Below, one piece after another: positions 1 through 64,000 of a stretch of 64,000 bases of DNA. A program made the position numbers and the translations under genes. Positions within the stretch are counted from its first letter, which is position 1. Each line of letters begins with the position of its first letter. The notes under the pieces are model-generated. The model was not told the origin of the DNA. It was given only the letters and a program-made list of their open reading frames with translations, and ran no database searches. The stretch comes from a virus (taxonomy: Duplodnaviria > Caudoviricetes), in the IMG/VR virus record IMGVR_UViG_3300009370_000001. The stretch is one strand, 5' to 3'.

Positions 1-1275
1 GAAGCCCAGCGCTATATTGCTACCGGCGTTTCTCCTATCGAACTACAAAGGGGGATTGAAATTGGTGTACGAGAAATTACAGAAAATCTTAGAGAGATGT
101 CACGGCCAGTGGCCAGCACAGAAGATATTGCACACATTGCTACGATATCAGCCAACAATGATACTACAATTGGAGAGCTTATTGCTCTTGCTGTGGATCG
201 GGTGGGGCAAGATGGGTCTATTACGATAGAAGAATCTCGCTCTTTGGAAACGTCACTAGATATCACCGAGGGGTTTCGCTTCACGTCGGGTTATTGTGCT
301 AGCGCATTTGTGACCGACGAACGGCGCGCGATGCTGCAATATGAAGAGCCCTTGATCTTAGTGACTGATCATAAAATATCAGCAGTTGAATCAGTCCTTC
401 CGTTGCTGGAACTAGTGGCACGGGAGGGTCGACCCCTCGTTATTATAGCTGAAGAAATAGAAGGACAGGCTCTCGCCGCGATGATTATGAACGCCATGCG
501 CGGCACGCTTAAAATTGCTGCCGTCAAGGCGCCTGATTATGGGGAACAACGACGCAACACTTTGAGCGACTTGGCTCTTTCCATAGGAGCTACCTTTATC
601 ACCCGAGAAAGCGGCGTAAAACTTCCTGATGTTAAACTCCAACATTTAGGATCGGCTAGTTCCATTGAATGTACTAAATACAATACAACGGTTATTGGAG
701 GGAATGCTAATTTTGAAGAGGTGGAGGCTCGAATCGAAAGCCTTAAAGAACTAGTTAAGACGACCGAATCACTACAAGAAGCTGAAAGTATTCAGAGTAG
801 AATAGTAAGACTAGCTTCAGGGGTAGGGGTTATTCGTGTCGGAGGAGCCACAGAGGTTGATATGACTGAAAAGAAACATCGCATTGAAGATGCCTTAGAG
901 GCGGTGAGATCTGCACAAGAGGAAGGGATTGTGACAGGCGGGGGTACCGCGCTCCTCCGAGCTACCAAAACATTAAACTTTTCAGAACTGGACAATAGCG
1001 ATCAAGCACTTGGCATCGCCATTGTCAAGGAGGCATGCAAAGAGCCGATTCGACAAATGGCTTTAAATGCCGGCGCCTCTGCCGATCTAGTATTAGAACA
1101 GGTAAGCGCCACGGAAGGGAATCAAGGATGGGACTTTCGCCGCGGCGAATTAATAGACTTATATGAAAATGGAGTAATCGATCCCGTGAAGGTCACGCGC
1201 ACTGCGTTGCAAAACGCCGCTAGCTGCGCGGGCACCTTAATCACTACTAATTTCGGGATCATACAAACGGAGTAA
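1..1275 (+). CDS. groEL: Group I chaperonin GroEL/Cpn60, 5'-truncated by the window edge
   Basis: Frame is open from nt 1 (EAQRYIATGVSPIELQRGI). Motifs AAVKAPDYG, GVGVIRVGGATE, RIEDALEA, GGGTALLRA, GVIDPVKVTRTALQNAAS. No C-terminal GGM tail. Confidence 0.97.
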   Translation, partial: EAQRYIATGVSPIELQRGIEIGVREITENLREMSRPVASTEDIAHIATISANNDTTIGELIALAVDRVGQDGSITIEESRSLETSLDITEGFRFTSGYCASAFVTDERRAMLQYEEPLILVTDHKISAVESVLPLLELVAREGRPLVIIAEEIEGQALAAMIMNAMRGTLKIAAVKAPDYGEQRRNTLSDLALSIGATFITRESGVKLPDVKLQHLGSASSIECTKYNTTVIGGNANFEEVEARIESLKELVKTTESLQEAESIQSRIVRLASGVGVIRVGGATEVDMTEKKHRIEDALEAVRSAQEEGIVTGGGTALLRATKTLNFSELDNSDQALGIAIVKEACKEPIRQMALNAGASADLVLEQVSATEGNQGWDFRRGELIDLYENGVIDPVKVTRTALQNAASCAGTLITTNFGIIQTE

Positions 1276-1279
1276 AAAA

Positions 1280-1480
1280 ATGAAAGAAGGCGATTTATGT
1301 TACATACCACAGGCGGTTCAGTTATTTGATCAACAAGACCCGTATGTTATAACAACACAAAAACCAATAGCAGCTATCTACCTGGGGGATAAGCATCCCC
1401 GCCATGCTTTGCTGTGGGTAAAGGGTCGAGAAATGTTAGCGCAGAGTCGACATGTTTATCCCATGGAGGAACGATGTTAA
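1280..1480 (+). CDS. Hypothetical protein (MKEGDL-type start)
   Basis: ORF tightly packed after groEL, co-oriented. Confidence 0.6.
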   Translation: MKEGDLCYIPQAVQLFDQQDPYVITTQKPIAAIYLGDKHPRHALLWVKGREMLAQSRHVYPMEERC

Positions 1481-1764
1481 TTAAACTCACGGAAGTGTGC
1501 GCCAATGGGGCCGTTACTACGAGCCAGCGTTATACATTGCGAGAAGTATTGGTGAACCCTGAACACGTTATTATGATTCGAGAAGAATCTTCTATGCGTC
1601 AACTGCACGAAGAGGGCTTGGTGCATGCTGGCTTGGACCGTAACCATAGATTTTCTAAACTTACAATTAATCGAGGTCATAACGGGACTGACATCGTAGT
1701 AATTGGAGCCCCAGAGTTTGTAGAAGAACAATTAAAATCTACCAAGCAATTATTAAGAGGATAA
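1474..1764 (+). CDS. Hypothetical protein, weak FlbD/SwrD-like pattern
   Basis: RBS GGAGG before ATG 1474; MLIKLT...VLVNPEHVIMIREE resembles the FlbD N-terminus. Confidence 0.5.
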   Translation: MLIKLTEVCANGAVTTSQRYTLREVLVNPEHVIMIREESSMRQLHEEGLVHAGLDRNHRFSKLTINRGHNGTDIVVIGAPEFVEEQLKSTKQLLRG

Positions 1765-1765
1765 C

Positions 1766-2128
1766 ATGAGAGTTAATATACAATATTCGATTGACACGGA
1801 AGAACTGCCGGAAATAACTGGGACACTGATTAAAAAGGCAATTGAGTCTATAGATATGGACTCTCTAGAGAAATTAAGCCAGCCCTATGAATTGTTAAGT
1901 TTAGAAACTGCCGAAACTATTGATGCTTTGCGTCAAGCGTTGGCCACTACTGATGCTTTATTACAGGATGCTCACAATATTATTATGGGATGGGTAAGAT
2001 ATAAGAGTACCCCTCCCGTTGCCGAGAATGACGCCCCTTCGGTCATCGCACCAGAAGAACTACAGGCCAAATTAGCCGCTTTTAAAACATCTTTAGATGC
2101 ACAGCAGGCCAATGAAGCCGCTGATTAG
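1766..2128 (+). CDS. Hypothetical protein
   Basis: ORF in a tightly packed + strand operon. Confidence 0.7.
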   Translation: MRVNIQYSIDTEELPEITGTLIKKAIESIDMDSLEKLSQPYELLSLETAETIDALRQALATTDALLQDAHNIIMGWVRYKSTPPVAENDAPSVIAPEELQAKLAAFKTSLDAQQANEAAD

Positions 2129-2876
2129 ATATAAAAATGGCAATTTTAAGTGCATCTCAGTAATTAAGGATTTAATCCCGCCGGGGAGCATTGTTCACTC
2201 CCATTTGTTATACAATGGGCAGATTGAGCTAGCGCTAGCCAGCGAGATGCGTTTTGTATGCGCACATACTACCCAATACGTTGTATATGAATTTTGGAAA
2301 TGCGCGATGGACAACCCACAGCGTATGCACGACATTATTACCGCCGGCACACTTAAATTTGATAATGAAAATATGCTGGCGCTGCTTCAGGAGTCGTGGA
2401 CTTCTTTTGCCGATCCTTATGTGCGCGCCAGCTTATTTTTTATACTAAGTAAATGCACTGATGAAGGATTGATCTCTTCGGGGAAACTAACAAACCGGCG
2501 ACTTAGCCCGCTGAGTCTTGCACATTTAAAAAAATTTCGTCCTACTAATTTTCACGTCTCTTTGGATTCTTCTTCCGGGCCTTTCGACAAGATACCGCCT
2601 GTTGAGGATACAGATTATCTCTTATGTCCGGTGGGACAATTTAATTATAATATGCTCGACGAGGCAAAAAGCTTGGGCCCCGAGACCACGTTAGTCAAGC
2701 ATGTACAATTGGCAGAATACTTACAAACTTTAGACCAGCGCTGGGTTGTGGTCTATAAATATCACCCTAGCCTTCTTGAGTTATACAAAGGCTCTCACAT
2801 TATTCAGTGTGATCATTATGGAGAAAAAACAATGAGGCAAAAGAAGACAGCAGAGGTGATCTTTGCCAACTTTTAA
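2112..2876 (+). CDS. Degenerate Dam-like (D12 class) DNA adenine methyltransferase homolog
   Basis: KPLIRYKNGN (cf. PLRYPGGK), VYEFWK, RASLFFILSKC layout; motifs FxGxG and DPPY are absent. Confidence 0.5.
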   Translation: MKPLIRYKNGNFKCISVIKDLIPPGSIVHSHLLYNGQIELALASEMRFVCAHTTQYVVYEFWKCAMDNPQRMHDIITAGTLKFDNENMLALLQESWTSFADPYVRASLFFILSKCTDEGLISSGKLTNRRLSPLSLAHLKKFRPTNFHVSLDSSSGPFDKIPPVEDTDYLLCPVGQFNYNMLDEAKSLGPETTLVKHVQLAEYLQTLDQRWVVVYKYHPSLLELYKGSHIIQCDHYGEKTMRQKKTAEVIFANF

Positions 2877-3213
2877 TATAATGGCAGGCATAGGACTCTT
2901 CATCCTGGGACATATTTTTGCGTGGTTTCAGCTTAACTCTCAATTTGTGTGGGAGTGGTGGCGCGACAAGCCCTTAGTAGCTGTAGGGATTTATTCAATG
3001 CCCGTGGGAACGTGCTTTTGGTATGCAACCAAATTAATTGTGGACGAAACAGGGGCCGCATGGTCGTCGCGATTTCTGGGCTTTGCTGCATCTTACTTTG
3101 TGTTTCCATTATTAACCTATGCGCTCTTAAACGAAAGCATGTTCACACCGAAGACATTAACGTGTATCTTCTTGTCATGCCTAATTATAGCAGTCCAACT
3201 CTTTTGGAAGTAA
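2863..3213 (+). CDS. Small multi-pass membrane protein, DMT/SMR-like
   Basis: About 110 aa with four hydrophobic segments; GAGGTG RBS before the TTG start. Confidence 0.6.
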   Translation: MPTFNIMAGIGLFILGHIFAWFQLNSQFVWEWWRDKPLVAVGIYSMPVGTCFWYATKLIVDETGAAWSSRFLGFAASYFVFPLLTYALLNESMFTPKTLTCIFLSCLIIAVQLFWK

Positions 3214-3255
3214 TGTAAAATAACCAACTATTTATAATGTTGAGGTAAAAATTAT

Positions 3256-6200
3256 ATGAGTTACGCAACCGATAAATGGTTCAACTATCTACGCAACGAC
3301 GTATTAACAGAGGGCGTGCGGGACATCGGACTTCCCGAAGTGGTCATCGACCGCATCGAAAGCACCCTCCCAGACGTATCCGAGAAAACTAAAACTTGGA
3401 TGGGACACCAGTGGAAGGACACGTCCGCCAACAACTTAAATCACTTCACAGGAATGGTACGCTTAACAAATCGAGAAGGCGTTGACCCCGAGGGGCGCGC
3501 CGTATCGGACTTCATGGTTCGTCTCCTTAACATCCTTACGGACTATTCTAGTAAGGGTGAACCAGGGTGGAAAGAACTTTCCCCTGAAGAGGCCGAGGAG
3601 AACGCCAAGAAGGTACGTTATGTGCTGACCAACCTAGCAGGGCCCGAAGGGATCGTTGCTAAAAAGCCTTTCGGCGCATGGAAGCGAGGCTTTGATAAAG
3701 CACTTAAAAATCTCAGCAAGTTAGGGGTTCATAGCGAAATAGTAGGAAAGGTTAAAACGCAATTGTATGCGCTCTTTACTCAAACCTTTGAGATGTTCTA
3801 TCGTCAATATAGCGACGTGTTCCAACTGCTTAATCTGGATCCCACCAACTTTGAATACATCAAGAGTGATACTATAGACGAAGCCGGTCGTACTGCTATA
3901 GAATACCTTGAACAGCGCGAAGATCCCGACCAAATCCTTCACACGTTTGACGACGGCTCTTATTGGTATGATCTTCAAACCTCTAACTGCTCTATAGAAG
4001 CGGAGCGCATGGCTCACTGTGGAGACGCAGACTATAATAATACGATGATTTCTCTTCGTAAGAAAGGGAAAAGACAAAAGCATTCTAAGTCTTATGTGAC
4101 CGTAGAATACGGAAACCATAGCGACACTATCTATCAGATTAAAGGACGTGCGAACTCTGTGCCCCCTGAAGAAACATGGCCCCACATCGCATGGCTGGTG
4201 GACAATCTCGGCGTGGACAGCATCGCAGAAAGCGGCGAGCATTCCAGCGAATACTTTGACGAATTGCTGGATTATCTGCGCAGCCACACTAATGCCACAA
4301 TCGACGGCGGCTTTGAAGCCCGTCAGGAAGCAATGCAAGAAGAATTAGATGAGATTCTCCGCGCTCATGACGGCAATGAAGGTTATGACGTCTGGGCCGA
4401 GGTCTACGATGAAGACATCGGAGAGGGCCAAGTTTATTATTCGGGCGGCGGTAGCATGTCCCTCCAGATTAATCTCGGTTGGCCCGCGATGAAAAGCGTC
4501 GAGGGCGAATACGTGCCGATGGATCTGGAAGGAAACGAACTTTCAGATATTGAGCGCATCCCCACCGATAATAATTGGACCGCCGCCAATGACTTTCTTG
4601 CTGAAGCCGGCATTAAAGACTGGGGCTATGAATTGCCCGGAGAAGAAGAAGAATTTGAATACCGGGTAGAAATGTTAGAGGGGCACGATCCTGCTTGGGA
4701 GATGGGTGATGATGACCCCCCGCGCACCGCACACATCACCATTGAAGTGCAGACGCGCCAGGAAACTTCTGACGACGCTAGCGCTTTCGATTACTTTGCT
4801 AGCGAAATGGAAGGCCATGCTGAAGAGATTAGCGCGACCCAACAGAAGCTACGCACTAAAATGGTGGAAGAAGGTTTCGCCGTCAAGAATGCTTTTGATG
4901 CAGGACGCACCGAGATCGGAGAGCTTGAAGGAGAGCTACAGAACTGGCAGGTTTATAATGAAGGCGGGGAAATTGAATTCTGGTTTAACCCAGAGGTTAA
5001 TGATGAGGGTGGGCGCTATACAATTATCCCCTCCGGTGTCGAGTTTCCCGTTGAGGTATTCTACTACACCGACCCGAGCTTCCGCGACGTGCGAAAGCAA
5101 TTTCAATATGTATGGCCGCATGCCCGAGGATCGCACGCAGGAATGGGGAAAGTAAACTTTAGCGGCGATAAGCTCAACCAAATGATGGCGCAACAGCTTG
5201 GTGCCCAAGATGCTATGGGACAACGTGCGCAACAAAAAGGACAAACTCAATTAGATTTTGGCCCTGAATACGCATGGCAACCGACACCGTTAGAACTTGC
5301 TCGCGACATGGAGTTTATAGTTATTCCGCAGGTTAATTATTTCAGCGACAGCCAGGGCATTAGCGACGTTACCATTTCCTATCGCCTCACCCTTCGCGTC
5401 GATCCTAACGACAACGCAGAAGAGATCGGCAAAACAATAAACATGGTCAAGTATCTGAACAAAAACCCCGAGCAGGTTCAAGAGGCAGCCCACGAAATTA
5501 TCCAGTTTTCGGTTGAGCCTACCCTTGAAAAGGCCGAGACGATGAAGAAAGATATGTTGGATGGCTCGCTAGCCACGACTCTGATAAGAGCCATTAATAG
5601 GCGATATGGGCAACAGGCCCACGATGGCAACAACGAAGCAGAGAAGGTGACACTGCTGGCAAGCTGGGCCCAGAAAAACTGGGGCGACATGACCGCCGTC
5701 GAGAGAACCGCTGTCATTAATACCTATCTTTATCCTGCTAGCCAAGGAGCTTTGAACCTTCACATTCTGGACCTTACAGATATGGACAATCTTTCTCATA
5801 TCGATCAGCTTGGCATGCCTGCCGGTTGGGAAAGCGACGTAAGGGAAGAGTTGCGATATCGCGGCGCGGGCCAAATGGTGCGCAACAACTATAAGTGGGC
5901 CGGAGGCGCCATGGCACAAGATGTGGAAATCAACGAGCCCGAAGATCTGTCGGAAGAGTTGGCCCCTTGGATTGAAACCCCGGAGAGGTATGAAGAGAAT
6001 CAACTTGGTCGAGTAGAAAAGTTACTAGAGAAATTGCGAGATCCTACCCACGATTTGCGCATCTATAATGTACGCGTCGGTTGCAACTTGATTGACCGCG
6101 TTGGTGGAACAGATGCCGAAATTGCCGCTGAAATCCGGGGGATTGATGGGGTCACGACAGTGCGACCTATTGCCGACAGCAAGCGTGAGATCACACCAAC

Positions 6201-6885
6201 AGAAACGTATGTGTTGTTCGACATTAAGTTTGAACTGGTGGGAAGCCAGAGTCGCGTTGAATATAGAGAAGCGATTTTGATTCCGCAGATGCGCCTTATT
6301 GATGGTATAAAAATTATTAACTGGAGCGCTATTCACAAGACCAACATTCAAGGAACGGTGCGCACGGTACGAGAGGCAGCACAGAACCTCTCCGAATATG
6401 GATTTGGCGCTAATACAGGCGCTAGTTTTGGAGGCGTAGCTAAAAATTTGGGTAGCGTTCGCTTCAACCCTTCGGCGGCGCGCCCCACTCCGACGCCTAC
6501 CTTGGATGTTATTGTGCAGGATTGGGCGGAAGGAGGAGTACAGGCATATGACTTTCCTACCAACACTAATGATATGCGTTATCATACTATGATGCCTGTA
6601 TCAGAACTCTGGCATCATCGTTCCGGCTATAGTCGCCACCCCAAGGATATTTTTGATGTGAAATATGGTCATTTTAATGCGGTATATCAGCGCTTAAAGG
6701 ATCAATTAGAAGATCCCAAAGCCTACCACGAGTTTATAAAAGATGGGGCCCATGGACCAGTTTATGTGGCTATTGGAAAGAATGGGAGAGTAAAGATAAC
6801 TGGAAATGAGGATCTAGTGTGGTTCGCTAAAAAAGCGGGTCTTGAAGAGCTACCAGTTTTTCTTAGTTATCAACGACAAGTGTAG
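3256..6885 (+). CDS. 1209-aa mosaic protein with a PcfJ-like domain and a C-terminal ParB/Srx-like remnant; probable virion protein
   Basis: CSIEAERMAHCG...ISLR...VTVEY...IYQIKGRANSVP (PcfJ-like); VKITGNEDLVWFAKKAGLEELPV (ParB-like); N-terminal KWFNYL...LTE leader. Confidence 0.65.
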   Translation: MSYATDKWFNYLRNDVLTEGVRDIGLPEVVIDRIESTLPDVSEKTKTWMGHQWKDTSANNLNHFTGMVRLTNREGVDPEGRAVSDFMVRLLNILTDYSSKGEPGWKELSPEEAEENAKKVRYVLTNLAGPEGIVAKKPFGAWKRGFDKALKNLSKLGVHSEIVGKVKTQLYALFTQTFEMFYRQYSDVFQLLNLDPTNFEYIKSDTIDEAGRTAIEYLEQREDPDQILHTFDDGSYWYDLQTSNCSIEAERMAHCGDADYNNTMISLRKKGKRQKHSKSYVTVEYGNHSDTIYQIKGRANSVPPEETWPHIAWLVDNLGVDSIAESGEHSSEYFDELLDYLRSHTNATIDGGFEARQEAMQEELDEILRAHDGNEGYDVWAEVYDEDIGEGQVYYSGGGSMSLQINLGWPAMKSVEGEYVPMDLEGNELSDIERIPTDNNWTAANDFLAEAGIKDWGYELPGEEEEFEYRVEMLEGHDPAWEMGDDDPPRTAHITIEVQTRQETSDDASAFDYFASEMEGHAEEISATQQKLRTKMVEEGFAVKNAFDAGRTEIGELEGELQNWQVYNEGGEIEFWFNPEVNDEGGRYTIIPSGVEFPVEVFYYTDPSFRDVRKQFQYVWPHARGSHAGMGKVNFSGDKLNQMMAQQLGAQDAMGQRAQQKGQTQLDFGPEYAWQPTPLELARDMEFIVIPQVNYFSDSQGISDVTISYRLTLRVDPNDNAEEIGKTINMVKYLNKNPEQVQEAAHEIIQFSVEPTLEKAETMKKDMLDGSLATTLIRAINRRYGQQAHDGNNEAEKVTLLASWAQKNWGDMTAVERTAVINTYLYPASQGALNLHILDLTDMDNLSHIDQLGMPAGWESDVREELRYRGAGQMVRNNYKWAGGAMAQDVEINEPEDLSEELAPWIETPERYEENQLGRVEKLLEKLRDPTHDLRIYNVRVGCNLIDRVGGTDAEIAAEIRGIDGVTTVRPIADSKREITPTETYVLFDIKFELVGSQSRVEYREAILIPQMRLIDGIKIINWSAIHKTNIQGTVRTVREAAQNLSEYGFGANTGASFGGVAKNLGSVRFNPSAARPTPTPTLDVIVQDWAEGGVQAYDFPTNTNDMRYHTMMPVSELWHHRSGYSRHPKDIFDVKYGHFNAVYQRLKDQLEDPKAYHEFIKDGAHGPVYVAIGKNGRVKITGNEDLVWFAKKAGLEELPVFLSYQRQV

Positions 6886-6894
6886 GTCTTATTT

Positions 6895-7674
6895 ATGGTG
6901 CGTAAAATATTACGACAAACAACAAAATTGATTCTTATAGCAGCCCTCACCATAGCTGCGATTATAGGAGCTTACACTAGCGCAACGAAATCTGTACAGT
7001 TTCCTACAGAAGAAGAAATTACCAGCCTCACCAATGTAGGCCGCTCACTTTCGGCGGGGGAATCGCTAGCGGTCGTTCGTTCTCGTCAAAGTGCAGTGCA
7101 GGTGATGTCATTAGATTTAAATGACGGTGGCATTTCCGCTTCTAGCGGAACTTATGTTAAATATAAAGGAAAATACTTTGTTCTTACCACTTCCCACGGG
7201 GTAGGGGAAGCGTGCCCGCTTACCCAAATCATAGCAGACGATGTATTGTATGACTGTGTTGCGTATGCTTTGCGCGATCCTCAAACTGACTATATTATTA
7301 TTCAGATAAATAAGATACCAGGACGTCTCCCGGTAGAGTTACCTGTCCATGCTCCCCATTCTCACGAATGGCAACGAGATATATCCACTCAAACTACCAC
7401 TTTCTATACTGGATATCCCAACGAAGGTGGCCCTTATACTTTTGATGGAAAGATTGTAGGCTACAAGGAAGGAGAAGCGCTCTTTGTAGATTCTTATGGA
7501 TGGAGTGGATCTTCGGGATCAGGAGTTTTTTCGGACAATGGAAAGCTCATCGGATACGTTATGGCGTTGGAAGTGGGAGAGACTTATTTCGGAAGACAAG
7601 TTTTAGAGAACTTTATCTGGGTTGTTCCACTATTTAAAGTAGATTGGATAGCAGCCGGAGCATTTGCGGATTAA
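6895..7674 (+). CDS. Trypsin-like serine protease with N-terminal membrane anchor
   Basis: VLTTSHGV (His), TDYIII (Asp), GWSGSSGSGVF (Ser); hydrophobic N-terminus. Confidence 0.85.
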   Translation: MVRKILRQTTKLILIAALTIAAIIGAYTSATKSVQFPTEEEITSLTNVGRSLSAGESLAVVRSRQSAVQVMSLDLNDGGISASSGTYVKYKGKYFVLTTSHGVGEACPLTQIIADDVLYDCVAYALRDPQTDYIIIQINKIPGRLPVELPVHAPHSHEWQRDISTQTTTFYTGYPNEGGPYTFDGKIVGYKEGEALFVDSYGWSGSSGSGVFSDNGKLIGYVMALEVGETYFGRQVLENFIWVVPLFKVDWIAAGAFAD

Positions 7675-7678
7675 ACTT

Positions 7679-7912
7679 ATGACAAAAAAACGACAAGAGT
7701 GCTATTTAGGGATTTTTAACAAGATCGATTGTATTGAAGATCGTATTATAGAAATTAAAGAACAATTAGCTAATTTAAAAGAGGGTTTTTTAGGCTCTGA
7801 CAACGCAGAGATATGTGTTGACGAAATAGAAGCAGAAAAAGCATTGCTTGAGATTATGAATGAAACAGCTATTGGCGCACTTCTCGATACAGACCCCCAG
7901 GGGGACGCTTGA
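7679..7912 (+). CDS. Hypothetical protein
   Basis: ORF in operon. Confidence 0.6.
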   Translation: MTKKRQECYLGIFNKIDCIEDRIIEIKEQLANLKEGFLGSDNAEICVDEIEAEKALLEIMNETAIGALLDTDPQGDA

Positions 7913-8259
7913 TGCACGAAGACGACAATGAACTTGTCGAATTAGCAACAGAGCCTGAAGATCTTAAGCCAAAAAAACCGAGCAACAGAGCGCCGGAAGG
8001 CATCAGGACTTTTACTGTTTGCCGACAACACGATGAAAGCGGAGTATCAGGTGAAGGTGTCGTCATTGAAGGCGCGACGTTTGCTACAGGCCACACGGTT
8101 ATCCACTGGCTCACCCCCGCACCGCGCGGCAGCATTGCTTTCTTTGATGCTTTCGATGATTTCATTAAGATTCATGTCACTTCTCATCCTGGCAACGGCA
8201 CTATTATTACGTTTGAAGACGGAGAACAGACTATTTATGACGGAGATAAGGACGAATGA
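7912..8259 (+). CDS. Conserved phage hypothetical protein
   Basis: DESGVSGEGVVIEGATFATG...IHWL pattern recalled from phage hypotheticals. Confidence 0.65.
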   Translation: MHEDDNELVELATEPEDLKPKKPSNRAPEGIRTFTVCRQHDESGVSGEGVVIEGATFATGHTVIHWLTPAPRGSIAFFDAFDDFIKIHVTSHPGNGTIITFEDGEQTIYDGDKDE

Positions 8260-9590
8260 GTTATAAATGGACTAGCGGAAGCGTTCGCCGCGGCGATATC
8301 TATTTTGAAGATGACGATACCGGCGCTGACACTTATATAGACTTTGGCCAAGACACAATAACCTTGCGCCCGAGTGGTGCGGCCATCCTCTATGCCGAAG
8401 AGGATGCAGTAGGTATTGGAACCACCGATCCTCAAACCACTTTGCATGTGAAAGGAGATCCCGGACAATTCCGGGTAGAAGATACTACAGTAGATTATGC
8501 TTATACCGTAGACTGTGACGGAGATGGAATCCGCACCCACTTTGGAGACATGACCGGCGTTGGCGATGAAGATTCATTTATGACCTTCGGCGCATACACT
8601 GGTATTAATCGCTTAGACACAGCGGCCCGTGATTTTCACATCTATGGCACCAACACTACCACCGGGTTCTACTTTGACGAGAGCGCAGGAAAGTTTGGAA
8701 TTGGTGTGACTGCCCCTGACGAAAAATTGCACGTCTCTGGCAATCTTAAAGTTGGCGGAGATGATCCGAGAATTAAGATCGTTGCAGATACCGATGATCA
8801 TCCCGGTGTTGAATTTTACGAGAACAGCACAAGAAAATGGATCATTTACAATAACTATACGAACGATAATCTCACATTTAAAACCGATAGCACTATAAGA
8901 ATGGTAATCGAACAAGACGGGAATGTGGGTATTGGGGTTGGAAACCCTGCGCAGGCATTAGAAGTGGCTGGCAACATCCGAGTGTCCGATAACGGGAACA
9001 TCTATTGCGATGGAACCGGAGAGTTATATTTAGGAAACACAGCGGGGGGAGTAATTCGTGTTGGAGGAGATGGCGGCACCTCAACGGCGCTGGCCTCGTT
9101 TAACCACTTGTCGCTTCAAACCAGCCGAGACGACGACGATATCTTCATTAAGACGGGGGATGCCACCACCACGCGGCTGTTTGTGGAAGGGGATACAGGT
9201 AACATAGCCATTGGCACCGCTGCCCCTGGTTCCACATTAGACATCAGCGGCTCTGTCTCCTTTAATGTTACTTCTTTCGGGGCTTCGGCAAACATTGGGG
9301 ATACTCACTATACATGCATAGGAAACTGTGGCCCTGGTGGTGCTAATGGATCTGTCACCCTTACGTTACCTTCTGCTACTGACGCTATGACTGGTCGCGT
9401 ATATGTTTTTAAGAGGGCCGACACAGGCGGTTCGGCCCCCGGTGGATCCGCCCTCGTGGTCGCTCGTAACAGCGCCTATATTGATGGAGGCACGGACAAC
9501 TTAGAACTCGGCAACGGGGACTGTATCACTATCCAGTGCGTCGGGCAATCATCTGGCTGGATCGTCTTAGGAAATTATGTGCCTATTTAG
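8256..9590 (+). CDS. Tail fibre / beta-rich virion appendage protein
   Basis: Repeated VGIGTTDP / FGIGVTAP / VGIGVGNP / IAIGTAAP units, each followed by LHV.G or LEV.G; C-terminal LTLPSA...GRVYVFKR domain. Confidence 0.7.
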   Translation: MSYKWTSGSVRRGDIYFEDDDTGADTYIDFGQDTITLRPSGAAILYAEEDAVGIGTTDPQTTLHVKGDPGQFRVEDTTVDYAYTVDCDGDGIRTHFGDMTGVGDEDSFMTFGAYTGINRLDTAARDFHIYGTNTTTGFYFDESAGKFGIGVTAPDEKLHVSGNLKVGGDDPRIKIVADTDDHPGVEFYENSTRKWIIYNNYTNDNLTFKTDSTIRMVIEQDGNVGIGVGNPAQALEVAGNIRVSDNGNIYCDGTGELYLGNTAGGVIRVGGDGGTSTALASFNHLSLQTSRDDDDIFIKTGDATTTRLFVEGDTGNIAIGTAAPGSTLDISGSVSFNVTSFGASANIGDTHYTCIGNCGPGGANGSVTLTLPSATDAMTGRVYVFKRADTGGSAPGGSALVVARNSAYIDGGTDNLELGNGDCITIQCVGQSSGWIVLGNYVPI

Positions 9591-9703
9591 GTAAACCATC
9601 GGTGCCCCTCTTACGCAGGGTGGATCAGCGCAGGTAGGTTGGGATCTGCGCCAAATTATGCCTCTTCTGTGAGTTAAAACTACTTACTGAAGAGAGGTTA
9701 ATT

Positions 9704-10675
9704 ATGTCTTTTGATAAGTGGCGTGAGTTTTTAGCGGAAGCTCCCCGGCGCGGTAGTCCTGCCGGGATACGGCGCTCTCTAAATACCCTGTTAAACACAG
9801 GACCACATAGCGATGGAAGTCCGTATAAAGATGAAGATGAGCATCTCAAAGGAAAAAAGAATCGCAATCAAATATCCGCGCCACCGGGTGCGCCGGGTGG
9901 GGGCAGCATTGGTGCATCGGGCCCTGCGTTAGAAGAAGAGGTGGAAGAAGAAACCTTTGAGATGCAGCCGGAACTTCAGCCGGAGATTTGGATAGATAAT
10001 CAGATATGGCCTGAAGTACGCAAACGCTTTTTAGAAATCGTGGAAGATTTTCTAGACGGCCTAGACCTTAATGTTCCAATTGAAGACGTGCGACTAACGG
10101 GATCGCTAGCGAACTATAACTGGTCTAAGTATTCGGATGCCGATCTGCATATCGTTGTAGACTTTAGCGAAATAGATGAAGATATTGAGCTAGTCAAAGC
10201 TTTTTTCGACGCAGCCCGGGCCCGATGGAACGACCACCATCAGATTAATGTTTATGGGTTTGAAGTGGAACTATACGTAGAAAACGTCGGGGATATTCAT
10301 CATTCATCTGGTGTGTATTCGGTCGACCAGAACAAATGGATTATTGAGCCTACTCCGCGAGATGTAGAAATTGATTTTATTACTGCTCGCAAGAAAAGCG
10401 ATGATATTGAAACGCAAGTGAACTTAGTAGAACGTATATTGCGTAATGGAAACACGCAAAGCGCCCTCAAGATTATAGAGCGCATTAAACACAAAATCCG
10501 TCGTATGCGACAAGCGGGACTGGATAGCCCCCAAAGAGAATTTTCACCAGAGAACATAGCTTTTAAAATATTGCGTCGTAACGGAACTTTAGAGCGGTTA
10601 AGCGGGCTGAAGCGCAATGCATACGACACCCAAATGTCACTCCCCGAGGAAGTCGATGAAGTTTCAAGCGATTAA
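9704..10675 (+). CDS. Pol-beta superfamily nucleotidyltransferase with N-terminal leader
   Basis: LTGSLANYNWSKYSDADLHIVVDF (GS...DxD) and VELYVE; N-terminus MSFDKWREFLAE. Confidence 0.85.
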   Translation: MSFDKWREFLAEAPRRGSPAGIRRSLNTLLNTGPHSDGSPYKDEDEHLKGKKNRNQISAPPGAPGGGSIGASGPALEEEVEEETFEMQPELQPEIWIDNQIWPEVRKRFLEIVEDFLDGLDLNVPIEDVRLTGSLANYNWSKYSDADLHIVVDFSEIDEDIELVKAFFDAARARWNDHHQINVYGFEVELYVENVGDIHHSSGVYSVDQNKWIIEPTPRDVEIDFITARKKSDDIETQVNLVERILRNGNTQSALKIIERIKHKIRRMRQAGLDSPQREFSPENIAFKILRRNGTLERLSGLKRNAYDTQMSLPEEVDEVSSD

Positions 10676-10898
10676 AAAAACTTCTCGTGTGTCACCTGGA
10701 GAGTATCTTTTGCATACTCCATCACAACAAATTGTATTATGTGGCGCGATAAAGCGCGATGAGGGAATGATTAGGGCTTTAGCCAGCGGGCGCCTGCTGG
10801 AAGACAAGATAGAAAATTTCCAGAAGATTTTTCTGCCTCGTGAAGAGTTGAGAAAAAGAAAAGTGAAACGACCCTGTTCGGGATGCAAAGGCTCATGA
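10656..10898 (+). CDS. Hypothetical protein
   Basis: ORF ending in CxxC (CSGC). Confidence 0.6.
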   Translation: MKFQAIKKTSRVSPGEYLLHTPSQQIVLCGAIKRDEGMIRALASGRLLEDKIENFQKIFLPREELRKRKVKRPCSGCKGS

Positions 10899-11104
10899 AA
10901 AACCCCATTGAATCAATGCGCCATTTTTGTGTGATTCAATTGGAATTGCTCAAGACGCGGGAACATAAACTAAGGAAAGAAATAGAAGATTGCGAGATCC
11001 AACGGGAGTTTTTATCGCAGGTATTAAAAGATATTGGAGACGTAAATCAATTCGAAGGAGATATAATCAGTAATCTCCTAGATACTATAAGGAGGAATAG
11101 ATAA
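10895..11104 (+). CDS. Hypothetical coiled-coil protein
   Basis: ATGA overlap with the previous gene. Confidence 0.6.
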   Translation: MKNPIESMRHFCVIQLELLKTREHKLRKEIEDCEIQREFLSQVLKDIGDVNQFEGDIISNLLDTIRRNR

Positions 11105-11379
11105 TGACAAGCAAATATATCCCTAATCCCCGGCGGGTAGAGGGCCCTCTCAACGAGGTAGAAAAGAGAATCGAAGATTTTGTTTATAACCTTTATTTTT
11201 CATATGTGTTTGATGAAACTGTTAAGTCCCATCAACAACTTCAAGATGATTACATTGAGGCATTCTTAGATCAAGACGACGAAAAGATGCGTGCCATTAA
11301 TAGAGAGTTAGTTGTTGTGGAGTCGGCATTTGAAGTTACAGCTAATATGATAGACGCTGTTGAGGAAGTGTATTCTTGA
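11104..11379 (+). CDS. Hypothetical protein
   Basis: Coupled ORF (TAATG overlap). Confidence 0.65.
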   Translation: MTSKYIPNPRRVEGPLNEVEKRIEDFVYNLYFSYVFDETVKSHQQLQDDYIEAFLDQDDEKMRAINRELVVVESAFEVTANMIDAVEEVYS

Positions 11380-11642
11380 CCAAGATTTATTGTTATTGTC
11401 TCTTTGATGGACGAGGCAATTTTCACGGGGTCTACTCTTCGGTAACTGCTGTCCATCGAGATGCGTTAAAGATCTGCAACAAAGGTTCTGGGCATGTCAC
11501 GATGGAGACTTCTACCGGACCCATTCCTCCTTCTGCCACTCTCCTCCGAAATGCTTTTAAGGGTGCGTTTGATGTGCAGGTGCATTATTCGGGCGGGCCC
11601 GGAAACCAAGCTAAGATTATAAAGACTAAACTAAAGGAGTAA
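11376..11642 (+). CDS. Hypothetical protein
   Basis: Coupled ORF. Confidence 0.6.
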   Translation: MTKIYCYCLFDGRGNFHGVYSSVTAVHRDALKICNKGSGHVTMETSTGPIPPSATLLRNAFKGAFDVQVHYSGGPGNQAKIIKTKLKE

Positions 11643-11643
11643 G

Positions 11644-11889
11644 ATGACCTATTTTGTATATGGGATTACGGACTGTCCGGCCTGTCTCCGAGCGTGTGCA
11701 GACTTGATGGAAGCAGATTTAGAATATGTTTTTATAGAAACTGATTTTGCACCCACTTATCGATCTCAACTCAAAAAGCAATATCGACGCTCCACATTTC
11801 CTATTATTATTAGAGAGAGTGGGCCCGAAACGTTAATAATTGGGGGCCATGACGATTTAACCATCCATTTAGCCAAGCGTTCTGGTTGA
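11644..11889 (+). CDS. Glutaredoxin-like protein
   Basis: YGITDCPAC (CxxC), TFPII (cis-Pro), IIGGHDDL. Confidence 0.85.
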   Translation: MTYFVYGITDCPACLRACADLMEADLEYVFIETDFAPTYRSQLKKQYRRSTFPIIIRESGPETLIIGGHDDLTIHLAKRSG

Positions 11890-11930
11890 CAAAAACTTTA
11901 CTTGCAACTGATCCTCACGCGTGCTATATT
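11886..11930 (+). promoter_or_regulatory. Partial (double-box) copy of the repeated early-promoter element
   Basis: TTGACA 11886, TTGCAA 11902, 17-nt spacer, TGC-TATATT 11925. Confidence 0.6.
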
Positions 11931-11953
11931 ATGATCAGACACATACTTACTAT

Positions 11954-12202
11954 GTGGAACTTAAACGAGGAGACTTAGTAAGATGGGTAACAGACTGGGG
12001 GATTTATGCAGCGAGCGCGGATGGGTACGTCCAACGAGAATACCCACAATATGCTTACGGCGTCATAATGGAAGTATCCCATCGAGACCCCGATGCTGTA
12101 GTGGTTTATTGCTACGATTCCAAACACGAATTCGCGGAACAAGACACGTGGGTTATCCTGCATCTGGTTCACGACGAATTCGAGTTAGTAAGCGAGGGTT
12201 AA
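11954..12202 (+). CDS. Small xGDLV-family protein
   Basis: GTG start, ELKRGDLVRW; the upstream track start lies inside the promoter. Confidence 0.6.
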   Translation: MELKRGDLVRWVTDWGIYAASADGYVQREYPQYAYGVIMEVSHRDPDAVVVYCYDSKHEFAEQDTWVILHLVHDEFELVSEG

Positions 12203-12205
12203 AAT

Positions 12206-12481
12206 GTGTCTAAGGCGACCGAAGAAGAGGCGCTGGAAGCGCTTAAAAAAGAAATCCGGGTATGGTGTCACACACCATTTTTGGTTAATACAGGAACAGA
12301 TGACGGGGGGCGTTATCTGCAAATCTGGATCGAACGCCAGGAACCATCAGCACGTTTGGACGCCTGGATGGTAGAAATGCTCCCCGGTAGTAAATATATG
12401 GGTTGGCGCTTAATTGTAAGCAAGTGCCCACCCGACTATATAAGATTATTTATTTTAAATAAAAAACAAAAGGATTGGTAA
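12206..12481 (+). CDS. Hypothetical protein
   Basis: ORF in operon. Confidence 0.6.
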   Translation: MSKATEEEALEALKKEIRVWCHTPFLVNTGTDDGGRYLQIWIERQEPSARLDAWMVEMLPGSKYMGWRLIVSKCPPDYIRLFILNKKQKDW

Positions 12482-12825
12482 TGGAGGTTGGGGAACTGGT
12501 TTGTTTATACCGACGAAAGCATAAAGGGATTGGAATCGTCTTAGAAAAAGAAACGATTAGCGATGAAAAAATAAGAATAATAGAGATTGCTCAAAAAGCC
12601 GACTGGAAACAAAAAGAAGAACTAAAACGCAAAGCTCTTAGTGGGGCGTCTCAAAAAGGATTAATCGAAGCGGCCTTTCTCTATAACTTGTGGCAAGCGA
12701 ACGCGAAGCTCAAAAAGGATTTTGTTTATATTAAATGGTTTCAGTGTCCCTCGGAGTATGAACAGACAAAAACTACCACGGATGCTGATTGGTTTCCGGT
12801 TGATTGGGTGGGAAGAATAAACTAA
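12481..12825 (+). CDS. xGDLV-family protein
   Basis: MEVGELVCL...GIGIVL. Confidence 0.65.
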   Translation: MEVGELVCLYRRKHKGIGIVLEKETISDEKIRIIEIAQKADWKQKEELKRKALSGASQKGLIEAAFLYNLWQANAKLKKDFVYIKWFQCPSEYEQTKTTTDADWFPVDWVGRIN

Positions 12826-12841
12826 CTCTATACTTAGTTAT

Positions 12842-13111
12842 GTGGCAACTACTCACATTCCAGTCTACAAAATCGGGGATCTTGTAAAGTGTATTTATGA
12901 TCTATTCGATCACTACCAGTATTTCTGGGATCAAGAGCCCGCAAGTGGCTATCCTTTCCACGGGATTATCATAGATATCCAAGACAATATGCTGATGGAC
13001 GAAGAGGTTCACGAATACGGTTATGAGAAACTTTATATTGTTCGCTGTTTCGATGGACACGTCAGATTTTTTGCTCACTGGGAAATGCGGCTCGTGTCAA
13101 CATCTTCTTGA
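12842..13111 (+). CDS. xGDLV-family protein
   Basis: YKIGDLVK...GIIIDI; stop TGA lies inside TTGACA. Confidence 0.65.
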   Translation: MATTHIPVYKIGDLVKCIYDLFDHYQYFWDQEPASGYPFHGIIIDIQDNMLMDEEVHEYGYEKLYIVRCFDGHVRFFAHWEMRLVSTSS

Positions 13112-13151
13112 CAACTTTGTGGTTGACACCGGTATTAGAAGATGCTATATT
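13108..13151 (+). promoter_or_regulatory. Double-TTGACA sigma70-type promoter driving tRNA-Leu
   Basis: TTGACA 13108, TTGACA 13123, 17-nt spacer, TGC-TATATT 13146. Confidence 0.8.
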
Positions 13152-13159
13152 AAGAACAT

Positions 13160-13247
13160 GGCCGAGTGGTGGAATAGGTAGACACACCGGACTTAAAATC
13201 CGTTGATCATTATGATCGTGAGGGTTCAAGTCCCTCCTCGGCTACCA
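13160..13247 (+). tRNA. tRNA-Leu(TAA)
   Basis: Acceptor GGCCGAG/CTCGGCT, anticodon loop CT-TAA-AA, long variable arm, T-loop TTCAAGT, encoded CCA. Confidence 0.95.
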
Positions 13248-13259
13248 CCTTACATCTTC

Positions 13260-13303
13260 TTGACAACTTTTGGCTTGACCACACAAACTGGGCATGCTAT
13301 ATT
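13260..13303 (+). promoter_or_regulatory. Double-box promoter element directly after tRNA-Leu
   Basis: TTGACA 13260, TTGACC 13275, 17-nt spacer, TGC-TATATT 13298. Confidence 0.75.
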
Positions 13304-13360
13304 ATGAACACTGACCACATTAACATCTTCACCGACGAAGAAATCAACAAGGAGCTACGG

Positions 13361-13744
13361 ATGGGCACCCGCTCACACATTTATATTGAAACCGAACCAG
13401 GAAGATTTCTGGGAACTTACTGTCAGTTTGACGGCTATCCTTCCCATATGTTTCCACAACTTGAAAAGCGCAGCCATGACGAAGTATATAGTATTATCGT
13501 CAGAGGACAAACACGCGGTGGCTTGGTAGGCATTGCTGCTACGCCGTCTTCTCCTATTGAATATCAAGATGGAATGGGGGAAGCATCTTTTCTTTTTAAT
13601 CCGACAGACTATCTCGAAAGCACCTGCGTTAACTACGTTTATGTAAAGCGACTGGATGGAACGGTACTATGGCGGGAAACCCGCAACGCTGAACCTGGAA
13701 TCCCGATGCCCTGGTATAACACAGCACCCGAGGAGGAAGAATAA
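13361..13744 (+). CDS. Conserved phage hypothetical protein (MGTRS...YCQFDGYP family)
   Basis: AAGGAG RBS before ATG 13361; YCxxDGYP motif. Confidence 0.7.
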   Translation: MGTRSHIYIETEPGRFLGTYCQFDGYPSHMFPQLEKRSHDEVYSIIVRGQTRGGLVGIAATPSSPIEYQDGMGEASFLFNPTDYLESTCVNYVYVKRLDGTVLWRETRNAEPGIPMPWYNTAPEEEE

Positions 13745-13745
13745 A

Positions 13746-13967
13746 ATGATGTTTGAAGCAGGCGAAAAAGTTATTGTAATGGCAGGCAGTGTTCATTCTC
13801 CGTCCTATCTACAGGGCGAGAGCGGAATGATCCTTGAAGTATCGGGATCATCTGATTATGTACCTGAACATTATACTATTAAGTTTGAGAAAGAGACTCA
13901 TATTCTTTATGGGTCCGAACTACGGAGAGAAGAAAGTGAACAAGACGTGACGTATGAACTAAAATAA
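13746..13967 (+). CDS. xGDLV-like small protein
   Basis: FEAGEKVIV...GMILEV. Confidence 0.6.
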   Translation: MMFEAGEKVIVMAGSVHSPSYLQGESGMILEVSGSSDYVPEHYTIKFEKETHILYGSELRREESEQDVTYELK

Positions 13968-13973
13968 GTGGTT

Positions 13974-14128
13974 GGCCCCTGGAGTAATACTTAAGGACAT
14001 TCGGGTTCAATGTCTACAATGAACCTTGTACCCATCTGGTGAGGTGAAACCTGCGAGGGTAATGCAGGAGTGGAAAGTAGGCTAACGAGTGGAAGACGCG
14101 GTGAAGACAGCGTTCCTCTCCAGGGGCC
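13974..14128 (+). ncRNA. Candidate structured non-coding RNA (family not recognised)
   Basis: Intergenic; perfect 11-bp closing stem GGCCCCTGGAG/CTCCAGGGGCC; internal hairpins with complementary loops. Confidence 0.6.
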
Positions 14129-14144
14129 TTTACATTGATTTGAC

Positions 14145-14173
14145 TTGACAAAGAGAAGAAAATGAGATATATT
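14145..14173 (+). promoter_or_regulatory. sigma70-type promoter
   Basis: TTGACA-17 nt-TATATT; ATG 14180 at the expected +1. Confidence 0.65.
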
Positions 14174-14179
14174 ATACAT

Positions 14180-14386
14180 ATGAAAAAGGGTGACGTAGTT
14201 AAGTTTGTTTCTCCCCCAGGACTTCACCACTTGGATTCGGTGATGAACTGGAAACAGCAGAGTCCTGGTTTGGTCGTGGGGAGCAAAGACACTTCTCTCA
14301 AGAAGCGGTCTTATGAAGTGCTGTGGAAGAACGGCGAAAGAACTTTTGAATGGGAATCATATTTGGAGATTATTAGTAAAGCATGA
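14180..14386 (+). CDS. xGDLV-family protein, probably leaderless
   Basis: MKKGDVVKF...GLVV...YEVLW...YLEIISKA. Confidence 0.65.
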   Translation: MKKGDVVKFVSPPGLHHLDSVMNWKQQSPGLVVGSKDTSLKKRSYEVLWKNGERTFEWESYLEIISKA

Positions 14387-14562
14387 TTTATACAGTTATT
14401 TATACAGATTACAAAAACGATTTGAAGTCCGAGGTAACGGATGGTCCGATGGACCGACCCGAAGCCTGGAAGGAAATGAAACGAGAATACGGCACAGTGC
14501 TGGCAATGGTGCCTGGGAGTCATCCCGTGTATACCAGCGGCTCAATGGAGCGAAAAGATTAG
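14383..14562 (+). CDS. Hypothetical 59-aa protein (below the ORF-track cutoff)
   Basis: ATGA overlap with the previous gene; MIYTVIYTDYKNDLKSEVTDGP... Confidence 0.55.
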   Translation: MIYTVIYTDYKNDLKSEVTDGPMDRPEAWKEMKREYGTVLAMVPGSHPVYTSGSMERKD

Positions 14563-14622
14563 GAGACTGCTTACAGAGCATAAACAGTAAAGCTGGACGC
14601 TCAAAACATTAACCCCTATCCT

Positions 14623-14698
14623 GCGCCGGTAGCTCAGGGGTTAGAGCGTTGTTCTTATAAAGCAAATGTCGGTGGTTCAAGTCCACCCCGGCGTACCA
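14623..14698 (+). tRNA. tRNA-Ile(TAT)
   Basis: Acceptor GCGCCGG/CCGGCGT, anticodon stem TTGTT/AGCAA, loop CT-TAT-AA, T-loop TTCAAGT, CCA; 76 nt. Confidence 0.92.
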
Positions 14699-14705
14699 TT
14701 TTTTT

Positions 14706-14915
14706 ATGACGAGGATATATACTAATATGAGCCATCACTATGGAGAATACTGGTCAAGCTGGAGCCACCAGCCTGCCACACCTAAAGAGCCTGAACTGCT
14801 TGAAGAGATTAAAACATTTCTTTTGACTCTCCATGAGAGTGATAAAGCTGCGGAGTTACTCCAAAAAATAGAGGCGGAAGCCGCCAAAGCGAATAAGCCT
14901 AAAACTGATTTTTAA
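14706..14915 (+). CDS. Hypothetical protein
   Basis: ORF between tRNAs. Confidence 0.55.
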   Translation: MTRIYTNMSHHYGEYWSSWSHQPATPKEPELLEEIKTFLLTLHESDKAAELLQKIEAEAAKANKPKTDF

Positions 14916-15139
14916 TGTTACCAGAGATTGACTGGCTTGAACACCAAATAGCGCAACTGCGAGAGCGGTGCGATCAGCTTGAGAAAGAAAACTTTGAGCT
15001 TAAGCGATGCATTGGCCGAGCTATCACAAACCTGGAACGAGATAATCAGCAGACCCGAGAATACATTGAGAAAGAAGAAACGAAAATCGTAGCGTTCGCC
15101 CCCAACTTCAAGAAGCCGAAGTGGGAAACGCAAGATTAA
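14915..15139 (+). CDS. Hypothetical coiled-coil protein
   Basis: TAATG-coupled ORF. Confidence 0.6.
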   Translation: MLPEIDWLEHQIAQLRERCDQLEKENFELKRCIGRAITNLERDNQQTREYIEKEETKIVAFAPNFKKPKWETQD

Positions 15140-15150
15140 CCTTTCAATTT

Positions 15151-15226
15151 GGGTCCATAGCTCAATAGGTAGAGCATCGGACTTTTAATCCGCAGGTCGT
15201 GGGTTCGATTCCCACTGGACCCACCA
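15151..15226 (+). tRNA. tRNA-Lys(TTT)
   Basis: Acceptor GGGTCCA/TGGACCC, loop CT-TTT-AA, T-loop TTCGATT, CCA; 76 nt. Confidence 0.95.
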
Positions 15227-15244
15227 TTTTTTTAAGAGAGAACA

Positions 15245-15421
15245 ATGAAACAAGAACACTATATTATTCAAGAATATAATCGCAAGACTCAAAAATATAC
15301 GACGATAGGTGAAGCTCAAGGGCTCACTGCCGACGCTGCCAAACTCAAGTTTATTGAGCAGACCAACTGGAAGCCGCGCCGCAACATTATCCTTTTCGTC
15401 CAGCACCCCCTCTGTCGTTGA
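15245..15421 (+). CDS. Hypothetical 58-aa protein
   Basis: MKQEHYIIQEYNRK...; stop TGA lies inside TTGACA. Confidence 0.55.
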   Translation: MKQEHYIIQEYNRKTQKYTTIGEAQGLTADAAKLKFIEQTNWKPRRNIILFVQHPLCR

Positions 15422-15472
15422 CATTTACTTGACAACTTTGGGGTGGACAAGTGGCTTGCCCTATGCTATATT
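15418..15472 (+). promoter_or_regulatory. Triple-box early-promoter element
   Basis: TTGACA 15418, TTGACA 15429, TGGACA 15444, 17 nt, TGC-TATATT 15467. Confidence 0.8.
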
Positions 15473-15478
15473 GTATGT

Positions 15479-15568
15479 ATGATCAGCAAATGGCTATGGA
15501 TTCCGATTCTTCTGGTATACGGTTTCATCTTTGGAGCCAGCTACCTTCTAACCTCGTGGATGGTCTAA
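15479..15568 (+). CDS. Leaderless 29-aa hydrophobic peptide
   Basis: MISKWLWIPILLVYGFIFGASYLLTSWMV; ATG at the predicted +1; TAATG coupling to the next gene. Confidence 0.5.
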   Translation: MISKWLWIPILLVYGFIFGASYLLTSWMV

Positions 15569-15765
15569 TGAGCCCAGGCAACCTTGTAATGATTAAGCGT
15601 GCTGCTATCGGCGTGCCTGCTGGCACCCTCGCACTATGCTTGAAGCGCGACGAGAAGCGCGGAGATTATGACGAAGGCCATGAGATTTGGACAGTCCAGC
15701 TTATGCATGGGCAGCTACGGGGCATTGAGCGCCGGTATCTTGATATTGATTTGGAGATATTGTGA
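15568..15765 (+). CDS. xGDLV-family protein
   Basis: MSPGNLVMI...IWTVQL...DLEIL. Confidence 0.6.
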   Translation: MSPGNLVMIKRAAIGVPAGTLALCLKRDEKRGDYDEGHEIWTVQLMHGQLRGIERRYLDIDLEIL

Positions 15766-15965
15766 AAGTCGGTGACTTGGTAAAGAGCGCAGATCGTTTA
15801 GTTGGCAATCGGAATCGCATGCGCCTGGGAGTGATCGTAGAGGTAGACCCCGATAAAGCCGATCAACCGGGTTGTTTCGGGAGTTGTTTTATCCAGTGGA
15901 TAGGCGATGCAGATTGGACATTCGTGTACGAAGAAGATATTGAGGTAATCAATGAAGGTCGGTGA
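15762..15965 (+). CDS. MKVGDLV-family small protein (SH3/KOW-like barrel inferred)
   Basis: MKVGDLVK...LGVIVEV...IQW...DIEVINEGR. Confidence 0.75.
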   Translation: MKVGDLVKSADRLVGNRNRMRLGVIVEVDPDKADQPGCFGSCFIQWIGDADWTFVYEEDIEVINEGR

Positions 15966-16140
15966 TTTAGTAAGAAACCTTAACTCGGAAAGCGGTCTGC
16001 TTGGCGTTATTGTTTACTGGACAGATACCAAATGGCCCGACAACAATCAATGTACGAACCATCCAGTCGTACACTGGAACGACGGGCGCACAAGTTGGAT
16101 TATGGCGCATCGTGTGGAGATTATAAATGCAAATCGGTGA
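15952..16140 (+). CDS. MKVGDLV-family small protein
   Basis: MKVGDLVR...LGVIV...VHW...VEIINANR. Confidence 0.75.
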   Translation: MKVGDLVRNLNSESGLLGVIVYWTDTKWPDNNQCTNHPVVHWNDGRTSWIMAHRVEIINANR

Positions 16141-16351
16141 CATTGTAAGGGTACATTGGGGCGCATGCGACTGGTCCGGCACGGAAGGTGTTGACTGGGG
16201 ATATGGCGTTGGCGTTGTGACGGGCGATATTGTGTGGTGGGAGAACACACGGCGTCTTGTGTCTCCGTGCGGCGACGTAGAGATTCTATTTCGCGGCGAG
16301 CGCGTAAACTATAACCTTGGTCGGCTGGAGATTGTAAATGAAAGTCGGTGA
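16127..16351 (+). CDS. MKVGDLV-family small protein
   Basis: MQIGDIVR...VGVV...LEIVNESR. Confidence 0.75.
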   Translation: MQIGDIVRVHWGACDWSGTEGVDWGYGVGVVTGDIVWWENTRRLVSPCGDVEILFRGERVNYNLGRLEIVNESR

Positions 16352-16520
16352 CTTGGTGAGATATAAAGATTCACTCCGCGATGACGTGGGAGTTGTAATG
16401 AAAATACAAACCGAGGGATCGTGTTCAATCTTTGGTCACACAGTGATCGTACAGACAACCGATGGGATTTGCCGTCAATATACCGAAAAGAATCTGGAGA
16501 TTTTAAATGCAAGTCGGTGA
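16338..16520 (+). CDS. MKVGDLV-family small protein
   Basis: MKVGDLVR...VGVVMKI...LEILNASR. Confidence 0.75.
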   Translation: MKVGDLVRYKDSLRDDVGVVMKIQTEGSCSIFGHTVIVQTTDGICRQYTEKNLEILNASR

Positions 16521-16695
16521 CTTGGTAAAGATTGTGCAGTCAGCAATAGATCCGCTCAAGACTCCATTTTTGGAACAGGTCGGTGTGATTGTTAGAAAGA
16601 CTACACTTGAATCAGAACAAAACGATTGGTATGATGTATTAACGCGGGATAGGATTCACTCATTCCGCGCAGACTATTTGGAGAAGATAAAATGA
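16507..16695 (+). CDS. MKVGDLV-family small protein
   Basis: MQVGDLVK...VGVIV...YDVL...YLEKIK. Confidence 0.75.
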   Translation: MQVGDLVKIVQSAIDPLKTPFLEQVGVIVRKTTLESEQNDWYDVLTRDRIHSFRADYLEKIK

Positions 16696-16955
16696 AAGCA
16701 GGAGATTTAGTAACACTTTCGGCGTATGCGAATGGGCTTCAAGCCCTCCAGCGGTGGTCAGACCGCTTCCGCCAATACCATAAAAAGCAGCCCCTGGTGG
16801 GATTGGTGATTAAAATCTCCCCGTCTCGGTGGGCGTGGGAAGGGATGCAGTATGAAGTACGATGGATGGAGCCGCATGGGCCGAAAGGTCGGGAGGGTAA
16901 CTACGGCGTACACACATTCAACCGCAAAGATTTGAAGTTTGTGAGTCGAGGATAG
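16692..16955 (+). CDS. MKVGDLV-family small protein
   Basis: MKAGDLVT...VGLVIKI...YEVRW...DLKFVSRG. Confidence 0.75.
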   Translation: MKAGDLVTLSAYANGLQALQRWSDRFRQYHKKQPLVGLVIKISPSRWAWEGMQYEVRWMEPHGPKGREGNYGVHTFNRKDLKFVSRG

Positions 16956-17332
16956 TGGAAAATCTCACTCCAGAAAATTTTTTCCTGGTATTCCAGGTAT
17001 TTATCAAAGTTTTAGTTATATGGAGTCCCGTATTGTTTGGGACGTGGCTTTATATGTATTACACGCGCCCTAAAAAGCGCACAACCCAACGCAACAAAGG
17101 AAAGAAGATAATGAGAGCAGGCGAAGTATTTGAATGGCTGGATCAGGGACCAGCGGTATTGTTGGCACCATGTAAGATTGCCGATCCTATTCCCGTAGAA
17201 AAGAAGACCGAGTTTCTAAAAGATCCCGAAGGATTCTTGAAGGCATGGCCCAGCGAACAAGGCTGGACTATTAAACTTCTGGAAAGCGGCGACATCATCG
17301 ACGTGCATGAAGACACGTTGACATACTCTTGA
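16955..17332 (+). CDS. Hypothetical protein with N-terminal TM helix
   Basis: Hydrophobic N-terminus; stop lies in the second TTGACA box. Confidence 0.6.
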   Translation: MENLTPENFFLVFQVFIKVLVIWSPVLFGTWLYMYYTRPKKRTTQRNKGKKIMRAGEVFEWLDQGPAVLLAPCKIADPIPVEKKTEFLKDPEGFLKAWPSEQGWTIKLLESGDIIDVHEDTLTYS

Positions 17333-17372
17333 CAAGATTAACCTTGACTTACCGTCGCTGGCATGGTATATT
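17318..17372 (+). promoter_or_regulatory. Triple-box early-promoter element
   Basis: TTGACA 17318, TTGACA 17329, TTGACT 17344, 17 nt, TGG-TATATT 17367. Confidence 0.85.
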
Positions 17373-17378
17373 ATTAGC

Positions 17379-17510
17379 ATGAAAACGAAGAAAGTACCCA
17401 AGGCTCGTAACTGGCTCGCTGTCCATGCGTGGAATCGCAAGGGTGGAGCTATCCCTAACAAGAAGAAAGTTATGAATAAGAAGGCATGCAGGAAGAAGGT
17501 GCGAGCATGA
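17379..17510 (+). CDS. Leaderless 43-aa highly basic peptide
   Basis: MKTKKVPKARNWLAVHAWNRKGGAIPNKKKVMNKKACRKKVRA; ATG at the predicted +1; ATGA coupling to the next gene. Confidence 0.55.
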   Translation: MKTKKVPKARNWLAVHAWNRKGGAIPNKKKVMNKKACRKKVRA

Positions 17511-17707
17511 GCAAATATGATTATGTTCCGTTTTTTGAGCGCGGCGATCTGGTAGAGATCAGCTTTGGCTATGGAGCTAAGAGCCTGGGCCTTTTTATGC
17601 ATTATGAAGGATGGGCTGACGATCTTCGCGCTAAGGTTTTTTGGGATGGTCAAGACCTTTCCACTCCGGTCGTGCAACTTACACTAATCAAGAGAGCAGC
17701 AGAATGA
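17507..17707 (+). CDS. xGDLV-family protein
   Basis: FERGDLVEI...LGLF...AKVFW. Confidence 0.65.
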   Translation: MSKYDYVPFFERGDLVEISFGYGAKSLGLFMHYEGWADDLRAKVFWDGQDLSTPVVQLTLIKRAAE

Positions 17708-18003
17708 ATATCTGGGTATTTATGGGACGCTGCGAAGGGGATCTATTCGCCACCACACACCTAACGGAGAAAGGCGCAGTCCTGGCGGCACTGGCGGATA
17801 TTCTGGAATATCTGGGAATCGACAGCGACGAAGATGCGCGATCTAACCCCGAAGATGCCGATGCCCTCTTGCCCTGGGATTACGACGAGCTTAAAACATT
17901 TCCCACCACGCAGCTATGGGAAGTCTACGCAGGATATCGTGAACATTTGTGGGATGATTTTTCGTATGAGATTGACATTCATCAGACACAGGTGACAGGA
18001 TGA
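17704..18003 (+). CDS. Hypothetical protein
   Basis: Coupled ORF. Confidence 0.6.
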   Translation: MNIWVFMGRCEGDLFATTHLTEKGAVLAALADILEYLGIDSDEDARSNPEDADALLPWDYDELKTFPTTQLWEVYAGYREHLWDDFSYEIDIHQTQVTG

Positions 18004-18287
18004 AACTGGTTAGAGATAACATTCCCAAGATCATTAATGACTCGGGACGCGAATGTAAATATCATAAAGCTGACGAAGCTGAACATATAGCACGCCTCAA
18101 GGATAAAATGGAGGAGGAGCTAACAGAGTTTATGCTTGAGCCATCTTGTGAAGAAGCAGCCGACATGCTGGAAGTGGTGCGCGGTTTGTGTCACATTCAC
18201 GGCATTGATTTTATGGATGCGCTGGATGCAGCCAACAATAAACATGCTCGACGTGGTGGCTTCGATGGAGGGATCGTATTGTGGTAA
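18000..18287 (+). CDS. MazG-like / HisE-like nucleoside triphosphate pyrophosphohydrolase
   Basis: KLVRDNIP...KMEEELTEF...EEAADMLEV...KHARRGGFDGGIVL. Confidence 0.85.
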   Translation: MKLVRDNIPKIINDSGRECKYHKADEAEHIARLKDKMEEELTEFMLEPSCEEAADMLEVVRGLCHIHGIDFMDALDAANNKHARRGGFDGGIVLW

Positions 18288-18502
18288 AAGATACACTGCT
18301 GCAAGTCGGTGACTTGATAAGACATAAAACTTTGGGACACACCGGGTTGATTCTTCAAAGCGATCCGCGTTCCCTATGCAGTGAAATGATCCCAAGCTAT
18401 TTTTTGATTGTGTGGAGCGATTGGCCTCGACTGCCCCAAGCAGATAACCAGACGTGGGCACTTGCAGATGATATAGAGGTGATTAATGCTGCAAGTAGGT
18501 GA
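18281..18502 (+). CDS. MKVGDLV-family small protein
   Basis: LQVGDLIR...TGLIL...IVW...DIEVINAASR. Confidence 0.7.
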   Translation: MVKDTLLQVGDLIRHKTLGHTGLILQSDPRSLCSEMIPSYFLIVWSDWPRLPQADNQTWALADDIEVINAASR

Positions 18503-18734
18503 TATCGTTAAGTTTTTTGACTATGACTATGCCGCATTTCACCGCGATACGTCTGGTGAATGTTGGCGCATCGGTGTTGTGTCGGAGATCCGTCACGAGG
18601 TGTGGGATGAAGATTGGGATCCCGCATGTCTTCCGCTTGTCGTTGTCGTTCACGACGGACACAGCCAACCCCTCGTGATGCCAAACGAAAAAAATATCGG
18701 AACCTGGGTGGAGCTTATAAGTGCCCGTAAGTGA
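18486..18734 (+). CDS. MKVGDLV-family small protein
   Basis: LQVGDIVK...IGVVSEI...VELISARK. Confidence 0.7.
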   Translation: MLQVGDIVKFFDYDYAAFHRDTSGECWRIGVVSEIRHEVWDEDWDPACLPLVVVVHDGHSQPLVMPNEKNIGTWVELISARK

Positions 18735-18738
18735 TCGA

Positions 18739-18813
18739 ATGTGGGTTATTGTTTCATTGGCGTTGGCCGTGACGGTGTGGTATTATGTGCGCTTCGGGGG
18801 AGGGGCATTATGA
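18739..18813 (+). CDS. 24-aa hydrophobic peptide
   Basis: MWVIVSLALAVTVWYYVRFGGGAL; ATGA coupling to the next gene. Confidence 0.4.
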   Translation: MWVIVSLALAVTVWYYVRFGGGAL

Positions 18814-19019
18814 AGGTCGGTGATTTGGTGCGACAGCGCGACGTTGGCATGCCTCGGCAGAATCGGAGAGTGGGCGTGGTGCGCGAGATCCGAAAGAAGG
18901 ATCACGCACGCTGGAAGGGTGATGGCTGGGATTCAGTCAGAGTATATTGGGGCGACAACCAGCGCATGAACGAGCGGTGGACTGTGCGCGGGTCATTAGA
19001 AGTTATTGATGGCGCTTGA
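18810..19019 (+). CDS. MKVGDLV-family small protein
   Basis: MKVGDLVR...VGVVREI...VRVYW...SLEVIDGA; stop in TTGACA. Confidence 0.75.
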   Translation: MKVGDLVRQRDVGMPRQNRRVGVVREIRKKDHARWKGDGWDSVRVYWGDNQRMNERWTVRGSLEVIDGA

Positions 19020-19070
19020 CATTCTCTTTACAACATTAACCTTGACTACACCCCATTTACATGCTATATT
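19016..19070 (+). promoter_or_regulatory. Triple-box early-promoter element
   Basis: TTGACA 19016, TTTACA 19027, TTGACT 19042, 17 nt, TGC-TATATT 19065. Confidence 0.85.
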
Positions 19071-19094
19071 ATAGGGGCAATCAGGAGAAAATAG

Positions 19095-19328
19095 ATGGCA
19101 GTTTATGAAGCAACCGTCACCCGTGTGCGCTATGTTCACACAGTTATCGAGGTAGAAGCCGATAGCCCCGAGGAGGCACGAGAACAGGCACAACAAGTTA
19201 TTGATGCTGGCGTCTTTGGTCAACCAAATGTGACGCACCCTTATCCAGAACCCGTTTATCAATGGACAACGCACAACCGCGAAGGTGTGCTGGGTCACGA
19301 CGAATATGAGATTGTCGACATCGCTTGA
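19095..19328 (+). CDS. Hypothetical protein (single-gene cassette between two promoter elements)
   Basis: AGGAG RBS; stop in TTGACA. Confidence 0.7.
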   Translation: MAVYEATVTRVRYVHTVIEVEADSPEEAREQAQQVIDAGVFGQPNVTHPYPEPVYQWTTHNREGVLGHDEYEIVDIA

Positions 19329-19379
19329 CATTTACTTTACAACTTAACGATTGACAAACCCCCTGAAAAATGGTATATT
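19325..19379 (+). promoter_or_regulatory. Triple-box early-promoter element
   Basis: TTGACA 19325, TTTACA 19336, TTGACA 19351, 17 nt, TGG-TATATT 19374. Confidence 0.85.
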
Positions 19380-19406
19380 ATAGGGGTAATCAAGGAGAAC
19401 ACTAAC

Positions 19407-19757
19407 ATGGCCTATCTTCACAAACAAGACATCGTAATCATTCGCCAGGGCGGCAAGACCATCCAGGCTCGCGTGGTAGACATGCGTTTCCGGCGCTTTA
19501 GACGCGCCTGGAAGGACCGCAAGACCGGCGAGAACAAGTCACGCTGGAAGTCGGTGCCCTACGCAGTGTGCGAGGTATTTGCGGGGCTTCCCGTGGGGAC
19601 CGAGTTTATTATTGCAGGCTACAAGCTGAAGAACGAAACCAAAGACGGCGAAAAGCTGCTGGTGCTGCGCGACAAGTATGCAGCCGAGTTTAATGGCGCG
19701 TGGGTAAACACCCTATTGGCCGAGAGCAAGAATATCCGTGCAAAGAGGAGTGCATAA
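19407..19757 (+). CDS. Hypothetical basic protein
   Basis: AAGGAG RBS; ORF follows the promoter. Confidence 0.7.
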   Translation: MAYLHKQDIVIIRQGGKTIQARVVDMRFRRFRRAWKDRKTGENKSRWKSVPYAVCEVFAGLPVGTEFIIAGYKLKNETKDGEKLLVLRDKYAAEFNGAWVNTLLAESKNIRAKRSA

Positions 19758-20126
19758 ATGGGTTATCGATCACAAGTAGTATTGGCTATCGGAGAAGCAT
19801 TGATTCCACAGTTTATGGTGACAATGGCTAAATGTCCCGAGGCGCGAGCTATGTGCTTTGGGGATGCCGATCAGACGCGAGATTTCCAGGGAGAAAAGGG
19901 CAGTCTCTTTTTTGAATGGGATCATATTAAATGGTATGCCGGTTATGAAGAGGTCCAAGCCATCGAGGATTTTCTAAACTGGGCTGAAGATAAGCTGAAG
20001 ATCGACGGCAAAGAGATTGATGGCGACGAGCATTTTCGTTTCGTTCGCATTGGCGAGGAATATGATGATATTGAAACCCGTGGGTGGGGGTTTGACATTC
20101 ACCCTGTTAGAAGTATTGAGTATTAA
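19758..20126 (+). CDS. Conserved phage hypothetical protein (MGYRS...RIGEEYDD family)
   Basis: MGYRSQV and FVRIGEEYDDIE motifs. Confidence 0.7.
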   Translation: MGYRSQVVLAIGEALIPQFMVTMAKCPEARAMCFGDADQTRDFQGEKGSLFFEWDHIKWYAGYEEVQAIEDFLNWAEDKLKIDGKEIDGDEHFRFVRIGEEYDDIETRGWGFDIHPVRSIEY

Positions 20127-20237
20127 GGAAGGATAACATGACAGGTATGGCAACATTCACATTTATTTGTATTGCGACGGGATTTAGCGCGTTTGCAGTT
20201 GCAGTAAAACGAGAGATTTGTATTAAAAGAGGAAAAA

Positions 20238-20486
20238 ATGAATACTAAAGTATGTAAACACTGCGATGAGATTTTTAATCTTGATTCGATTGCTAAAAAA
20301 GCAGCGGGTGGAAAGATTAACGAGTGCCCCGACTGCGTTGAGGAGTTGGGCACCGAGACTGCTGTAAAATATACAGGGCTTCAGATTGAAGAAACAGGAT
20401 CGTTTGCGATCAGTCGGCATGCTACAGAAGCAGACCGGCAGAAACACATGAACGACCGGCTGAAAATGGATGACTTGTCAAAATGA
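20238..20486 (+). CDS. Zn-ribbon protein
   Basis: CKHC...CPDC. Confidence 0.65.
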   Translation: MNTKVCKHCDEIFNLDSIAKKAAGGKINECPDCVEELGTETAVKYTGLQIEETGSFAISRHATEADRQKHMNDRLKMDDLSK

Positions 20487-20734
20487 AAATGACACTTGTT
20501 ATTGATAGTGAAGATTTGGATGGTATTAAAGATTCATTTAAGATCATCAAGATGATGAACGATAAATATAACACGCCAGCGCGTCAGTATAATGATCGTT
20601 CATTCGGAAAGATTCGCTACATTAAACTTCTGCGTAAATACGCGAAGTTTGCGGCTGATGAAGATTTTGACGTTGATTCGCTCAAAGCCGCTAAACGCTT
20701 TGCCGATGCGTTGTGGGCAGGCGATTTTGATTGA
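20483..20734 (+). CDS. Hypothetical protein
   Basis: Coupled ORF; stop in TTGACA. Confidence 0.65.
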   Translation: MKMTLVIDSEDLDGIKDSFKIIKMMNDKYNTPARQYNDRSFGKIRYIKLLRKYAKFAADEDFDVDSLKAAKRFADALWAGDFD

Positions 20735-20785
20735 CATTTACTTGACATGATAATGATTGACAGCAACGCCTTTTCATGCTATATT
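20731..20785 (+). promoter_or_regulatory. Triple-box early-promoter element
   Basis: TTGACA 20731, TTGACA 20742, TTGACA 20757, 17 nt, TGC-TATATT 20780. Confidence 0.9.
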
Positions 20786-20812
20786 ATAGGGGCAAATAAG
20801 GAGAGAACCACA

Positions 20813-21139
20813 ATGAGATTTGAGTTTACAGAAGAAGAAGTCGGCGCTTTGATCGAGGCACTCGGCGCGTGGATGGAGCAACCGAGCGAATGGGAAGGCG
20901 AGGAGTGGTTGCGACGGCAGGACATCGGCGCAGACCTTGACCTTGAGTTGCGCGAGGGGCTGGCCACTGGTGATGGAAACGTCGTCGATGATGCAGCCGA
21001 GGCTTTTATTCAGGCAGGCATCGACGCCCGCGAACAAGCTAAGGCAACATCCCGGGCCGCAACGCGCCGTGAACAAAGGCTGGCCGAACTGGCGAAAGGC
21101 ACCACGGCTACCCTCGCCAACGACCCCGCAGACTGGTAG
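20813..21139 (+). CDS. Hypothetical protein
   Basis: AAGGAG RBS before ATG 20813. Confidence 0.7.
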   Translation: MRFEFTEEEVGALIEALGAWMEQPSEWEGEEWLRRQDIGADLDLELREGLATGDGNVVDDAAEAFIQAGIDAREQAKATSRAATRREQRLAELAKGTTATLANDPADW

Positions 21140-21145
21140 CATAAA

Positions 21146-21355
21146 ATGAAAGTCGGTGATTTGGTTAAATGGTCCTGGCACCTTGATACAGATTGGGCGA
21201 CGACGCATTTTATGGGCGTCATCGTGGGCTCCAAGCTATACAAGATGGCGAATGGGCTGGATAAATGTATCGTGCTGCAAGTATTGACCAGGAATGGCCA
21301 AACCATCCAGGTCCGAGAAGACGAAGCAACCTTAAAGTTGATCGCCGCGTCTTGA
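21146..21355 (+). CDS. MKVGDLV-family small protein
   Basis: MKVGDLVKW...MGVIV; stop in TTGACA. Confidence 0.75.
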   Translation: MKVGDLVKWSWHLDTDWATTHFMGVIVGSKLYKMANGLDKCIVLQVLTRNGQTIQVREDEATLKLIAAS

Positions 21356-21406
21356 CATTCTCTTGACAACTTTCCTATTGACTCTCACCTATCCAGGTGG
21401 TATAAT
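21352..21406 (+). promoter_or_regulatory. Triple-box early-promoter element
   Basis: TTGACA 21352, TTGACA 21363, TTGACT 21378, 17 nt, TGG-TATAAT 21401. Confidence 0.9.
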
Positions 21407-21435
21407 GATGGCATATCAAGTAAGGAGATATATCA

Positions 21436-21657
21436 ATGGCTACTAACCTTCCCTATGTAATGACCTTTGCACAAGCGTGCGACTACTTCACCGACGAGAT
21501 TCTGCCCTTGGTTCAAGAGCAGCATGAGCAAGACGGTGTACCCGATTGGCCCGCCCGATGCGAAACCTGGAACAACTGGACCGATAGCCTATGCAAAGAC
21601 GGACAGATCAGCGACTGGCAGTATATGAACTGGACACACCCGCCCTGCAACGGTTGA
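21436..21657 (+). CDS. Hypothetical protein (single-gene cassette)
   Basis: AAGGAG RBS; WNNWTDSLCKDGQI; stop in TTGACA. Confidence 0.7.
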   Translation: MATNLPYVMTFAQACDYFTDEILPLVQEQHEQDGVPDWPARCETWNNWTDSLCKDGQISDWQYMNWTHPPCNG

Positions 21658-21708
21658 CATTCACTTTACAACATTAACCTTGACATCCACACCCCAGCAT
21701 GCTATATT
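21654..21708 (+). promoter_or_regulatory. Triple-box early-promoter element
   Basis: TTGACA 21654, TTTACA 21665, TTGACA 21680, 17 nt, TGC-TATATT 21703. Confidence 0.9.
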
Positions 21709-21733
21709 GTATGCATAGAACGGAGAAAACTAT

Positions 21734-22522
21734 ATGGGAAACTATAACGGAACAGTCCACTGCGGGCATTGCTACCAACAAGGACACAACCGGAGATCGT
21801 GCCCGAGAAAACTGGAGAGCCTGCAACGGCAATACGCCGAGGCTAAGGAAAGCGGCAATGACAATAGCTATACACAGTATTACGCGCAGCAGATTGCAAA
21901 GATGACCGGCACGAACCCCGAGACTGGGGCGACACGCAAGCGTCGGAATGAAAGCTATGGGCGCAAGTGTTCCTATTGCCGCGAGGGTGGCCATTCGCGC
22001 CGGACTTGTCCAACGCTCAAAGAAGACCAGCGCAACTATCGCCGCATGTCGTCAGTAGTGCGGAAAGATATGCTGGCTCGCATGCAGGAGCATGGTTTCG
22101 GTGTCGGTTCCCTGGTAACGATGACAGCGAACCAGTGGAATCAAGCAGCAGGCGAGTATCAGGAGGTAAAGAACGCTTATCTGGTGACAAACATTAAGTG
22201 GGACAGCATTGGACCCCACAACCAGCACGGCAATAGCTGTGTCAAAGTGATGTCGGTCAAAGACCCGAGCAATCAAGTCTGGATGACGATGCCCACGGAG
22301 GTCAGCGGAAGCGAAGAGAACCGCTACAGCCGCGCCCCGGAGATTGTTGGGGCTACAGCCCCGGAAAAGATTAACCCTCCGTCAGCGTGGACAGCAGGAG
22401 CCCGAGCAGAAGAAGGCGAGAACGCACCTTTTGAGAAGGGTGCCCAGCGTCAAGGATACTGGTGGCACAACGAGGGCAGCGTTCTCCTGGATCGCTGGGC
22501 AGGGATCGAGTCAACCGAGTAG
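21734..22522 (+). CDS. Protein with two CCHC zinc knuckles
   Basis: CGHCYQQGHNRRSC and CSYCREGGHSRRTC. Confidence 0.8.
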   Translation: MGNYNGTVHCGHCYQQGHNRRSCPRKLESLQRQYAEAKESGNDNSYTQYYAQQIAKMTGTNPETGATRKRRNESYGRKCSYCREGGHSRRTCPTLKEDQRNYRRMSSVVRKDMLARMQEHGFGVGSLVTMTANQWNQAAGEYQEVKNAYLVTNIKWDSIGPHNQHGNSCVKVMSVKDPSNQVWMTMPTEVSGSEENRYSRAPEIVGATAPEKINPPSAWTAGARAEEGENAPFEKGAQRQGYWWHNEGSVLLDRWAGIESTE

Positions 22523-22577
22523 TTGACATTCCCTTTACAACTTGGGGGTAGACAGCCCCCAGGTTCTATGGTATAAT
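22523..22577 (+). promoter_or_regulatory. Triple-box early-promoter element
   Basis: TTGACA 22523, TTTACA 22534, TAGACA 22549, 17 nt, TGG-TATAAT 22572. Confidence 0.85.
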
Positions 22578-22600
22578 GCTTGCATACGATGGAGAAAGCG

Positions 22601-22765
22601 ATGAGCCCCTGGATGACCGAGAGACTAAACACCTTGAAAACAGAGAACCAGCCCGAGCGTCCCGCGCTCCGCATCCCGACACCGCGCCCGGCACCGGCAC
22701 GTCGCCCCGAGCGTCGGCCCGAACCCACTCGCGGCGTTATTATCGTTGACTTGACAATCAGTTGA
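22601..22765 (+). CDS. Small Pro/Arg-rich protein ending RGVIIVDL
   Basis: GGAG RBS; stop in the second TTGACA box. Confidence 0.6.
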   Translation: MSPWMTERLNTLKTENQPERPALRIPTPRPAPARRPERRPEPTRGVIIVDLTIS

Positions 22766-22805
22766 CAACTTCCTTGTTGACAGACCTATTTACCCATGCT
22801 ATATT
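22751..22805 (+). promoter_or_regulatory. Triple-box early-promoter element
   Basis: TTGACA 22751, TTGACA 22762, TTGACA 22777, 17 nt, TGC-TATATT 22800. Confidence 0.9.
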
Positions 22806-22846
22806 ATTAGCGTAAGAAACAAAGAACCCCGAACCCGGAACCAATC

Positions 22847-23935
22847 ATGTCAGTAGACTTCAAGACCTTTCAAACCGTAGTAGCTCATATCCTCGATTAC
22901 AAGTTTCCCGTGCTGGTGCGCGGTAGGCATGGCGTCGGCAAATCCGAGGTAGTGTATCAGATTGCTGCTGATCGCAACCTTCCGATTGTCGAGCGTCGTG
23001 CAAGCCAGATGACAGAGGGTGACTTGCTTGGTCTTCCCGATACCTGTGACACCGCTATCAGTGGGCGCAAGGCTACCACGTGGAACGCTCCAGATTGGCT
23101 TGTGACGGCTTGTGAGCAACCCGTGGTACTCTTCCTCGATGAAGTGGACCGGGCAACGATGGAAGTCCGTCAGGGACTCTTTGAGTTGACCGACAGTCGC
23201 AAGATCAACGGCTGGAAGCTGCACCCCGAAACCCTCATTGTCGCCGCTGTCAACGGTGGCGAGCATGGCGCACAATATCAGGTAGGAGAAATGGACCCTG
23301 CCGAGTTGGATCGCTGGACCGTGTTCGATGTCGAGCCTTCCGTAGAAGACTGGCTCACCTGGGGCAAGGACAATGTTAATGAAGTGCTGTGGGACTTCGT
23401 GAACCACAACCGTCAACACCTTGAGCATCAGGGCGAGCATGAGCCGAACAAAGTTTATCCTTCTCGCCGTAGCTGGAAGCGGTTTAATGATACCGCTGTT
23501 CCCACTGGCGCGTTTACCGAGGATGGACAGAACGGCGAGTTGCTGTATCAGCTTGCAACCGCCTTTGTCGGCTTTGAAGCCGCTGTAGCACTTAAGGACT
23601 TCGTTGAGAAGTATGAGTGGCAAGTGACGGTAGAGGATCTGCTTGACAACGGACAGATCGAGCGCACCGAGAAGTGGGGCATCAATGACCATGCTGCGAT
23701 GATCGAGAAGCTGGACGCCTCCGGTGTCCTGGCTGAAACGCTCAACGAGACACAGGTTAGTAACCTTGCCACCTATTTCGTCTCGCTGCCCTCGGAAGTG
23801 GCCATGAAGTTGTGGACCGTCCTGGGAGACACCGACAACATTGAAAATGTCGTAGCACTCCACAAGGCAGAATCGGCCTCTGGACAGAAGGTTAGTGAAC
23901 ACCTTGTGGAAATCCTGGGAGGCTCCCAGGAGTGA
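22847..23935 (+). CDS. MoxR/dynein-related AAA+ ATPase
   Basis: Walker A GRHGVGKS, Walker B VLFLDEVDRA, AAVN sensor, MDPAELDRW. Confidence 0.92.
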   Translation: MSVDFKTFQTVVAHILDYKFPVLVRGRHGVGKSEVVYQIAADRNLPIVERRASQMTEGDLLGLPDTCDTAISGRKATTWNAPDWLVTACEQPVVLFLDEVDRATMEVRQGLFELTDSRKINGWKLHPETLIVAAVNGGEHGAQYQVGEMDPAELDRWTVFDVEPSVEDWLTWGKDNVNEVLWDFVNHNRQHLEHQGEHEPNKVYPSRRSWKRFNDTAVPTGAFTEDGQNGELLYQLATAFVGFEAAVALKDFVEKYEWQVTVEDLLDNGQIERTEKWGINDHAAMIEKLDASGVLAETLNETQVSNLATYFVSLPSEVAMKLWTVLGDTDNIENVVALHKAESASGQKVSEHLVEILGGSQE

Positions 23936-24141
23936 GGATCTTGAAGGCTGGCGACCTACTAATCAGGGAGCGCGATAAGCGCCCCTGTATCGTCTTGGAG
24001 GTCCAAGAGAGTACGAAACCCCAGTGGGGCACCCTGGACGCCAGCAGACGGCGATACAGGCTCTTTGAGAGCCATTCTGGAGTGTCCCGCTGGGTAGTCG
24101 ATACCGAGGTTGCCGTCAAATACACCCTAACAACCGATTGA
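23932..24141 (+). CDS. xGDLV-family small protein
   Basis: LKAGDLLI...CIVLEV; stop in TTGACA. Confidence 0.65.
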   Translation: MRILKAGDLLIRERDKRPCIVLEVQESTKPQWGTLDASRRRYRLFESHSGVSRWVVDTEVAVKYTLTTD

Positions 24142-24192
24142 CATTCACTTGACAACTTTTCCCTGGACAAACCTACGTACCCATGCTATATT
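24138..24192 (+). promoter_or_regulatory. Triple-box early-promoter element
   Basis: TTGACA 24138, TTGACA 24149, TGGACA 24164, 17 nt, TGC-TATATT 24187. Confidence 0.85.
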
Positions 24193-24217
24193 GTATGTGT
24201 AGAAAGGAAAGAACCCT

Positions 24218-25474
24218 ATGAGCGACGACAAACCCACTCCCTTTGACTTGAACAAGCACACGGCGCGGCTGCTTATGCGCGAGCCGTTTTTCGCTGGGCT
24301 GTCTCGGCGGATCGACAAGACCCCGACGACTGAGATCCCGACTGCCGGTGTTCGCATTAATCCCGAACGGGCACAGTTTGAGTTGATGTATAACCCTGAC
24401 TTCATGGCGAGCCTTAGCGACAAGCACCGACTTGCGATCTTGAAGCATGAGTTTTACCATATCATCTTTGAGCATGTGACACACCGCAAGCCTGCCGATG
24501 GCATTAGCCGCCTGGACAACATTGCGATGGATCTGGCAATCAACGGCTTGCCCGACATGAAGACTAACCTTCCCAACGATGCCGAGCCAGGACCACCGAC
24601 CGGATCGGCTGGTGAGCCCATGAAGGCATGCATCCCCGGAGAAGGGCCATTCGCTCACTTGCCTTGTGAGAAGTCCTATGAGTGGTACAAGGCAGCACTC
24701 CAAGACATGCAGAAAGAGAAGCCAGAAGGCGAGCCAGGGGAGCCAGGACAAGGCGAGCCCGGTGATGGCGATCCCTTCGGCGGCATGGATGCGCTGGACG
24801 ATCACGGCGAGTTTGGCGAGGGTCAAGGCACCGCAGACGAGATCGCTAAGGAACGTCTGAAGGAAGCGGTAAAGCAGGCAGCAGAGGAAGCCGAGAAGGC
24901 TAATAACTGGGGCACTGTTTCAGGAAACACCCGGCGCGACATTATGGATCGCATCGCTACTAAGGTTGACTGGCGCAAGGTGTTGCGTTATTTCGTGAAG
25001 ACCACGCAACGCTCCGACAAGACCAGCACGCCGAGGAAACTGAACCGCAGATTTCCACGCATCCACGCAGGAAAGCGCGTCCGTCGTCACGCTCGCATTG
25101 CTATCAGCATCGACCAGTCTGGATCGGTGGATGATAAAATGCTTCAAGCGTTCTTCTCCGAGTTGAACAAGTTGGCCGAGATTGCCGAGTTTACTGTTAT
25201 CCCATTCGATTCAGTAGTGGGCGAGGATAAGATTTATGTATGGAAGAAGGGTGCAACCCGCAGAACCGAGCGCGTTATGTGCGGCGGGACTTGCTTTAAT
25301 GCTCCAACCAAGTACGTGAACGAACACGGATTCGATGGACATATTATCCTTACTGACCTGATGGCACCTAAGCCGATGGCGAGCAAGTGTCAACGCATGT
25401 GGATGACGACTAAGGCATACGCGGCGCGTCCCTACTTCCAGACTAACGAGCGAGTCATCGCAATCGACAGTTGA
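24218..25474 (+). CDS. DUF2201-type metallopeptidase + vWA-like domain protein
   Basis: IPTAGV, ILKHEFYH (HExxH), NIAMDLAIN, SIDQSGSV (MIDAS), GGTCF, ILTDL. Confidence 0.88.
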   Translation: MSDDKPTPFDLNKHTARLLMREPFFAGLSRRIDKTPTTEIPTAGVRINPERAQFELMYNPDFMASLSDKHRLAILKHEFYHIIFEHVTHRKPADGISRLDNIAMDLAINGLPDMKTNLPNDAEPGPPTGSAGEPMKACIPGEGPFAHLPCEKSYEWYKAALQDMQKEKPEGEPGEPGQGEPGDGDPFGGMDALDDHGEFGEGQGTADEIAKERLKEAVKQAAEEAEKANNWGTVSGNTRRDIMDRIATKVDWRKVLRYFVKTTQRSDKTSTPRKLNRRFPRIHAGKRVRRHARIAISIDQSGSVDDKMLQAFFSELNKLAEIAEFTVIPFDSVVGEDKIYVWKKGATRRTERVMCGGTCFNAPTKYVNEHGFDGHIILTDLMAPKPMASKCQRMWMTTKAYAARPYFQTNERVIAIDS

Positions 25475-25524
25475 CAAGCACTTGACATTTCGGGGTAGAC
25501 AACCTGCCCCGAATATGTTATATT
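25471..25524 (+). promoter_or_regulatory. Triple-box early-promoter element
   Basis: TTGACA 25471, TTGACA 25482, TAGACA 25496, 17 nt, TGT-TATATT 25519. Confidence 0.85.
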
Positions 25525-25552
25525 GCTATATACAAACAGGAGATCCCTACTT

Positions 25553-26362
25553 ATGGCTCGCACAACCTACGCCGACCGCTTGAAAGCCCTTATCACCAAC
25601 CCCGCTATGTCTGCGCGTGACTGCCAGTTTGCAAGCAGCTTGCTTGCCTACTACGTCAAGCGCAAGTCGCTGACCAGTGGCCGCGCTCGCTGTGTGCGCG
25701 AGCTTGAGGCACGGTACAGCGCCGAGGCAGTAGCCGAGCGTGCAGCCCGCACCGCACCGCTAACGGCTCGATTGCAGGCGCTCACTGCCCGTGTGACCGA
25801 GGGTTCATGGGCTGGCGGGTTCGTGGAGTCTTTGACCGAGCAAGTGGCGTCAGGACGCAACCTAAGCCCACGCCAGATCGAGATCCTGGAGAAGATCGAG
25901 AGCGAGCATAGCGACGAGGCTATTAATGCTGCCGCTTCCTGGGATGCCGACTTCTCCGATGACATGCGCGACCGGCTGACCGTTGCGGCACGTTATTATC
26001 GTCGCACTGGCTACTTTACTAACCTTGTGGATCGTGCGTTGACCCCTGATGGCCAACCGACCGCATTTATTCCGACTGAAAAGCAGTATCGGAAGGTCAC
26101 CGAAAACAAGTATGCACAGAAGGTATTGACCGCGCACTATGACGCGCCAAAGTACGCCACTGGCTCGATGGTGCAACTGCGCCCGAGTTGCGGCTATCTC
26201 GCACGTTCCAAAGCAGGCGACAAGCCCTGTGTCGTTATCTCGACCACGGAGCCCATCGTGAGCGCGTGCAAGGGTGCAAAGATGTATCGGATCTTGCCCA
26301 TCGGATCCGCAACTATGATCACAATCGAGGAGCGTCACATTAAGAAGGCGCGAGGAGTATAA
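25553..26362 (+). CDS. Hypothetical protein
   Basis: AGGAG RBS before ATG 25553. Confidence 0.75.
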   Translation: MARTTYADRLKALITNPAMSARDCQFASSLLAYYVKRKSLTSGRARCVRELEARYSAEAVAERAARTAPLTARLQALTARVTEGSWAGGFVESLTEQVASGRNLSPRQIEILEKIESEHSDEAINAAASWDADFSDDMRDRLTVAARYYRRTGYFTNLVDRALTPDGQPTAFIPTEKQYRKVTENKYAQKVLTAHYDAPKYATGSMVQLRPSCGYLARSKAGDKPCVVISTTEPIVSACKGAKMYRILPIGSATMITIEERHIKKARGV

Positions 26363-26364
26363 AC

Positions 26365-26670
26365 ATGAAGAGAATCCTAACCAACAGTAAAGTGATCGAG
26401 GCATGGCAGCGCGGAGAACGCGCCGCTAACCATCGTGGCACACTTCAATGTTACAGTGATGGCACGCTGTATAGCTACAACCTGCATATCGGCCAGCGCA
26501 CACCGTCAGGAGTGTGCATTGTGGGCGATTACACGGCTCCTGGCGGGGGGTTCAAGTCAGTGACTACCTCGTGCCATGTCGGACGCGCCAAGCGCGTTCC
26601 TGGGGTCACTGTGATGCACCCGCTTGTGTGGGTCGATTCTCCGTTGAGTAACGAGGAAATCCCATTCTAA
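26365..26670 (+). CDS. Hypothetical protein
   Basis: GAGGAG RBS; YSYNLHIG...SVTTSCHV pattern. Confidence 0.7.
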   Translation: MKRILTNSKVIEAWQRGERAANHRGTLQCYSDGTLYSYNLHIGQRTPSGVCIVGDYTAPGGGFKSVTTSCHVGRAKRVPGVTVMHPLVWVDSPLSNEEIPF

Positions 26671-26683
26671 CCCGAGACAGATT

Positions 26684-26929
26684 ATGGAAGACAACAATAT
26701 CATTAACCTTGTCGAAATCCTTGAGGAGAAGGAAAGACAGAAAGAGAGAGAAGAAGAAATGGAAAAGGCCGAGCTACGCGATCAACTGCAATGGGTGTTG
26801 CAGAAACTCCATGAGAAGAACATCACCTATCGAGCAGAAGACGAAGAAGAAATAGGGTTTGATGCTTATGAGCGAGTTCCTAAACGTAACTGGTTCCAGC
26901 GTTTTCTGGACCGCTTTCGATACGATTGA
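26684..26929 (+). CDS. Hypothetical acidic protein
   Basis: Stop in TTGACA. Confidence 0.65.
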   Translation: MEDNNIINLVEILEEKERQKEREEEMEKAELRDQLQWVLQKLHEKNITYRAEDEEEIGFDAYERVPKRNWFQRFLDRFRYD

Positions 26930-26980
26930 CACACACTTGACAACCTAAACCTTGACAGTCACCCCGAAAAGTGCTATATT
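26926..26980 (+). promoter_or_regulatory. Triple-box early-promoter element
   Basis: TTGACA 26926, TTGACA 26937, TTGACA 26952, 17 nt, TGC-TATATT 26975. Confidence 0.9.
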
Positions 26981-27003
26981 GTATGCATACAACGGAGAGA
27001 ACT

Positions 27004-27195
27004 ATGACCACTTTGCCCCTTGAATCCGCCGCATATGCCTGTGAGGGCGTTATTACCGCTGTCGCAGTCCTGTCGCAAGTGCTGGAAGTCCAGCGCGTTG
27101 CGCCTGAAGACCCGCAGACCCCTGACGCAGTTAATCTGCTGTTGGAAGCCTATGCACTCGCATGCGTTGGTAGCGGCTGCGTAGCGGAGGCTTAG
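27004..27195 (+). CDS. Hypothetical protein
   Basis: GGAG RBS before ATG 27004. Confidence 0.6.
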   Translation: MTTLPLESAAYACEGVITAVAVLSQVLEVQRVAPEDPQTPDAVNLLLEAYALACVGSGCVAEA

Positions 27196-27196
27196 A

Positions 27197-27442
27197 ATGA
27201 CTATTAAAGTTGTACGCGAGAACCGCAACCCCCGAGATCATCAGATCCGAGTGGGTGATCTGATTCGGATCGTTAATCACGATCCAACAATGTCGATCCC
27301 CCTGGCGGCTGTCCCGCACACTCTCGGCCTTGTCACAGAAATGGGAGAACCGGCGACGTGCCCCGACTACGTGATCGCTGTCTTCCCGCACCTGGGCGAG
27401 ACAGTCGTATACGAAGACGAATGGGAAGTGATTAGTGTTTGA
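27197..27442 (+). CDS. xGDLV-family protein
   Basis: IRVGDLIR...LGLVTE...EWEVISV. Confidence 0.7.
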   Translation: MTIKVVRENRNPRDHQIRVGDLIRIVNHDPTMSIPLAAVPHTLGLVTEMGEPATCPDYVIAVFPHLGETVVYEDEWEVISV

Positions 27443-27674
27443 CGTGGGAACCATTGTATCAGTTATTTCGACCGACCAGCCACTTAAAGGGATCGTCGTG
27501 CCGAATGGTTTTGATCCACCCGTGCATATCAACGCGGATCTTAAGACTCCGCCCTATCCGTGGGATGATCTTCCCGGTGTATCAATGGTGCTGATTACAA
27601 GTAGCGGAGAGTATCAAGGAAAAGTGTATCCCTTTCAGAAGCATCAACTGGAGATTATAAGTGACTCAAGTTAA
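27435..27674 (+). CDS. xGDLV-family protein
   Basis: FDVGTIV...KGIVV...LEIISDSS. Confidence 0.65.
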   Translation: MFDVGTIVSVISTDQPLKGIVVPNGFDPPVHINADLKTPPYPWDDLPGVSMVLITSSGEYQGKVYPFQKHQLEIISDSS

Positions 27675-27972
27675 AGTCAGTATCCCGCCCGCGCTGTTCA
27701 CAGCCCCGAGCGGTCAACGCTATGCGGTTGCAGGCTCACAGTGGATTCGTGTGCCCCTGGACACGACTCACGCGACCCTTGACCAGTTTGTGAGCTACTC
27801 GCCGCCAGAAGTCCAGCAGGACGACAATAATGGATCGTGGCAAGTGCAAGGCTCCAAGGGCAACACTTATACTGTGCGCGTTCGCGCCGGTCAGTGGTTC
27901 TGCTCCTGTCCTGGCTATGGCTTTCGGCGCAAGTGCCGACACATCGAGGAGACAAGAAATGCAAATCGGTGA
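27661..27972 (+). CDS. SWIM zinc-finger protein
   Basis: GSKGNTYTV...WFCSCPGY...KCRHI. Confidence 0.8.
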   Translation: MTQVKVSIPPALFTAPSGQRYAVAGSQWIRVPLDTTHATLDQFVSYSPPEVQQDDNNGSWQVQGSKGNTYTVRVRAGQWFCSCPGYGFRRKCRHIEETRNANR

Positions 27973-28168
27973 TTTGATTCGTTTTGTTAATACGGGTTGT
28001 CATGGCGTGGTTCTGTCCGTCCGTCCGTCCCGCCACCACATCGATCCCGACTGGATTTATGTCTTGTGCGGTCCTGATGCTGATGGCCACCGGGCAACAG
28101 GCGAACCTACGGCTTTTCCCAGGGACTACCTCGCAAGAGTGTCGGAGGTTATAAATGCAAGTCGGTGA
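27959..28168 (+). CDS. MKVGDLV-family small protein
   Basis: MQIGDLIR...HGVVLSV...EVINASR. Confidence 0.7.
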   Translation: MQIGDLIRFVNTGCHGVVLSVRPSRHHIDPDWIYVLCGPDADGHRATGEPTAFPRDYLARVSEVINASR

Positions 28169-28343
28169 TCTCGTAGTGTTTAGGGATGACCGGGTGCCTG
28201 GAGTGATTGTAGCAGAAAGGCGCGACGATCCGCTCCCCAAGAAACTCCGTGTGGGTGTATTGTGGATCGATTGTAATGATGTGTCGTGGGAGCCAATCCA
28301 ATACTTGCGAGTGATAAGCGAGACAGATAATGAAAATCGGTGA
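28155..28343 (+). CDS. MKVGDLV-family small protein
   Basis: MQVGDLVV...GVIV...VLW...YLRVISE. Confidence 0.7.
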   Translation: MQVGDLVVFRDDRVPGVIVAERRDDPLPKKLRVGVLWIDCNDVSWEPIQYLRVISETDNENR

Positions 28344-28512
28344 TCTAATAACATTTCAGATTGACTATGATTCAGAGTGTATTGAAGATATAGGGATTGT
28401 CACAGAAATAGAACCGACTCTTGGTTATGCCATAATCGCATGGCCGTGGGGACAGGGGCGACACCGCACATGCGGGTTGCATATATTAAGCGAGAACGGA
28501 GAACAAGAATGA
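28330..28512 (+). CDS. MKVGDLV-family small protein
   Basis: MKIGDLIT...IGIVTEI...IAW...LHILSE. Confidence 0.7.
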   Translation: MKIGDLITFQIDYDSECIEDIGIVTEIEPTLGYAIIAWPWGQGRHRTCGLHILSENGEQE

Positions 28513-28610
28513 ATATGAGAAAAGCATATATTATGATCGCAGTGGATATTGCGCTGTGGATCATTATGTTGGGCTTAACGTGGCATTATGTAACATGCCC
28601 GTTGACGTAA
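28509..28610 (+). CDS. 33-aa single-TM peptide
   Basis: MNMRKAYIMIAVDIALWIIMLGLTWHYVTCPLT; ATGA coupling. Confidence 0.45.
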   Translation: MNMRKAYIMIAVDIALWIIMLGLTWHYVTCPLT

Positions 28611-28624
28611 AAGAGGGAAGAGGA

Positions 28625-28921
28625 ATGTATAAAAGAATCGAATGTAAAGACGGCTTCAGTATGAGCGTTCAAGCAGGACAGGGACACTATTGTGATCCCC
28701 GTGACGATACTGGCCCATATAATAGTGTTGAGTGTGGATTCCCAAGCGAATACGAAGAGTTGATCATAGCCTACGCAGAGTCAAGGCACGAACCGACTAA
28801 AAGTGTATACGGTTGGGTGCCTGTCGGTGTCGTGACTAATGTAATCGCCAAGCATGGCGGCCTCGTCGGCGGAACAGTGCCTAATGGCGTAGCACCACTA
28901 AAAGGGGGCGAGAGTGATTAA
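28625..28921 (+). CDS. Conserved phage hypothetical protein
   Basis: IECKDGFSMSVQA...YCDPR...YNSVECGFPS motif; GAGGGAAGAGG RBS. Confidence 0.7.
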   Translation: MYKRIECKDGFSMSVQAGQGHYCDPRDDTGPYNSVECGFPSEYEELIIAYAESRHEPTKSVYGWVPVGVVTNVIAKHGGLVGGTVPNGVAPLKGGESD

Positions 28922-28994
28922 AAATATACTATTAGTATTAGGTATCATCATAGTATGGGAACACAGGTATGGTATCATTAAGTTAATAGAAGGT

Positions 28995-29720
28995 ATTTGA
29001 TGTTTCTGTTTGTCTTTGCTAATGTGGTTATACTTGTATCAATGTGGTACGTAGTGGATCAAAGTGGAGCGTGGTGGTAGTGTGGATGTATGTGATATGG
29101 ATATTTCTATTCTAAATGTATATTTATTTGTGTTGGTTTGCGGTGGTATGTGGTTTAATACTTTATACCCTGCCCGGATCGCGCTGTCAACGGGTGCGTT
29201 TTGATACGCCCACGCCGTCGCATTAAACCGCATGCCGTATACATTCTTATACGGTGCGCCGGGATTGATGGCCGAGAGAAGAAAACATAATGATTAAACG
29301 TATCAAGAAAGCAGCGTGCCTATCCCACAGAGTGCTGGGGTATAGTATCTTACTCGCCGCCATATATGCGACAGCGTTGGGTTACATGTATAGTAACGCC
29401 AAGCATGACAAGAAACATTAACCTTTAATATGTGTACGGTCAGCTCACGAACATTAACCTTAGCCGACCTGAGCCAAGCGAGCGCAGCGAGCGATTAATG
29501 GCCGAGAGTAACAAAAATATATATATAAAACATATATAACAGACAAAGCTTTTACGCGACAGCAGTACCCCCCACCCCCCTCCTACCCGGAATCTATGTC
29601 ACACTATAGGAATAGATGTATCAGCCGGGCTAGATCCCTTTTCGATATCGCTAAGAAAAAATCAGAATATTGAGTTTGTTAAAAATGCGCCGGTAAAAAT
29701 TTCCCAAACCTACCTACTAC
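28995..29720. other. Long non-coding, compositionally skewed region (candidate origin, terminus or regulatory boundary)
   Basis: No credible ORF; G/T-rich tract then A/C-rich tract; direct repeats GATT(G/A)ATGGCCGAGAG (29263, 29493) and AACATTAACCTT (29414, 29450); hairpin CCGTATA/TATACGG 29235-29254. Confidence 0.55.
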
Positions 29721-29723
29721 AGG

Positions 29724-29966
29724 ATGGAGACTAAAGAAAAGCGCTTTCGATGCCGCATGATGGCCGCAGACTCAAAGTGTCCAAAGTGTGGTTTCCGAGT
29801 ACATTGGAGTTGCAACGGAACCAAAGGCTATGCCTACTGCGGACATTCACCCACCGCCACACGTATGTGGATCCCAGGTTCCCCCATAACGTTTTGTGAG
29901 TGGGAAGGCAAGTGTAAGCGCAGACCAGACGGAAGAGTAGAAATATTTTATTTAGAAGAGATATAG
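29724..29966 (+). CDS. Cys-rich (Zn-binding) hypothetical protein
   Basis: CPKC...C...C.H...C...C. Confidence 0.6.
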   Translation: METKEKRFRCRMMAADSKCPKCGFRVHWSCNGTKGYAYCGHSPTATRMWIPGSPITFCEWEGKCKRRPDGRVEIFYLEEI

Positions 29967-29967
29967 C

Positions 29968-30213
29968 ATGCCATTCGACAAGCTATATCTCAAAGTCAAG
30001 TGCAATGTGTGCGACGGTACGCGCCTTCACAACCACGGACACCATGACCCACATGAGCCGTACAAGTGGAAGAGGTGCCCATATTGCGATCCTAACGGGC
30101 ACGTCGTCATTGAGGCAACCCCAGACCTTATTGCCGACTACATCGCCGGCACAGACGATTTAACGCGCCAACGATTGTGGGAGAAACTAGTCGAGATTCA
30201 AGAAAAGAAATAG
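29968..30213 (+). CDS. Zn-finger hypothetical protein
   Basis: CNVCDG...CPYCD. Confidence 0.65.
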   Translation: MPFDKLYLKVKCNVCDGTRLHNHGHHDPHEPYKWKRCPYCDPNGHVVIEATPDLIADYIAGTDDLTRQRLWEKLVEIQEKK

Positions 30214-30221
30214 TTATAGGC

Positions 30222-30461
30222 ATGAGGGCCCGCTATAAGAAGCAGCAATTCGTTGTTGGAGACTTAGTATACTACCGAGGATTCGAGATATTCGAACGCC
30301 ACCCACCCGACAATTACGTTGGCATTGTGGTAGGAGAGCCTTCAGATGCATATGCTTCCGGAACATATTATGTATTTTGGTTTAAATCAGGCTTGACAAC
30401 AAGGATGCATTGTGATAATATGACATTAGTATATGAAACAGAGCGCGCACCAAAAGAGTGA
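30222..30461 (+). CDS. xGDLV-family protein
   Basis: FVVGDLVY...VGIVV...YYVFW. Confidence 0.6.
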   Translation: MRARYKKQQFVVGDLVYYRGFEIFERHPPDNYVGIVVGEPSDAYASGTYYVFWFKSGLTTRMHCDNMTLVYETERAPKE

Positions 30462-30651
30462 TTTAGTCAGATGGTATGACTACTATGAAGATAGAATTGT
30501 GCGAGATGCAGGACTGGGCGTCGTTGTACAAGATCGTGGACATGGCGGTATGTACTTGGTGTATAGATTTAAACACGGTAATACGATGTGGTACGACTCA
30601 TATGACCTGGCCCCTATAGAGGAAATAAATGCTCCAGTTCCCGAAAGGTAA
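30433..30651 (+). CDS. xGDLV-like protein
   Basis: KSDLVRW...LGVVV...YLVY. Confidence 0.6.
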   Translation: MKQSAHQKSDLVRWYDYYEDRIVRDAGLGVVVQDRGHGGMYLVYRFKHGNTMWYDSYDLAPIEEINAPVPER

Positions 30652-30664
30652 ACTATTTATGAAT

Positions 30665-30946
30665 ATGGCTGATGAACAAACTTTACCGCTTCGCAATCTT
30701 CGTTATCTTATCCGAGAAGCTTTGACAAAAACTGATAAAGCTGAAATTAAGAGTATTGTTCGCAAGGAACTTGAGAGCGAACTTAAAGCTAAGCTTTCCA
30801 AAGCTGTTGAGGATGAAGTTGCAAAAGCGCTTAAGGACAAGTCGACGAAAGAAGAGATTGGCGAGATCGCCAAGAAGGTCCTTAAAAAGCTTTACAAGGA
30901 CCTCTCCATGCATCACCCATACATTATCGACCGAATCAAGGTGTAA
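30665..30946 (+). CDS. Helical hypothetical protein (LRYLIRE motif), possible virion protein
   Basis: ACTATTTA motif directly upstream. Confidence 0.65.
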   Translation: MADEQTLPLRNLRYLIREALTKTDKAEIKSIVRKELESELKAKLSKAVEDEVAKALKDKSTKEEIGEIAKKVLKKLYKDLSMHHPYIIDRIKV

Positions 30947-30947
30947 T

Positions 30948-31151
30948 TTGAAAGATATTTTTACTGTATTGAACCAATTTGCGTATGCAGGGTCTTTTAT
31001 CAAGGATCTCACTCATCAAAAGAGATCGCTTGGTTATGTGCTTGAGGTCAATAAAGAAACCAACATGATGCGAGTGCGGTTTCCTAAGATCGGTCGAGAT
31101 GCTTGGATAGTGTGGGGAAATCACGGCCATTATAGAGTTATTGGTAAATAA
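30948..31151 (+). CDS. Hypothetical protein
   Basis: TTG start after the previous stop. Confidence 0.5.
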   Translation: MKDIFTVLNQFAYAGSFIKDLTHQKRSLGYVLEVNKETNMMRVRFPKIGRDAWIVWGNHGHYRVIGK

Positions 31152-31196
31152 CGAACTATTTATCACCTAAGAGCCAAAAAACAAAGGATTTTTGCA

Positions 31197-31436
31197 ATGA
31201 AACTAATTTACTGGAGTGCGACGGCGATTGCGCTTGGTGCTGTTGCTCCGCAACCTCACTATTTTCAAAGTAACGTTATAGAGCGCGATCATGTGGAGGT
31301 GGTTTATTTACCAAACAACACATGTCATATTACGGGACCTTTGATTACACCTGCTGCAAATTATAAGGATTATGTGAGAGCATGCCTTAATAATCAACAT
31401 TTAAGAAAAAAGATCAACACTTACCTCCCTAATTAA
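31197..31436 (+). CDS. Secreted hypothetical protein
   Basis: Signal-peptide-like N-terminus. Confidence 0.55.
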   Translation: MKLIYWSATAIALGAVAPQPHYFQSNVIERDHVEVVYLPNNTCHITGPLITPAANYKDYVRACLNNQHLRKKINTYLPN

Positions 31437-31442
31437 GGGAGA

Positions 31443-31685
31443 ATGGAATTAACTTTAACTGTCGGTGATATCGTCATCGATAAAATAAGTGGTGAGATTG
31501 GTTTATTGGTAGAACGCTATTTGCTTACTAATAAGGGCCCGGATGATCCTATCGCCTTGTGGGCATGGGATGTGTACTGGGTAGGTGCGAAAATTATACC
31601 TGAAAAAAGATTAACTCCGTGGACTGAGTATGGGCTAACCAATATAATTAAAGCTGGTACTTTTATGCATTATCGGAATATTTAA
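31443..31685 (+). CDS. xGDLV-family protein
   Basis: LTVGDIVI...IGLLV...WDVYW. Confidence 0.65.
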   Translation: MELTLTVGDIVIDKISGEIGLLVERYLLTNKGPDDPIALWAWDVYWVGAKIIPEKRLTPWTEYGLTNIIKAGTFMHYRNI

Positions 31686-31687
31686 TG

Positions 31688-31716
31688 TTGCATTGATGAC
31701 CAATAAGTGTTATATT
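31688..31716 (+). promoter_or_regulatory. sigma70-type promoter
   Basis: TTGCAT-17 nt-TATATT with TG extension. Confidence 0.55.
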
Positions 31717-31742
31717 ATTAATATTCAATCATAGGAGATATA

Positions 31743-32195
31743 ATGAATTGGAATGTTTACAAGGTGTTTAAAAACGGCAAACGTGCTAAAGCACCGATAA
31801 TAACCTTTAAACATGCGGGCAAGAAAGAAGAAGTAACTCAATATTTTAATGCAAATATTAAGAAAAATTTTAACGAAAAAAATCGCGGATTAGAGTTTGT
31901 GGTTCTTCGAGAGGATGAATGCCAAGATCGTGCCGAAGAAAAAACCCACCAACAAGAAGAGGTCGCGCTTAAAAAACAAACCATTGTCCTGGCGCGCCTC
32001 TTAAAAGAGTCCGGCGTCAAATCAAAGCATAGGATGGTTGGCGGCCTTATTTTTGCGTCTGCCACAAACTGGAAGTGGCAATGGTGTGCACTGGAAGCCG
32101 GCTCAAATAATTATATCGAGGGACTTTCTCCTCGATTCGATAACCCCACGGAAGCGCATCGATGGATGAACCAACAAGTCCAAACTTTAACATAG
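31743..32195 (+). CDS. Hypothetical protein
   Basis: AGGAG RBS. Confidence 0.7.
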   Translation: MNWNVYKVFKNGKRAKAPIITFKHAGKKEEVTQYFNANIKKNFNEKNRGLEFVVLREDECQDRAEEKTHQQEEVALKKQTIVLARLLKESGVKSKHRMVGGLIFASATNWKWQWCALEAGSNNYIEGLSPRFDNPTEAHRWMNQQVQTLT

Positions 32196-32398
32196 AGTGG
32201 CGGATTAAGATTGGGGATATCGTAAAAATAATGCGTTATGATTATGACGCTTATAGTGTTCCGGTTTATGGAGTTGTAGTTAGTAGAGAGGAAACAAATC
32301 AAATCTATATGTTTCCGGCCGTCGAGGTCTTTTTATTTGAATCCCAGCAAATTGAGATGTTCCCTGCCGGCACAGTGGAAGTAATCTCTAGTGCTTAA
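32162..32398 (+). CDS. xGDLV-family protein
   Basis: IKIGDIVK...YGVVV...VEVISSA. Confidence 0.6.
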   Translation: MDEPTSPNFNIEWRIKIGDIVKIMRYDYDAYSVPVYGVVVSREETNQIYMFPAVEVFLFESQQIEMFPAGTVEVISSA

Positions 32399-32579
32399 AA
32401 CAAACTTTAACATTCTTTCTTATGGCGCCATTTTTTTAAATTTAGGAATCTTGTTTGTAGCATGGCACACAAATGAGGTACAATTACAGTTTTTAGCAAT
32501 TTTCAACATGATTATGCTCACAATTGGTCTTTTATTAAGATCACCGGAGAAAAAAGACAAGCAATAACATAGTTATTGT

Positions 32580-34187
32580 ATGAAGAATTTAAAAAAAATT
32601 GCCATTTTGTGTGCTAGCCTACTAATAAGCTGCAGCGATTATGAGTTAAATCCAAAAGTAGAAGAAATTCCTATTATTGAATCGCCCAATATTGAGGTGA
32701 CACCTTCTTCTCTTAATTTTGGACACTTAGATGCCGGCGTGGGCGAGTCCAAAGCCCAAGTCATTACAATTACCAACGTGGGGAACAAAGATCTTAACTT
32801 ATCCCATGTTGGCTTAGATGCCGCTGACTTAGTGTATACAATTACACTCCCCCATTTAACGACGCTAGAGCCCGATCAAGCGACTCGTGTGACAGTTACT
32901 TATATACCGCGCACGTATGAGACGAATTCCAATAGTGTTCTCATTAATTCTAATGACCCTGACGAAGCAGTGGTGAAAGTACCCCTAAGAGGTGAAAGCT
33001 CGGCGCCGGTTATTGAAATCGATCCGACTTATTATGATTTCGGCACAACCTATATTGGATGCGAAGCTAAAACTGTAGTCGGCATTACCAACGTTGGTGA
33101 TTCTGATTTAGTGATCACTGACATCCAATATTTTGTTTCTTACCCTCCGGAACTTTCCATTGAAATCGACACCGCCGCCATGGGTCCCTTTCCATGGACA
33201 TTAGAACCCAACGAGAGGCAGCTTGTTACTATCTATCATGAACCATGGGACATCCAGGAAGATTCTGGCTTTGTCGAAGTACACTCCAGCGACCCGGCTA
33301 CGCCTATAGCTCAAGCCGATCAAGAAGCTATGGGGGATTATTATGCCTGGGCCTCTGACTTTTACGAACAAGAAGAAGTAGCGAATGCCGATATCTTGTT
33401 TATAATTGATAATTCGTGTTCAATGCACAGCCATCAAACCAATCTTAGTAACAACTTTTCTTCTTTTATAAGTGTCTTTGCTAATTCTGGTGTAGATTAT
33501 CAAATCGCCTTCATTACGACCGATAATGAAAATTTTGTTAATGGAAAGATAATACGCAGTACAGATGCCGATCCCATCGGAGATGTTACGGATATTATCA
33601 GCCAAATTAGCATTACGGGCCATGGTCTTGAGCGAGGATTATGGGAAAGCTATGAAGCCACGCAGGCTGGTGCAGACGCAGGTCCTGGAAGTACCTTTCT
33701 TCGAAATGACTCTCGACTTGTGATGGTTTACCTCTCGGATGAGCGCGACGGTTCCACCACATATTCGTCGATGACACCTACTGATTATGCCAACCATCTC
33801 CTGACACTGAAACCTTTATCCGATCAATTATCAATTAACGCAGTTGCTGGCGATCATCCGAATGGCTGCAGCCCTCCATACGCCCAGCATGGCGCCGGCT
33901 ATTATGAAGTCGTCCAACAACTGGGAGGAACGTTTATGTCTATTTGTGCTACTGACTATGGATTACAGATGGATACCTTGGCGCGAGATTCAATTTTATT
34001 AAGCGCGTTTGAGCTTTCAGATATTCCCATTGAAGAAAGCATTATTGTAACAGTAGATGGCTACCAGTCGACCAACTGGACCTACAATTCCACCGAGAAT
34101 GCCATTTATTTTGACGCGTCGGCTATTCCTCCTACAGATGCAGAGATTTATATAGATTATGCGGTTTTAGCCGAATGCCCCCAATAA
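32580..34187 (+). CDS. Lipoprotein with two Ig-like (choice-of-anchor D / ASH-type) domains and a vWA domain
   Basis: Lipobox LLISC; LNFG...ITITNVGNKDL and YDFG...ITNVGDSDL repeats; ILFIIDNSCSM (DxSxS); YLSDE. Confidence 0.85.
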   Translation: MKNLKKIAILCASLLISCSDYELNPKVEEIPIIESPNIEVTPSSLNFGHLDAGVGESKAQVITITNVGNKDLNLSHVGLDAADLVYTITLPHLTTLEPDQATRVTVTYIPRTYETNSNSVLINSNDPDEAVVKVPLRGESSAPVIEIDPTYYDFGTTYIGCEAKTVVGITNVGDSDLVITDIQYFVSYPPELSIEIDTAAMGPFPWTLEPNERQLVTIYHEPWDIQEDSGFVEVHSSDPATPIAQADQEAMGDYYAWASDFYEQEEVANADILFIIDNSCSMHSHQTNLSNNFSSFISVFANSGVDYQIAFITTDNENFVNGKIIRSTDADPIGDVTDIISQISITGHGLERGLWESYEATQAGADAGPGSTFLRNDSRLVMVYLSDERDGSTTYSSMTPTDYANHLLTLKPLSDQLSINAVAGDHPNGCSPPYAQHGAGYYEVVQQLGGTFMSICATDYGLQMDTLARDSILLSAFELSDIPIEESIIVTVDGYQSTNWTYNSTENAIYFDASAIPPTDAEIYIDYAVLAECPQ

Positions 34188-34232
34188 CCCACTAGTTAAT
34201 GTGTTAGAGAACACTGAAAAGGAGACACATTA

Positions 34233-34961
34233 ATGAAATTTTTAAGTATAGTACTCGGCGCGCTGTTAGTAAGTCCCACTCACGCCACCGAAATCATTAA
34301 AACCCACGATACTGACACCCGGACAATTGAGATAAGTTCGCAGATGTCTGACACTGAAATGGCCGTGCGGGGTGCCGCAGTGCGAGTAACGAGATTTGGA
34401 GAAGGCGGCCATGGCTCGGGTTCCCTGGTGCAGTATAAGGACGTCCAACTTGTTTTGACAGCCCAGCATGTAGCTGACGCCATTATTGGTACACCTTATC
34501 GTATTACCCATGATGGTGAAATACGCGAAGGTATTTTAATATATTCAAATGAGGCACACGATATTGCAGTTTTATGGGTACAAGTGCCATGGCCACGTGG
34601 ACACGCACTAAAGTGGGATCCCACCACAGAAGTTGCTGAGGTGGGATCAAAAATAACTTATTCGGGCTTTCCCGGGCCACATAGTTTGATGACTTATCGT
34701 GGCCGTGTTGCGGGTTATGAGTTAATGCCTGATGGCTCTACTAACATTTTACTCCACACTTATGGATATTTTGGATGTTCAGGCGCCGTAATTTACAACG
34801 CAGACAAAGAAATTGTAGGAATCCTATGGGGAATCGATAGAGGGCGTATTGCCCCTATAGAAGATATGATATGGGTATCTCCGATACAGAATTTAAATAT
34901 TGATTTATCATTGCGAGGATTGTGTCAGACATTACGTAATGAACCACGCGCATGCCGATGA
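34233..34961 (+). CDS. Secreted trypsin-like serine protease
   Basis: Signal peptide; VLTAQHVA, HDIAVL, YFGCSGAVIY. Confidence 0.85.
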   Translation: MKFLSIVLGALLVSPTHATEIIKTHDTDTRTIEISSQMSDTEMAVRGAAVRVTRFGEGGHGSGSLVQYKDVQLVLTAQHVADAIIGTPYRITHDGEIREGILIYSNEAHDIAVLWVQVPWPRGHALKWDPTTEVAEVGSKITYSGFPGPHSLMTYRGRVAGYELMPDGSTNILLHTYGYFGCSGAVIYNADKEIVGILWGIDRGRIAPIEDMIWVSPIQNLNIDLSLRGLCQTLRNEPRACR

Positions 34962-35413
34962 AATATTCATGGAAAGGCTTTCTTGGCGAAGGCAAAGAAT
35001 CAGAAGTTGGAATTGTTGCTTGTCTAAACGATGAGCAACAATTTCTTATTTTAAGACGTTCAGAGATGGATGATCGAGCAGGGCAATGGACAATGCCGGG
35101 AGGACATATTGATCCAGAAGACAGTTCTATAGAAGCCGGCACACTTCGAGAATTGAACGAGGAAGCTAATTTAACGTGTAAAATTAGTAATTTAATGTAT
35201 TTGGGCTCTCCAAAAAAGAAAAAATACTATTTTTTGGCTCTTAAGTGGTCGGGAGAAGTAAGTGTAGATAAGCCAAATCCAAAAACTGACGAAATTGAAC
35301 ACGATGACTACAAATGGGCAACAATTAATGAGATAAAAGACATTGACGATACTAATATTCCGATCTATTTACTGGAGAAAGCTTTAGAAATCCAAAAGGA
35401 AGGTGAAGAATGA
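34958..35413 (+). CDS. NUDIX hydrolase with leader-like N-terminus
   Basis: PGGHIDPEDSSIEAGTLRELNEE Nudix box; N-terminus MKYSWKGFLGE. Confidence 0.9.
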   Translation: MKYSWKGFLGEGKESEVGIVACLNDEQQFLILRRSEMDDRAGQWTMPGGHIDPEDSSIEAGTLRELNEEANLTCKISNLMYLGSPKKKKYYFLALKWSGEVSVDKPNPKTDEIEHDDYKWATINEIKDIDDTNIPIYLLEKALEIQKEGEE

Positions 35414-35667
35414 GGTTTTTAACACTATTTTTGATGTTCTCGACCACTGCGATGGCAGACACGCCAGAAGAACCAACAAACGAGCGACAAATCGTTTACA
35501 AACAACGCACAGAAATTGACTTTGAAGGTCTTGAAATCGAGGGAACACTCGTTCGACCTCAAGGCGCCCTAATCTTAGACAGAACGGCTGGATCATTTAA
35601 TCCTCTTATCCGTTTAAGAATGGATTTCGAGCCAGAATTAAACAACTCGGTGAATTACATAAAATGA
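35410..35667 (+). CDS. Adventurous gliding motility protein CglF/GltF-like secreted protein
   Basis: Signal peptide; IVYKQRTEIDFEGLEIEGTLVRPQG...FNPLIRLRMDFEPELNNSV matches the recalled myxobacterial CglF/GltF pattern. Confidence 0.75.
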   Translation: MRFLTLFLMFSTTAMADTPEEPTNERQIVYKQRTEIDFEGLEIEGTLVRPQGALILDRTAGSFNPLIRLRMDFEPELNNSVNYIK

Positions 35668-35761
35668 AAACTCTCGATAAAGCTTTAGAAGAACTTTCAG
35701 CCGCAGAACTGGCGGAATACGAAGAAGTCATCGAACTTTGGATTACATATGGTGGCGACTG

Positions 35762-36256
35762 ATGAAACTTATAATGGAAAATTGGCGGCGTTATTTAACA
35801 GAACAAGAAGCTTCTTGGGGAGACTGGACAATTGAAGAACTCGAAGACTTAATTAAAAATGCTCGTGAAGAAGAGAATGTACAAGCCAAAAAATGGCTTG
35901 GGAAAACAATGGGTATTGAATTTATAAAACTCATTCCTGTTCTTGGTCACGCATTAACTGGAGGTGAGGTCTTGAGCGGTCTTTATAAGAAGCACAAGCG
36001 ATCTGAGGCAGAATCCGATGATAATCCTGAAGATTTTCCAATTTTAGATATTTTAGACGTCGATCCTTATCTTATTCAAACACTCGATCAAGAAATTTTA
36101 AATAGTATTGATGAAGAATATGAAAAATATTTACATGGCTTGCCGGCCGGAACGCGCATAAAAGACATCACCGATATTAATGATTTTATTCGAGGAATCG
36201 TTGCGCGCCAAACGAAGAAGCATGTTACCATTGTTGATCAAAGCGGAGAAGGTTAA
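35762..36256 (+). CDS. Leader-bearing hypothetical protein
   Basis: MKLIMENWRRYLTE. Confidence 0.75.
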   Translation: MKLIMENWRRYLTEQEASWGDWTIEELEDLIKNAREEENVQAKKWLGKTMGIEFIKLIPVLGHALTGGEVLSGLYKKHKRSEAESDDNPEDFPILDILDVDPYLIQTLDQEILNSIDEEYEKYLHGLPAGTRIKDITDINDFIRGIVARQTKKHVTIVDQSGEG

Positions 36257-38856
36257 TGATCAAGGTCCGTATTGGAAAAAAGAAATCGCATTGCGGCGAA
36301 GCCAAGAAAATAGGCTTTGGTCAGGGCACACCTCCAAAAGGTGAATGGTATAAGAAGCAAGAGATCGTCGTTGAAGACACAAAACTCCTCCGCGAACTCA
36401 CTGAAGACGAGCTTGAGCGCGCGCTAGCTGCCGTCGAGGAAATCGATCCCGACGAATTGGCTTTTAACCAAATCTTTGGCGATAAAAAGCGCCTCGTTAT
36501 TGATTTTCCTGTCGCTAATTTAGATTCAGAAGCGGGACGCTTCATTAACATGTGGGGCGATCTGGATGATGTGGAGACCGGCAGCGGCTATAGCGCCGAT
36601 TGGCAAAAAGGAATTATCTCAGGACTGCGCACTATCAAAGATGAAAGTCTTGTTGGTGTGCCTGCCGAGATAGAGCGCGCCGCGTTTGGTTTCGGTGGCG
36701 AGAAAGAAAAAGGCCCGAAACAGAAGAAAGTCCAAATGAAAATTGGAAAATTCTTTGCCAAAATACACGATTTAGCCACAAAGCGTCAAGAGATTATTCA
36801 ACTATATTGGAAAAAGCACCACGAAAAGCATTTTAAAGGCGACCGACCTTATAGAGGGGGCCAAGCAAACTTTTCTCACATTCCAGTCGGAGAGATCCGA
36901 GACCTAATTGGAGACGAAAAAGTGGAGCGTTACGATCAACTGACCAATCAGCTTAAAATGTATTTAGGCACCAAAGGAATGACCCGATTTGCCCAATTTC
37001 CAGACACCGCCCTCCGCGCTGGCGAATACTGGCAGAAAAACGCAGGTTTTATTAAGAAAAACATCGACGGGATGACTAACGATAAATACGCCATCGTTAT
37101 TACGCGTGATCCAGTCGATATGTTTCGCATGAGCGACTTCAATCAAATTACTTCATGCCACTCTCCACCATCAAGACCTTCGGAATCGGGCAATTCATAT
37201 TATAAATGCGCGGTTGCTGAGGCTATGGGTCACGGAGCAGTCGCCTATGTAGTCGACAAGACCGATTTGCTGGCTGCTGCTGACGCTGAGGCGCTTCCAG
37301 AAGCAGAAGACAATATCCAGGAAGGAGAACTTTTTGCGGACGAGACACGGGGCTCTCACGTCGGTTATGAAATGGATCTGGTTCCGCTCTCGCGCATTCG
37401 TTTGCGTCAGTATCGCTATTACGACAGCACCGCTCTAGCAACTGACGCAGCAGACTATGCAAAACCTAGCATTGAAGGCGGCACACAACTGGCTGTGCCT
37501 GAAATTGGAACCACACCATATGGTCTTAATATCCCAGGCTTCCTTGAACGCTTAGAAGGCTGGGCGAGAGAAAACCAGCAAGAGGCCATGACCCAAGTAC
37601 CCAAGACGAGCAAAGGTAAAATAGAGTCGGGAGCCTTTGTACTTTATGGAGGAGCTTATGAAGAAGCTAGAACGAGCGGAGGCATGGGCCGCCGCAAAAT
37701 GCTTGCAAGCTTTTTTGAAGTGCGCTTTGATGAAATGACAGGCGAGCCTCGACAAGACACGTCGACGGAACGCAAACTGCCAAAAGATATTGGAAAAGGA
37801 ATAATTGAGTTTACTGAAGAAGCAGTCGCACGAGTTGCGATGCAATGGAATGACTCTTGGCATCGGAGTTCACCCGGAACTGCCGAACACCCAGGCATGC
37901 AGGTCTTCGCCCGAGTAGAAGACATGGGACAAAACGAGGATGGCGGATATGATTTTGCTATCGAGGGATCCGCAGTGATGCGTGTATTTTGGGATGCCGA
38001 TGAGTGGGAGAGGCTACCAAGAGCCGATGAGACAGATTGGATAGATCGCGAGGTTGCAGAATATGGCTTTGGCTTTGTTCAGGATTTAGTGGTCATTAGG
38101 CGTGGAGATATGATATATGCTAAATTCGATATTAACAATAATGGGGTTTATAATCTCTATCATTACGGTACGTCTATCGAAGTTGATTTAGTACATACTG
38201 GGGTAACTCACTCGCCAGACGGCTTCGAAGAATATTGTCTGGAAATTAACAAGATAGATGATGTTCGAGAAGGACTCAAGGCTGTTCTCTCCACCTTTTT
38301 TAAACGCCAAGGCTGGCTTCAAGGGGGCGCCTACATGCAGTTAGCCATGGATATTGAAAACGACGAACTGACCTCTTATGAATGGGATCTCCGAACAGAC
38401 GGAGAATATGAAGACTCCTATGAAGCCACCGCCACCGTTACACATGACTTTGATCCCGAAGAGTTAAATATCAATCCTGAAGTGTTATTGGGGATTCTTG
38501 AAGACCGGGAATTTAGATTGCTGGTACGCACTCAATTCTTGCATGCGTTGCAGAAAACGACAGGCATAGACTTTCAGTTGGATATCGTGCCCGAGAAAGT
38601 AACGAATATTGGTGGGACGCTGCGGTTTCCATTTACTTTTCAAGTTACAGCCGATGACCCCACTGAACGTGTAGAATTATTTCGCGCTCTCGTTGAAGAG
38701 ATCGACGACGAAGATGATATTGCGGCGCGCTTCGAGAAAGCGATGGCTCACGCACTAAACAACATGAAGCCCGTAGCGTATCGACAGAATTTGGACGAGA
38801 ACAAAAAATATGATGCCGATTGGGCACTAAAAAGATGGAAACAAAATTTTAACTAA
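36256..38856 (+). CDS. 866-aa hypothetical protein, probable virion component
   Basis: Long ORF; LLRE/LTE motifs near the N-terminus; ITRDPVDMFRMSDF...SCHS...CAVAE block. Confidence 0.75.
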   Translation: MIKVRIGKKKSHCGEAKKIGFGQGTPPKGEWYKKQEIVVEDTKLLRELTEDELERALAAVEEIDPDELAFNQIFGDKKRLVIDFPVANLDSEAGRFINMWGDLDDVETGSGYSADWQKGIISGLRTIKDESLVGVPAEIERAAFGFGGEKEKGPKQKKVQMKIGKFFAKIHDLATKRQEIIQLYWKKHHEKHFKGDRPYRGGQANFSHIPVGEIRDLIGDEKVERYDQLTNQLKMYLGTKGMTRFAQFPDTALRAGEYWQKNAGFIKKNIDGMTNDKYAIVITRDPVDMFRMSDFNQITSCHSPPSRPSESGNSYYKCAVAEAMGHGAVAYVVDKTDLLAAADAEALPEAEDNIQEGELFADETRGSHVGYEMDLVPLSRIRLRQYRYYDSTALATDAADYAKPSIEGGTQLAVPEIGTTPYGLNIPGFLERLEGWARENQQEAMTQVPKTSKGKIESGAFVLYGGAYEEARTSGGMGRRKMLASFFEVRFDEMTGEPRQDTSTERKLPKDIGKGIIEFTEEAVARVAMQWNDSWHRSSPGTAEHPGMQVFARVEDMGQNEDGGYDFAIEGSAVMRVFWDADEWERLPRADETDWIDREVAEYGFGFVQDLVVIRRGDMIYAKFDINNNGVYNLYHYGTSIEVDLVHTGVTHSPDGFEEYCLEINKIDDVREGLKAVLSTFFKRQGWLQGGAYMQLAMDIENDELTSYEWDLRTDGEYEDSYEATATVTHDFDPEELNINPEVLLGILEDREFRLLVRTQFLHALQKTTGIDFQLDIVPEKVTNIGGTLRFPFTFQVTADDPTERVELFRALVEEIDDEDDIAARFEKAMAHALNNMKPVAYRQNLDENKKYDADWALKRWKQNFN

Positions 38857-38867
38857 AGGAAGAGAAA

Positions 38868-39518
38868 ATGAGAAAGAGATTAATCGAAGCATGTGCATTT
38901 ATGCTTTTGTTAGTAGCATGCACAACGTTAGTGTTTGGTATTGCAGGATGCAAGCCCAAGTTAACTACCGACGATAGCACAACCCCACCTATCCCCCAGG
39001 TAGATGATTCTGCTATTACAATTTCCCCCACCGATAGCGATGATCGCTCTTGGGTAACTTGGGAGACTTGTTCACAAAAACCAGGAGATCATCCCTGTGA
39101 TTTTGAATTGATGGATCAGCATGGAGATATGGTGAGTCTATACGATTATCACGGAAAGGTTATTGTAATTGATCTGTCAACAATTTGGTGTGGGGTGTGT
39201 AACAACATCGCACAAGAAGGTGATGAGTGGCTCAATGATTATGGTGCGGAAAACTTTATCTGGCTAACTATCTTAATTGATAATGCTACAGGCGATCCTC
39301 CCACATTAGCTGATATCCAGCATTGGGCTACGGTATACGGCATCGAAGTGCCTGTGCTAGTAGGCGACCGAAGCTTAGTAGATCTAACCGCTGAAACGGG
39401 TTATCCGTGCACCGGTTGGCCAACACTAGTTGTAATCGACCGAGAGATGGTTTTACAATACGGTATTAATGGATGGAATGAAACAACCATTCGTGGGTGG
39501 GTGCAAAGTCTGTTATGA
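38868..39518 (+). CDS. Thioredoxin-fold (TlpA/AhpC-TSA-like) lipoprotein
   Basis: Lipobox GIAGC; DFELMDQHG, STIWCGVC (CxxC), GWPTLVVID. Confidence 0.88.
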   Translation: MRKRLIEACAFMLLLVACTTLVFGIAGCKPKLTTDDSTTPPIPQVDDSAITISPTDSDDRSWVTWETCSQKPGDHPCDFELMDQHGDMVSLYDYHGKVIVIDLSTIWCGVCNNIAQEGDEWLNDYGAENFIWLTILIDNATGDPPTLADIQHWATVYGIEVPVLVGDRSLVDLTAETGYPCTGWPTLVVIDREMVLQYGINGWNETTIRGWVQSLL

Positions 39519-40084
39519 TGTCCTTGTTGCTACTCTTGGGGTGCACCAACGCGCCTGTCATCGTAGTGCAAGAGACAACTACGCATGAAGAACGCCAACT
39601 CCATAAAGTATCAGAGACTATTGATGCTTCGTTCTTTAATCGTGGCCCACAAAGTCAAGGAGGATGGCAGGGCACCCCCGACATCCGTGTGTGCACCACC
39701 GCACCCATTTCTCAGCGGAGAGTAGAAAAAGGACTTGACTTTTGGCGAGAACTAGGTTATAGTTTTGGTAGGATATATTATAATGATGTATCGAGACATT
39801 GTATTGAAGATATATTTTCATATAATACAATAATCATTGATTTGATTGACGGAACACACAGAGAGCCAGCGCTCGCCACCACAACGTCGTGGATTGACCG
39901 AGAAACCCGAGAGATTTTGAAAGCCAAAATTGCGCTTAAAAATACATGGGGCGAAGCCGACCGAATTCTAGAACACGAGCTTGGGCATGCGCTAGGCTGG
40001 CTCGACTATAATCAAACTGGTCATATTATGCACCACGAATGGAGTCGAGGAGGACTAAATACCATGGGAGTGGAAGTCCAATGA
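39515..40084 (+). CDS. Matrixin/metzincin-like metalloprotease lipoprotein
   Basis: Lipobox LLLGC; HELGHALGWLD (HExxHxxGxxD) followed by the Met-turn HIM. Confidence 0.8.
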   Translation: MMSLLLLLGCTNAPVIVVQETTTHEERQLHKVSETIDASFFNRGPQSQGGWQGTPDIRVCTTAPISQRRVEKGLDFWRELGYSFGRIYYNDVSRHCIEDIFSYNTIIIDLIDGTHREPALATTTSWIDRETREILKAKIALKNTWGEADRILEHELGHALGWLDYNQTGHIMHHEWSRGGLNTMGVEVQ

Positions 40085-40710
40085 AACTTTTAATGGAAAA
40101 TTGGCGAGAGTTTTTGAATGAGACCTCACCTCCTTTTGAAGAGATTCAATCTATTATTGATCAAAATCCTTATTTAAAAGGCAAAGTTAGTGCAACTGAG
40201 GAGACAGTCTACGATATGGGGGATAAATATCTCCTGATGTCGGGGGTTTCCCACATAGCCGAGCGCCACCAAGATAAATGTTTTCCAGGCTCTCTTTTTC
40301 TCCAAGATGAGGAAGTGATAAAGAAAGCAATTCTCAATATTGTAGCCCAAATGCCCCCTGCGGAAGGAAAAGCGCTAGCTATGCCTTCGGGGATTTCTGG
40401 ACTTGGAATGGAGAGATTAGTCAAAACAACACCTGAAGAAGTCGCCGGACTTGAAGATTACACGATGAATGATGGTACAATTGTTAAAATTAAACGCGAA
40501 GGCAATAATCCCGGGCAAGTAACCGATAAATTAACAGTTATTGCTCCCTCTATTGGCAACATAGGTGGAAAGCCTCTACTTTCTCTAATAACTGCGTTTC
40601 CGGGTTTCATGGGAACTGGGCGCGGCGGTGACGGAGATATTGAGATCCTTGACCGCAGCGATTTTACAAAAAATGGATATTATTTTTTAATCCCAGAGGA
40701 TTGTAAATGA
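40081..40710 (+). CDS. Leader-bearing protein with RNase-toxin-like motifs
   Basis: MKLLMENWREFLNE; GVSHIAERH...GSLF and C-terminal LITAFP. Confidence 0.55.
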   Translation: MKLLMENWREFLNETSPPFEEIQSIIDQNPYLKGKVSATEETVYDMGDKYLLMSGVSHIAERHQDKCFPGSLFLQDEEVIKKAILNIVAQMPPAEGKALAMPSGISGLGMERLVKTTPEEVAGLEDYTMNDGTIVKIKREGNNPGQVTDKLTVIAPSIGNIGGKPLLSLITAFPGFMGTGRGGDGDIEILDRSDFTKNGYYFLIPEDCK

Positions 40711-41153
40711 AACTCCTACTTGAAAATTGGCGGAAGTATTTGACGGAGACAATCGGATTAGACGATAATCCTGATTTATCACAAGACGGCTTTGAAACGG
40801 CAAAATTGCCTATTCCCTTAGAATTTAGATATGCAGAAACAGACGAGACCATTGAAACAAAAGAAGGTCCAGTAAACGCAACCGCCGGCGATGCTATCAT
40901 GACCGGCACTGAAGGTGAACAATGGCCGATCCCCGCAGAGAAATTTGCAGAGACTTATGATGATTTAGGCGACGGAACAGCCGCAAAGAAAAACATTCCT
41001 GTTTTTGCTAAAGAAATGGCTGAGCCCTTCCAAGTTAAAGTATCATGGTCAGATGATTTATTACAAGGCGAAGCAGGAGACTATTTAGTTCAATACGGCG
41101 TGGGTGACTACGGCGTTGTGGGCAGAGAAATATTTGGAAAAACATATAAATGA
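40707..41153 (+). CDS. Leader-bearing PGDYG-family protein
   Basis: MKLLLENWRKYLTE; TKEGPVNATAGDAIMTGTEGEQWPI...FAETY; AGDYLV. Confidence 0.8.
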   Translation: MKLLLENWRKYLTETIGLDDNPDLSQDGFETAKLPIPLEFRYAETDETIETKEGPVNATAGDAIMTGTEGEQWPIPAEKFAETYDDLGDGTAAKKNIPVFAKEMAEPFQVKVSWSDDLLQGEAGDYLVQYGVGDYGVVGREIFGKTYK

Positions 41154-41878
41154 AACTCCTACTTGAAAATTGGCGAGAGTTCATAAATGAAAACCAAGAA
41201 GGATCTGGGCTGCTTTACCACGCCACCTTGTCTGGTGAGAATAACAGCATTGTTCGTTCATTTATTGATAACGGGATCGATCCAACGCGCGCTGGGGGCT
41301 TTGGTCAAGGTGGAGGCTTCTATCTTTGGACCGATATAAAGGATGCCCATCATTATATTAAAGGCTTGGTTTACGGCATGAAGGGCGCTTCGAAAGAGGA
41401 GGAGGTCGAAGGCAAGCCCATTATAGTAGTGGTTGACGAACCAGTTACTCCTCAAAACTTTGATATTGATTATGAACTGTATGCTAAGGGGCTTATTGGT
41501 TTTATCGAAGGTAACCTTGATTACTTTAAACAAAATGGTGAAGCCCTAGGTATTATAACAAAAAAGCTTGACAGTCATTTGAGTGTTGATAAAAAAGCAC
41601 TTGGCCTCCAGGGCGGGAGGAAGACTGTTGCTCGATGGGATTCTCGCGCTTCGTGGGATAGTGACATACATGGAGAAGACTACGGAATTGATATTGGCAC
41701 TGGTGAACTGTTGGGAATGGTGGCATCTAAACTTCATGAATTGGACCCCACAAAATATGAAGAGTTTGAGAAGCAGGCTCTCCCGCCTGCCCGGGCTTTA
41801 AAATACAATGGCGAAACAAAGATTTGGCCATTACGCATTGAAGATGCCGAAGGCAATGTTCTGTGGAGCAGAGAATGA
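41150..41878 (+). CDS. Leader-bearing ADP-ribosyltransferase-fold protein (H-Y-x clade)
   Basis: MKLLLENWREFINE; LYHAT...NGID...GFGQGGGFYLWTDIKDAHHY. Confidence 0.65.
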   Translation: MKLLLENWREFINENQEGSGLLYHATLSGENNSIVRSFIDNGIDPTRAGGFGQGGGFYLWTDIKDAHHYIKGLVYGMKGASKEEEVEGKPIIVVVDEPVTPQNFDIDYELYAKGLIGFIEGNLDYFKQNGEALGIITKKLDSHLSVDKKALGLQGGRKTVARWDSRASWDSDIHGEDYGIDIGTGELLGMVASKLHELDPTKYEEFEKQALPPARALKYNGETKIWPLRIEDAEGNVLWSRE

Positions 41879-42501
41879 AACTCCTACTTGAAAATTGGCG
41901 GAAGTTTTTAAACGAGAAAAAATGGGAAGACTTTGATCATCCCAAGAATCAATGGGCCGATGTTTCACCCAGTGATATCAAAGCCGCACAACATCCGATT
42001 AATGTAGACTTATCTGATGAATTATATGATCTGATTGATGTTGCATATGCTGCCATAGGAGGCAATTTTGATTTTGCTAACTCTGGCGATCTTCCTGGCG
42101 ATCATGATCAGTGGGGAGCTATTGACATCGATGATGATCCGGAACCAGATGCACTTCGTGTTTCCAAAACAAAGCCGGCCGGCTCAAAGATGACTGTCGC
42201 AGGTCATGACGGGTCCAAGTCTGGAAAAGATGCCTATATTAGCAGGACTGCCGAATTATTATCACAACCGGGACACTATGCGGAAATGTCCAAGAAAATT
42301 GCGGATATTATGATAAAATATTATGATATCCCGGCGGTCACCGACCCCGAAAAAGTACAGCAAGTATTGGGTCCTAATAAGTCTATCAAATGGCTCGGAC
42401 CCCACCCAGAAGGAAAGCATCCTGGCATTGACGGCTGGTATACGAGAGACATCGGTCCCAATAAAGATATTCTCAAGATTATGCTTGGGAATCCAAAATG
42501 A
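41875..42501 (+). CDS. Leader-bearing conserved phage hypothetical protein
   Basis: MKLLLENWRKFLNE; LIDVAYAAIGG, IDIDDDPEPDA, GHDGS blocks. Confidence 0.75.
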   Translation: MKLLLENWRKFLNEKKWEDFDHPKNQWADVSPSDIKAAQHPINVDLSDELYDLIDVAYAAIGGNFDFANSGDLPGDHDQWGAIDIDDDPEPDALRVSKTKPAGSKMTVAGHDGSKSGKDAYISRTAELLSQPGHYAEMSKKIADIMIKYYDIPAVTDPEKVQQVLGPNKSIKWLGPHPEGKHPGIDGWYTRDIGPNKDILKIMLGNPK

Positions 42502-42947
42502 AAATTCTATTTTTACACGGACTTGAATCAACCCCAGGCGGAAGAAAGCCCACGACCATCTCAGATGCTGGCTACGAAGTGATTGAGCCAATTCTTCCTG
42601 CGAACAGTTGGAACGATAGTATCAGCGCAGCCCAAGAGGCATATGATGAAGAACAACCAGATATCATAGTTGGTTCGTCCCGGGGAGGAGCAGTTGCTAT
42701 GGCCGCTAATCTTCCTGCACGTAAAATGATTTTAATTGCGCCGGCGTGGAAAAAGTATTGCCCTGGTTGTACTATTGCTCCCAATACAATTATTCTTCAT
42801 TCGCCTGATGACGAGGTAATAGCCTTTGCAGACAGCAGACTATTGTCGAAGATGTTCGGCGCCGAACTAGTTATAGCGGGCGATGACCACCGCATGAATG
42901 ATAGCGGAGCATTGGCTAAGATGATGCAGGCAATAGATAACTCATGA
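42498..42947 (+). CDS. YqiA/UPF0227-like alpha/beta hydrolase (esterase)
   Basis: LFLHGLES, VGSSRGG nucleophile elbow, HSPDDEVI (Asp), GDDHRM (His). Confidence 0.88.
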   Translation: MKILFLHGLESTPGGRKPTTISDAGYEVIEPILPANSWNDSISAAQEAYDEEQPDIIVGSSRGGAVAMAANLPARKMILIAPAWKKYCPGCTIAPNTIILHSPDDEVIAFADSRLLSKMFGAELVIAGDDHRMNDSGALAKMMQAIDNS

Positions 42948-42979
42948 AACTCCTACTTGAAAATTGGCGAGGGCTATAA
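42944..42979 (+). pseudogene. Orphan leader stub MKLLLENWRGL*
   Basis: Identical leader DNA truncated by TAA, immediately followed in frame by ATG 42980. Confidence 0.8.
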
Positions 42980-44425
42980 ATGGCAATAACTCTAGAATAT
43001 ATGAGGCGTAAACAAAAACAACTGGAAAGAAAAATGCGGCGCGAAGCTGAATTGGAAGCTGAAAAAGAGGCAGAACGAGTTGCTGAGATAGAGGCCGAAC
43101 TTCGCGAACAGGAAGAAATTGCTGCAAGGGCGCGCCTTCTTGTGGAACAACAGGAAGATAAGCGCCTTCATCAGAGGTATCTTAAAAGAAAGCAAAAAAT
43201 AGCAGATCAAAAATGGGATAACCAGTTTGACGCTTTAATGACTCAGATAAAAAATCAAACCCAAAAGGATAATAAGCTTGAAGAAATAAGGTTTATAATC
43301 CAAAATCGCGAACCCTCTCTTCAACAGCTTGATTGGGATACGTGGTTATCCGTTCCTTTCAATCAAAGGCTCGCTGAATTGGATTTTGAGCGGGCGATGG
43401 AAATGTTTAAGCGCGATAATCTAATGTCTGCACGGCGTAAGAAAACGCGCGGGAAGTCTCCCAAGATCGATGCTGCTGTTAATTATGCATTATCATTCAC
43501 TGGCAATGATGCAGTAGGCGCCCGCGCAGATTTGGTCGCAACATCGTTTACTCCTAATGATCCTACAAATAAAGGCTTTTCAAGTTCTGACAGAAAACCA
43601 CTTGCAGAATCAGGATTTACTATATCATTTTGGTGGAGACCAGACCAAAACTATCAGGATTCATTTCCTATTGGCTGGAAAAGAGATACACATGCCAGAT
43701 TTGACTTTGGAATAAGAAATGCATCAAAACCATGGTTTGGTTTAGGCAGTTCAGAATTAAAAGGCGTAACTTGGGAAACTATGTTTGATGATTCAGGTAA
43801 TTCAGATTTAAAAAACACATTATTGGATAGTGGCGAAGGAACAGACCCCGGCTCTGGTAATCATTTAATACTGGGTAAATGGTATCATCTTGTAGCAACA
43901 TATGCAGGTACTGATAATCCTGATGGTGATGGTTACATGCTCCGTAAAATATATTTAAATGGATATCACATATATGGGGGATTTGGTGAAGCAAAGCAAT
44001 CTGTGAACTGGACGAGCCACACTGGCGCTCAGATGGCCCGGGGTTTAGCTTTTGGTATGCGCGTAGTAGTAGCTTCAGGAACGGACTCAGAATCAGGACT
44101 AAGAAATGCTAAATATAACAACGGAAACGCATGTGGGCTTGATGAAATAGCTATTTATAGTGAAGCCAAAGATGCCGATTGGGTTACGAATGTATATAAT
44201 GGTGGTGTGGATTACAATCATAAAGATTCGGGCGGCGATGGTCTTGTAGGATATTGGAGACTTAATGAAGGTAATGGAAATACTGTTAAAGATTTATCAG
44301 GATATGGTTGGCACGGAACATTCACTAATGCTTCATACGGAACAAAGATTGATGCCGCTATAGCCGATCTACCACCTTCAGGAACACCAACTTGGATCAA
44401 GGTACCAACAGGATACGGTCAATAA
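42980..44425 (+). CDS. Coiled-coil + LamG/concanavalin-A-like domain protein
   Basis: E/R/K-rich N-terminus; FTISFW, WYHLVATY, IYLNG, GLDEIAIY, LVGYWRLNEGNGNTVKDLSG. Confidence 0.85.
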   Translation: MAITLEYMRRKQKQLERKMRREAELEAEKEAERVAEIEAELREQEEIAARARLLVEQQEDKRLHQRYLKRKQKIADQKWDNQFDALMTQIKNQTQKDNKLEEIRFIIQNREPSLQQLDWDTWLSVPFNQRLAELDFERAMEMFKRDNLMSARRKKTRGKSPKIDAAVNYALSFTGNDAVGARADLVATSFTPNDPTNKGFSSSDRKPLAESGFTISFWWRPDQNYQDSFPIGWKRDTHARFDFGIRNASKPWFGLGSSELKGVTWETMFDDSGNSDLKNTLLDSGEGTDPGSGNHLILGKWYHLVATYAGTDNPDGDGYMLRKIYLNGYHIYGGFGEAKQSVNWTSHTGAQMARGLAFGMRVVVASGTDSESGLRNAKYNNGNACGLDEIAIYSEAKDADWVTNVYNGGVDYNHKDSGGDGLVGYWRLNEGNGNTVKDLSGYGWHGTFTNASYGTKIDAAIADLPPSGTPTWIKVPTGYGQ

Positions 44426-45009
44426 TGAAACTCCTACTTGAAAATTGGCGACGATTTTTAAATGAGGAGCAGGAGTACGAGATTTACTGTGACATGGATG
44501 GTGTGCTTGTAGACTTCGAATTAGGGGCCGTAGAGCACATCACAAGCGACTTAAAAAGCGGAAAGGCTTCCGAGCTAGAGGAAGAGCTTGGACGCGATTA
44601 TATCACCGCTGAGGATATTAGGTCAAATAAGTCCGTTAGAAATTATATGTACAAAGAATTAGAACATAACGCAGAATTTTGGGAGAACTTGCCTTGGATA
44701 GAAAATGGTCCCGAATTGTGGGCCGCAATTGCTCCATATAATCCGAATATATTAACAACCCCTATGGGATATGGATCCGAAATTGGCAAACAAGCTTGGA
44801 TTGATAAAAACTTAAGCCCCCTCCCCCAACAAGTTTTTATGTCGAGAGATAAATATCGCTGGGCCGATAAAAATAGTATTTTGATCGATGATTGGACAAA
44901 AAACACCATTCCTTGGGAAGAACACGGCGGCATAGCTATTTTACATCGAGATTCAGACATAGAAAAAACACTGTCAACACTGCAGGAACTCGGACTGCAA
45001 ACTAATTAA
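44425..45009 (+). CDS. Leader-bearing HAD-family 5'(3')-deoxyribonucleotidase-like protein
   Basis: MKLLLENWRRFLNE; IYCDMDGVLVDF, FWENLPW, ILTTP, GKQAW, ILIDD. Confidence 0.88.
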   Translation: MKLLLENWRRFLNEEQEYEIYCDMDGVLVDFELGAVEHITSDLKSGKASELEEELGRDYITAEDIRSNKSVRNYMYKELEHNAEFWENLPWIENGPELWAAIAPYNPNILTTPMGYGSEIGKQAWIDKNLSPLPQQVFMSRDKYRWADKNSILIDDWTKNTIPWEEHGGIAILHRDSDIEKTLSTLQELGLQTN

Positions 45010-45033
45010 AAGAGTGCGGCAGGAGGCAACAAT

Positions 45034-45351
45034 ATGGCTGATGGAGAATCTTGGGATCAATATTCCCGACTAGTTTTACAACAACTAGAAACACTTTCAA
45101 ATGGCATTGAAGCTTTGCGTGGAGAGCTTCAAGATGTCAAAAACCAACTCACAGAATTAAAAGCAAAAGAGGATCGGGTACAAGACTTAAAAGATTGGAA
45201 AGAGAAGATTGACGAGGTCGCGTCTCCTTCTCAGCTACAAAATGCGCTACAAGAAATAGAAGATTTAAAGACCTTTAAGACAAAAGCGGTCACTATTTTT
45301 GCTGTAGTGCAGTTTTTGATGGCTGCAGCAATAGCTTTATCTAGGATATAG
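45034..45351 (+). CDS. Coiled-coil protein with C-terminal TM helix (holin/XhlA-like architecture)
   Basis: Heptad-rich body; terminal AVTIFAVVQFLMAAAIAL. Confidence 0.6.
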   Translation: MADGESWDQYSRLVLQQLETLSNGIEALRGELQDVKNQLTELKAKEDRVQDLKDWKEKIDEVASPSQLQNALQEIEDLKTFKTKAVTIFAVVQFLMAAAIALSRI

Positions 45352-45365
45352 TAGCTATTTATCAT

Positions 45366-45656
45366 ATGGGATTTGACTACATAGATGAAAAAAAATTTAA
45401 GCGATTGGTTAAGCAAATTAGTGGAACCATCACTGAGAGAGATGGAGAATTAGTCCCCTATCACTCCATAATCGGTAGTGGTGCGATGTGGTGCTATCAA
45501 CCGAGTAACAAAACTATGGTAAGAGTTCTTCGCGGTACAAAAATCTTTGTTTTAGATTATGGAGACGAAACAGACGAACGCTGTCTGGCGTTAACCACGG
45601 ATGGGGTACCCATTTTGATAAAAAAAGACGAAATTATAGAAATAGGCTTTGATTAG
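45366..45656 (+). CDS. Hypothetical protein
   Basis: GCTATTTA motif upstream. Confidence 0.65.
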   Translation: MGFDYIDEKKFKRLVKQISGTITERDGELVPYHSIIGSGAMWCYQPSNKTMVRVLRGTKIFVLDYGDETDERCLALTTDGVPILIKKDEIIEIGFD

Positions 45657-45800
45657 TGTTATTTAAATTTGATAAATTTTGGAAAATTATTTTAGTAACG
45701 ATAAGTTCGTGGCTTGTCTACGCCTGCGCAGGTTATGAATTTACTACTATCACCTTGTTATCCCTTATATTAGCGGATAACCTTTTTAGTGCGACAAACG

Positions 45801-46037
45801 ATGGCAAAAAAAAGAAATAAAAGTAAAAATTATGACATCACAGGAATTGTAGAAGTCATTAATATTACTCCGGGACATCGGAAAGCAACTATATTGAACT
45901 TAGATGAACGTCGTTCGGTAGAAAAAACGGAAATTTCTGGCTCAATAGTTATAAAAAGAGCTATTTATGAAGCAAATGCTACAAAAGAACTCTCGAACCA
46001 AGAAATACCTGCCGAACGACCCAGCGATGAAAGGTAA
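45801..46037 (+). CDS. Hypothetical protein
   Basis: ORF MAKKRNKSKN... Confidence 0.5.
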   Translation: MAKKRNKSKNYDITGIVEVINITPGHRKATILNLDERRSVEKTEISGSIVIKRAIYEANATKELSNQEIPAERPSDER

Positions 46038-46185
46038 GACACTATATATTCTTTATCAATTTGATATGAACAAAGACGAATTAGTGTCTGATGGCCCTTA
46101 TTTAAAAAAGGAAGAAGCTTATAATCACATGCACGGTTTTTTGAAGAAAGGTATATGTGCCTGGGTAGTCGTCTATAATGGATGA
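46027..46185 (+). CDS. Hypothetical protein
   Basis: Overlapping coupled ORF. Confidence 0.5.
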   Translation: MKGKTLYILYQFDMNKDELVSDGPYLKKEEAYNHMHGFLKKGICAWVVVYNG

Positions 46186-46438
46186 ACAGGAACCATTTGG
46201 CACGATAGCTGCTAATAGTTTAAAAGTAGGAGATATTGTAGAATGGTCGACGTGGGATCCTAGCCGTGATAATTGGGAATTGAATTATGGAATTATTATG
46301 GAAATTAAAAATGAGGTAAAGGGCAATCGATTGGTTTCGGTTTCCGTAGTGATGCCGTTAGTAGGTCCAAAACAAGAAATTGAATTTTTTACTCCAACTT
46401 TAAAACTTATTTCTGAGGCCTCTAAAGTAGGCGACTAA
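46178..46438 (+). CDS. xGDLV-family protein
   Basis: LKVGDIVEW...YGIIMEI...LKLISEA. Confidence 0.65.
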   Translation: MDEQEPFGTIAANSLKVGDIVEWSTWDPSRDNWELNYGIIMEIKNEVKGNRLVSVSVVMPLVGPKQEIEFFTPTLKLISEASKVGD

Positions 46439-46783
46439 ATGAAATCGATTATAGACCATATAGCCCTTAAAGTTGAGGATCTAAAGATCGCAGAAGAGTG
46501 GTATTGCAACAATTTAGATGCTGAAGTCACTTTTCGAGATAAAAAGTACACAAGATTAAAGGTAGAAAATACTAACATTGCCTTAATCGACAAAAAATAC
46601 TATCCTTGGGAGCATATTGCAATTTTGATAGAGAACAAAGAGGATTTGCCTCATGATTTAGGAAAAACTATAGAACATCGCGATGGAACGGTGGGAGTTT
46701 ATGTAAAAGACCCATTTGGTAACTATTTAGAGTATATCTGGTACTCTGAAGAGCAAAAAAAGGTATTTTTAGATAATGATTGA
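46439..46783 (+). CDS. VOC/glyoxalase-family protein
   Basis: IDHIALKVEDL...EEWY, HIAI, YVKDPFGNYLE. Confidence 0.88.
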   Translation: MKSIIDHIALKVEDLKIAEEWYCNNLDAEVTFRDKKYTRLKVENTNIALIDKKYYPWEHIAILIENKEDLPHDLGKTIEHRDGTVGVYVKDPFGNYLEYIWYSEEQKKVFLDND

Positions 46784-47726
46784 TATTATTAATCCGATGA
46801 TTAAGCAATTTATGCCTTTTGCACAGGAAAAAATGGGTTTTCACAAGCCCCCTAAATTGTTTTTGCGTGGATCTCCTAAGAACGCTGCTAACCCACTGGG
46901 GAAAACGGCATTCTATGATCCTGCCGCACAAGCTATTACCATATATATTACAGATCGTCACCCTAAAGACGTTATGAGGTCACTATCACACGAATTAGTA
47001 CACCATACACAAAACTGTCGGGGTGACTTTGACAATGTCGGAGAAATGGGTGAAGGATATGCCCAAAACGACGAATATCTGCGCGAAATGGAGCGCGAAG
47101 CATACGAAAAAGGAAATATGTGCTTTCGAGACTGGGAAGACAGCATCAAAAGTACTATTTATTTTGAACATCTACAAAAAGGAGCTAAGAAAACGATGTC
47201 TACTAAAGAATGGAGAAATGGAGAATTAACCACGATTCTCTCAGAAGCTTTTGGTTTTAAGTTTAATCTTGACCATCTTACTGAGGAACGAACTGGTTCA
47301 GGAATCGATCACGGTGGTGACGATGATGAAGAGGCTGAGGAAGAGACCGAAGGCACAGCCGATAGCAAACGCGAAGAAAAAGGTCTTCGTGATGAAGGAC
47401 AAGTTTCAAGCGGTCGCAATGGGCCAAATGACAGGCGCCCAGATCCACGGAAGCGTCCGATGGAAGAGGAAGAAGAGCCTTGGGGAATGGATACGGTTAA
47501 AGATCCGAAGCCCCACAAGCGCCAGGATACCCTTGCACTCCCCGCTCGTAAAAAATGTGAGGATGGTTCGAAACCTGATCGACGAACGGGCAACTGCCCT
47601 GATGAGCGTGTACAGGTCGATTATCGAGCGTCCCCCTACGGACTTGAAGAAAAAGCTGAAATTACTGAGGTTCAAATCCGCGAAGCTGCCAAACGTGTTT
47701 TGGCTCGGCTCAAAGGAGGAAAATAA
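46776..47726 (+). CDS. Zincin-like metallopeptidase domain plus charged C-terminal region
   Basis: KTAFYDP, RSLSHELVHHTQN (HExxH), EREAYEKGN. Confidence 0.8.
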   Translation: MIDIINPMIKQFMPFAQEKMGFHKPPKLFLRGSPKNAANPLGKTAFYDPAAQAITIYITDRHPKDVMRSLSHELVHHTQNCRGDFDNVGEMGEGYAQNDEYLREMEREAYEKGNMCFRDWEDSIKSTIYFEHLQKGAKKTMSTKEWRNGELTTILSEAFGFKFNLDHLTEERTGSGIDHGGDDDEEAEEETEGTADSKREEKGLRDEGQVSSGRNGPNDRRPDPRKRPMEEEEEPWGMDTVKDPKPHKRQDTLALPARKKCEDGSKPDRRTGNCPDERVQVDYRASPYGLEEKAEITEVQIREAAKRVLARLKGGK

Positions 47727-48020
47727 ATGGGAAAATCATGGAAAAGACGCTGGAACGCCGCCCGGTTGGCCTCGTATAACACTACTACGACTGACACGGT
47801 TACAACTACGGCACCAGAAGTAGAGACAATCACAGTAGAAACAACGACTCCCATAGTGGAAGCGACAGCGGCAGAGGAAAAAACAACTTCCCCTCAAACC
47901 ACTACAAAGAAAAAGACAACTACTTCGACTCGTACTGCCCGAAAAAAGGTAACCAATACAACAAAACGCCAAACACGCAAGAAAACCACTACTACCGAAG
48001 CCACAACTCACACTACTTAA
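47727..48020 (+). CDS. Thr/Lys-rich low-complexity protein
   Basis: AAAGGAGG RBS; TTT/KKK runs. Confidence 0.6.
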   Translation: MGKSWKRRWNAARLASYNTTTTDTVTTTAPEVETITVETTTPIVEATAAEEKTTSPQTTTKKKTTTSTRTARKKVTNTTKRQTRKKTTTTEATTHTT

Positions 48021-48034
48021 AGGAATAAGCAAAA

Positions 48035-48292
48035 ATGTCGTTAAATAAAGTCTGGAATGATTTCTTACTGAATGAAAATCTTCAAGATAAAAATATTTTT
48101 ACTTATTTGCAAGGTTTAGAAGAAATAATCTCCAATATTAAGCCAAAATCGATGACAGAAGAGCGTCGTTTGTCTTTGGCGAGGCAGCATCTGAAAGAAG
48201 CTCGCAGATCTGCACGCAGAATGCAAAACGAACTCCAAGTTCTAGAAGAAAGGCTTAATGTATTGGAAGAAAGCCTAAACGAGGGCTCGTAA
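48035..48292 (+). CDS. Helical protein with leader-like N-terminus
   Basis: MSLNKVWNDFLLNE; AAGGA RBS. Confidence 0.7.
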   Translation: MSLNKVWNDFLLNENLQDKNIFTYLQGLEEIISNIKPKSMTEERRLSLARQHLKEARRSARRMQNELQVLEERLNVLEESLNEGS

Positions 48293-50217
48293 TGGGTGGT
48301 GCGGCGGGCCATATGGCTCATCCCTTCGATTTGGGATGGGTAAACTCGGGTTCTGACCTCTTAGATTTCTTTGAGAAGGCAAAAACCTATGTTGAGAAGA
48401 AGGGCGCTGGCTCCGTCAAGATAGATGGCGTCAATGTATCGTTCAAAGTGGTCGGAGACGACGAAAACAAGCAATTTGCGGTTGATCGCGGCTCCTTAAA
48501 GCCAATAGACATCGATGGAATTACGATGGACCGCGTTGATGACCGTTTTCCAGAAGGCCACGGCATGCGGCCGGCGATCCGGACCCTTTTGACCATTTTA
48601 AATGAAGCTTTGCCCGATATTCAACAAGAATTAGAAGAATTAGGCATGTGGGACGACCCATCGCGCTTTTTAAACACCGAATATGTCGCCGGAACGACAA
48701 ATGTGACTCAATATGATGAAAATTTCCTTGCAATTCACGGATTAAGCCAATTTTATCAAAAAACCGCTAAATCTGGACCCAGCAAAGGAAATATACGCCC
48801 TGGAATGGCGCGCCCGGAAGGAGTAAAGGCTCCAAGCGTCGAAGTGGCCTATGATCCTCAAACAATGGACAAATTAGTCACGAAACTCAATTCTGTAGCC
48901 GAAAACTACGGTTTTAAGGTATATGGCTCCGTTCCAACCGAAAAAATCGACGAAATCGACTTTTCATCGACTTTATCGCAACCTTTTACAGTAAACGTGT
49001 CTCCTGATCGCCAAATCACTAAATCTTTGGAAGAATGGTTGCGCGAAGTCCAAAATCCACGTTATAAAGTGGTCAAATTAAAAGATGGGACCAAAATACA
49101 CTCTCTACATAAACAACTTTATCTTAATATCTTAAATGGAGAGACCCCAGTGGTAGATTTACTTGATCAGGCAGATGCGCAAGATGCTATTTATGGTGCA
49201 GTGCTGATGCACGCCACTCGAATGCTTGGAAATGATGTTATGAAGGCCCTGACAAGCCCGATGGGCGATGTAATGAACCATGAAGGTATTGTTATGCGAG
49301 ATGAGAAACTTTTTGGACCAAATCCTGTCAAAATCACCGGAGACTTTATTGTTGGTAACCTCGGAGGCGGATTTGGACAGGTCACTGAAGAAGAAGAAGA
49401 AATAGAGGTCATCGACAACGAAGATGCAGATCCTGTGGGAGAATTTGCTGGTGGTGAAACGGTTGCTATTGTCCCCGGCGCATTTAAGCCGCCACACCGC
49501 GGCCATCTTGCAATGGTAGAACAATATGCCGATGAAGCAGACCGTGTAATAGTGTTAATTTCAGCCCCTGTGTTAGCAGGTAGAAAACTACCTAATGGGC
49601 GCGAAATTACTGCTGCAGATTCTCAAAAGATTTGGGAATTGTATGTTGATCACTTACCAAACGTTGAAGTAGAGATTTCCTCGCATGCTTCTCCCATAAA
49701 TGCAGCTTATGAATATGTTGGAGAGGAAGGACCACTCAATGCGGGCGATAGTGTTATTCTCGGCTGCAGCAAAAAGGATTGTGATTGGAAACGATGGATG
49801 GGCGCTGAAAAATATATTAAAGATGGGGTAAGCCTGCTACCGCCCGAAGGTGTTTCCCCGACATATCGGGATAATGGTGAGCCATTTAGTGCTACCGAAA
49901 TGAGAGACTTGCTTGGGCGCGCACAAGAAGACTCAGATGCAATTGAAGAATTAGAAGAATTTACCGGCGAAGATAATGTTTTTGATGTTTTGTCTATTTT
50001 GGGCCTAAATGTTGGTTTAAGTGAGATGTCTTCAATGGGTGGCGGGGCCGTCCAAGGTGCAGCCGTAGGAGCCAAGGGAGGACCTTGGCGCCACACTGAT
50101 ATTGAAGCCGAGAACGAAAAAGAAAAGAAACGTAGTAGACTTAAAAAAGAAAATATAGATTTATCTATGGTTGATGAAGTAATGAGACTATTTATGGAAA
50201 GAGGGATTATCCAATGA
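48292..50217 (+). CDS. Ligase-like nucleotidyltransferase domain fused to an HxGH (cytidylyltransferase-like) domain
   Basis: GGAAGHMAHPFD, KIDGVN, HEGIVMRD, PVKITG; PGAFKPPHRGH, FSATEMRD. Confidence 0.75.
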   Translation: MGGAAGHMAHPFDLGWVNSGSDLLDFFEKAKTYVEKKGAGSVKIDGVNVSFKVVGDDENKQFAVDRGSLKPIDIDGITMDRVDDRFPEGHGMRPAIRTLLTILNEALPDIQQELEELGMWDDPSRFLNTEYVAGTTNVTQYDENFLAIHGLSQFYQKTAKSGPSKGNIRPGMARPEGVKAPSVEVAYDPQTMDKLVTKLNSVAENYGFKVYGSVPTEKIDEIDFSSTLSQPFTVNVSPDRQITKSLEEWLREVQNPRYKVVKLKDGTKIHSLHKQLYLNILNGETPVVDLLDQADAQDAIYGAVLMHATRMLGNDVMKALTSPMGDVMNHEGIVMRDEKLFGPNPVKITGDFIVGNLGGGFGQVTEEEEEIEVIDNEDADPVGEFAGGETVAIVPGAFKPPHRGHLAMVEQYADEADRVIVLISAPVLAGRKLPNGREITAADSQKIWELYVDHLPNVEVEISSHASPINAAYEYVGEEGPLNAGDSVILGCSKKDCDWKRWMGAEKYIKDGVSLLPPEGVSPTYRDNGEPFSATEMRDLLGRAQEDSDAIEELEEFTGEDNVFDVLSILGLNVGLSEMSSMGGGAVQGAAVGAKGGPWRHTDIEAENEKEKKRSRLKKENIDLSMVDEVMRLFMERGIIQ

Positions 50218-51035
50218 AAGCTGAGCAAGAGCAAATCTTAAGAGAGAATATAAGACAGTTAATTGAAGTTGTCAAGCAAAAAAGAAGTACAGTCCAAGAA
50301 ACACTGTTATTAGAAGAAGAACGCCTCCGCGGGATCGTTAGAGACTTAATTGATGTTGAACTCCAATCGCTCCGCGAGGATACTACCCCTGACAACGACC
50401 CGGTGCCCAATAAGTCTACTGGCATTAACGTTCTCGAAGATCTTTTGAAGAAAATTATTCCTGTCCTAGAGACTGATTATAAATTACTTACTACCGATGC
50501 CGAACAGCGCCAATCATTCCGCGCGCATGTTATTAATGCTGTAGTTGATGCCTTAACACCTGCTGAAGTTAATAATGAGGCTGGTGAGGAGGTTGCTGCA
50601 GCGGATGCACTAGAAGAAGAAGTAGATATAGCTATTGGCGATGAAGATAAGTTTATCGATATTCGAACTGATGCAGAAAAAAGTGCTGATGATGAAGAAG
50701 TCGAAGAGGACCCCCGCGATGGTTTTGGCGTCGCCGGCGAAGATGAAACTGGACGCAATGTAGCTTATAATGCCTTTAAAAAGATTCAAACTTCAATTAT
50801 TGATTCTTATGAATTATTATCTAATCCTGAAGACCAAGAATTGTTTTATGATTATTTGATCGCCAATCTTAAATTGTATTTTGATAAATTCGAAGGCGAA
50901 TTGGCGCCAGACGTAGAAGAGCCCACAAATCAAGCCTATGACGATGCTAAGAGCGAAGAAGGCGATATGGGCGCGCCAGATGACACTGAGATGGATTTCG
51001 GTGGTGATGAAGAAGAGATAGAATTAGAATTATGA
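50214..51035 (+). CDS. Acidic hypothetical protein, possible virion/scaffold-like
   Basis: LRENIRQLIE motifs; ACTATTTA 20 nt upstream. Confidence 0.7.
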   Translation: MKAEQEQILRENIRQLIEVVKQKRSTVQETLLLEEERLRGIVRDLIDVELQSLREDTTPDNDPVPNKSTGINVLEDLLKKIIPVLETDYKLLTTDAEQRQSFRAHVINAVVDALTPAEVNNEAGEEVAAADALEEEVDIAIGDEDKFIDIRTDAEKSADDEEVEEDPRDGFGVAGEDETGRNVAYNAFKKIQTSIIDSYELLSNPEDQELFYDYLIANLKLYFDKFEGELAPDVEEPTNQAYDDAKSEEGDMGAPDDTEMDFGGDEEEIELEL

Positions 51036-51796
51036 AAATTTTAATGGAGAATTGGCGCCAATTTATAGAACATGGCGCGTCGACACCTGAGAATGGAAAA
51101 ATATATCTTTTCGAAGATGAAAAGATCACAGAAGCATCTTTTAGCATAAGATTAAATCTATTAACAGAATCCACCACAGAGATAGAAGGCTTTTTGCGAG
51201 AATGGGAGACGTCTGCCGATTATGTGTTAAGCAAGAATGTTCTTAATGAGGGCGTAATGGATTTAGTTTCTCAGGCGGCTGCAGTGTTGAAAACACTCGC
51301 AGAGAAATCTTGGGATACGGTCACAAGTGTCACTTCAAAAGTTTTAAATTTTATTGAGAAATTTAAAGAAAAACACCCCAAAATATATAGCGCCCTCAAA
51401 TGGGCCTGTATAGCAATAATATGTATAGCGGCACTTTATCTAATAGCCAAAGCCACAGGAATGACAGCTGTTGTCCAAGCTATGGAATCACTTGCTACAT
51501 TCCAATGGCCCGATGTAGCAATTTCTGAATTGGTAAGAGATCTAACCAACCAACAGACAGTAGATGCTCTTCGAAACCTACAAGACGCATTATTAAATCG
51601 AGCAGGAGACATAGGAGTAGATCTGGTGCAAAGTGATCATCAAATCCTTCAGGATCTAGGAGATAAAATCTTAGATTCTATTCCATCGGAGCAGTCGGCT
51701 GAAGCAGTATCGGATTTCTGGGGTCAGGCGATGGAACGGTTACAGCAAGGCGCCCAGGCCGGCACGGGACAAATTGAGACCTTCACTCCAAATTAG
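51032..51796 (+). CDS. Leader-bearing protein with internal TM segment
   Basis: MKILMENWRQFIE; LLTE and VLNE motifs; WACIAIICIAALYLIA. Confidence 0.75.
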   Translation: MKILMENWRQFIEHGASTPENGKIYLFEDEKITEASFSIRLNLLTESTTEIEGFLREWETSADYVLSKNVLNEGVMDLVSQAAAVLKTLAEKSWDTVTSVTSKVLNFIEKFKEKHPKIYSALKWACIAIICIAALYLIAKATGMTAVVQAMESLATFQWPDVAISELVRDLTNQQTVDALRNLQDALLNRAGDIGVDLVQSDHQILQDLGDKILDSIPSEQSAEAVSDFWGQAMERLQQGAQAGTGQIETFTPN

Positions 51797-51813
51797 ATAT
51801 CTCTGAGAAAAAA

Positions 51814-52176
51814 ATGATAAAAAGTTCAAAAAAGAACTTGACAACCAAAAATAAGAGCGTTATACTAGCATTGAAGGCTAAAAACCTTATAGATGATAGT
51901 TTGTTAGTTTCTATTAATAGTTTAACTTTAGAAGATCTAATAGCTATAAAGTTTGAACTTTCAGCTAACCATATAAATAATAGACCTTATGGATTTGACA
52001 TTTGGAGAAAATCAAGTTATATTATAAAAGAGGCTTTACTAAAGTTTGCGCTTTCAACCACCAACTCTAAAAAAGACGCGGCAAGGTTTTTAGGTTTAAC
52101 CTACAGTGATTTTAAAAAAGCCATTAAAAAATACAAGGTAACCAACTTTTTTAACGACGATGTGGAAGGTTTATAA
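51814..52176 (+). CDS. Protein with C-terminal Fis/NtrC-type HTH
   Basis: ALLKFALSTTNSKKDAARFLGLTYSDFKKAIKKY; the true start may be downstream of the internal promoter. Confidence 0.65.
   Translation: MIKSSKKNLTTKNKSVILALKAKNLIDDSLLVSINSLTLEDLIAIKFELSANHINNRPYGFDIWRKSSYIIKEALLKFALSTTNSKKDAARFLGLTYSDFKKAIKKYKVTNFFNDDVEGL
51838..51866 (+). promoter_or_regulatory. sigma70-type promoter
   Basis: TTGACA-17 nt-TATACT. Confidence 0.65.
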
Positions 52177-52402
52177 ATATAACGGACACTATATCATGGG
52201 CGACTTGGTCGGCTCACACAAAACAGAAGCTGCCGCCATGAAAAAAGCAAAGAAAGAAATAAAATTTAAATTTTCTGTGAGAGAAAAGAAAAAGAACGAG
52301 ATACTTATTTGGCTTGATGGTGAAAACCACGAACCACTAGGAGTTATCACACACGAATTAAAGGGGACGAAACGGCCTCGACAGGGTAAGGAGAAAGGAT
52401 AG
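52160..52402 (+). CDS. Hypothetical basic protein; 3' end overlaps the tmRNA
   Basis: MWKVYKYNG...; last 40 nt lie within the tmRNA 5' end. Confidence 0.6.
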   Translation: MWKVYKYNGHYIMGDLVGSHKTEAAAMKKAKKEIKFKFSVREKKKNEILIWLDGENHEPLGVITHELKGTKRPRQGKEKG

Positions 52403-52784
52403 TGCAAGTAGTCAAACGTACCAGCAGACTTTAAATGCAGATACAAAACATAATTGCTAATAATAATAACAATTTCGAATCTGTCCGCTTAGCGGCTTAA
52501 TCGGGTGGTTACCTAAAGCCATCAATCCAATTTAGGTATTTATCGCAACAGGATGGTAAGCGATATCTTATAGCCATCTATCTTTTTGTTAGTTTCTGAT
52601 AGCAAACTGACGCATCGATTGGAAAGGGTGAGGGTTTAGCTTGTCAGTCGATTAATCACCCCGCTTTTGTTGATTTTCACATAGCGGATGCCGGCCGTCA
52701 GACCGGTAAAAATCAACTAAACTTGTGAATGACTTGAATTTTAATATGCTTTGGACGCGGGTTCGACTCCCGCCGTCTCCACCA
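52363..52784 (+). ncRNA. ssrA: tmRNA
   Basis: 5' GGGGACGAAACGGCCTCGAC; 3' GGACGCGGGTTCGACTCCCGCCGTCTCCACCA; acceptor GGGGACG/CGTCTCC with G3-U; tag ANNNNNFESVRLAA* at 52456-52500. Confidence 0.96.
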
Positions 52785-52796
52785 TCTTACTAAGGA

Positions 52797-53495
52797 ATGC
52801 GTATATATCAAAATAAAACTAAGACAGCCATATTGCTTATTAATTTAAAGGCGGCTTCTACATCTGCTGCGACACATTGCCGAAAAGGCGAAATTTCACA
52901 GGTTACGAATTCATCAACAGAATATCGTAAAGTTGCAAGAGATCCACTATTATATAAACTAATGATAGTGCGAGAGCCCTACCAACGAATTGAAAGTTTT
53001 TATAAAAGTCGTTTTTATGTGCCTTACTCTCAAGATGAATGGCAAAAGCTCTTAAACACAATCACAGACTTAGAAATATATCAATGCCCTCTAACAGGCA
53101 AGTTTAAAGAGAGAAAATCCGGAAATAAATTACCGTTTTGGGTACGTATGGTAAATCATATATGTGAATATTTTGATAAAGAAGAATATTTTGCTGAAAA
53201 AATAGATTTTGAACAGTTTGTTATAAATGGGGTAGGAAAGGGATATCACGGACTTGGGCATTTATATGAACAAACCCGACTCTTGGAGCGCTCCCAAATT
53301 AACGCCGCGGCGGTAAATGAAATTATAAAACTTGAAAATCCGGATTTTACAAACTTAAACTCTTATTTTAATATAAATTTTGCTCATGAGAATAAAAGCT
53401 CGATAGACACGACCTTAATTTGGACGTCCGAAATGAGGCAAATAGCTTATGAAAAATACAAAAAAGATTTCGAAGAATTTAAATATACAAGATAA
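52797..53495 (+). CDS. Sulfotransferase family 2-like protein
   Basis: NLKAASTS (PAPS loop), IVREPYQRIESFY, HLYEQT, YEKYKKDFEEFKY. Confidence 0.8.
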   Translation: MRIYQNKTKTAILLINLKAASTSAATHCRKGEISQVTNSSTEYRKVARDPLLYKLMIVREPYQRIESFYKSRFYVPYSQDEWQKLLNTITDLEIYQCPLTGKFKERKSGNKLPFWVRMVNHICEYFDKEEYFAEKIDFEQFVINGVGKGYHGLGHLYEQTRLLERSQINAAAVNEIIKLENPDFTNLNSYFNINFAHENKSSIDTTLIWTSEMRQIAYEKYKKDFEEFKYTR

Positions 53496-53612
53496 TGAAT
53501 TAACAGACGAACAATTAGAAATAGTATGTGGCGGAATGAGAAAAGAAACATTCGACATATACGCAACAGATTTAATAAATAAAAATTTATTCTACAAACA
53601 AAAGGAAAAACA

Positions 53613-54053
53613 ATGAAAACAGTAGAAGTTGGAAACAACGTAAAAGTCCATTACGTAGGAACCCTTACAGATGGCACAGAATTTGATAGCTCGCATAAGC
53701 GAGGCGAGGCACTTCTTGTAGAAGTGGGCTCTCCTGGGCTATTAAAAGCTTTTGACGAAGCAATCGTGGGAATGACCGAGGGCGAAACAAAAGAGATCGT
53801 ACTCTCCGCTGAGGAAGGATATGGTCCCCGAAACCCCGAAGCAATGCAAACGGTTCCCAAGGAAGCCTTTGGCCCTGAATTTGAATTTGAAGAAGGTCAG
53901 ACTGTCCAAGGCAATGGCCCGTATGGACCTTTTTTAGCTACAATCAAGCAACTGGAAGAAACTCAAGTGGTATTGGATATGAACCATCCTCTTGCTGGTG
54001 AAACACTCAAATTTCAAATTGAAATGTTAGAAATTATTACGGAAGGAGAGTAA
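53613..54053 (+). CDS. FKBP-type peptidyl-prolyl isomerase (SlyD/FkpB-like)
   Basis: VKVHYVGTLTDGTEFDSS, AFDEAIVGM, EEGYG, DMNHPLAGETLKF. Confidence 0.95.
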   Translation: MKTVEVGNNVKVHYVGTLTDGTEFDSSHKRGEALLVEVGSPGLLKAFDEAIVGMTEGETKEIVLSAEEGYGPRNPEAMQTVPKEAFGPEFEFEEGQTVQGNGPYGPFLATIKQLEETQVVLDMNHPLAGETLKFQIEMLEIITEGE

Positions 54054-54054
54054 A

Positions 54055-54270
54055 ATGAGCTTTTTAGACAAATTTAAGAGTATTATTACATTTGATAGGC
54101 TAACAGTAGGAAATAAGGAAGTAGAATCAACACCAACAACCTCTACTTCCTCCGCTCCCGATCTGTCGACGCTTAAGGTTACGGAACTGAAGGCTCTGGC
54201 TAAAGAGCGAGGCATAAAAGGCTATTCTACATTAAAGAAGGCAGAACTGTTAAGCTTGTTGAGTGAATGA
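54055..54270 (+). CDS. Small protein with a Rho N-terminal / HeH domain
   Basis: LKVTELKALAKERGIKGYSTLKKAELL. Confidence 0.85.
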   Translation: MSFLDKFKSIITFDRLTVGNKEVESTPTTSTSSAPDLSTLKVTELKALAKERGIKGYSTLKKAELLSLLSE

Positions 54271-54617
54271 CTTATTTGTTATTATTGCTAATCGGATGTC
54301 TTCCGCCATTAGCTTATAGAAATTACGCCGGATCTAATTTCGATACTACTCGAAGTCCTTGCGTAGATGCTCTGTACGTTAATTTGGATAATTCCACCTG
54401 TGATGATGCTTTAATTTTCGATTTTCCTTATCATGATTATTTCATGGTTAGATGTATTGACGATAACCCTGGAATAATTGATAATTGGACAATCCACTCT
54501 TTTTATATCACTTCTCGATATAACACCTCTACATGGACCACGTTTATGATGGATGAATCATATACGTGGTTCTGTTCTGACCAGCAAATGGTCGTATATA
54601 CCAAACCAAGGAATTAA
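54267..54617 (+). CDS. Small lipoprotein
   Basis: Lipobox LLIGC. Confidence 0.6.
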   Translation: MTYLLLLLIGCLPPLAYRNYAGSNFDTTRSPCVDALYVNLDNSTCDDALIFDFPYHDYFMVRCIDDNPGIIDNWTIHSFYITSRYNTSTWTTFMMDESYTWFCSDQQMVVYTKPRN

Positions 54618-54618
54618 A

Positions 54619-54741
54619 ATGGATATAATTTCACAAATGTGTTTTCTAATGGCCGCACTTACATTCGGTGCTTTAGCAGGACACTACACAACCAAAGATT
54701 ACTATATCAAACAACTATTAACAAGGAAGGAAAATGAATAG
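54619..54741 (+). CDS. Small single-TM protein
   Basis: AAGGA RBS; hydrophobic core. Confidence 0.45.
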   Translation: MDIISQMCFLMAALTFGALAGHYTTKDYYIKQLLTRKENE

Positions 54742-56638
54742 ATTAATTTTATTACCCTTGTTGCTTGTTCCAGCATGCAACAAGGACTCGGGAAAGGATG
54801 CTCCCGACAGTGGCGACAGTGCCGCTGTAACTCCATTAGACCCACAAGGTCGAATTGGAGGATTTGTGACGGATGAAAATGGACAACCTATCGAAGGGGT
54901 TCTCATTTCTGCACAAGAAACCACGGCTACGTCGGCCGCAGATGGCTCCTATACTCTTTTAGAGATGGAGCCACAAACTGACATCGTGCTTAAATTTAGT
55001 AAGCGCGGCTATGCGTCTAATTATAAGGTCACTTCATTGATGACTTGGGAAACAGTCGCATCCAACGCAACTCTTTTGTCAATTGACGGAAGCGAGACGT
55101 TCTCTAGCTTTGATGAATCTTATTTTATCATTGAGGATACTACTGTAGCTTTTGAGCCTAATAGTTTCACGGATAAATCCACAGGACAGCGTTACAATGG
55201 CGATGTTACTGCTGAAGTTACTCACGTTGACCCGTCAACTGACGAGCTTTCTGGCGCACCCCGCGATCTGTCTGCTATTTCTAACAGTGAAGACTCTCAA
55301 CTAGTTTCTTATGGAATGGTTGACGTGTCATTGTTTGGCGAGAATGGCGAAGAGCTTTCGATTGACTTGGATAAGCCCGCAACCCTGCGCATTCCAATCA
55401 CCAATGGAAGCCTTCCAGACGGTCTCAAATTGGAGCCCGGAGACATTCAGAATACTTGGTCCTTTGATCCCCTCCAGGGAACCTGGATCGAAGAAGCAAC
55501 CGGCACTGTCAGCGCCACTGACGATCAGTTGTATTTCATTTTTGAAGCTCCGCACTTTTCGTGGTGGAACTGCGATATGGGATTCGTTCCATCGTGCGCA
55601 GAAGGTCGTGTAATCGACTTTCAGGGCTTTCCGGTACGTGGAGCCGATGTGACGTGCGCCGGCGGTCAGACGACCTCTACGGCGGTCACAAATGACGATG
55701 GAGAGTATCAATGCAGCATCATGGTTGGCGATTATGTCAGCTTCACCGGCCACACTTTTGTCGGTGGACAAGATTGGCAAAAGACGAAGGGATCTATCTT
55801 TATGGATAGTGAAGGTTCATCGGCTGCAGACTGCGAACCGATTCCAGACATTCAGATTGATGTCTGTCGCATTGCGGGAGCAGTTAATATTGAAAACTAT
55901 GATTCTATTGTAGATATCAATGAGCCTCAAGGCGTCGGAGCAGACGGAATTTCTGCTGTCTTTTGGGAACCCCCCGGACCTATTTCATATTGTGAAAACC
56001 CTTGGGATAGCTTAGAAGCCGGCGAATGCTGGAGTGGAACTAATGAAGAAATTGTTTCTATGTTCCCAGAGAGCGCTTTCCCTGGAATTCCCGATAGTGC
56101 CCGTTCCGCAGGCAACTGGGTTGAACTTTCCAATGATTATCGTTCTTATCGAATGGAGAAAAGCTTTGAAGGAACTTTGCCCTTTTATGTTTGGAATTCT
56201 CACGAAATGGAAGAAGGTCGTATCTTAACAGATCGCCCGGACTTCAAGCAAGGACAAAATATCAGCGTCGAAGCCGATGGCGACTTTACGTCGTATTTTG
56301 GCACCTGGAGCGTCGAAGAATTTGCGACCATACCTGACCAAGTATATTTTTCTGCAGACAATCTAGTGTACAATGGCGGCGGCTTACTCGTAGATTATGG
56401 CAACGCTAGTGGAGATCATGTCTTCTTTGCAGCCATTTTAGGAGAAAACCAAATGCTTTGCAAGTTTGATAACGATGGTGGGTTTATGGTACCCGCTGAC
56501 GCTCTCAACAAGCTAGATGCAGGATGGGGAGGAGCATCGGTATTTAATCTATCGATGGAACTTTCCGCAGGTCCCGATGGCTTGCCAATTTATTCGCAAG
56601 TATTTTCAGGAGAAACTGTTCCTCTGCGAGTTGAGTAG
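54734..56638 (+). CDS. Large lipoprotein with carboxypeptidase-regulatory-like beta-sandwich domains
   Basis: Lipobox LVPAC; GFVTDENGQPIEGV...ADGSY, APHFSWWNCD, GRVIDFQG.PV.GA.V. Confidence 0.8.
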   Translation: MNRLILLPLLLVPACNKDSGKDAPDSGDSAAVTPLDPQGRIGGFVTDENGQPIEGVLISAQETTATSAADGSYTLLEMEPQTDIVLKFSKRGYASNYKVTSLMTWETVASNATLLSIDGSETFSSFDESYFIIEDTTVAFEPNSFTDKSTGQRYNGDVTAEVTHVDPSTDELSGAPRDLSAISNSEDSQLVSYGMVDVSLFGENGEELSIDLDKPATLRIPITNGSLPDGLKLEPGDIQNTWSFDPLQGTWIEEATGTVSATDDQLYFIFEAPHFSWWNCDMGFVPSCAEGRVIDFQGFPVRGADVTCAGGQTTSTAVTNDDGEYQCSIMVGDYVSFTGHTFVGGQDWQKTKGSIFMDSEGSSAADCEPIPDIQIDVCRIAGAVNIENYDSIVDINEPQGVGADGISAVFWEPPGPISYCENPWDSLEAGECWSGTNEEIVSMFPESAFPGIPDSARSAGNWVELSNDYRSYRMEKSFEGTLPFYVWNSHEMEEGRILTDRPDFKQGQNISVEADGDFTSYFGTWSVEEFATIPDQVYFSADNLVYNGGGLLVDYGNASGDHVFFAAILGENQMLCKFDNDGGFMVPADALNKLDAGWGGASVFNLSMELSAGPDGLPIYSQVFSGETVPLRVE

Positions 56639-56657
56639 ACTAAGTAATAGGAACTTC

Positions 56658-56687
56658 GGGGGCCAGAGCAATCTGGCTCCCTTTTTT
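56658..56687 (+). terminator. Rho-independent terminator
   Basis: GGGGGCCAGA-GCAA-TCTGGCTCCC followed by TTTTTT. Confidence 0.85.
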
Positions 56688-56702
56688 ATAGGAGACAAGA
56701 AA

Positions 56703-56918
56703 ATGGACAGACTTCAACAAAGGCGCGATCAAATTCGTGCACGCAACCGGGTTCGTTATACTGCGGACCAAGAAATCATGAGAACATATCACATTAATGC
56801 TGATTTAACTCGTGAAACTACCGATGAAATCGAGAAGGCTCTGTGGGAGTTAAAAGACTCGATGGATCTGCCAACAGAAGAGATTGAATTGGCTATTGCT
56901 TCACGTCGATTAAAATAA
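56703..56918 (+). CDS. Hypothetical protein
   Basis: AGGAG RBS before ATG 56703. Confidence 0.6.
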   Translation: MDRLQQRRDQIRARNRVRYTADQEIMRTYHINADLTRETTDEIEKALWELKDSMDLPTEEIELAIASRRLK

Positions 56919-56979
56919 ATTATTTTTTTATCCTTCTGTTAAAAAATATGGTATAATTATTAATGAAGGAGAATTATGA

Positions 56980-57426
56980 GTGGGAACTATTTTTGCGTTT
57001 AGTCTCGGATTACTTTATGCAAATTTCATGGAATGGTACGTCCACAAATATTTCTTTCATGGTCTTGGAAAAAAACAAAATAGTATTTTCGCTTTTCACC
57101 TAAGACAGCACCATATTGAATCACGCAATAATAAGTTCCTAGATACTCGCGTAACCAAGCGCGAAACACTGGGGCTTTTAGCGTTTCTGGCGCTCTATCT
57201 GCCGCTCTATTCTGTAGTGCCCGCGTTTTATATAGCGCTGGTGGTATATGGGGCGGCATTTGTAATTGTGCACAAACTTTTACATATATACCCCCATATA
57301 GCTAAAAGGCATTTTTGGTGGCATTGGAACCACCATATGCATAATCAAAATAAAAGTTGGAACGTCGTCTTTCCTCTAATGGACTGGATCACGGGTACTT
57401 TGGAGGAACGCCAAGATGAAAGTTAA
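56980..57426 (+). CDS. Sterol desaturase / fatty acid hydroxylase family membrane protein
   Basis: His boxes HKYFFH, HLRQHH, HKLLH, HWNHHMH; WNVVFPLMDWITGT. Confidence 0.85.
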   Translation: MGTIFAFSLGLLYANFMEWYVHKYFFHGLGKKQNSIFAFHLRQHHIESRNNKFLDTRVTKRETLGLLAFLALYLPLYSVVPAFYIALVVYGAAFVIVHKLLHIYPHIAKRHFWWHWNHHMHNQNKSWNVVFPLMDWITGTLEERQDES

Positions 57427-57910
57427 AGTCGCGTTCTACAAAGGAAAGGGCAACTGGAAACATAAGATAGTGCGGTGGTGGACAAAAAGTCCCTATAGCC
57501 ATGCCGAACTTATCATGCCAGACAATTACACATGGATAAGTATCAGCCCTCTTTTGACGGCCACAGTTTCAAAAAGGATTAAAACTGATTTTGATTTAGA
57601 CAATTGGGATTTTGTATCTTTAGAAATTGATGAAGTACAACATGAAGTTATTCAAGATTTTTATCAAGAAACAGAAGGGTGTAAATACGACTGGGTGGGA
57701 ATGATTTTATCTCAATTGTTGTCTTTTAATATTAAACAAAAAAACAAATGGTATTGTAGTGAATGGATCGCTTATGCTCTCCGTATTGCTGGCATAATCG
57801 ATTGGAGAGTAATAAAAATTTATGATCAAAGTGATTTGTCTCCCAAAAAGCTTTATGAGATTATAACAAGCCAAAAAGAGGAACAACAAGAATGTCCTCC
57901 GGAAAATTAA
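57416..57910 (+). CDS. Permuted papain-like (YiiX/NlpC-P60-like) enzyme
   Basis: SPYSHAEL (His), KYDWVG, WYCSEW (Cys), LSPKKL. Confidence 0.8.
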   Translation: MKVKVAFYKGKGNWKHKIVRWWTKSPYSHAELIMPDNYTWISISPLLTATVSKRIKTDFDLDNWDFVSLEIDEVQHEVIQDFYQETEGCKYDWVGMILSQLLSFNIKQKNKWYCSEWIAYALRIAGIIDWRVIKIYDQSDLSPKKLYEIITSQKEEQQECPPEN

Positions 57911-58140
57911 TCGAAGAAATCAAGGCGGGCGATTTGGTTCTCTTAAGAGAGCGCCGCAAAAAATATAAGAAAAGGCCCGCATTAATATTAAAAGTTTTGA
58001 GCGATCATGAGCGGATTTTTGTTGAATCTACGATCTGGACCGATTTTCACTATATGGTATACACTGAAGGAAAGACTATGTACGTGTCGGAGGGTCACAT
58101 AGATCGAGTTATAAGCAGTAATGAAGAGCCGGAAATTTAA
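57892..58140 (+). CDS. xGDLV-family protein
   Basis: IKAGDLVL...ALILKV...IDRVIS. Confidence 0.6.
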   Translation: MSSGKLIEEIKAGDLVLLRERRKKYKKRPALILKVLSDHERIFVESTIWTDFHYMVYTEGKTMYVSEGHIDRVISSNEEPEI

Positions 58141-58327
58141 AATAGACGAATGGGTACTATATGACCCTTATCTATCTGGTGAAAACACTACACTACGACT
58201 CAAAGCAGTGGTCCTGGAGGTGCTAGAAAATGATTTATTCTATGATTACAGGATTTTTATCGACGGTAGGGGTACTATTACAAAAGTGCGGGAGGAGAAT
58301 CTCTTTCTTTGTGAAGAAACTACGTAA
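58121..58327 (+). CDS. xGDLV-like protein
   Basis: FKIDEWV...AVVLEV...YRIF. Confidence 0.6.
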   Translation: MKSRKFKIDEWVLYDPYLSGENTTLRLKAVVLEVLENDLFYDYRIFIDGRGTITKVREENLFLCEETT

Positions 58328-58383
58328 TAATGAGGAGCCACCATTCCGTTGCCCTTGCTGCGGTTTTGCTCCTTGCGACTGCG

Positions 58384-59280
58384 ATGACCATTAAAAAGAT
58401 AAAATTACTACTTTTAACAGCTTTAATAGTGCTCGGTTGCCAGCCAGATTATGGTATGCAGTACGAGGTGATAGAAGAGATCCAGCCAACTGAGGTAGTT
58501 GTAGATTCGTTCGTACAACCAAGCCCTCCGACCAAATTAGATGTATTGATTGTGCTTGATACTTCGGGTTCAATGAACGATAATTTTCAACAAGTAAGCA
58601 CAGGAGTGGAGTTGTTGCGCGGAGATATCGAAGCCCTAACACTTGATTATAAAATTGGCTTTATAAACTCAGGATTGGTCAGTCCGTATTTTGCTGGTCC
58701 TTATGACTATAATTCGGATTCTATTGATTTTTTGTTGGCCCCTTATATATTGGGCGCTGATTGGTACGAAAGAGCGTTCCAGACAATGCATGGGTTCGTC
58801 TCAAGCACACCTGAAGGCATCGCATTCTTTCGAGATGATGCAGACAAATTAATTATTTTTGTTTCTGATGAAGACGAGCAAGGAGCCATCCCAACAAATA
58901 CTTTTCATGATTGGCTTGTAGACAAGTTTAAAGGAGTGCAACATGACGTAGTGGCCATTGTGCAAGTTGAAGATGGTGAATGCGCAAGCACTTGGCAATA
59001 TGATGTAGGTCAGAAATTTATTGATTTAGTAGCTTATTATGGAAAAGTGGGAATTGACATTTGCAGCGATTGGGAAGCGTGGCTAGCCGACAGCACATTT
59101 TTAGTAGGTGAGATTAATTATATAAACCTCACTCAAAAACCACTCGAAGACAGCCTTGTAGTTTATAGAAACGGTCTGGAAACCGCACTATGGTATTATT
59201 TGCCTAGTACTAACACGGTATATTTAGACTTTGTGCCGGATCCGGGAGAACTCATTGAAGTAGGATATGTTGTTTTATAA
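58384..59280 (+). CDS. vWA-domain lipoprotein (paralog of the C-terminal half of 32580)
   Basis: Lipobox IVLGC; VLIVLDTSGSM, FVSDEDE, IDICSDW, WYYLPSTNTVYLDFVP. Confidence 0.85.
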   Translation: MTIKKIKLLLLTALIVLGCQPDYGMQYEVIEEIQPTEVVVDSFVQPSPPTKLDVLIVLDTSGSMNDNFQQVSTGVELLRGDIEALTLDYKIGFINSGLVSPYFAGPYDYNSDSIDFLLAPYILGADWYERAFQTMHGFVSSTPEGIAFFRDDADKLIIFVSDEDEQGAIPTNTFHDWLVDKFKGVQHDVVAIVQVEDGECASTWQYDVGQKFIDLVAYYGKVGIDICSDWEAWLADSTFLVGEINYINLTQKPLEDSLVVYRNGLETALWYYLPSTNTVYLDFVPDPGELIEVGYVVL

Positions 59281-59286
59281 AAATAC

Positions 59287-59314
59287 TTGACTTTCTTTTA
59301 GATGGTGTTATAAT
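59287..59314 (+). promoter_or_regulatory. sigma70-type promoter
   Basis: TTGACT-16 nt-TATAAT with TG extension. Confidence 0.6.
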
Positions 59315-59338
59315 ATAAAAGGAGTCAAGGAGGAAATA

Positions 59339-59554
59339 GTGGACCCGAATAACGAAAACAATAAAAGCTGGAAACAAGAAGGTATTTTTGATACTTATAA
59401 CGAGGCTGATAGTACACGAGCAGTAATGCTCTCAATGAATACTGATAATAAGCTATTAGTAAAAGTAAAAAGGTGCGGACCTGGAGGAACGCGATTTAAG
59501 GTTAAATCGTACTATCCACCCGAACCTAAAAAAAATAAGAAGAGGAAAAATTAA
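59339..59554 (+). CDS. Hypothetical protein
   Basis: GGAGG RBS, GTG start. Confidence 0.65.
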   Translation: MDPNNENNKSWKQEGIFDTYNEADSTRAVMLSMNTDNKLLVKVKRCGPGGTRFKVKSYYPPEPKKNKKRKN

Positions 59555-60048
59555 TGACGATTCACCGCGATATGTATGATGTTAAGAAAGAAAAGCCAAC
59601 TGTAATGGTTTCTGGAGGATTTGATCCAGTGCATGCCGGACACATTCGATTAATTCGTGCGGCTGCAGAACATGGTGATGTAATCGTTATCGCCAATTCA
59701 GATGAATGGTTGTTCCGTAAAAAAGGATTTGTATTTATGGATTTTGATGCCCGGGCAGAAATTTTAAATGCAGTTAAGGGTGTTGTGGTGGTAGATTCGG
59801 TTGATGATAGTGATGGCACTGTTTGTGATGCTATATATCGCCATCGGCCTACCTATTTTGCCAATGGTGGTGATCGAGGCCGAAATAATACTCCGGAGCA
59901 ATCAGTTTGCGAAGAATTGGGAGTAGAATTATTGTGGGGAGTTGGTGGAGATAAAAAACTAGCAAGCTCCTCCGATCTTGTCGAGAACGCACGCAGTTTT
60001 GAGGAGAAGCCTCCGCGCCGGTATACTAGTAAAGTTTCCGAAAAATAA
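59554..60048 (+). CDS. Cytidylyltransferase-like (HxGH) nucleotidyltransferase, TagD/RfaE-like
   Basis: VSGGFDPVHAGH, ANSDEWL.RKKG, RAEIL, FANGGDR, SSSDL. Confidence 0.92.
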   Translation: MTIHRDMYDVKKEKPTVMVSGGFDPVHAGHIRLIRAAAEHGDVIVIANSDEWLFRKKGFVFMDFDARAEILNAVKGVVVVDSVDDSDGTVCDAIYRHRPTYFANGGDRGRNNTPEQSVCEELGVELLWGVGGDKKLASSSDLVENARSFEEKPPRRYTSKVSEK

Positions 60049-60066
60049 TTATTTATGGAAAAGTAC

Positions 60067-60095
60067 TTGACAAATGCCAAATTTTAGATTATATT
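60067..60095 (+). promoter_or_regulatory. sigma70-type promoter
   Basis: TTGACA-17 nt-TATATT. Confidence 0.6.
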
Positions 60096-60183
60096 GTGAA
60101 TTAGTGTTATTTTCCCTCGCAGGATTTATAATATGTTATATAATTGATGGAGGGTTAGGATAGACTATCAAAAAAACGATATT

Positions 60184-60429
60184 GTGTTGGTAAAATCAGT
60201 TGCAGGCGATGCAATTCCGCTAATTCATGTTCGCCTACTAGAAAGAGAGATCAGACCGCCCTCTAAGGGAAGCACTTTTGATTGGCCCGGATATTCAGGA
60301 TGGATGGCAACGCCAATTTATCAAAAAGAGATCGAGATTTTAAAAAAAGAATGGAACATTCCATTTAAAAAAGCAAACAAAGATTTAACATTTGTTTATG
60401 ATAAAAATATCATTAAAAAAATTATTTAA
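60184..60429 (+). CDS. Hypothetical protein
   Basis: ORF before tRNA-Asn. Confidence 0.55.
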   Translation: MLVKSVAGDAIPLIHVRLLEREIRPPSKGSTFDWPGYSGWMATPIYQKEIEILKKEWNIPFKKANKDLTFVYDKNIIKKII

Positions 60430-60433
60430 AAAT

Positions 60434-60509
60434 TGGGGTGTAGTTCAATCGGCAGAACGTCTGACTGTTAATCAGAAAGTTGCAGGTTCGAGTCCTGCTG
60501 CCCCAGCCA
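60434..60509 (+). tRNA. tRNA-Asn(GTT)
   Basis: Acceptor TGGGGTG/TGCCCCA, anticodon stem TCTGA/TCAGA, loop CT-GTT-AA, T-loop TTCGAGT, CCA; 76 nt. Confidence 0.95.
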
Positions 60510-60529
60510 CACACCATAAAGGAGAAAAC

Positions 60530-60706
60530 ATGACTGTTGCAAACAATACACAGCAACTTAAAGAAGCAAAACAAGAGATTTTACAATTGCGCTTACGTAT
60601 TAGCCAATTGGTTGACGAGATCACAACATTGAAGGCAGACGTTCGCACGTTCAAGAATAGTGTTGCAGAAGATGTAAAGTATTTGACCACCCGCGTCGAT
60701 GGCTAA
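60530..60706 (+). CDS. Small coiled-coil protein
   Basis: AAGGAG RBS before ATG 60530. Confidence 0.6.
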   Translation: MTVANNTQQLKEAKQEILQLRLRISQLVDEITTLKADVRTFKNSVAEDVKYLTTRVDG

Positions 60707-60902
60707 GTGGAAAAAATTTAGTAAATTTTCACTAATTTGGTATAGCCAGCAATTTGCAATTCCTTTTTGGATTGTTGGACATATTCACTTGCATCTTAAT
60801 GATTACCGTGATATAATAGAATTATCAAGTTCGGCTGTAATGCATTTTATGGTCGCACTTGGTTTTTGGTTTGATTGGAAAAATTATGATAAAGGAGAAT
60901 AA
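60699..60902 (+). CDS. Small membrane protein
   Basis: Two hydrophobic segments. Confidence 0.55.
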   Translation: MAKWKKFSKFSLIWYSQQFAIPFWIVGHIHLHLNDYRDIIELSSSAVMHFMVALGFWFDWKNYDKGE

Positions 60903-61376
60903 ATGTCATTTACTCAAAAATTAAAGAACCTGGAAGTTGATCCTTCCACAACGGCAACGTTGACTTATATTGATGGGGTCGATGTATTCGTACACAATGA
61001 GACAGAGATTGAAACCGCCCTGGCCGAGACCAATGTGGTAAATCAATTATGTGAATTAGTAGCCACACCCGGTTTAAATGTAACGACTGCATATGGAACT
61101 CATATTTTGCAAGAATTGCGCAACTCCCACCTTCTCGAAGAATATGAACGTGGTAGTTTTGAGTTTTCAGATTATCTTACTGGTGTTGTCAGTGAGAATT
61201 TCTATGAATTTGATTTCATCGATGCAAACATTCAAAAATTTGATCATAAGCGTGGCTTTTGCGAATTGCGCGCCGAGGTTAAAGTTCCAGTTGGTGAATT
61301 GATCGACGCGAGCGCTTTCTTGAGTACCTGGACCGTTTCTGTGCCGACAGAAAATGGCGTCCTTACTCTAGAGTAA
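60903..61376 (+). CDS. Hypothetical protein
   Basis: AAGGAG RBS. Confidence 0.7.
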   Translation: MSFTQKLKNLEVDPSTTATLTYIDGVDVFVHNETEIETALAETNVVNQLCELVATPGLNVTTAYGTHILQELRNSHLLEEYERGSFEFSDYLTGVVSENFYEFDFIDANIQKFDHKRGFCELRAEVKVPVGELIDASAFLSTWTVSVPTENGVLTLE

Positions 61377-61379
61377 AGC

Positions 61380-61475
61380 GCGTCCGCTGTATCGTCGGGT
61401 AAATAATAACGATACGTGGCTGCCGAACGTCACGCAGGCAGGGGTTTACGGTCATCCTTGGACGCTTAAAACCGT
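61380..61475 (+). ncRNA. Candidate pseudoknotted structured RNA
   Basis: Intergenic GC-rich stretch with five complementary pairings, two of them crossing. Confidence 0.5.
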
Positions 61476-61496
61476 TTCCTCATAGGCTAAACACAA

Positions 61497-62234
61497 ATGA
61501 TTATTTTTCATCAATACGGTGCACGAAGAACTGGCACCAATTATATTCAAGCCTTGTTAGAAGAAAACTATTCTAATGTAATGGTGTTAGATAATATTGT
61601 ATGGAAGCACGGCCCGGCCCCATCGGCAGACGAATTTATTGGGTATTTTCTTCAAGATAGAGAAGAGCATTTTAACAACACATGCGCAGGACGCCAAGAC
61701 TTATATGAATGTCTACAGAAAAAAGTACTTACTAATGAAGTTATACCTCTCTTAACCATTAAAAATCCCTACGCCTGGGTCGAGAGCATGTGGCGCTATG
61801 CGAAAAATTTAAGGCTATGCGATCCCCACGAATTAGGAACTAAATATGTTTTTTTGGATCCTACACAAAAATTAAGCTCTCAAGAAGAGAACATCACTGA
61901 ATTAATGAACTCATATAATCAGAGATATCAACAGTGGGGGCATACTACACGTTTTGTTGTACGATATGAGGATTTATTGATTGATTATAAATCAATTCTT
62001 TCTTTTTTCGAAGAGCAATATTCCTTGCAGCGAATTAATAAAGATTTGTTAAATATTAAAAGCGGCTGTGATCCTATACCTGTAAATTTAAAACGCATTA
62101 ATCCGGATTGGGATTATGCAAATTATTATTTAACTGAAAGTTACTTAAAAAATCTACCCTCAAACATCATTGAATGTATTACAGAAGCCACAGATTGGGG
62201 CTTGTTTGAGAAATATCAATATAGTGCAATTTAG
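61497..62234 (+). CDS. Sulfotransferase-like (P-loop) protein
   Basis: YGARRTGTNY, WKHG, IKNPYAWVESM, VRYEDLL. Confidence 0.8.
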   Translation: MIIFHQYGARRTGTNYIQALLEENYSNVMVLDNIVWKHGPAPSADEFIGYFLQDREEHFNNTCAGRQDLYECLQKKVLTNEVIPLLTIKNPYAWVESMWRYAKNLRLCDPHELGTKYVFLDPTQKLSSQEENITELMNSYNQRYQQWGHTTRFVVRYEDLLIDYKSILSFFEEQYSLQRINKDLLNIKSGCDPIPVNLKRINPDWDYANYYLTESYLKNLPSNIIECITEATDWGLFEKYQYSAI

Positions 62235-62283
62235 GCAAGTGAACTATATAAGAACAGCATAAAGGCCTTTCACTTTAATTATA

Positions 62284-63621
62284 ATGGCTAAAAAAAATTA
62301 CGTTTTAGATACAAGCGTGTACCTTACTGATGCAGAAGCAATTTATAGCTTTGACAATCACGATATCTTTATTCCACTGAAGGTGCTTGAAGAGGTTGAC
62401 AAACATAAAAAACGTCAGGATTCAGTCGGGGTTAACGCACGCAAGATTATTCGCATACTAGATGAATTACGCTCTAAAGGAGATCTCCACAAGGGGATTC
62501 GTATAGCGAAAGGAAAAGGCATTTTAAAGGTAATGTCTTATGGTTGCCTTAAAAATTCATTACAATTTCCGCCCGATCTTGATTTACGCATTCCAGATCA
62601 TACAATCATAGCGACAGCTTTGGCTGTTAAAACACTAGAACCAAAGCGTCCTATCGTTTTAGTTTCTAGAGACATTAACATGCGTGTTATTTGTGATTCT
62701 ATTGGAATCGCAGCACAAGATTATATTATTGAGAGCGCAGTCACATCCTCATCAGAATTATATCAAGGGTTCATTGAATATCTGGTAGATGATGCTGTGG
62801 TTGATAGATTTTATAATGGCGACGATATTCTTATCGAAGCAGATGAGATTGAGAGCGAGTGGCATCCGAACCAATATGTTATGATGGTATCCAATGCTCA
62901 TCCTAAGAAATCAGCTTTAGCGCGCTTTGACGGTCACCACACGCCTCTTAAAAAAGTAATACATAGTAGCATTCCGGATTGGAAAATTAATTCAAGAAAC
63001 AAAGAGCAGGCGTTTGCAATTGATTTGTTGATGGATCCTCGGGTGAAAATTATTAGTTTAGTAGGCAGAGCAGGCTCAGGCAAAACATTATTAGCAATTG
63101 CTGCTGGTCTTCAACAAACAATTGGTTTGAGACAAGACGAAAATTATTATTCTCGACTTATCGTGTCACGACCCGTGCAGCCTCTTGGAAAAGATATTGG
63201 CTTCCTTCCCGGAACAATGGAAGAAAAGATGCTGCCATGGCTGATGCCCATTCAAGATAATCTCAAGTTTTTAATGGGGGATAGAACGAATCTAGAAATG
63301 TATATCGATAAAGGAAAAATCGAAATAGAAGCTTTGACATATATTCGAGGGCGCTCTATTGCCAATGCGTTTATGATCATTGACGAAGCCCAGAATCTCA
63401 CTATGCATGAAATTAAAACAATTATTACCCGGGTAGGAGATAATACTAAAATTGTATTAACTGGTGATATTGAGCAAATTGATAATATTTATGTAAATGA
63501 AACTTCTAACGGTTTGGCCCACGCAGTTGAAAAATTTAAAGAATATCCCATAGCAGGACACGTTACCTTTAAAAAAGGTGAAAGAAGCGAAGTTTCCACT
63601 CTCGCATCAAAAGTATTATAA
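62284..63621 (+). CDS. phoH: PhoH-family ATPase with N-terminal PIN domain (PhoH2/YlaK-like)
   Basis: VLDTSV, VLEEVDKHK, PDHTII, VSRDINMR (PIN); GRAGSGKT, GFLPG, RGRS, IIDEAQN, GDIEQID, ERS. Confidence 0.95.
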   Translation: MAKKNYVLDTSVYLTDAEAIYSFDNHDIFIPLKVLEEVDKHKKRQDSVGVNARKIIRILDELRSKGDLHKGIRIAKGKGILKVMSYGCLKNSLQFPPDLDLRIPDHTIIATALAVKTLEPKRPIVLVSRDINMRVICDSIGIAAQDYIIESAVTSSSELYQGFIEYLVDDAVVDRFYNGDDILIEADEIESEWHPNQYVMMVSNAHPKKSALARFDGHHTPLKKVIHSSIPDWKINSRNKEQAFAIDLLMDPRVKIISLVGRAGSGKTLLAIAAGLQQTIGLRQDENYYSRLIVSRPVQPLGKDIGFLPGTMEEKMLPWLMPIQDNLKFLMGDRTNLEMYIDKGKIEIEALTYIRGRSIANAFMIIDEAQNLTMHEIKTIITRVGDNTKIVLTGDIEQIDNIYVNETSNGLAHAVEKFKEYPIAGHVTFKKGERSEVSTLASKVL

Positions 63622-63627
63622 AAAAAG

Positions 63628-63656
63628 TTGCATAATCAATAAAGGTATGTTATAAA
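63628..63656 (+). promoter_or_regulatory. sigma70-type promoter (overlaps a TATAAATA)
   Basis: TTGCAT-17 nt-TATAAA with TG extension. Confidence 0.5.
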
Positions 63657-63672
63657 TAAAATAGGAGTTATT

Positions 63673-63972
63673 ATGAGCGACACAGATACCACAGTCACAG
63701 AAGAAGATTTGCATTCAAATCCTCTCTTGGCCGCACCAGTTGAAGGGACCACAGAACTTAAAGAATTTTTGGTTAATTATACTGGCACCAAATTACAACC
63801 AGAAGATGAGCAGGTCACTGTTCATATGATAGCTGAAACAGTGGCAGCGGAATTCCCAGAGTTTATGTTCGCAATCGCAGAAGAAAACTTTTTAAGAGGA
63901 TACCAACTAGGATTAGAAGATGCTACAACACTTGAAACAGAAACAGAAGCAGATACAGGAAATGAAGAGTGA
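63673..63972 (+). CDS. Acidic hypothetical protein
   Basis: AGGAG RBS. Confidence 0.7.
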   Translation: MSDTDTTVTEEDLHSNPLLAAPVEGTTELKEFLVNYTGTKLQPEDEQVTVHMIAETVAAEFPEFMFAIAEENFLRGYQLGLEDATTLETETEADTGNEE

Positions 63973-64000
63973 TTTTTACACTTCGCGCGGAACACACGTA

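Follow-up and report, generated by a model that had tools for sequence, protein, structure and literature searches.

Why should a phage promoter that already has a -35 and a -10 carry two further copies of the -35 hexamer upstream, at nearly fixed distances, and what would read them? The question arises from a 64,000-nt stretch of DNA of a virus of the Caudoviricetes (IMG/VR record IMGVR_UViG_3300009370_000001; hereafter the window), in which about 15 host-type promoters stand before the small and rapidly changing genes of one block in an uncultured marine T4-like phage. Textbook knowledge of promoter strength comes from the strong early promoters of phages, and two extra -35-like boxes under stricter conservation than the true -35 lie outside the current picture, in which such promoters are made of UP element, -35, TGn, and -10. 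The sequences support the view that these cassettes are sigma70-type promoters of the phage gene block, in which boxes 1 and 2 constitute an extra conserved element of fixed geometry.

Anatomy of the triple-box cassettes

The initial annotation had described twelve triple units on the + strand with an 11/15/17 geometry, together with three two-box versions. Reading the sequence back recovered all of them: each of the 15 reported start coordinates contains a unit of the kind described (Table 1), the 11/14 spacing attributed to one triple unit is real, and the two-box versions consist of a box-2-type box and the -35, with box 1 degenerate. A triple unit is laid out, with distances between boxes taken from start to start, as TTGACA (box 1), TTGACA or TTTACA at +11 (box 2), T-N-GACA at +15 or, once, +14 (box 3, the -35), a spacer that is 17 nt long in every unit, and TGnTATAWT. 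Box 1 is TTGACA in all twelve triple units, box 2 is TTGACA in eight and TTTACA in four, and box 3 is the most diverse, with TTGACA in five, TTGACT in three, TGGACA in two, and TAGACA in two. The -10 reads TGnTATATT in ten units and TGnTATAAT in two, and thus has the TG in 12/12. Behind each cassette come a Shine-Dalgarno site and, 19-24 nt past the -10, an ATG; the genes downstream are ORFans, an AAA_5/VWA pair, and tRNAs.

Table 1. Promoter units with extra -35-like boxes in the window (coordinates on the 64,000-nt stretch; units are triple-box unless stated otherwise).
Feature	Position	Strand	Remarks
Two-box promoter	11886..11930	+	TTGACA box 16 nt before TTGCAA -35, 17-nt spacer, TGCTATATT
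Two-box promoter	13108..13151	+	Box-2-type TTGACAACTT, +15 TTGACA, 17 nt, TGCTATATT; precedes tRNA-Leu; box 1 degenerate
Two-box promoter	13260..13303	+	TTGACAACTT, +15 TTGACC, 17 nt, TGCTATATT
Degenerate variant, absent from the initial annotation	14129..14173	+	TTTACA, +11 TTGACT, +5 TTGACA, 17 nt, TATATT without TG
Triple-box cassette	15418..15472	+	Box 3 is TGGACA
Triple-box cassette	17318..17372	+	Stop codon of upstream ORF is the TGA of box 2
Triple-box cassette	19016..19070	+	Stop codon of upstream ORF is the TGA of box 1
Triple-box cassette	19325..19379	+	Stop codon of upstream ORF is the TGA of box 1
Triple-box cassette	20731..20785	+	Stop codon of upstream ORF is the TGA of box 1
Triple-box cassette	21352..21406	+	-10 is TATAAT; upstream ORF stops in box 1
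Triple-box cassette	21654..21708	+	Upstream ORF stops in box 1
Triple-box cassette	22523..22577	+	Box 3 (TAGACA) in the loop of a GGGGG/CCCCC hairpin
Triple-box cassette	22751..22805	+	Precedes AAA_5 ATPase gene; a fourth partial box (GTTGAC) adjoins box 1 and supplies the upstream stop codon
Triple-box cassette	24138..24192	+	Precedes DUF2201/VWA gene; upstream ORF stops in box 1
Triple-box cassette, 11/14 spacing	25471..25524	+	Box 3 (TAGACA) inside a 10-bp hairpin; upstream ORF stops in box 1
Triple-box cassette	26926..26980	+	Upstream ORF stops in box 1; near-identical copy in relative L065

This layout is not what the composition of the window would produce: the exact pattern TTGACA-N5-TTKACA-N9-TNGAC has 11 matches, all on the + strand, vs none in 100 dinucleotide-preserving shuffles, and the distances between boxes show sharp peaks at 11 (14 times), 15 (13 times), and 26 nt (11 times). 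Information content amounts to 2.00 bits per position in box 1, 1.84 in box 2, 1.68 in box 3, and 1.89 in the -10, with 0.7-1.2 in the spacers. Conservation of boxes 1 and 2 therefore equals or exceeds that of the true -35 while the spacers vary, as had been claimed, and the companion claim that other sigma70-like promoters of the window (near 31708, 56949, 59306, and 60809) are devoid of the extra boxes holds too. Conversely, the pair of boxes never occurs in the window without an accompanying promoter.

Boxes 1 and 2 behave as a single 22-bp element, to judge from three patterns. First, when the -10 is taken as the sole anchor, TTGACA/TTTACA hexamers pile up 23, 38, and 49 nt upstream (or 37 and 48 for the outer two), the outer two always 11 nt apart. 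Second, both boxes are present in 91 promoters and neither in 36, and there is no promoter with exactly one. Third, in the relative G019 all five cassettes have the weaker TAGAC as box 3, and boxes 1 and 2 remain consensus. The consensus of the element, c-TTGACA-TTCwC-TTGACA-ACTT, has conserved positions outside the hexamers as well: TT follows box 1, ACTT follows box 2, and a C is preferred directly ahead of the hexamer. The A at position 6 is kept in boxes 1 and 2 and not in box 3. If transcription starts 7 nt after the -10, which is a predicted start, the conserved block would span about -62 to -41, with half-sites 11 bp apart.

Some simple accounts of the extra boxes do not fit. They are not the -35 of overlapping promoters, as the consensus has no -10-like hexamer 16-18 nt after either of them. 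Nor do the three TGAs act as stops in three frames: boxes 2 and 3 are in one frame, and so the TGAs cover only two. The IHF, CRP, and marbox consensus sequences, compared by eye, do not match the element.

Distribution in a clade of marine phages

The initial annotation would have counted a geometry not kept in relatives against its proposal, and the outcome is strongly in favour of the proposal, with more than 200 cassettes of the same 11/15 spacing on about 60 viral contigs of IMG/VR. The same architecture was found at 154 sites in 89 IMG/VR stretches, and a looser pattern gives 209-224 non-redundant cassettes. Five complete genomes of 185-205 kb have 4-10 copies each, always on one strand and within one region of 10-15 kb, and a reversed control pattern has no match in these five genomes. 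Gp23, the T4 capsid gene, is present in 5/5 complete cassette-bearing relatives. The proteins shared across cassette-bearing genomes are only 50-70% identical, and yet the boxes and their spacing hold.

Cultured phages gave a different picture. The design is absent from RB49, T4, KVP40, S-PM2, and HTVC008M, and even the two-box pattern has just 0-1 matches in RB49, KVP40, and T4. Megablast with 12 kb found nothing in cultured phages, a tblastn of the 866-aa ORF also remained without a match, and a blastn of one cassette against cultured phages returned chance matches alone (E=5). A scan of bacterial and archaeal genomes with one 21-mer identified eight stretches, three of which contain full cassettes (on a WOR-3 MAG "chromosome" and a 3.7-kb Bacteroidetes MAG contig). 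These three are probably phage DNA in the bins and the remaining ones look like chance, so that the scan provides no clue to the host. The design is common to a whole clade of marine T4-like phages without a cultured member, and this clade is widespread. Its hundreds of occurrences there make it a natural, replicated experiment, and one that can easily be complemented by tests with synthetic DNA and purified polymerase.

Cassettes at the borders of gene modules

The closest known thing to the triple-box cassettes is the promoter-early stem-loop (PeSL) cassette of the T4-type phages RB49/phi1, T4/PST, and KVP40/nt-1 (Arbiol et al. 2010, PMC2839356; Comeau et al. 2014, PMC4122927). By definition, a PeSL has the stop codon of the upstream gene at its 5' end and then a sigma70-like early promoter, a Shine-Dalgarno site, and a start codon (PMC2839356). 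A trait of the class is that recombination from cassette to cassette yields mini-circles. The resemblance is threefold. First, both are repeated cassettes of about 60-90 bp in hyperplastic regions of T4-like genomes; here the presence of Gp23, the clustering of the cassettes, and the ORFans downstream of them place the block in such a region, between small non-conserved ORFs. Second, both unite in one cassette the upstream stop codon, a sigma70-type -35/17/-10, the Shine-Dalgarno site, and the start codon with which a small ORFan begins. The TGA of box 1 serves as this stop codon in 9/12 units of the window and in 108/209 cassettes elsewhere. Third, where relatives differ by insertions, replacements, or rearrangements, the cassettes mark the borders. 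The window aligns with G019 from cassette to cassette at 22750-25468, and at 15.9-20.4 kb the two have their blocks in a shuffled order; in L046 and L066 the alignment runs from the gene start at 22845 as far as 25468, at the beginning of the next cassette; and the homology with L065 stops at 26679 to restart at 26922, 4 nt ahead of the cassette at 26926.

Two features set these cassettes apart from PeSLs. Two phased TTGACA boxes, on which the PeSL papers have nothing, take the place of the AT-rich part that PeSLs have upstream of the -35, and the G/C stem-loop that defines PeSLs (often polyG/polyC, inside the promoter or beside it) is found in only a minority of triple-box cassettes. Strong hairpins occur in the window only at 22523 and 25471, perfect hairpins of at least 5 bp with at least three G-C pairs are present in 12.9% of 224 cassettes vs 8.1% in shuffles, and the minimum free energies of cassettes have a mean z of -0.57, with z below -2 in 9%.

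Association with module borders opens the possibility that the extra boxes have no role in transcription, being duplications of the -35 that arose by slippage and were kept by recombination between cassettes, with a benefit that would be evolutionary, i.e., long identical patches for the shuffling of modules and a ready stop codon for any gene that comes to lie upstream. PeSLs do recombine with each other, and degraded PeSLs carry multiple mis-spaced copies of the -35 and -10 that were ascribed to slippage (PMC4122927). The exact ends of homology blocks at cassettes, the shuffled gene order between relatives, and the frequent use of the box 1 TGA as upstream stop codon also fit this explanation. 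Yet, within a cassette the boxes are invariant and the 5- and 9-nt spacers vary, which the wholesale copying of cassettes would not give, and boxes and spacing withstand the protein divergence noted above, with box 3 drifting where boxes 1 and 2 do not. Homologous recombination needs no particular sequence, and the occurrence of -35 look-alikes at helical spacing is thus left unexplained. We regard this explanation as rather improbable for the boxes as a whole, even if part of their sequence identity could be kept by cassette recombination rather than by selection for binding.

Possible readers of the upstream element

The UP element is a binding site of the alpha-CTD with an A/T-rich consensus of A- and T-tracts that spans about -59 to -38, with two subsites about 10-11 bp apart. 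Such elements are reported in the work of Estrem and Gourse and in Hinton's review of T4 transcription, and strong T4 early promoters reportedly have the order UP/-35/TGn/-10. The element made of boxes 1 and 2 has much in common with them, since it adds about 20 bp at about -60 to -40, has its halves one helical turn apart, and stands upstream of a near-consensus extended -10 in a T4-like phage, where it may serve to out-compete host promoters. It differs from UP elements in sequence, as it consists of the -35 hexamer repeated in direct orientation, without A/T tracts, which is a point against giving it an analogous role. It also differs in phase: relative to the UP subsites at -42 and -52 it is shifted by about half a turn, which suggests reading from the major rather than the minor groove.

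Activators and phage regulators provide other comparisons. Class I activator sites of OmpR/PhoB-type response regulators are 10-11-bp direct repeats, and PhoP of B. subtilis reads TT(A/T/C)ACA repeats. The cassettes share with them the direct repeats of TTnACA-type hexamers with an 11-bp periodicity upstream of the -35, whereas the presence of the 22-bp element in every cassette at one fixed distance is unlike OmpR/PhoB-type sites. The five complete relatives encode no Trans_reg_C (OmpR-type) domain. In T4 middle promoters, the MotA box TGCTT at -30 takes the place of the -35 and sigma region 4 is remodelled by AsiA. There, too, a phage-specific box marks a class of promoters in a T4-like phage, but in the cassettes the -35 is retained and the extra boxes are upstream. 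A search that recovered the T4 protein at 7e-71 had no match to the MotA DNA-binding domain (MotCF) in three complete relatives (G001, G002, and G008). AsiA gave no match either, a weak negative, as that search had no positive control and no match anywhere. The literature that we searched on tandem or upstream -35-like boxes in phage promoters has nothing describing this design.

Taken as a whole, the reading that we find fairly probable is that the cassettes are self-contained expression units of a variable (hyperplastic) gene block and that a protein held on boxes 1 and 2 raises the recruitment of polymerase. This would involve 1) a core promoter made of box 3 and the TGn-extended -10, read by the host sigma70 RNA polymerase; 2) an element made of boxes 1 and 2 in the stretch that UP elements would occupy in ordinary strong promoters; 3) two copies, or two domains, of one protein that hold this element on one face of the DNA next to polymerase on the core promoter, which is most likely given half-sites one helical turn apart at a fixed distance from the -35; 4) a resulting increase in polymerase recruitment, as with a UP element or a class I activator site; and 5) the use of cassettes as boundaries in the exchange of gene modules, as for PeSLs in other T4-type phages. 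Against this reading, the 15 bp between boxes 2 and 3, about 1.4 helical turns, imply that the extra boxes are not on the face occupied by sigma region 4 at the -35. The gene content and the PeSL precedent suggest that the promoters are early, in which case their reader should be present at time zero. The host would then supply it, as a component of its polymerase or as a regulator, or it would arrive as a protein together with the phage DNA. Alternatively, the upstream site may act in shut-off instead of activation.

More tentatively, boxes 1 and 2 may represent a new kind of promoter element, a repeat of -35 look-alikes whose major groove is read by a factor already there when the DNA enters. 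This factor might be a regulator of the host, some component of the polymerase in an unfamiliar use, or a protein injected from the head. Such an element might give the whole clade of these abundant phages priority access to the host RNA polymerase, in replacement of the A/T-rich UP elements and the Alt-type tricks of T4. If the boxes raise recruitment, they provide a compact and portable part for strong expression and a marker of early regions in metagenomes; if they do not, they exemplify how cassette recombination can fix odd sequence features.

Two more specific candidates for the reader involve sigma region 4. The boxes could be read by region 4 of sigma70 in the host holoenzyme, as spare docking sites (a landing pad or a decoy) that would capture polymerase close to the promoter and speed loading or re-initiation, or titrate polymerase off host genes. 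Boxes 1 and 2 have the exact consensus of the -35, down to the preferred C before the hexamer, their sole common variant, TTTACA, is a usual variant of the -35, and no conserved candidate for a phage DNA-binding protein was found in all cassette-bearing genomes. But two holoenzymes cannot sit 11 bp apart, nor can one sit 15 bp from another on the core promoter, so docking leaves the strict spacing and the all-or-none pairing of the boxes unexplained. The conserved TT and ACTT past the hexamers, and a position-6 A that box 3 does not keep, also speak against a site read as a plain -35. The literature searched held no precedent, and we know of none for spare -35 docking sites read by sigma region 4. 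We consider this candidate unlikely.

The second candidate is a stand-alone sigma-region-4 protein of the phage that would bind the boxes and switch promoters on or off. All five complete genomes first tested encode one, with a Sigma70_r4 match above the Pfam cut-off, among solved structures the closest to it are those of region 4 from primary sigma factors (including a crystal with -35 DNA), and its 222 loci in IMG/VR, against none in cultured phages, follow the distribution of the cassettes. The detailed phyletic pattern disfavours it as the reader: the gene is missing from the cassette-bearing genomes G007 (95% complete), G008 (100%), and G016 (92%), it is not in the window, and, while elsewhere it lies 4-6 kb before GroEL, it is missing in the nearest relatives of the window, G019, L186, and L204, of which G019 has 39 kb of upstream sequence. 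Absence from three near-complete cassette genomes and from the nearest relative means that it cannot be the general reader. In addition, two of the four residues with which sigma70 reads bases are changed (SFARIKQ vs TRERIRQ in sigma), and a phage gene product would not be there at time zero, all of which makes this candidate very improbable. Where it occurs, the protein has 79-90 aa, a Cys-rich N-terminus, and a helix-turn-helix of the 4.2 type.

Anatomy of the promoter cassettes

Direct reading of the sequence bore out the boxes and spacings that the initial annotation had described at 15 positions of the window. All 12 triple-box units (named by their start position) have TTGACA as box 1; box 2, whose first base lies 11 nt past that of box 1, reads TTGACA in eight and TTTACA in four; box 3, which is the -35 and starts 15 nt after box 2 (14 in unit 25471), is TTGACA in five, TTGACT in three, TGGACA in two, and TAGACA in two. 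A 17-nt spacer then leads to the extended -10, TGnTATATT in 10 units and TGnTATAAT in two. The pattern TTGACA-N5-TTKACA-N9-TNGAC matches the window 11 times, always on the + strand, and never in 100 shuffles, and inter-box distances peak at 11, 15, and 26. Box 1 holds 2.00 bits per position, box 2 1.84, box 3 1.68, and the -10 1.89, and the intervening stretches between boxes 0.7-1.2. The two-box units proposed at 11886, 13108, and 13260 each consist of box 2 and the -35, box 1 having decayed, and the other sigma70-like promoters that we inspected in the window have, as claimed, no extra boxes.

A Shine-Dalgarno (SD) site and an ATG lie 19-24 nt past the -10 in each unit, and every gene of the block is on the + strand. 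Given this combination of promoter, SD, ATG, and gene content, the units amount to complete cassettes for expressing small accessory genes of a large phage. The promoter-driven genes have no Pfam family, except two (see the table) that form an AAA_5 + DUF2201/VWA module at 22751-25474, with ~55% G+C and a separate triple-box promoter per gene. The block contains a G+C-rich island (~55% at 22-28 kb vs ~40% elsewhere). The window also encodes GroEL, PhoH, tail-fibre-like genes, and four tRNAs (Leu-TAA, Ile-TAT, Lys-TTT, Asn-GTT).

Coordinates of features in the window and in loci from other records (L-numbers)
Feature	Location	Strand	Remarks
Two-box unit	13108	+	Immediately ahead of tRNA-Leu
Additional degenerate unit	14129-14173	+	Beyond those listed in the initial annotation
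Upstream stop (TGA) in box 1	15419-15421, 19017-19019, 19326-19328 and the like	+	
Inverted repeat around the -10	21700-21720, 24184-24205, 26972-26992		E.g., TATGCATA
Inverted repeat around the -10	L007, L048, L060, other relatives		E.g., GGTATAA-TGG-TTATACC
AAA_5 (MoxR-like) ATPase	22847-23935	+	Pfam
DUF2201 metallopeptidase/VWA protein	24218-25474	+	Pfam
Full-length tmRNA	52363-52784	+	Rfam RF00023, 112.5 bits; tag peptide ANNNNNFESVRLAA
Stand-alone sigma-region-4 gene	L098:1833-2093	+	Outside the window
Stand-alone sigma-region-4 gene	L099:1886-2131	+	Outside the window
Stand-alone sigma-region-4 gene	L100:1894-2154	-	Outside the window
Stand-alone sigma-region-4 gene	L101:1857-2129	+	Outside the window
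Stand-alone sigma-region-4 gene	L102:1838-2077	+	Outside the window

Conservation across the clade

The metagenomes listed as containing window DNA are marine or seawater ones, and no cultured phage is close to it at the DNA level. The initial annotation had made its proposal depend in part on the geometry being conserved in relatives, and it is: a motif scan of IMG/VR gave 154 sites in 89 stretches of ~60 contigs, nearly all with the full design. Their consensus is c-TTGACA-TTCwC-TTGACA-ACTT, five variable nucleotides, TTGAC, the spacer, TGnTATAWT, and a short conserved leader that includes AAGGAG. In five complete genomes (185-205 kb) there are 4-10 copies apiece, on a single strand and in a single region of 10-15 kb, with no match to a reversed control pattern. 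All five encode a capsid protein of the T4 major capsid family Gp23, which shares only 35-45% identity with its counterpart in any cultured phage; between the window's GroEL and those of further contigs in the clade, identity is 70-83%. G019, the nearest long relative, has five exact matches and one more with a looser pattern, and RB49, T4, KVP40, S-PM2, and HTVC008M have zero or one even for the two-box pattern. When the extended -10 was the sole anchor and only sites outside the retrieval pattern were counted, TTGACA/TTTACA piled up 23, 38, and 49 nt upstream (in some cases 37 and 48), with an invariable distance of 11 between the two farther hexamers. Of 127 core promoters in the relatives' loci, 91 carry the two upstream boxes, 36 carry neither, and none carries exactly one; because loci were fetched by motif, these proportions are biased, a bias that does not extend to the all-or-none pairing. 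The feature is real and clade-wide in its conservation, and chance falls far short of explaining it. An alternative explanation is that boxes 1 and 2 are functionless products of slippage and cassette-to-cassette copying. This explanation is weakened because the spacers within the element vary while the boxes stay constant, and because genomes with only 50-70% identity between their shared proteins still have the same design.

Full triple-box cassettes were also seen in bacterial MAG records: L090 and L095 in CP070664.1, the 2.8-Mb 'chromosome' of a WOR-3 MAG, and L094, a 3.7-kb Bacteroidetes MAG contig. Their likeliest source is phage DNA that binning or assembly has placed in a MAG, and such records are therefore no guide to the host.

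Promoter geometry and candidate readers

We consider it fairly probable that the units are promoter cassettes through which a marine T4-like phage uses the host polymerase: the polymerase would take the core promoter, and the double TTGACA element (boxes 1 and 2) would serve upstream as a recruitment site with a new type of sequence; the timing of the cassettes and the activating role of the element are inferred. Full-text literature searches turned up no account of phage promoters with extra, phased -35 boxes. With the -10 set at -12 to -7 of the predicted start site, box 2 occupies -50 to -45 and box 1 occupies -61 to -56, within a conserved block from -62 to -41. This is the stretch that an UP element would cover, although the sequence here is not A/T-rich. 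Whole holoenzymes docking independently at the extra boxes do not fit, since they could not be accommodated 11 or 15 bp apart. Instead, given the 11-bp repeat, the all-or-none pairing, and the constant distance from the -35, boxes 1 and 2 are probably held by a single kind of protein, as two copies or two domains, while polymerase occupies the core promoter. Outside the hexamers, TT after box 1 and ACTT after box 2 are conserved, and the A at position 6 is kept in boxes 1 and 2 but not in box 3. In G019 (C1:58521-63263; L207, L208), box 3 is TAGAC in all five cassettes and boxes 1 and 2 are consensus, a lineage-wide weakening of the real -35. That the -35 drifted while the boxes stayed perfect suggests that the latter carry part of the recruitment.

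One candidate reader of boxes 1 and 2 was a stand-alone sigma-region-4 protein of 79-90 residues, above the Pfam cut-off in all five complete genomes first tested, present in 222 IMG/VR loci, and found in no cultured phage. It combines a Cys-rich N-terminus (invariant C13, C24, C29, C41) with a region 4.2 helix-turn-helix, and the solved structures closest to it are those of region 4 in primary sigma factors. In other lineages, its gene precedes GroEL by 4-6 kb and belongs to an operon close to GMP-reductase-like and ClpP-like genes. The protein is absent from the window and from the cassette-bearing genomes G007, G008, and G016 (92-100% complete); the gene is missing from the pre-GroEL site in the window's nearest relatives, including across 39 kb upstream in G019; and of the four residues with which sigma70 reads bases, two are altered in it. 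These absences and changes rule it out as the general reader. The gene was lost in some sublineages, the window's included, and its putative role could be beta-flap binding or promoter switching. Neither an OmpR-type domain in the five complete genomes nor a MotA DNA-binding domain in three complete genomes was detected (the T4 positive control scored 7e-71 in the same MotA search), and a search for AsiA, run without a positive control, found none. The candidates left are components of the host (parts of its polymerase or a regulator) and a protein delivered along with the phage DNA.

Module borders and likeness to PeSLs

The stop codon of the upstream ORF is the TGA of box 1 in nine of the 12 window units and that of box 2 in one, the C-termini being unrelated. 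Among 209 cassettes in relatives (L001-L089), where upstream proteins are likewise unrelated, the stop is in box 1 in 108 and in box 2 in 19; the box 1 counts, in the window as in relatives, are far above the one-in-three expectation of random phase. Homology between the window and G019 spans cassette 22751 to just short of cassette 25471, and the blocks at 15.9-20.4 kb differ in order. The AAA_5/VWA module is kept as a block in many relatives, ending just short of the next cassette (in L046 and L066 at 25468, where that cassette starts), and in L065 homology is lost at 26679 and regained at 26922, 4 nt ahead of cassette 26926.

Promoter-early stem-loops (PeSLs) are repeated cassettes in the hyperplastic regions of T4-type phages, with an upstream stop codon in an AT-rich stretch, sigma70-like -35/-10, SD, start codon, and a polyG/polyC stem-loop of variable position; they recombine mutually and shuffle ORFans (PMC2839356, Arbiol et al. 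2010; PMC4122927, Comeau et al. 2014). Our units share most of these features, including the stop codon within the element and the location at module boundaries, but the double box replaces the AT-rich part and the stem-loop is not a regular component. Strong hairpins occur only in units 22523 and 25471 of the window, and good ones in 12.9% of 224 cassettes vs 8.1% in shuffles (mean MFE z -0.57). The units thus resemble PeSLs in acting as promoter cassettes on the borders of modules, yet are a distinct variant.

A fourth partial box, GTTGAC (22745-22756), abuts box 1 of cassette 22751, gives the upstream stop codon, and has the look of a slippage copy. The -10 often lies within a short inverted repeat extending beyond the likely start site. 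Such repeats may be operators bound by a dimeric shut-off protein, or may have arisen by chance in DNA that is A/T-rich.

Follow-up and report, generated by a model that had tools for sequence, protein, structure and literature searches.

Two small RNAs that are not tRNAs, rnaC (species 1) and rnaD (species 2), are encoded in the tRNA cluster of phage T4, on the same strand as the tRNAs. They are about 120-140 nt long and are excised from the precursor transcript of the tRNAs; their annotation reads no more than "small, stable RNA." To our knowledge, their function is still unknown, decades on. GOLLD and ROOL are orphan, structured and pseudoknotted RNAs of phages and prophages that often lie beside tRNA islands; their function is unknown, and many GOLLD members are longer than 800 nt (bioRxiv 10.1101/2024.12.08.627333). 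Two other kinds of RNA are relevant for their architecture. YrlA, a bacterial Y-RNA-like RNA, has a structured module closed by a long helix that joins its 5' and 3' ends. SAM-I-type riboswitches have a multi-helix junction closed by a P1 helix, a pseudoknot between a hairpin loop and a joining strand, and many invariant unpaired nucleotides.

Here we describe a structured RNA family that was not described before, with members of about 140-156 nt and without an Rfam match. One member, hereafter the element, lies at positions 13974-14128 of the window, which is the whole stretch of 64,000 nucleotides of viral DNA that was analysed. Like the T4 RNAs, the element is a small non-tRNA RNA of a phage tRNA cluster on the tRNA strand, and by analogy of genomic context, not by homology, rnaC and rnaD are its nearest analogue. 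T4 rnaC has a canonical T-arm and an acceptor-like end, whereas the element matches no tRNA model and is centred on a pseudoknot. When a covariance model of the element (R1, see below) was run against the T4 tRNA region with filters off, the best score was 7.7 bits and did not fall on rnaC or rnaD. GOLLD and ROOL are several-fold larger and form multimeric cages; the element is ~150 nt long, and the Rfam models of GOLLD and ROOL have no match on it. The element shares the long closing helix with YrlA but has no tRNA-like T/D module, and the YrlA model gives weak matches (26 bits) only on the adjacent tRNA genes, not on the element. Neither a TROVE (Ro) nor an RtcB protein is among the best 25 of the 36 Pfam families matched in the window. 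All three features listed above for SAM-I-type riboswitches are found in the element, but no sequence or model match connects the two, the P1 of the element is much longer, and it has no expression platform. Unlike riboswitches, its place relative to promoters is not consistently that of a 5' leader. A published catalogue holds 8,495 candidate structured RNAs from IMG/VR, each present in at least 3 IMG/VR regions (PMC10690425). The element is unlikely to be one of the unnamed entries, since only 2 IMG/VR contigs carry it and 3 regions are required.

The locus in the window

The gene content of the window resembles that of a large phage genome, and nearly every long ORF is on the + strand. The ORFs include typical phage auxiliary genes, for a PhoH/PIN protein, a GroEL-like chaperonin, and NUDIX and cytidylyltransferase-like proteins. 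Rfam 15 and ARAGORN find four tRNA genes and one tmRNA gene. No homologue of the window DNA was found among GenBank phages by megablast or blastn, its 866-aa protein had no tblastn match, and the best identity of its PhoH protein to any record is at most 38%. The features around the element are as follows.

Positions 13160-13247: tRNA-Leu(UAA), 5' of the element
Positions 13974-14128, + strand: the element, intergenic, 155 nt, bounded by an ORF stop at 13967 and the next gene
Positions 14145-14173, + strand: sigma-70-type promoter, outside the RNA and serving the next gene; TTGACA-17-TATATT, 11 of 12 positions matching; kept in clades A and B
Positions 14623-14698: tRNA-Ile(UAU), 3' of the element

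The sequence-only reading from which this analysis started had described an intergenic segment located among tRNA genes, and both points hold. The ORF on the 5' side stops at 13967, and the ORF on the 3' side starts at 14162 or, more likely, at 14180. The -10 hexamer of the promoter ends at 14173, 6 nt before the ATG at 14180. The relatives use the equivalent ATG with the same 6-nt spacing after the -10, so the gene probably starts at 14180 and not at the 14162 given by the ORF finder, and its mRNA may be leaderless. This gene (14180-14383) belongs to a group of small ORFs with a common N-terminal G-D-L-V motif, a row of which, paralogous and 60-85 aa long, is seen at positions 355-1625 of the metagenome locus L016.

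The order of the tRNA genes, Leu-UAA, Arg-UCU, Ile-UAU and Lys-UUU, is the same in the window (13160-15226) and in the loci L069, L073, L094, L100 and L102. All four conserved phage tRNAs read A-ending codons. In bacteria, it is uncommon for tRNA-Ile to have the anticodon UAU. The tmRNA gene is full-length (52363-52784; Rfam 112.5 bits), and ARAGORN gives its tag peptide as ANNNNNFESVRLAA. Weak Pfam signs of nucleotidyltransferases were seen at 9704-10672 and 48292-50214 (NTP_transf_2 at E = 0.0012, below the cut-off, and a cytidylyltransferase-like domain), which together with the tRNAs and the tmRNA suggests a theme of RNA metabolism in this phage.

Homologues in marine metagenomes

Homologues of the element were collected by several routes. 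The 73-aa protein encoded upstream has 36 metagenome relatives, whose contigs carry the element directly 3' of the gene. By a second route, a 22-nt pattern from the most conserved stretch gave 41 metagenome loci, most with the whole element. Two routes did not use this bait, namely a gapped pattern combining the P2 loop with the pseudoknot strand and a profile of the small downstream ORF, and they added three more divergent versions (L094, L102, and L100/L101). The ~33 distinct element sequences fall into five clades and all come from marine sources (Tara Oceans, the deep sea and hydrothermal vents). The diversity that they cover is modest, as there are about five clades and clade A supplies most of the sequences.

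Clade A: window-like sequences; one member on a 190-kb contig
Clade B: L015 and L016
Clade C: L069 and L073
Clade D: L094 and L102
Clade D2: L100 and L101

Searches of other collections returned little. The window's copy of the element has no blastn match in GenBank phages. In IMG/VR, the first sequence pattern gave no match and neither did the downstream 74-aa protein; the gapped pattern gave 24 loci, of which 2 have the element, L094 (new) and L003 (found earlier). Two loci retrieved by a 17-mer pattern, L002 and L004, are chance matches and not homologues. Three pattern matches in prokaryote genomes are not homologous either, as one fits R1 only over the 27-nt bait (21 bits) and the other two do not fit it at all.

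The element is present in one copy in a 98-kb contig, which CheckV rates as 50% complete, so the genome is likely to be near 200 kb. The carriers of the element are uncultured, large (about 200 kb) marine phages with one copy per genome. Among clade-A relatives, the DNA identity of the element is about 87-93%; for the flanking 73-aa protein, the amino-acid identity drops to about 67-73% in those relatives where the element is still present at this site. The sequences of the element differ by indels of 1, 2 and 5 nt, thus it does not code for protein.

Secondary structure and covariation

The fold derived from the alignments has the following parts, numbered by position in the window.

Positions 13974-13984, + strand: P1 5' strand, closing helix, perfectly paired with 14118-14128
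Positions 13985-14002, + strand: J1/2, A-rich linker, variable in sequence and length (13-21 nt)
Positions 14003-14009, + strand: P2 5' strand, pairs with 14020-14026
Positions 14012-14017, + strand: pseudoknot 5' strand, within the 10-nt P2 loop, 6 bp with 14077-14082
Positions 14020-14026, + strand: P2 3' strand, pairs with 14003-14009
Positions 14027-14049, + strand: joining region, highly conserved within clade A, with a possible 3-bp P3
Positions 14030-14032 with 14038-14040, + strand: P3, possible mini-hairpin of 3 bp; between-clade alignment ambiguous
Positions 14050-14068 (14050-14054 with 14064-14068), + strand: P4 hairpin, 5 bp, 7-9 nt loop, variable
Positions 14069-14090, + strand: conserved single-stranded region with the pseudoknot 3' strand, many positions invariant in all clades
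Positions 14077-14082, + strand: pseudoknot 3' strand, nearly invariant, about 60 nt downstream of its partner
Positions 14091-14116, + strand: P5 hairpin, with lower stem, internal loop, 3-bp upper stem and invariant 10-nt loop
Positions 14118-14128, + strand: P1 3' strand, partner of 13974-13984

The minimum free energy of the + strand of 13974-14128 is -58.3 kcal/mol (z = -3.3), and none of 200 shuffled sequences folds as well. When members of clades B, C and D were folded as single sequences, P1, P2 and P5 were seen again, with z values of -3.7 to -4.1. The covariance model R1 was built from a first alignment with P1, P2, P4 and P5, and RNAalifold, run independently, found the same four helices. 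Counting was then done on an alignment (A6) that was fitted to the model and covers all clades in 28 distinct rows. With the pseudoknot included, 99.3% of the cells of the structure are paired in A6, against 92.8% in column shuffles and 31-50% in controls with slid partners. Compensatory changes are found at 17 of 35 pairs, compared with 6.3 in shuffles, and 0 of 500 shuffles reach the observed values; for the nested helices, not for the pseudoknot, these counts come from an alignment fitted to the same helix model. Judged by this comparison of sequences, 13974-14128 is a real, strongly conserved folded RNA whose fold is well supported by covariation.

P1 is paired in 100% of cells, and 10 of its 11 pairs are compensatory (A6, 28 distinct sequences). 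It has 11 bp in the window and 12-15 bp in the other clades, and its sequence exists in five unrelated versions in clades A, B, C, D and D2, G+C-rich and always with GG as the first letters. P2 is paired in 98.5% of cells, with one compensatory swap from G-C to A-U (L016) in addition to alternation between G.U and G-C. Two U.U mismatches were seen in the P2 of L015 (199-222), whereas the near-identical L016 (199-222) keeps P2 with A-U; the L015 mismatches may be an assembly error or belong to a decaying copy. P4 is also paired in 98.5% of cells and has two compensatory pairs (in clades B and D2). Its loop has 2-nt indels within clade A, and clade C has one 9-bp hairpin in place of P4. The lower stem of P5 is paired in 98.8% of cells, has two compensatory pairs and is written in different letters in clade D. 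The upper stem of P5 is paired in 100% of cells, and this stem and its 10-nt loop are invariant in every member; both were part of the search pattern for the 41 loci, and their invariance is to be read from the loci that were retrieved by protein or by other patterns.

The pseudoknot helix was absent from the model used for aligning, and its evidence is therefore the most informative. It is paired in 99.4% of cells of A6. In L073, three of the six pairs are altered and all stay paired (A-U to G-C, U-A to U.G, and U.G to C-G), and one-sided consistent changes from U.G to C-G or U-A are found in L052/L110, L033, clade B and L068. The sole exception is an A.A at one position in L068, where both partners have changed.

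Other pairings were considered along the element. Across clades, no pairing of J1/2 is conserved. An extra helix of 4-5 bp between the 3' end of J1/2 and 14086-14090 is 90% paired in clade A only and fails in B, C and D. Within 14027-14049, each clade allows a short hairpin of some kind, and P3 is a candidate pairing only. RNAalifold proposed a hairpin of 14069-14071 with 14081-14083; it lacks compensatory changes and is in competition with the pseudoknot, and the latter was preferred. An extension of P5 (14087-14094 with 14113-14120) was rejected because it shares 3 nt with P1 and breaks down in clade C. The positions flanking P5, 14090 and 14117, co-vary as U/U or A/A (once A with C) and are both lost in some members, which looks like a non-canonical junction contact.

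Three of the stems proposed in the sequence-only reading are part of this fold. The perfect 11-bp stem that it described is P1, present, conserved and covarying, and the same is true of its CCTGC/GCAGG hairpin (14050-14054 with 14064-14068), which is P4, and of its interrupted hairpin GGAA..CGC/GCG.TTCC (14091-14099 with 14110-14116), which is P5. Two further hairpins, GACATT/AATGTC and TACAA/TTGTA, are present in the window with complementary loops as described but are not conserved (71% and 77% of cells paired), and one pair of these two small hairpins is broken in 21 of the 25 distinct sequences in an earlier alignment (A3). The kissing-loop pair built on them is not supported, because both hairpins presenting the loops are unconserved and the complementarity of the loops is that of the two strands of one hairpin, P2 (14003-14009 with 14020-14026). 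The long-range contact that is supported instead is the pseudoknot between the P2 loop and the downstream strand (14012-14017 with 14077-14082).

G.U pairs are frequent and conserved, occurring in 25 of 28 sequences (as U.G) at one pseudoknot pair and in 24 of 28 at the base of P2. On the other strand these pairs would be A.C mismatches, thus the element is an RNA of the + strand. The same observation bears on the idea that the locus is a signal at the DNA level, such as a protein-binding site, a recombination site or an origin. The long inverted repeat could form a cruciform, but pairing is kept through G.U, which is mismatched in DNA as well as on the opposite strand, and covariation extends to the pseudoknot and to the internal helices, where a DNA site would have no need of it. 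We therefore regard a DNA signal as very improbable.

Relation to known RNA families

When the window was searched with the 4227 models of Rfam 15, only the tRNAs and the tmRNA passed the gathering thresholds. At E<=10 on 13700-14400, the best matches reached 16 bits and were to eukaryotic snoRNA or lncRNA models, i.e., noise. For the distant homologues of clades B, C, D and D2, nothing was found on the element. The strong covariation together with the Rfam result, at gathering score, at E<=10 on the region and on the distant homologues, bears out the initial proposal of a structured ncRNA of no known family. Its suggested likeness to the SRP Alu domain or to purine riboswitches is not supported. 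No SRP model matches at E<=10, no purine riboswitch model matches, the hairpins with the supposed loop-loop contact are unconserved, and a length of ~150 nt differs from the ~70-nt three-way junction of purine riboswitches. A tRNA or tRNA-like RNA was also rejected, as ARAGORN and RF00005 find the neighbouring tRNAs and not the element; T-loop-like letters at 14005-14011 are base-paired within P2.

Dozens of unpaired nucleotides are invariant in the alignment of the element. With its compact pseudoknotted core, these could be expected of a new class of catalytic RNA, self-cleaving or other, which would help to cut the polycistronic transcript of the tRNA region, where tRNAs and mRNAs have to be released from their transcripts by cutting. 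Phage DNA commonly encodes small ribozymes, which also counts in favour of such a role. However, no Rfam ribozyme model matched even at E<=10, the tested small self-cleaving classes (hammerhead, twister, twister-sister, pistol, hatchet and HDV-like) being without an Rfam match, and ~150 nt exceeds the size of most such classes, although the glmS and Varkud ribozymes are larger. Hammerhead-like letters near 14036-14048 have neither the essential A nor a stem II and are missing in clade D, and no candidate cleavage site can be named. A new ribozyme is thus improbable in our view, and less likely than the cis-acting role discussed below.

Genomic context and possible roles

The surroundings of the element differ among clades. 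A strong sigma-70-type promoter precedes the element in clades D and D2, with its end ~25 nt 5' of P1; on the 3' side, ~27 nt separate the element from a small conserved ORF, after which come three tRNAs. In clade C, the element lies directly after a gene and 25-50 nt 5' of the same small ORF as in clades D/D2. In clades A and B, an extra small gene with its own promoter (11/12 consensus match) is inserted right after P1. In clades A, C, D and D2, tRNA-Leu(UAA) lies on one side of the element and tRNA-Arg(UCU)/Ile(UAU)/Lys(UUU) on the other, and in clade B no tRNA is found within the fetched 4.5-4.7 kb. The orientation of the element is always that of the neighbouring genes. From clade to clade, the spacers that lead from the element to the start codon have unrelated sequences, and a comparison across clades revealed no conserved terminator or anti-RBS pairing 3' of the element.

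Another possibility is that the element has no specific partner and is just a stabiliser or terminator that closes the upstream operon. It lies directly after a gene in clade A, the window has a weak terminator-like local hairpin at 14112-14137, made of the 3' strands of P5 and P1 and followed by a T-rich tail, and a run of T follows P1 in clade B. The hairpin at 14112-14137 could form only at the expense of P1 and P5, and it is not kept in clades C and D, where no U-tract follows P1. Moreover, the element opens a transcription unit in clades D and D2 instead of ending one, and a simple terminator has no need of 150 nt, a pseudoknot and invariant loops. The candidates for an intrinsic terminator are thus a weak one in the window, a U-run in clade B and none in C and D, and there is only a slim chance that the element is of this kind.

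The main rival explanation is that the element is a cis-acting RNA of its own transcription unit, either a riboswitch or protein-binding leader that serves the small ORF and the tRNAs downstream, or a processive antitermination or processing element of the put/EAR type. A put/EAR-type element would act on the transcribing RNA polymerase and thereby let it pass the structured tRNA cluster. Consistent with a cis-acting role, no other feature lies between the element and the strong promoter or upstream gene that precedes it in clades C, D and D2, and it stands 25-50 nt before the conserved small ORF and its three tRNAs. It is always co-oriented with the genes, and aptamers that bind ligands or proteins typically have a size, a pseudoknot and invariant junction nucleotides like those of the element. 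On the other hand, no expression platform is conserved, given that neither a terminator nor an anti-RBS element is seen on the 3' side and the spacers are unrelated. In clades C and D the element could lie in a leader, but in clades A and B a separate promoter intervenes between the element and the next gene, thus the element is not in the leader of that gene, and such a position is excluded there. The switching P1 of known riboswitches is far less stable than a G+C-rich helix of 11-15 bp such as that of the element. Furthermore, the small downstream ORF also occurs without the element, in L106-L109. Taken together, a cis-acting role is a serious alternative that we nevertheless consider unlikely.

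With moderate confidence, we favour the explanation that the element, as a member of the new structured-RNA family, is a free-standing, stable small RNA of the tRNA cluster. The element would be transcribed together with the co-directional genes and tRNAs around it. P1 would then bring the 5' and 3' ends together and shield both, and with both ends protected the element would probably accumulate as a discrete stable small RNA, whose ends would lie at P1. A long, G+C-rich terminal helix starting with GG is what one would expect of a stable, end-protected small RNA. The invariant unpaired nucleotides and the pseudoknot core would probably bind a protein, another RNA or a small ligand in trans. 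The sequence of the element is kept with a promoter before it (clades D and D2) or after it (clades A and B), and with or without tRNA genes nearby. Since it is kept whatever adjoins it, and no terminator or anti-RBS pairing is conserved on its 3' side, the element would act independently of the neighbouring gene.

A more far-reaching explanation, to which we attach rather little probability, is that the element represents a new catalytic or ligand- or protein-sensing class of RNA specific to giant marine phages. For example, such an RNA could be a ribozyme that processes the transcript of the tRNA cluster, or it could serve as a decoy or adaptor and, together with the phage tRNAs, the tmRNA and the nucleotidyltransferase-like enzymes, defeat attacks of the host on translation.

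Significance

Orphan structured RNAs beside phage tRNA genes are a recurring puzzle, and even for GOLLD and ROOL the formation of cages was shown only recently. The element is a small and tractable example of ~150 nt, with a well-defined fold and a pseudoknot supported by covariation, and its dozens of invariant unpaired nucleotides are a signature of specific binding or catalysis. It is a ready target for in vitro work. Because the lineage that carries it has no cultured relative, the RNA offers an entry point to the biology of such large phages.

What the first reader, a model, noticed from the sequence alone, without database searches (positions are those of the whole stretch)
35410..35667. 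Phage-encoded CglF/GltF-like gliding-motility protein
Seen: an 85-aa secreted protein with YKQRTEIDFEGLEIEGTLVRPQGALILDR...FNPLIRLRMDFEPELNNSV. From recall, this closely follows the CglF/GltF proteins of the myxobacterial Agl-Glt gliding outer-membrane complex. Inference: the host is a Myxococcota or Bdellovibrionota relative. The phage may modulate gliding, block its own receptor (superinfection exclusion), or spread the protein by outer-membrane exchange.
Basis: partly seen in the sequence, partly recalled or inferred. Interest (0 to 1): 0.72.

Follow-up and report, generated by a model that had tools for sequence, protein, structure and literature searches.

The report
Phage copy of gliding-machine linker GltF
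A large uncultured marine T4-like phage carries its own well-kept, secreted copy of GltF/CglF, the small periplasmic linker of the myxobacterial gliding (Glt) machine; this points to marine Myxococcota as hosts and suggests that the phage acts on that machine during infection.

Summary
The ORF at 35410-35667 (+) encodes 85 aa with a Sec-type signal peptide.

- **Homology.** It matches NCBIfam CglF (NF033764) over its full length (E 1.2e-11, 44.5 bits). That is below the 90-bit equivalog cut-off, but only 3 of 201 sampled Myxococcota genomes reach that cut-off, while 151 match.
- **Cellular relatives.** They are 50-65% identical and come from Myxococcota MAGs. Almost all sit in the gltF slot (GltE-GltF-GltG-CglE).
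- **Phage copies.** They form one clade (97/95) nested inside the marine cellular GltF. They are under strong purifying selection (dN/dS 0.04-0.21) and have the phage's own base composition.
- **Phage context.** Three GltF-bearing viral records encode T4-type gp23. A complete one has no GltG or GltC, so the phage protein must act on host partners. The gene is patchy (5 of 35 related viral records) and has no match in 50,697 deposited phage genomes.
- **Most likely mechanism (inferred).** The protein is exported to the infected cell's periplasm and takes GltF's place between GltG and GltC. Whether it sustains or jams the machine is open.

This scan made the same finding earlier on two related phage genomes (e1-5338328, e1-5338350). 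I rate it a new variant of a known kind, of moderate to high interest.

The parts
35410..35667 (+). Phage gltF/cglF homologue, 85 aa plus stop
   Evidence: ORF. NF033764 E 1.2e-11, 44.5 bits, protein residues 6-82 against model positions 8-86 of 88. Falls in the phage clade nested within cellular GltF. dN/dS 0.035-0.21. GC3 of 0.40 matches the neighbouring phage genes.
35410..35457 (+). Type I (Sec) signal peptide, residues 1-16; predicted cleavage A-M-A / D17
   Evidence: Read from the sequence plus a hydropathy profile. All 16 phage copies keep a hydrophobic N-terminus ending in a small-x-small site. M. xanthus CglF is reported to have a type I signal sequence (PMC3325183; PMC3169522 Table 1).
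35497..35565 (+). Conserved block 1, residues Y30-G52 (YKQRTEIDFEG...LVRPQG); counterpart of the GltF beta-strand that the published model pairs with the GltG TonB-like C-terminal domain
   Evidence: Invariant columns Y30, T34-G40, G45, L47, P50 and G52 in alignment A1. Aligns with VYKKKTEYDFEDD..EG..VRPEG of the true equivalogs. The segment assignment comes from PMC11761067 and my own renumbering, so it is inferred.
35596..35652 (+). Conserved block 2, residues F63-V81 (FNPLIRLR.DF..E...SV); counterpart of the GltF C-terminal helix that the published model places in a GltC crevice
   Evidence: Invariant F63-I67, L69, R70, F73, E76 and S80 in A1. Aligns with SSLIRIRENFVPEMLKS of the equivalogs. 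Segment assignment inferred from PMC11761067.
34952..35413 (+). Context: NUDIX hydrolase gene whose stop overlaps the gltF start (ATGA); no functional link shown
   Evidence: Pfam NUDIX E 1.8e-17; the overlap is seen in the sequence.
34233..34961 (+). Context: secreted trypsin-like serine protease
   Evidence: Pfam Trypsin_2 E 2.6e-11; the N-terminal signal peptide is read from the translation.
32580..34187 (+). Context: lipoprotein with two HYDIN/ASH-type Ig domains and a vWA/MIDAS domain (integrin-like adhesin architecture)
   Evidence: Lipobox L-I-S-C. Choice-of-anchor D E 4e-21. Local MIDAS-region hits to the Bdellovibrio MIDAS adhesin and to CglD. Family members pass the Pfam VWA threshold. 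AF2 model pLDDT 86. PDB fold hits to ASH/HYDIN Ig domains and to integrin/ITIH vWA domains.
35664..35762 (+). Context: conserved 32-aa ORF whose start overlaps the gltF stop
   Evidence: Called as a gene in all six loci that carry the identical GltF; overlap seen in the sequence.

Best explanation
The gene is a true, host-derived homologue of GltF/CglF, the roughly 90-aa periplasmic linker of the myxobacterial Agl-Glt (Glt/Nfs-type) envelope-spanning machine. An ancestor of this group of large marine T4-like phages captured it once from a marine Myxococcota lineage, and a subset of those phages has kept it as an accessory gene.

In the infected cell the protein is exported by Sec and loses its signal peptide. 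It then occupies the GltF position in the host's own machine. Its conserved strand (YKQRTEIDFEG...) adds to the TonB-like C-terminal domain of host GltG, and its conserved C-terminal helix (FNPLIRLR.DF..E) sits in host GltC.

Both interaction segments are kept as strictly as in cellular GltF, and the phage encodes no GltG or GltC. I therefore favour a working substitute that keeps the linker position filled, under phage control, after host gene expression stops. That is the logic of cyanophage psbA.

What is shown: homology, phage residence, single origin, purifying selection, and the lack of phage-encoded partners. What is inferred: export, binding to host GltG and GltC, and above all the direction of the effect.

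My odds: about 0.9 for identity and origin, about 0.7 for action through host GltG/GltC, and about 0.45 for 'sustains' rather than 'blocks'. The confidence figure given for this explanation is for the whole chain.
For: **Homology.**
- NF033764 gives E 1.2e-11 over the full length.
- A GltF from a bona fide marine glt cluster scores about the same, 46.6 bits.
- 151 of 201 sampled Myxococcota genomes match the model, only 3 at 90 bits or more, and 0 of 14 control genomes match.
- Identity to the true equivalogs is about 40% across the mature region.

**Synteny of cellular relatives.** About 70 of 77 loci read GltC - GltD-like - GltE - GltF - GltG - CglE.

**Phage residence.**
- The same neighbours appear on at least 24 contigs, including ones of 202-204 kb.
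- IMG/VR relatives have no glt genes nearby.
- gp23 is present in the GltF-bearing records G001, G005 and the complete G235.
- The window itself holds PhoH, a phage-type GroEL, a MoxR-type ATPase, a tail-fibre-like protein, tRNAs and a tmRNA.

**Single origin, nested.** The phage clade has support 97/95 and appears in 98% of bootstrap trees. It lies under nodes 98/85, 99/88 and 99/93 of the marine cellular GltF, with the Myxococcales-type equivalogs as outgroup (also 36).

**Function kept.** dN/dS is 0.035-0.21, every copy keeps a signal peptide, and both blocks are invariant.

**Old resident.** GC3 is 0.40, like the phage neighbours, against 0.58-0.76 in most cellular gltF genes.

**Orphan.** No GltG C-terminal domain and no GltC were found in the complete G235 or in four fragments. 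No other Glt family was found among 14 window proteins scanned with NCBIfam.

**Binding test, weak support only**. Phage GltF residues 17-85 were folded against the GltG C-terminal domain of a marine MAG.
- Score 0.32; best of 3 controls 0.00.
- That mark was reached by 58 of 80 solved complexes and by 2 of 110 mismatched pairs.
- At scores of 0.60 or under it was reached by only 7 of those 80, and by both of the mismatches that passed.
- The runs agree in at least 87% of contacts; partner pLDDT is at least 48.

**Literature.** GltF is needed for gliding and sits at focal adhesions (PMC3169522). It is modelled as a bridge between GltC and the GltG TonB-like C-terminal domain (PMC11761067).
Against: - The host is unknown. 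No CRISPR, Hi-C or culture link exists.
- The phage has 44.5% G+C, against 50-73% in the MAG loci that carry GltF.
- The complex prediction is only weak support, and it used a stand-in host.
- The partner-binding segments of GltF are themselves known only from an AlphaFold model, not from experiment (PMC11761067).
- The gene is patchy among related phages: 5 of 35 records have it, and one complete 293-kb relative lacks it. It is therefore dispensable for the phage life cycle.
- Nothing shows when it is expressed. No promoter signal above chance lies nearby.
- A linker that keeps both interfaces could also uncouple its two partners if made in excess. Conservation alone therefore cannot tell sustaining from jamming.
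- The job of the Glt/Nfs-type cluster in these marine bacteria is unknown; the M. xanthus paralogues serve sporulation or unknown roles (PMC3169522).
Confidence: 0.5

Rival explanations
1. Jamming or decoupling. The phage makes GltF in excess, or a subtly altered GltF. It saturates GltG and GltC separately and so disconnects the proton-driven Agl motor from the outer-membrane part. This stops gliding or surface adhesion and saves proton-motive force for phage production.
For: The homology and orphan-status evidence is the same as for the best explanation. A two-sided linker in excess can uncouple its partners (general reasoning). The phage clade differs consistently in a few core positions: E-I-E-G against D/E-V-x-G, and L-I-L-D-R against L-L-L-D-R-K.
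Against: Both interfaces are conserved as strictly as in cellular GltF, whereas a pure inhibitor needs only one. Nothing indicates high expression.
Confidence: 0.22
2. Superinfection exclusion or receptor control. By binding the periplasmic side of the Glt complex, the phage protein changes how the outer-membrane Glt module (GltA/B/H/K-CglB type) is displayed. If that module is the phage's receptor, later phages can no longer adsorb or inject. This would resemble T5 Llp or phi80 Cor acting on FhuA.
For: The protein is exported, small and accessory, and sits among other phage envelope proteins: a lipoprotein adhesin, a secreted protease and a TlpA-like lipoprotein. Its patchy distribution is typical of exclusion genes.
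Against: There is no evidence that any Glt part is the receptor. No similarity to known exclusion proteins was found (PHROGs: no hit). Known exclusion lipoproteins are not copies of host subunits.
Confidence: 0.1
3. Part of a phage-built envelope module. GltF works with phage-encoded envelope proteins, such as the Ig-Ig-vWA lipoprotein and the secreted protease. For example, it could couple a phage adhesin to the host motor and make infected cells sticky.
For: In the window and its closest relatives the order is lipoprotein - protease - NUDIX - GltF. The lipoprotein is an integrin-like vWA adhesin by fold, with local hits to CglD and to the Bdellovibrio MIDAS adhesin. In M. xanthus the Glt machine displays the vWA adhesin CglB (PMC9946355).
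Against: The linkage is not kept. Only 3 of 40 loci with the lipoprotein have GltF within 10 kb, and 30 of 35 records with the lipoprotein lack GltF altogether. The hits to CglD and the MIDAS adhesin cover only the MIDAS motif and lie far below the cut-offs.
Confidence: 0.08
4. Not a phage gene, or not functional: a piece of host DNA in a chimeric or mis-binned contig, or a decaying passenger gene.
For: Some homologous contigs are filed under cellular names such as 'Flavobacteriales' or 'Pacearchaeota'.
Against: The context is identical on at least 24 contigs from many samples. The gene is conserved across phages that have diverged to 52% identity, with dN/dS of 0.21 or less. Its composition matches the phage. 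gp23 lies on the same records.
Confidence: 0.02

Closest known systems
GltF = CglF of Myxococcus xanthus (MXAN_4868; NCBIfam NF033764)
   Same: Similar size (85 against 89 aa), a type I signal peptide, and collinear homology across the mature protein (about 40% identity to genomic copies that score above the equivalog cut-off). Both conserved segments are present.
   Different: It is encoded by a phage with no gltE, gltG or gltC beside it or anywhere in a complete relative. It scores 44.5 bits, below the 90-bit equivalog cut-off. It belongs to the marine 'TEIDFEG / FNPLI' subfamily, not the Myxococcales 'TEYDFEDD / HSSLI' type.
GltF of uncultured marine Myxococcota, in contiguous glt/nfs-like clusters (for example L007, L028, L063)
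   Same: 50-65% identity, the same length, and the same invariant residues. The phage clade nests inside this group.
   Different: The cellular copies always lie between gltE and gltG and have GC3 of 0.58-0.76, apart from one low-GC genome. The phage copies stand alone with GC3 around 0.40.
NfsF of the M. xanthus Nfs sporulation machine (a paralogue of GltF)
   Same: The same protein family and the same kind of contiguous A-H cluster as in the marine MAGs (PMC3169522).
   Different: I did not compare it directly, because no NfsF sequence was retrieved by name. It shows that a GltF-type linker need not mean gliding.
Phage auxiliary genes that copy one subunit of a host machine (for example cyanophage psbA/D1 in T4-like cyanophages)
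   Same: A host-derived single subunit, kept under purifying selection in T4-like marine phages, with the partners supplied by the host.
   Different: This one is a structural linker of a motility/envelope machine, not a metabolic or photosynthetic protein. Any benefit to the phage is unknown. The comparison rests on my general knowledge and was not tested here.
TonB-box strand addition to TonB C-terminal domains, and phage or colicin use of Ton/Tol systems
   Same: In the published model, GltF binds the TonB-like C-terminal domain of GltG by adding a beta-strand (PMC11761067). The phage keeps exactly that strand.
   Different: This protein is made inside the infected cell and exported. It is not an incoming virion or toxin part.

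Membership tests
GltF/CglF (NCBIfam NF033764, equivalog) | Score at or above the curated equivalog cut-off (90 bits) | tested here: not met
   44.5 bits. The cut-off is narrow: only 3 of 201 Myxococcota genomes reach it, and a syntenic marine GltF scores 46.6 bits.
GltF/CglF (family in the broad sense) | Significant, collinear, full-length homology to the family profile | tested here: met
   E 1.2e-11 over model positions 8-86 of 88. 0 of 14 control genomes match the model. About 40% identity to copies above the cut-off.
GltF/CglF (family in the broad sense) | Small (about 85-95 aa) exported protein with a type I signal peptide | tested here: met
   85 aa. Signal peptide read from the sequence and a hydropathy profile, with no dedicated predictor. 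All phage copies keep it.
GltF/CglF (family in the broad sense) | Conserved strand segment and C-terminal helix segment (the modelled GltG and GltC contacts) | tested here: met
   Both blocks are invariant across phage and cellular copies. The contact roles come from an AlphaFold model in PMC11761067.
GltF/CglF (family in the broad sense) | Falls inside the clade of syntenic gltF genes in a tree | tested here: met
   The phage clade (97/95) is nested under starred nodes of marine cellular GltF. Only 87 alignment columns, so the exact donor is not resolved.
GltF/CglF (family in the broad sense) | Encoded between gltE and gltG within a glt/nfs cluster | tested here: not met
   The neighbours are a NUDIX gene and a 32-aa ORF. 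No glt genes occur in 15 + 40 viral loci, nor in the complete record G235.
GltF/CglF (family in the broad sense) | Binds the GltG C-terminal domain and GltC; localises to the machine; needed for its function | tested here: inconclusive
   Complex prediction with a MAG GltG C-terminal domain gave weak support: 0.32 against a best control of 0.00. That mark was reached by 58 of 80 solved complexes and 2 of 110 mismatched pairs. At 0.60 or under it was reached by only 7 of those 80 and by both mismatches that passed. GltC was not tested. No wet-lab data exist.
Phage accessory gene of host origin (auxiliary gene / moron) | Host-derived, resident in phage genomes, under purifying selection, patchy among relatives | tested here: met
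   origin; phage residence; selection; 5 of 35 records.
T4-like phage (context of the gene) | T4-type major capsid protein gp23 | tested here: met
   Met for three GltF-bearing relatives: G001 at 1.4e-65, G005 at 2.5e-62 and G235 at 2.4e-61. The window's own 203-kb genome could not be searched. Earlier scan notes call it T4-like; I did not check that.
Superinfection-exclusion envelope proteins (Llp, Cor, Imm/Sp type) | Sequence or family similarity to known exclusion proteins; blocks adsorption or injection | tested here: not met
   No PHROGs family hit. The functional part cannot be tested with these tools.

The most novel reading that the evidence does not exclude
The phage GltF is a tool for commandeering the host's proton-driven Agl-Glt machine. 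It plugs into the GltG TonB-like domain and GltC, and so re-couples the motor to phage-chosen outputs. One example would be display of the phage's own integrin-like vWA lipoprotein, in place of the host adhesin CglB, so that infected cells change how they stick to and move on particles or prey. Alternatively it locks the machine to exclude other phages. Either case would be the first known viral reprogramming of a bacterial focal-adhesion motility complex.
Probability: 0.12. Interest if true: 0.85.

Novelty: new variant of a known kind. Interest (0 to 1): 0.62.

Why it matters
- **A new kind of phage gene.** GltF has been described only as a chromosomal gene of Myxococcales and Bdellovibrionales (PMC3169522). 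I found no homologue in 50,697 deposited phage genomes. My full-text searches found no paper reporting a phage-borne Glt component.
- **A host marker.** The gene offers a way to link an abundant group of uncultured marine T4-like phages of about 200 kb to marine Myxococcota, a host group with few known phages.
- **A natural experiment on a poorly understood protein.** The phage has kept only GltF, the least understood and largely disordered linker of the machine. It has kept exactly the two segments that an AlphaFold model proposes as contacts. That is independent evolutionary support for those contacts.
- **A practical reagent.** It gives a compact 69-residue protein with which to test the contacts.
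- **A wider point.** If the phage sustains or blocks the machine, surface motility and adhesion join the host functions that marine viruses manipulate.

Tried and rejected
- **Family searches on the 85-aa protein.** Pfam found no family even at E 10. PHROGs found none.
- **Similarity to deposited phages.** Megablast of 12 kb around the gene found no match. tblastn of the protein found only a chance hit (E 0.5) in a Bacillus phage.
- **The window's own genome.** None is held, and the 202-kb ENA record behind L001 cannot be searched. T4 identity was therefore tested on IMG/VR relatives instead.
- **Portal search (PF07230).** It matched nothing anywhere, controls included, so it is uninformative.
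- **Extending past the window end.** The stretch beyond PhoH showed glycosyltransferases but no T4 core genes.
- **Fold of the neighbouring lipoprotein.** The single-sequence fold failed (pLDDT 33). It was repeated with an alignment.
- **tmRNA as a host marker.**
  - The phage tag is ANNNNNFESVRLAA. Four Myxococcota MAG tags begin ANNNEGF, ANNNDSF or ANNNNHF.
  - Nucleotide similarity is confined to the universally conserved tRNA-like ends, and overall identity is 45-51%.
  - No other phyla could be compared. I treat this as compatible but weak.
- **Promoter and terminator scans.** Nothing above chance near the gene, and no T4-late TATAAATA within 8 kb.
- **Expression.** No RNA holder was listed among public runs.
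- **Solved structures.** No relative found.
- **Tight functional linkage to the Ig-vWA lipoprotein.** Rejected, because the linkage is not kept.
- **Chance motif resemblance.** Rejected, because the homology runs the full length.
- **Pathak & Wall 2012** (the original cglF paper, PMC3318471) is not held.

Full report
**Observation.** The ORF at 35410..35667 on the + strand is present as described. It has an ATG start and encodes 85 aa. Its start overlaps the stop of the upstream NUDIX gene (ATGA), and its stop overlaps the start of a conserved 32-aa ORF. The gene is therefore one link in a long one-strand gene train. Residues 1-16 read as a type I signal peptide: Arg2, a hydrophobic core, then A-M-A before D17, with no lipobox cysteine. 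This is read from the sequence; no predictor was run.

The gene is real:
- The identical protein lies on at least 24 contigs from different samples, always with the same neighbours. Several of these contigs are 202-204 kb long.
- The word-indexed search found 160 homologues. The exhaustive profile search found 1190 cluster representatives at E <= 0.001.
- Pairwise dN/dS among phage copies is 0.035-0.21. Most amino-acid changes lie in the signal peptide and the acidic linker.

**Is it GltF/CglF?** Pfam and PHROGs find nothing. NCBIfam's CglF model NF033764 matches residues 6-82 to model positions 8-86 of 88, with E 1.2e-11 and 44.5 bits. That is below the 90-bit equivalog cut-off, so I asked what the cut-off means.
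- In 201 genomes sampled across Myxococcota, 151 match the model but only 3 reach 90 bits. None of 14 control genomes matches.
- A marine Myxococcota protein that sits in an unmistakable glt cluster scores 46.6 bits, about the same as the phage protein.
- Against genomic copies at or near the cut-off, the phage protein aligns over the whole mature region at about 40% identity. For example, VYKKKTEYDFEDD..EG..VRPEG pairs with VYKQRTEIDFEGLEIEG.LVRPQG, and the two C-terminal parts also align (SSLIRIRENFVPEM against FNPLIRLRMDFEPEL).

So it belongs to the GltF family in the broad sense but is not an equivalog of the M. xanthus protein. CglF and GltF are the same protein (PMC4488436). It is MXAN_4868, 89 aa with a signal peptide. 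It is needed for gliding, and it is recruited to focal adhesion clusters (PMC3169522).

**Cellular relatives and their context.** A scan of one genome per species returned 77 loci. Nearly all are Myxococcota MAGs. Many record titles are placeholder names, and one is labelled Oligoflexia. In about 70 of them the gene lies in the same place: two small outer-membrane-type genes, then GltC, a GltD-like TPR giant, GltE, GltF, GltG, CglE (GltH), and often an Ig-domain protein. This is a contiguous glt/nfs-type cluster. Such clusters have diversified in function in M. xanthus, where they serve gliding, sporulation or unknown roles (PMC3169522). I therefore call the host machine 'Glt/Nfs-type' and do not assume that it drives gliding.

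**Is it on a phage?**
- The window has the look of a large phage: genes almost all on one strand and many small ORFs without matches. It also has PHROG hits to PhoH, a phage GroEL, a MoxR-type ATPase, an HNH endonuclease and tail-fibre proteins, plus four tRNAs and a tmRNA.
- Fifteen IMG/VR viral contigs carry homologues at 52-95% identity, with phage neighbours and no glt genes.
- Three GltF-bearing viral records encode a T4-type major capsid protein gp23: G001, G005 and G235, the last rated 100% complete at 185 kb.
- The window's own 203-kb genome could not be searched. Earlier notes of this scan call it T4-like, which I could check only through these relatives.

**Origin.**
- In a tree of 99 sequences, with the Myxococcales-type copies as outgroup, the phage copies form one clade. 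Support is 97/95, and the clade appears in 98% of bootstrap trees.
- That clade lies under several well-supported nodes (98/85, 99/88, 99/93) of the marine cellular GltF. A first tree with another outgroup agrees.
- With only 87 columns the exact donor is not resolved; the immediate sister has no support.
- The phage gene has the base composition of its phage neighbours (GC3 0.40). Most cellular gltF genes have GC3 of 0.58-0.76.
- The phage copies have diverged among themselves to about 52% identity.

Together this indicates one old capture from a marine Myxococcota lineage, followed by long residence in phages.

**Distribution in phages.** The gene is accessory.
- Among 35 viral records that share the neighbouring Ig-vWA lipoprotein family, 5 carry GltF. 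Of the two complete genomes, one has it (G235) and one lacks it (G222, 293 kb).
- Its position varies. Only the window's closest relatives keep the order lipoprotein - protease - NUDIX - GltF.
- No homologue exists in 50,697 deposited phage genomes.

**Mechanism.** An AlphaFold-based model of the M. xanthus machine describes GltF as a mostly disordered periplasmic bridge. One strand pairs with the TonB-like C-terminal domain of GltG, and the C-terminal helix sits in a crevice of GltC (PMC11761067). By my renumbering, these two segments correspond to the two blocks that are almost invariant in all phage and cellular copies: Y30-G52 and F63-V81.

The phages do not supply the partners. Neither the GltG C-terminal domain family nor GltC was found in the complete genome G235 or in four fragments. 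No other Glt family appears among the window's larger proteins.

A complex prediction of the mature phage protein with the GltG C-terminal domain of a marine MAG gave only weak support:
- The score was 0.32, and the best of three controls was 0.00.
- That mark was reached by 58 of 80 solved complexes and by 2 of 110 mismatched pairs.
- At 0.60 or under it was reached by only 7 of those 80, and by both of the mismatches that passed.
- The runs agree in at least 87% of contacts, and the partner's pLDDT is at least 48.

I conclude, by inference, that the protein is exported into the periplasm of the infected cell and takes the GltF position in the host's machine. Both interfaces are kept as strictly as in cellular GltF. 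I therefore favour a working substitute that keeps the linker position filled once host expression stops. However, an excess of a two-sided linker would uncouple its partners, so jamming cannot be excluded. Superinfection exclusion and cooperation with phage envelope proteins are less likely rivals.

**Host.** The nesting of the phage clade inside Myxococcota GltF is the main evidence for a Myxococcota host.
- The family's restriction to Myxococcota and Bdellovibrionota agrees with this (PMC3169522; controls).
- The phage tmRNA tag (ANNNNNF...) resembles tags of four GltF-bearing marine Myxococcota MAGs (ANNNEGF, ANNNDSF, ANNNNHF).
- However, the tmRNA nucleotide similarity is limited to the universal ends, and I had no other phyla for comparison. 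This line is weak.
- The phage's 44.5% G+C is below that of the candidate hosts (50-57% in the lowest-GC ones). A gap in that direction is usual for T4-like phages (general knowledge), but it is not evidence.

**Comparison and novelty.** The protein is a new, phage-borne, stand-alone variant of a known family. My literature searches found no report of a phage-encoded Glt component. A 2026 preprint on myxophage auxiliary genes mentions gliding only in connection with surface-glycan genes. The same finding was made earlier in this scan on two related phage genomes (e1-5338328, e1-5338350). My results agree with those notes and add:
- the calibration of the equivalog cut-off;
- the rooted tree;
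- the patchy distribution;
- the absence of partners in a complete phage genome;
- a downgrading of the tmRNA argument.

**Verdict.** Interest is moderate to high. The finding gives a testable host link for an abundant uncultured phage group and a natural probe of the least understood Glt component. The physiological effect is still unknown.

Noticed in passing
window 52363-52784 (+): A phage-encoded tmRNA with tag peptide ANNNNNFESVRLAA. Four GltF-bearing marine Myxococcota MAGs have tags that begin ANNNEGF, ANNNDSF or ANNNNHF. Nucleotide similarity is confined to the tRNA-like ends.
   Followed up: partly
window 32580-34187 (+): A 535-aa lipoprotein with two HYDIN/ASH-type Ig domains, a vWA/MIDAS domain (motif D-N-S-C-S) and a C-terminal beta-sandwich. 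The AF2 model has pLDDT 86, and the PDB matches are integrin and ITIH vWA domains. The family is widespread in large T4-like marine phages, at about 530 aa each. It has only local, sub-threshold hits to CglD and to the Bdellovibrio MIDAS adhesin.
   Followed up: partly
window 34233-34961 and 38868-39518 (+): Two more exported phage proteins lie near GltF: a secreted trypsin-like serine protease and a TlpA/ResA-like thiol-disulfide oxidoreductase lipoprotein. The phage invests heavily in periplasmic and envelope proteins.
   Followed up: no
L007 13173-14306 and the same position in about 45 other cellular loci: Marine glt clusters usually end with an Ig-domain (choice-of-anchor D / HYDIN-like) protein just after CglE. 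It shares only domain-level similarity (21-36% identity) with the N-terminal half of the phage lipoprotein.
   Followed up: partly
L100, L101, L103 (Myxococcota genomes); P0151, P0152, P0170, P0193, P0213 and others: The GltF strand motif (RTEIDFEG..V.G.L.KP.G) also occurs as one segment of much longer proteins. In proteins of 260-310 aa it is followed by a charged coiled-coil-like part and a proline-rich part. In proteins of 600-1345 aa it lies near residues 600-1000. It may be a portable docking motif for TonB-like domains.
   Followed up: no
G222 (IMG/VR record behind L137), 176509-180120: This complete 293-kb T4-like relative, which lacks GltF, has two gp23-type major capsid genes in tandem.
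   Followed up: no
window 36256-38856 (+): An 866-aa protein with no Pfam, PHROGs or NCBIfam match. It is conserved at 30-38% identity in many related phages and often lies next to GltF or the NUDIX gene.
   Followed up: no
L110 13148-21338 (same phage genome, just past the window's end): A block of glycosyltransferases, an epimerase and a sialyltransferase-family (Glyco_transf_29) gene lies downstream of PhoH. This suggests that the phage modifies surface glycans.
   Followed up: no
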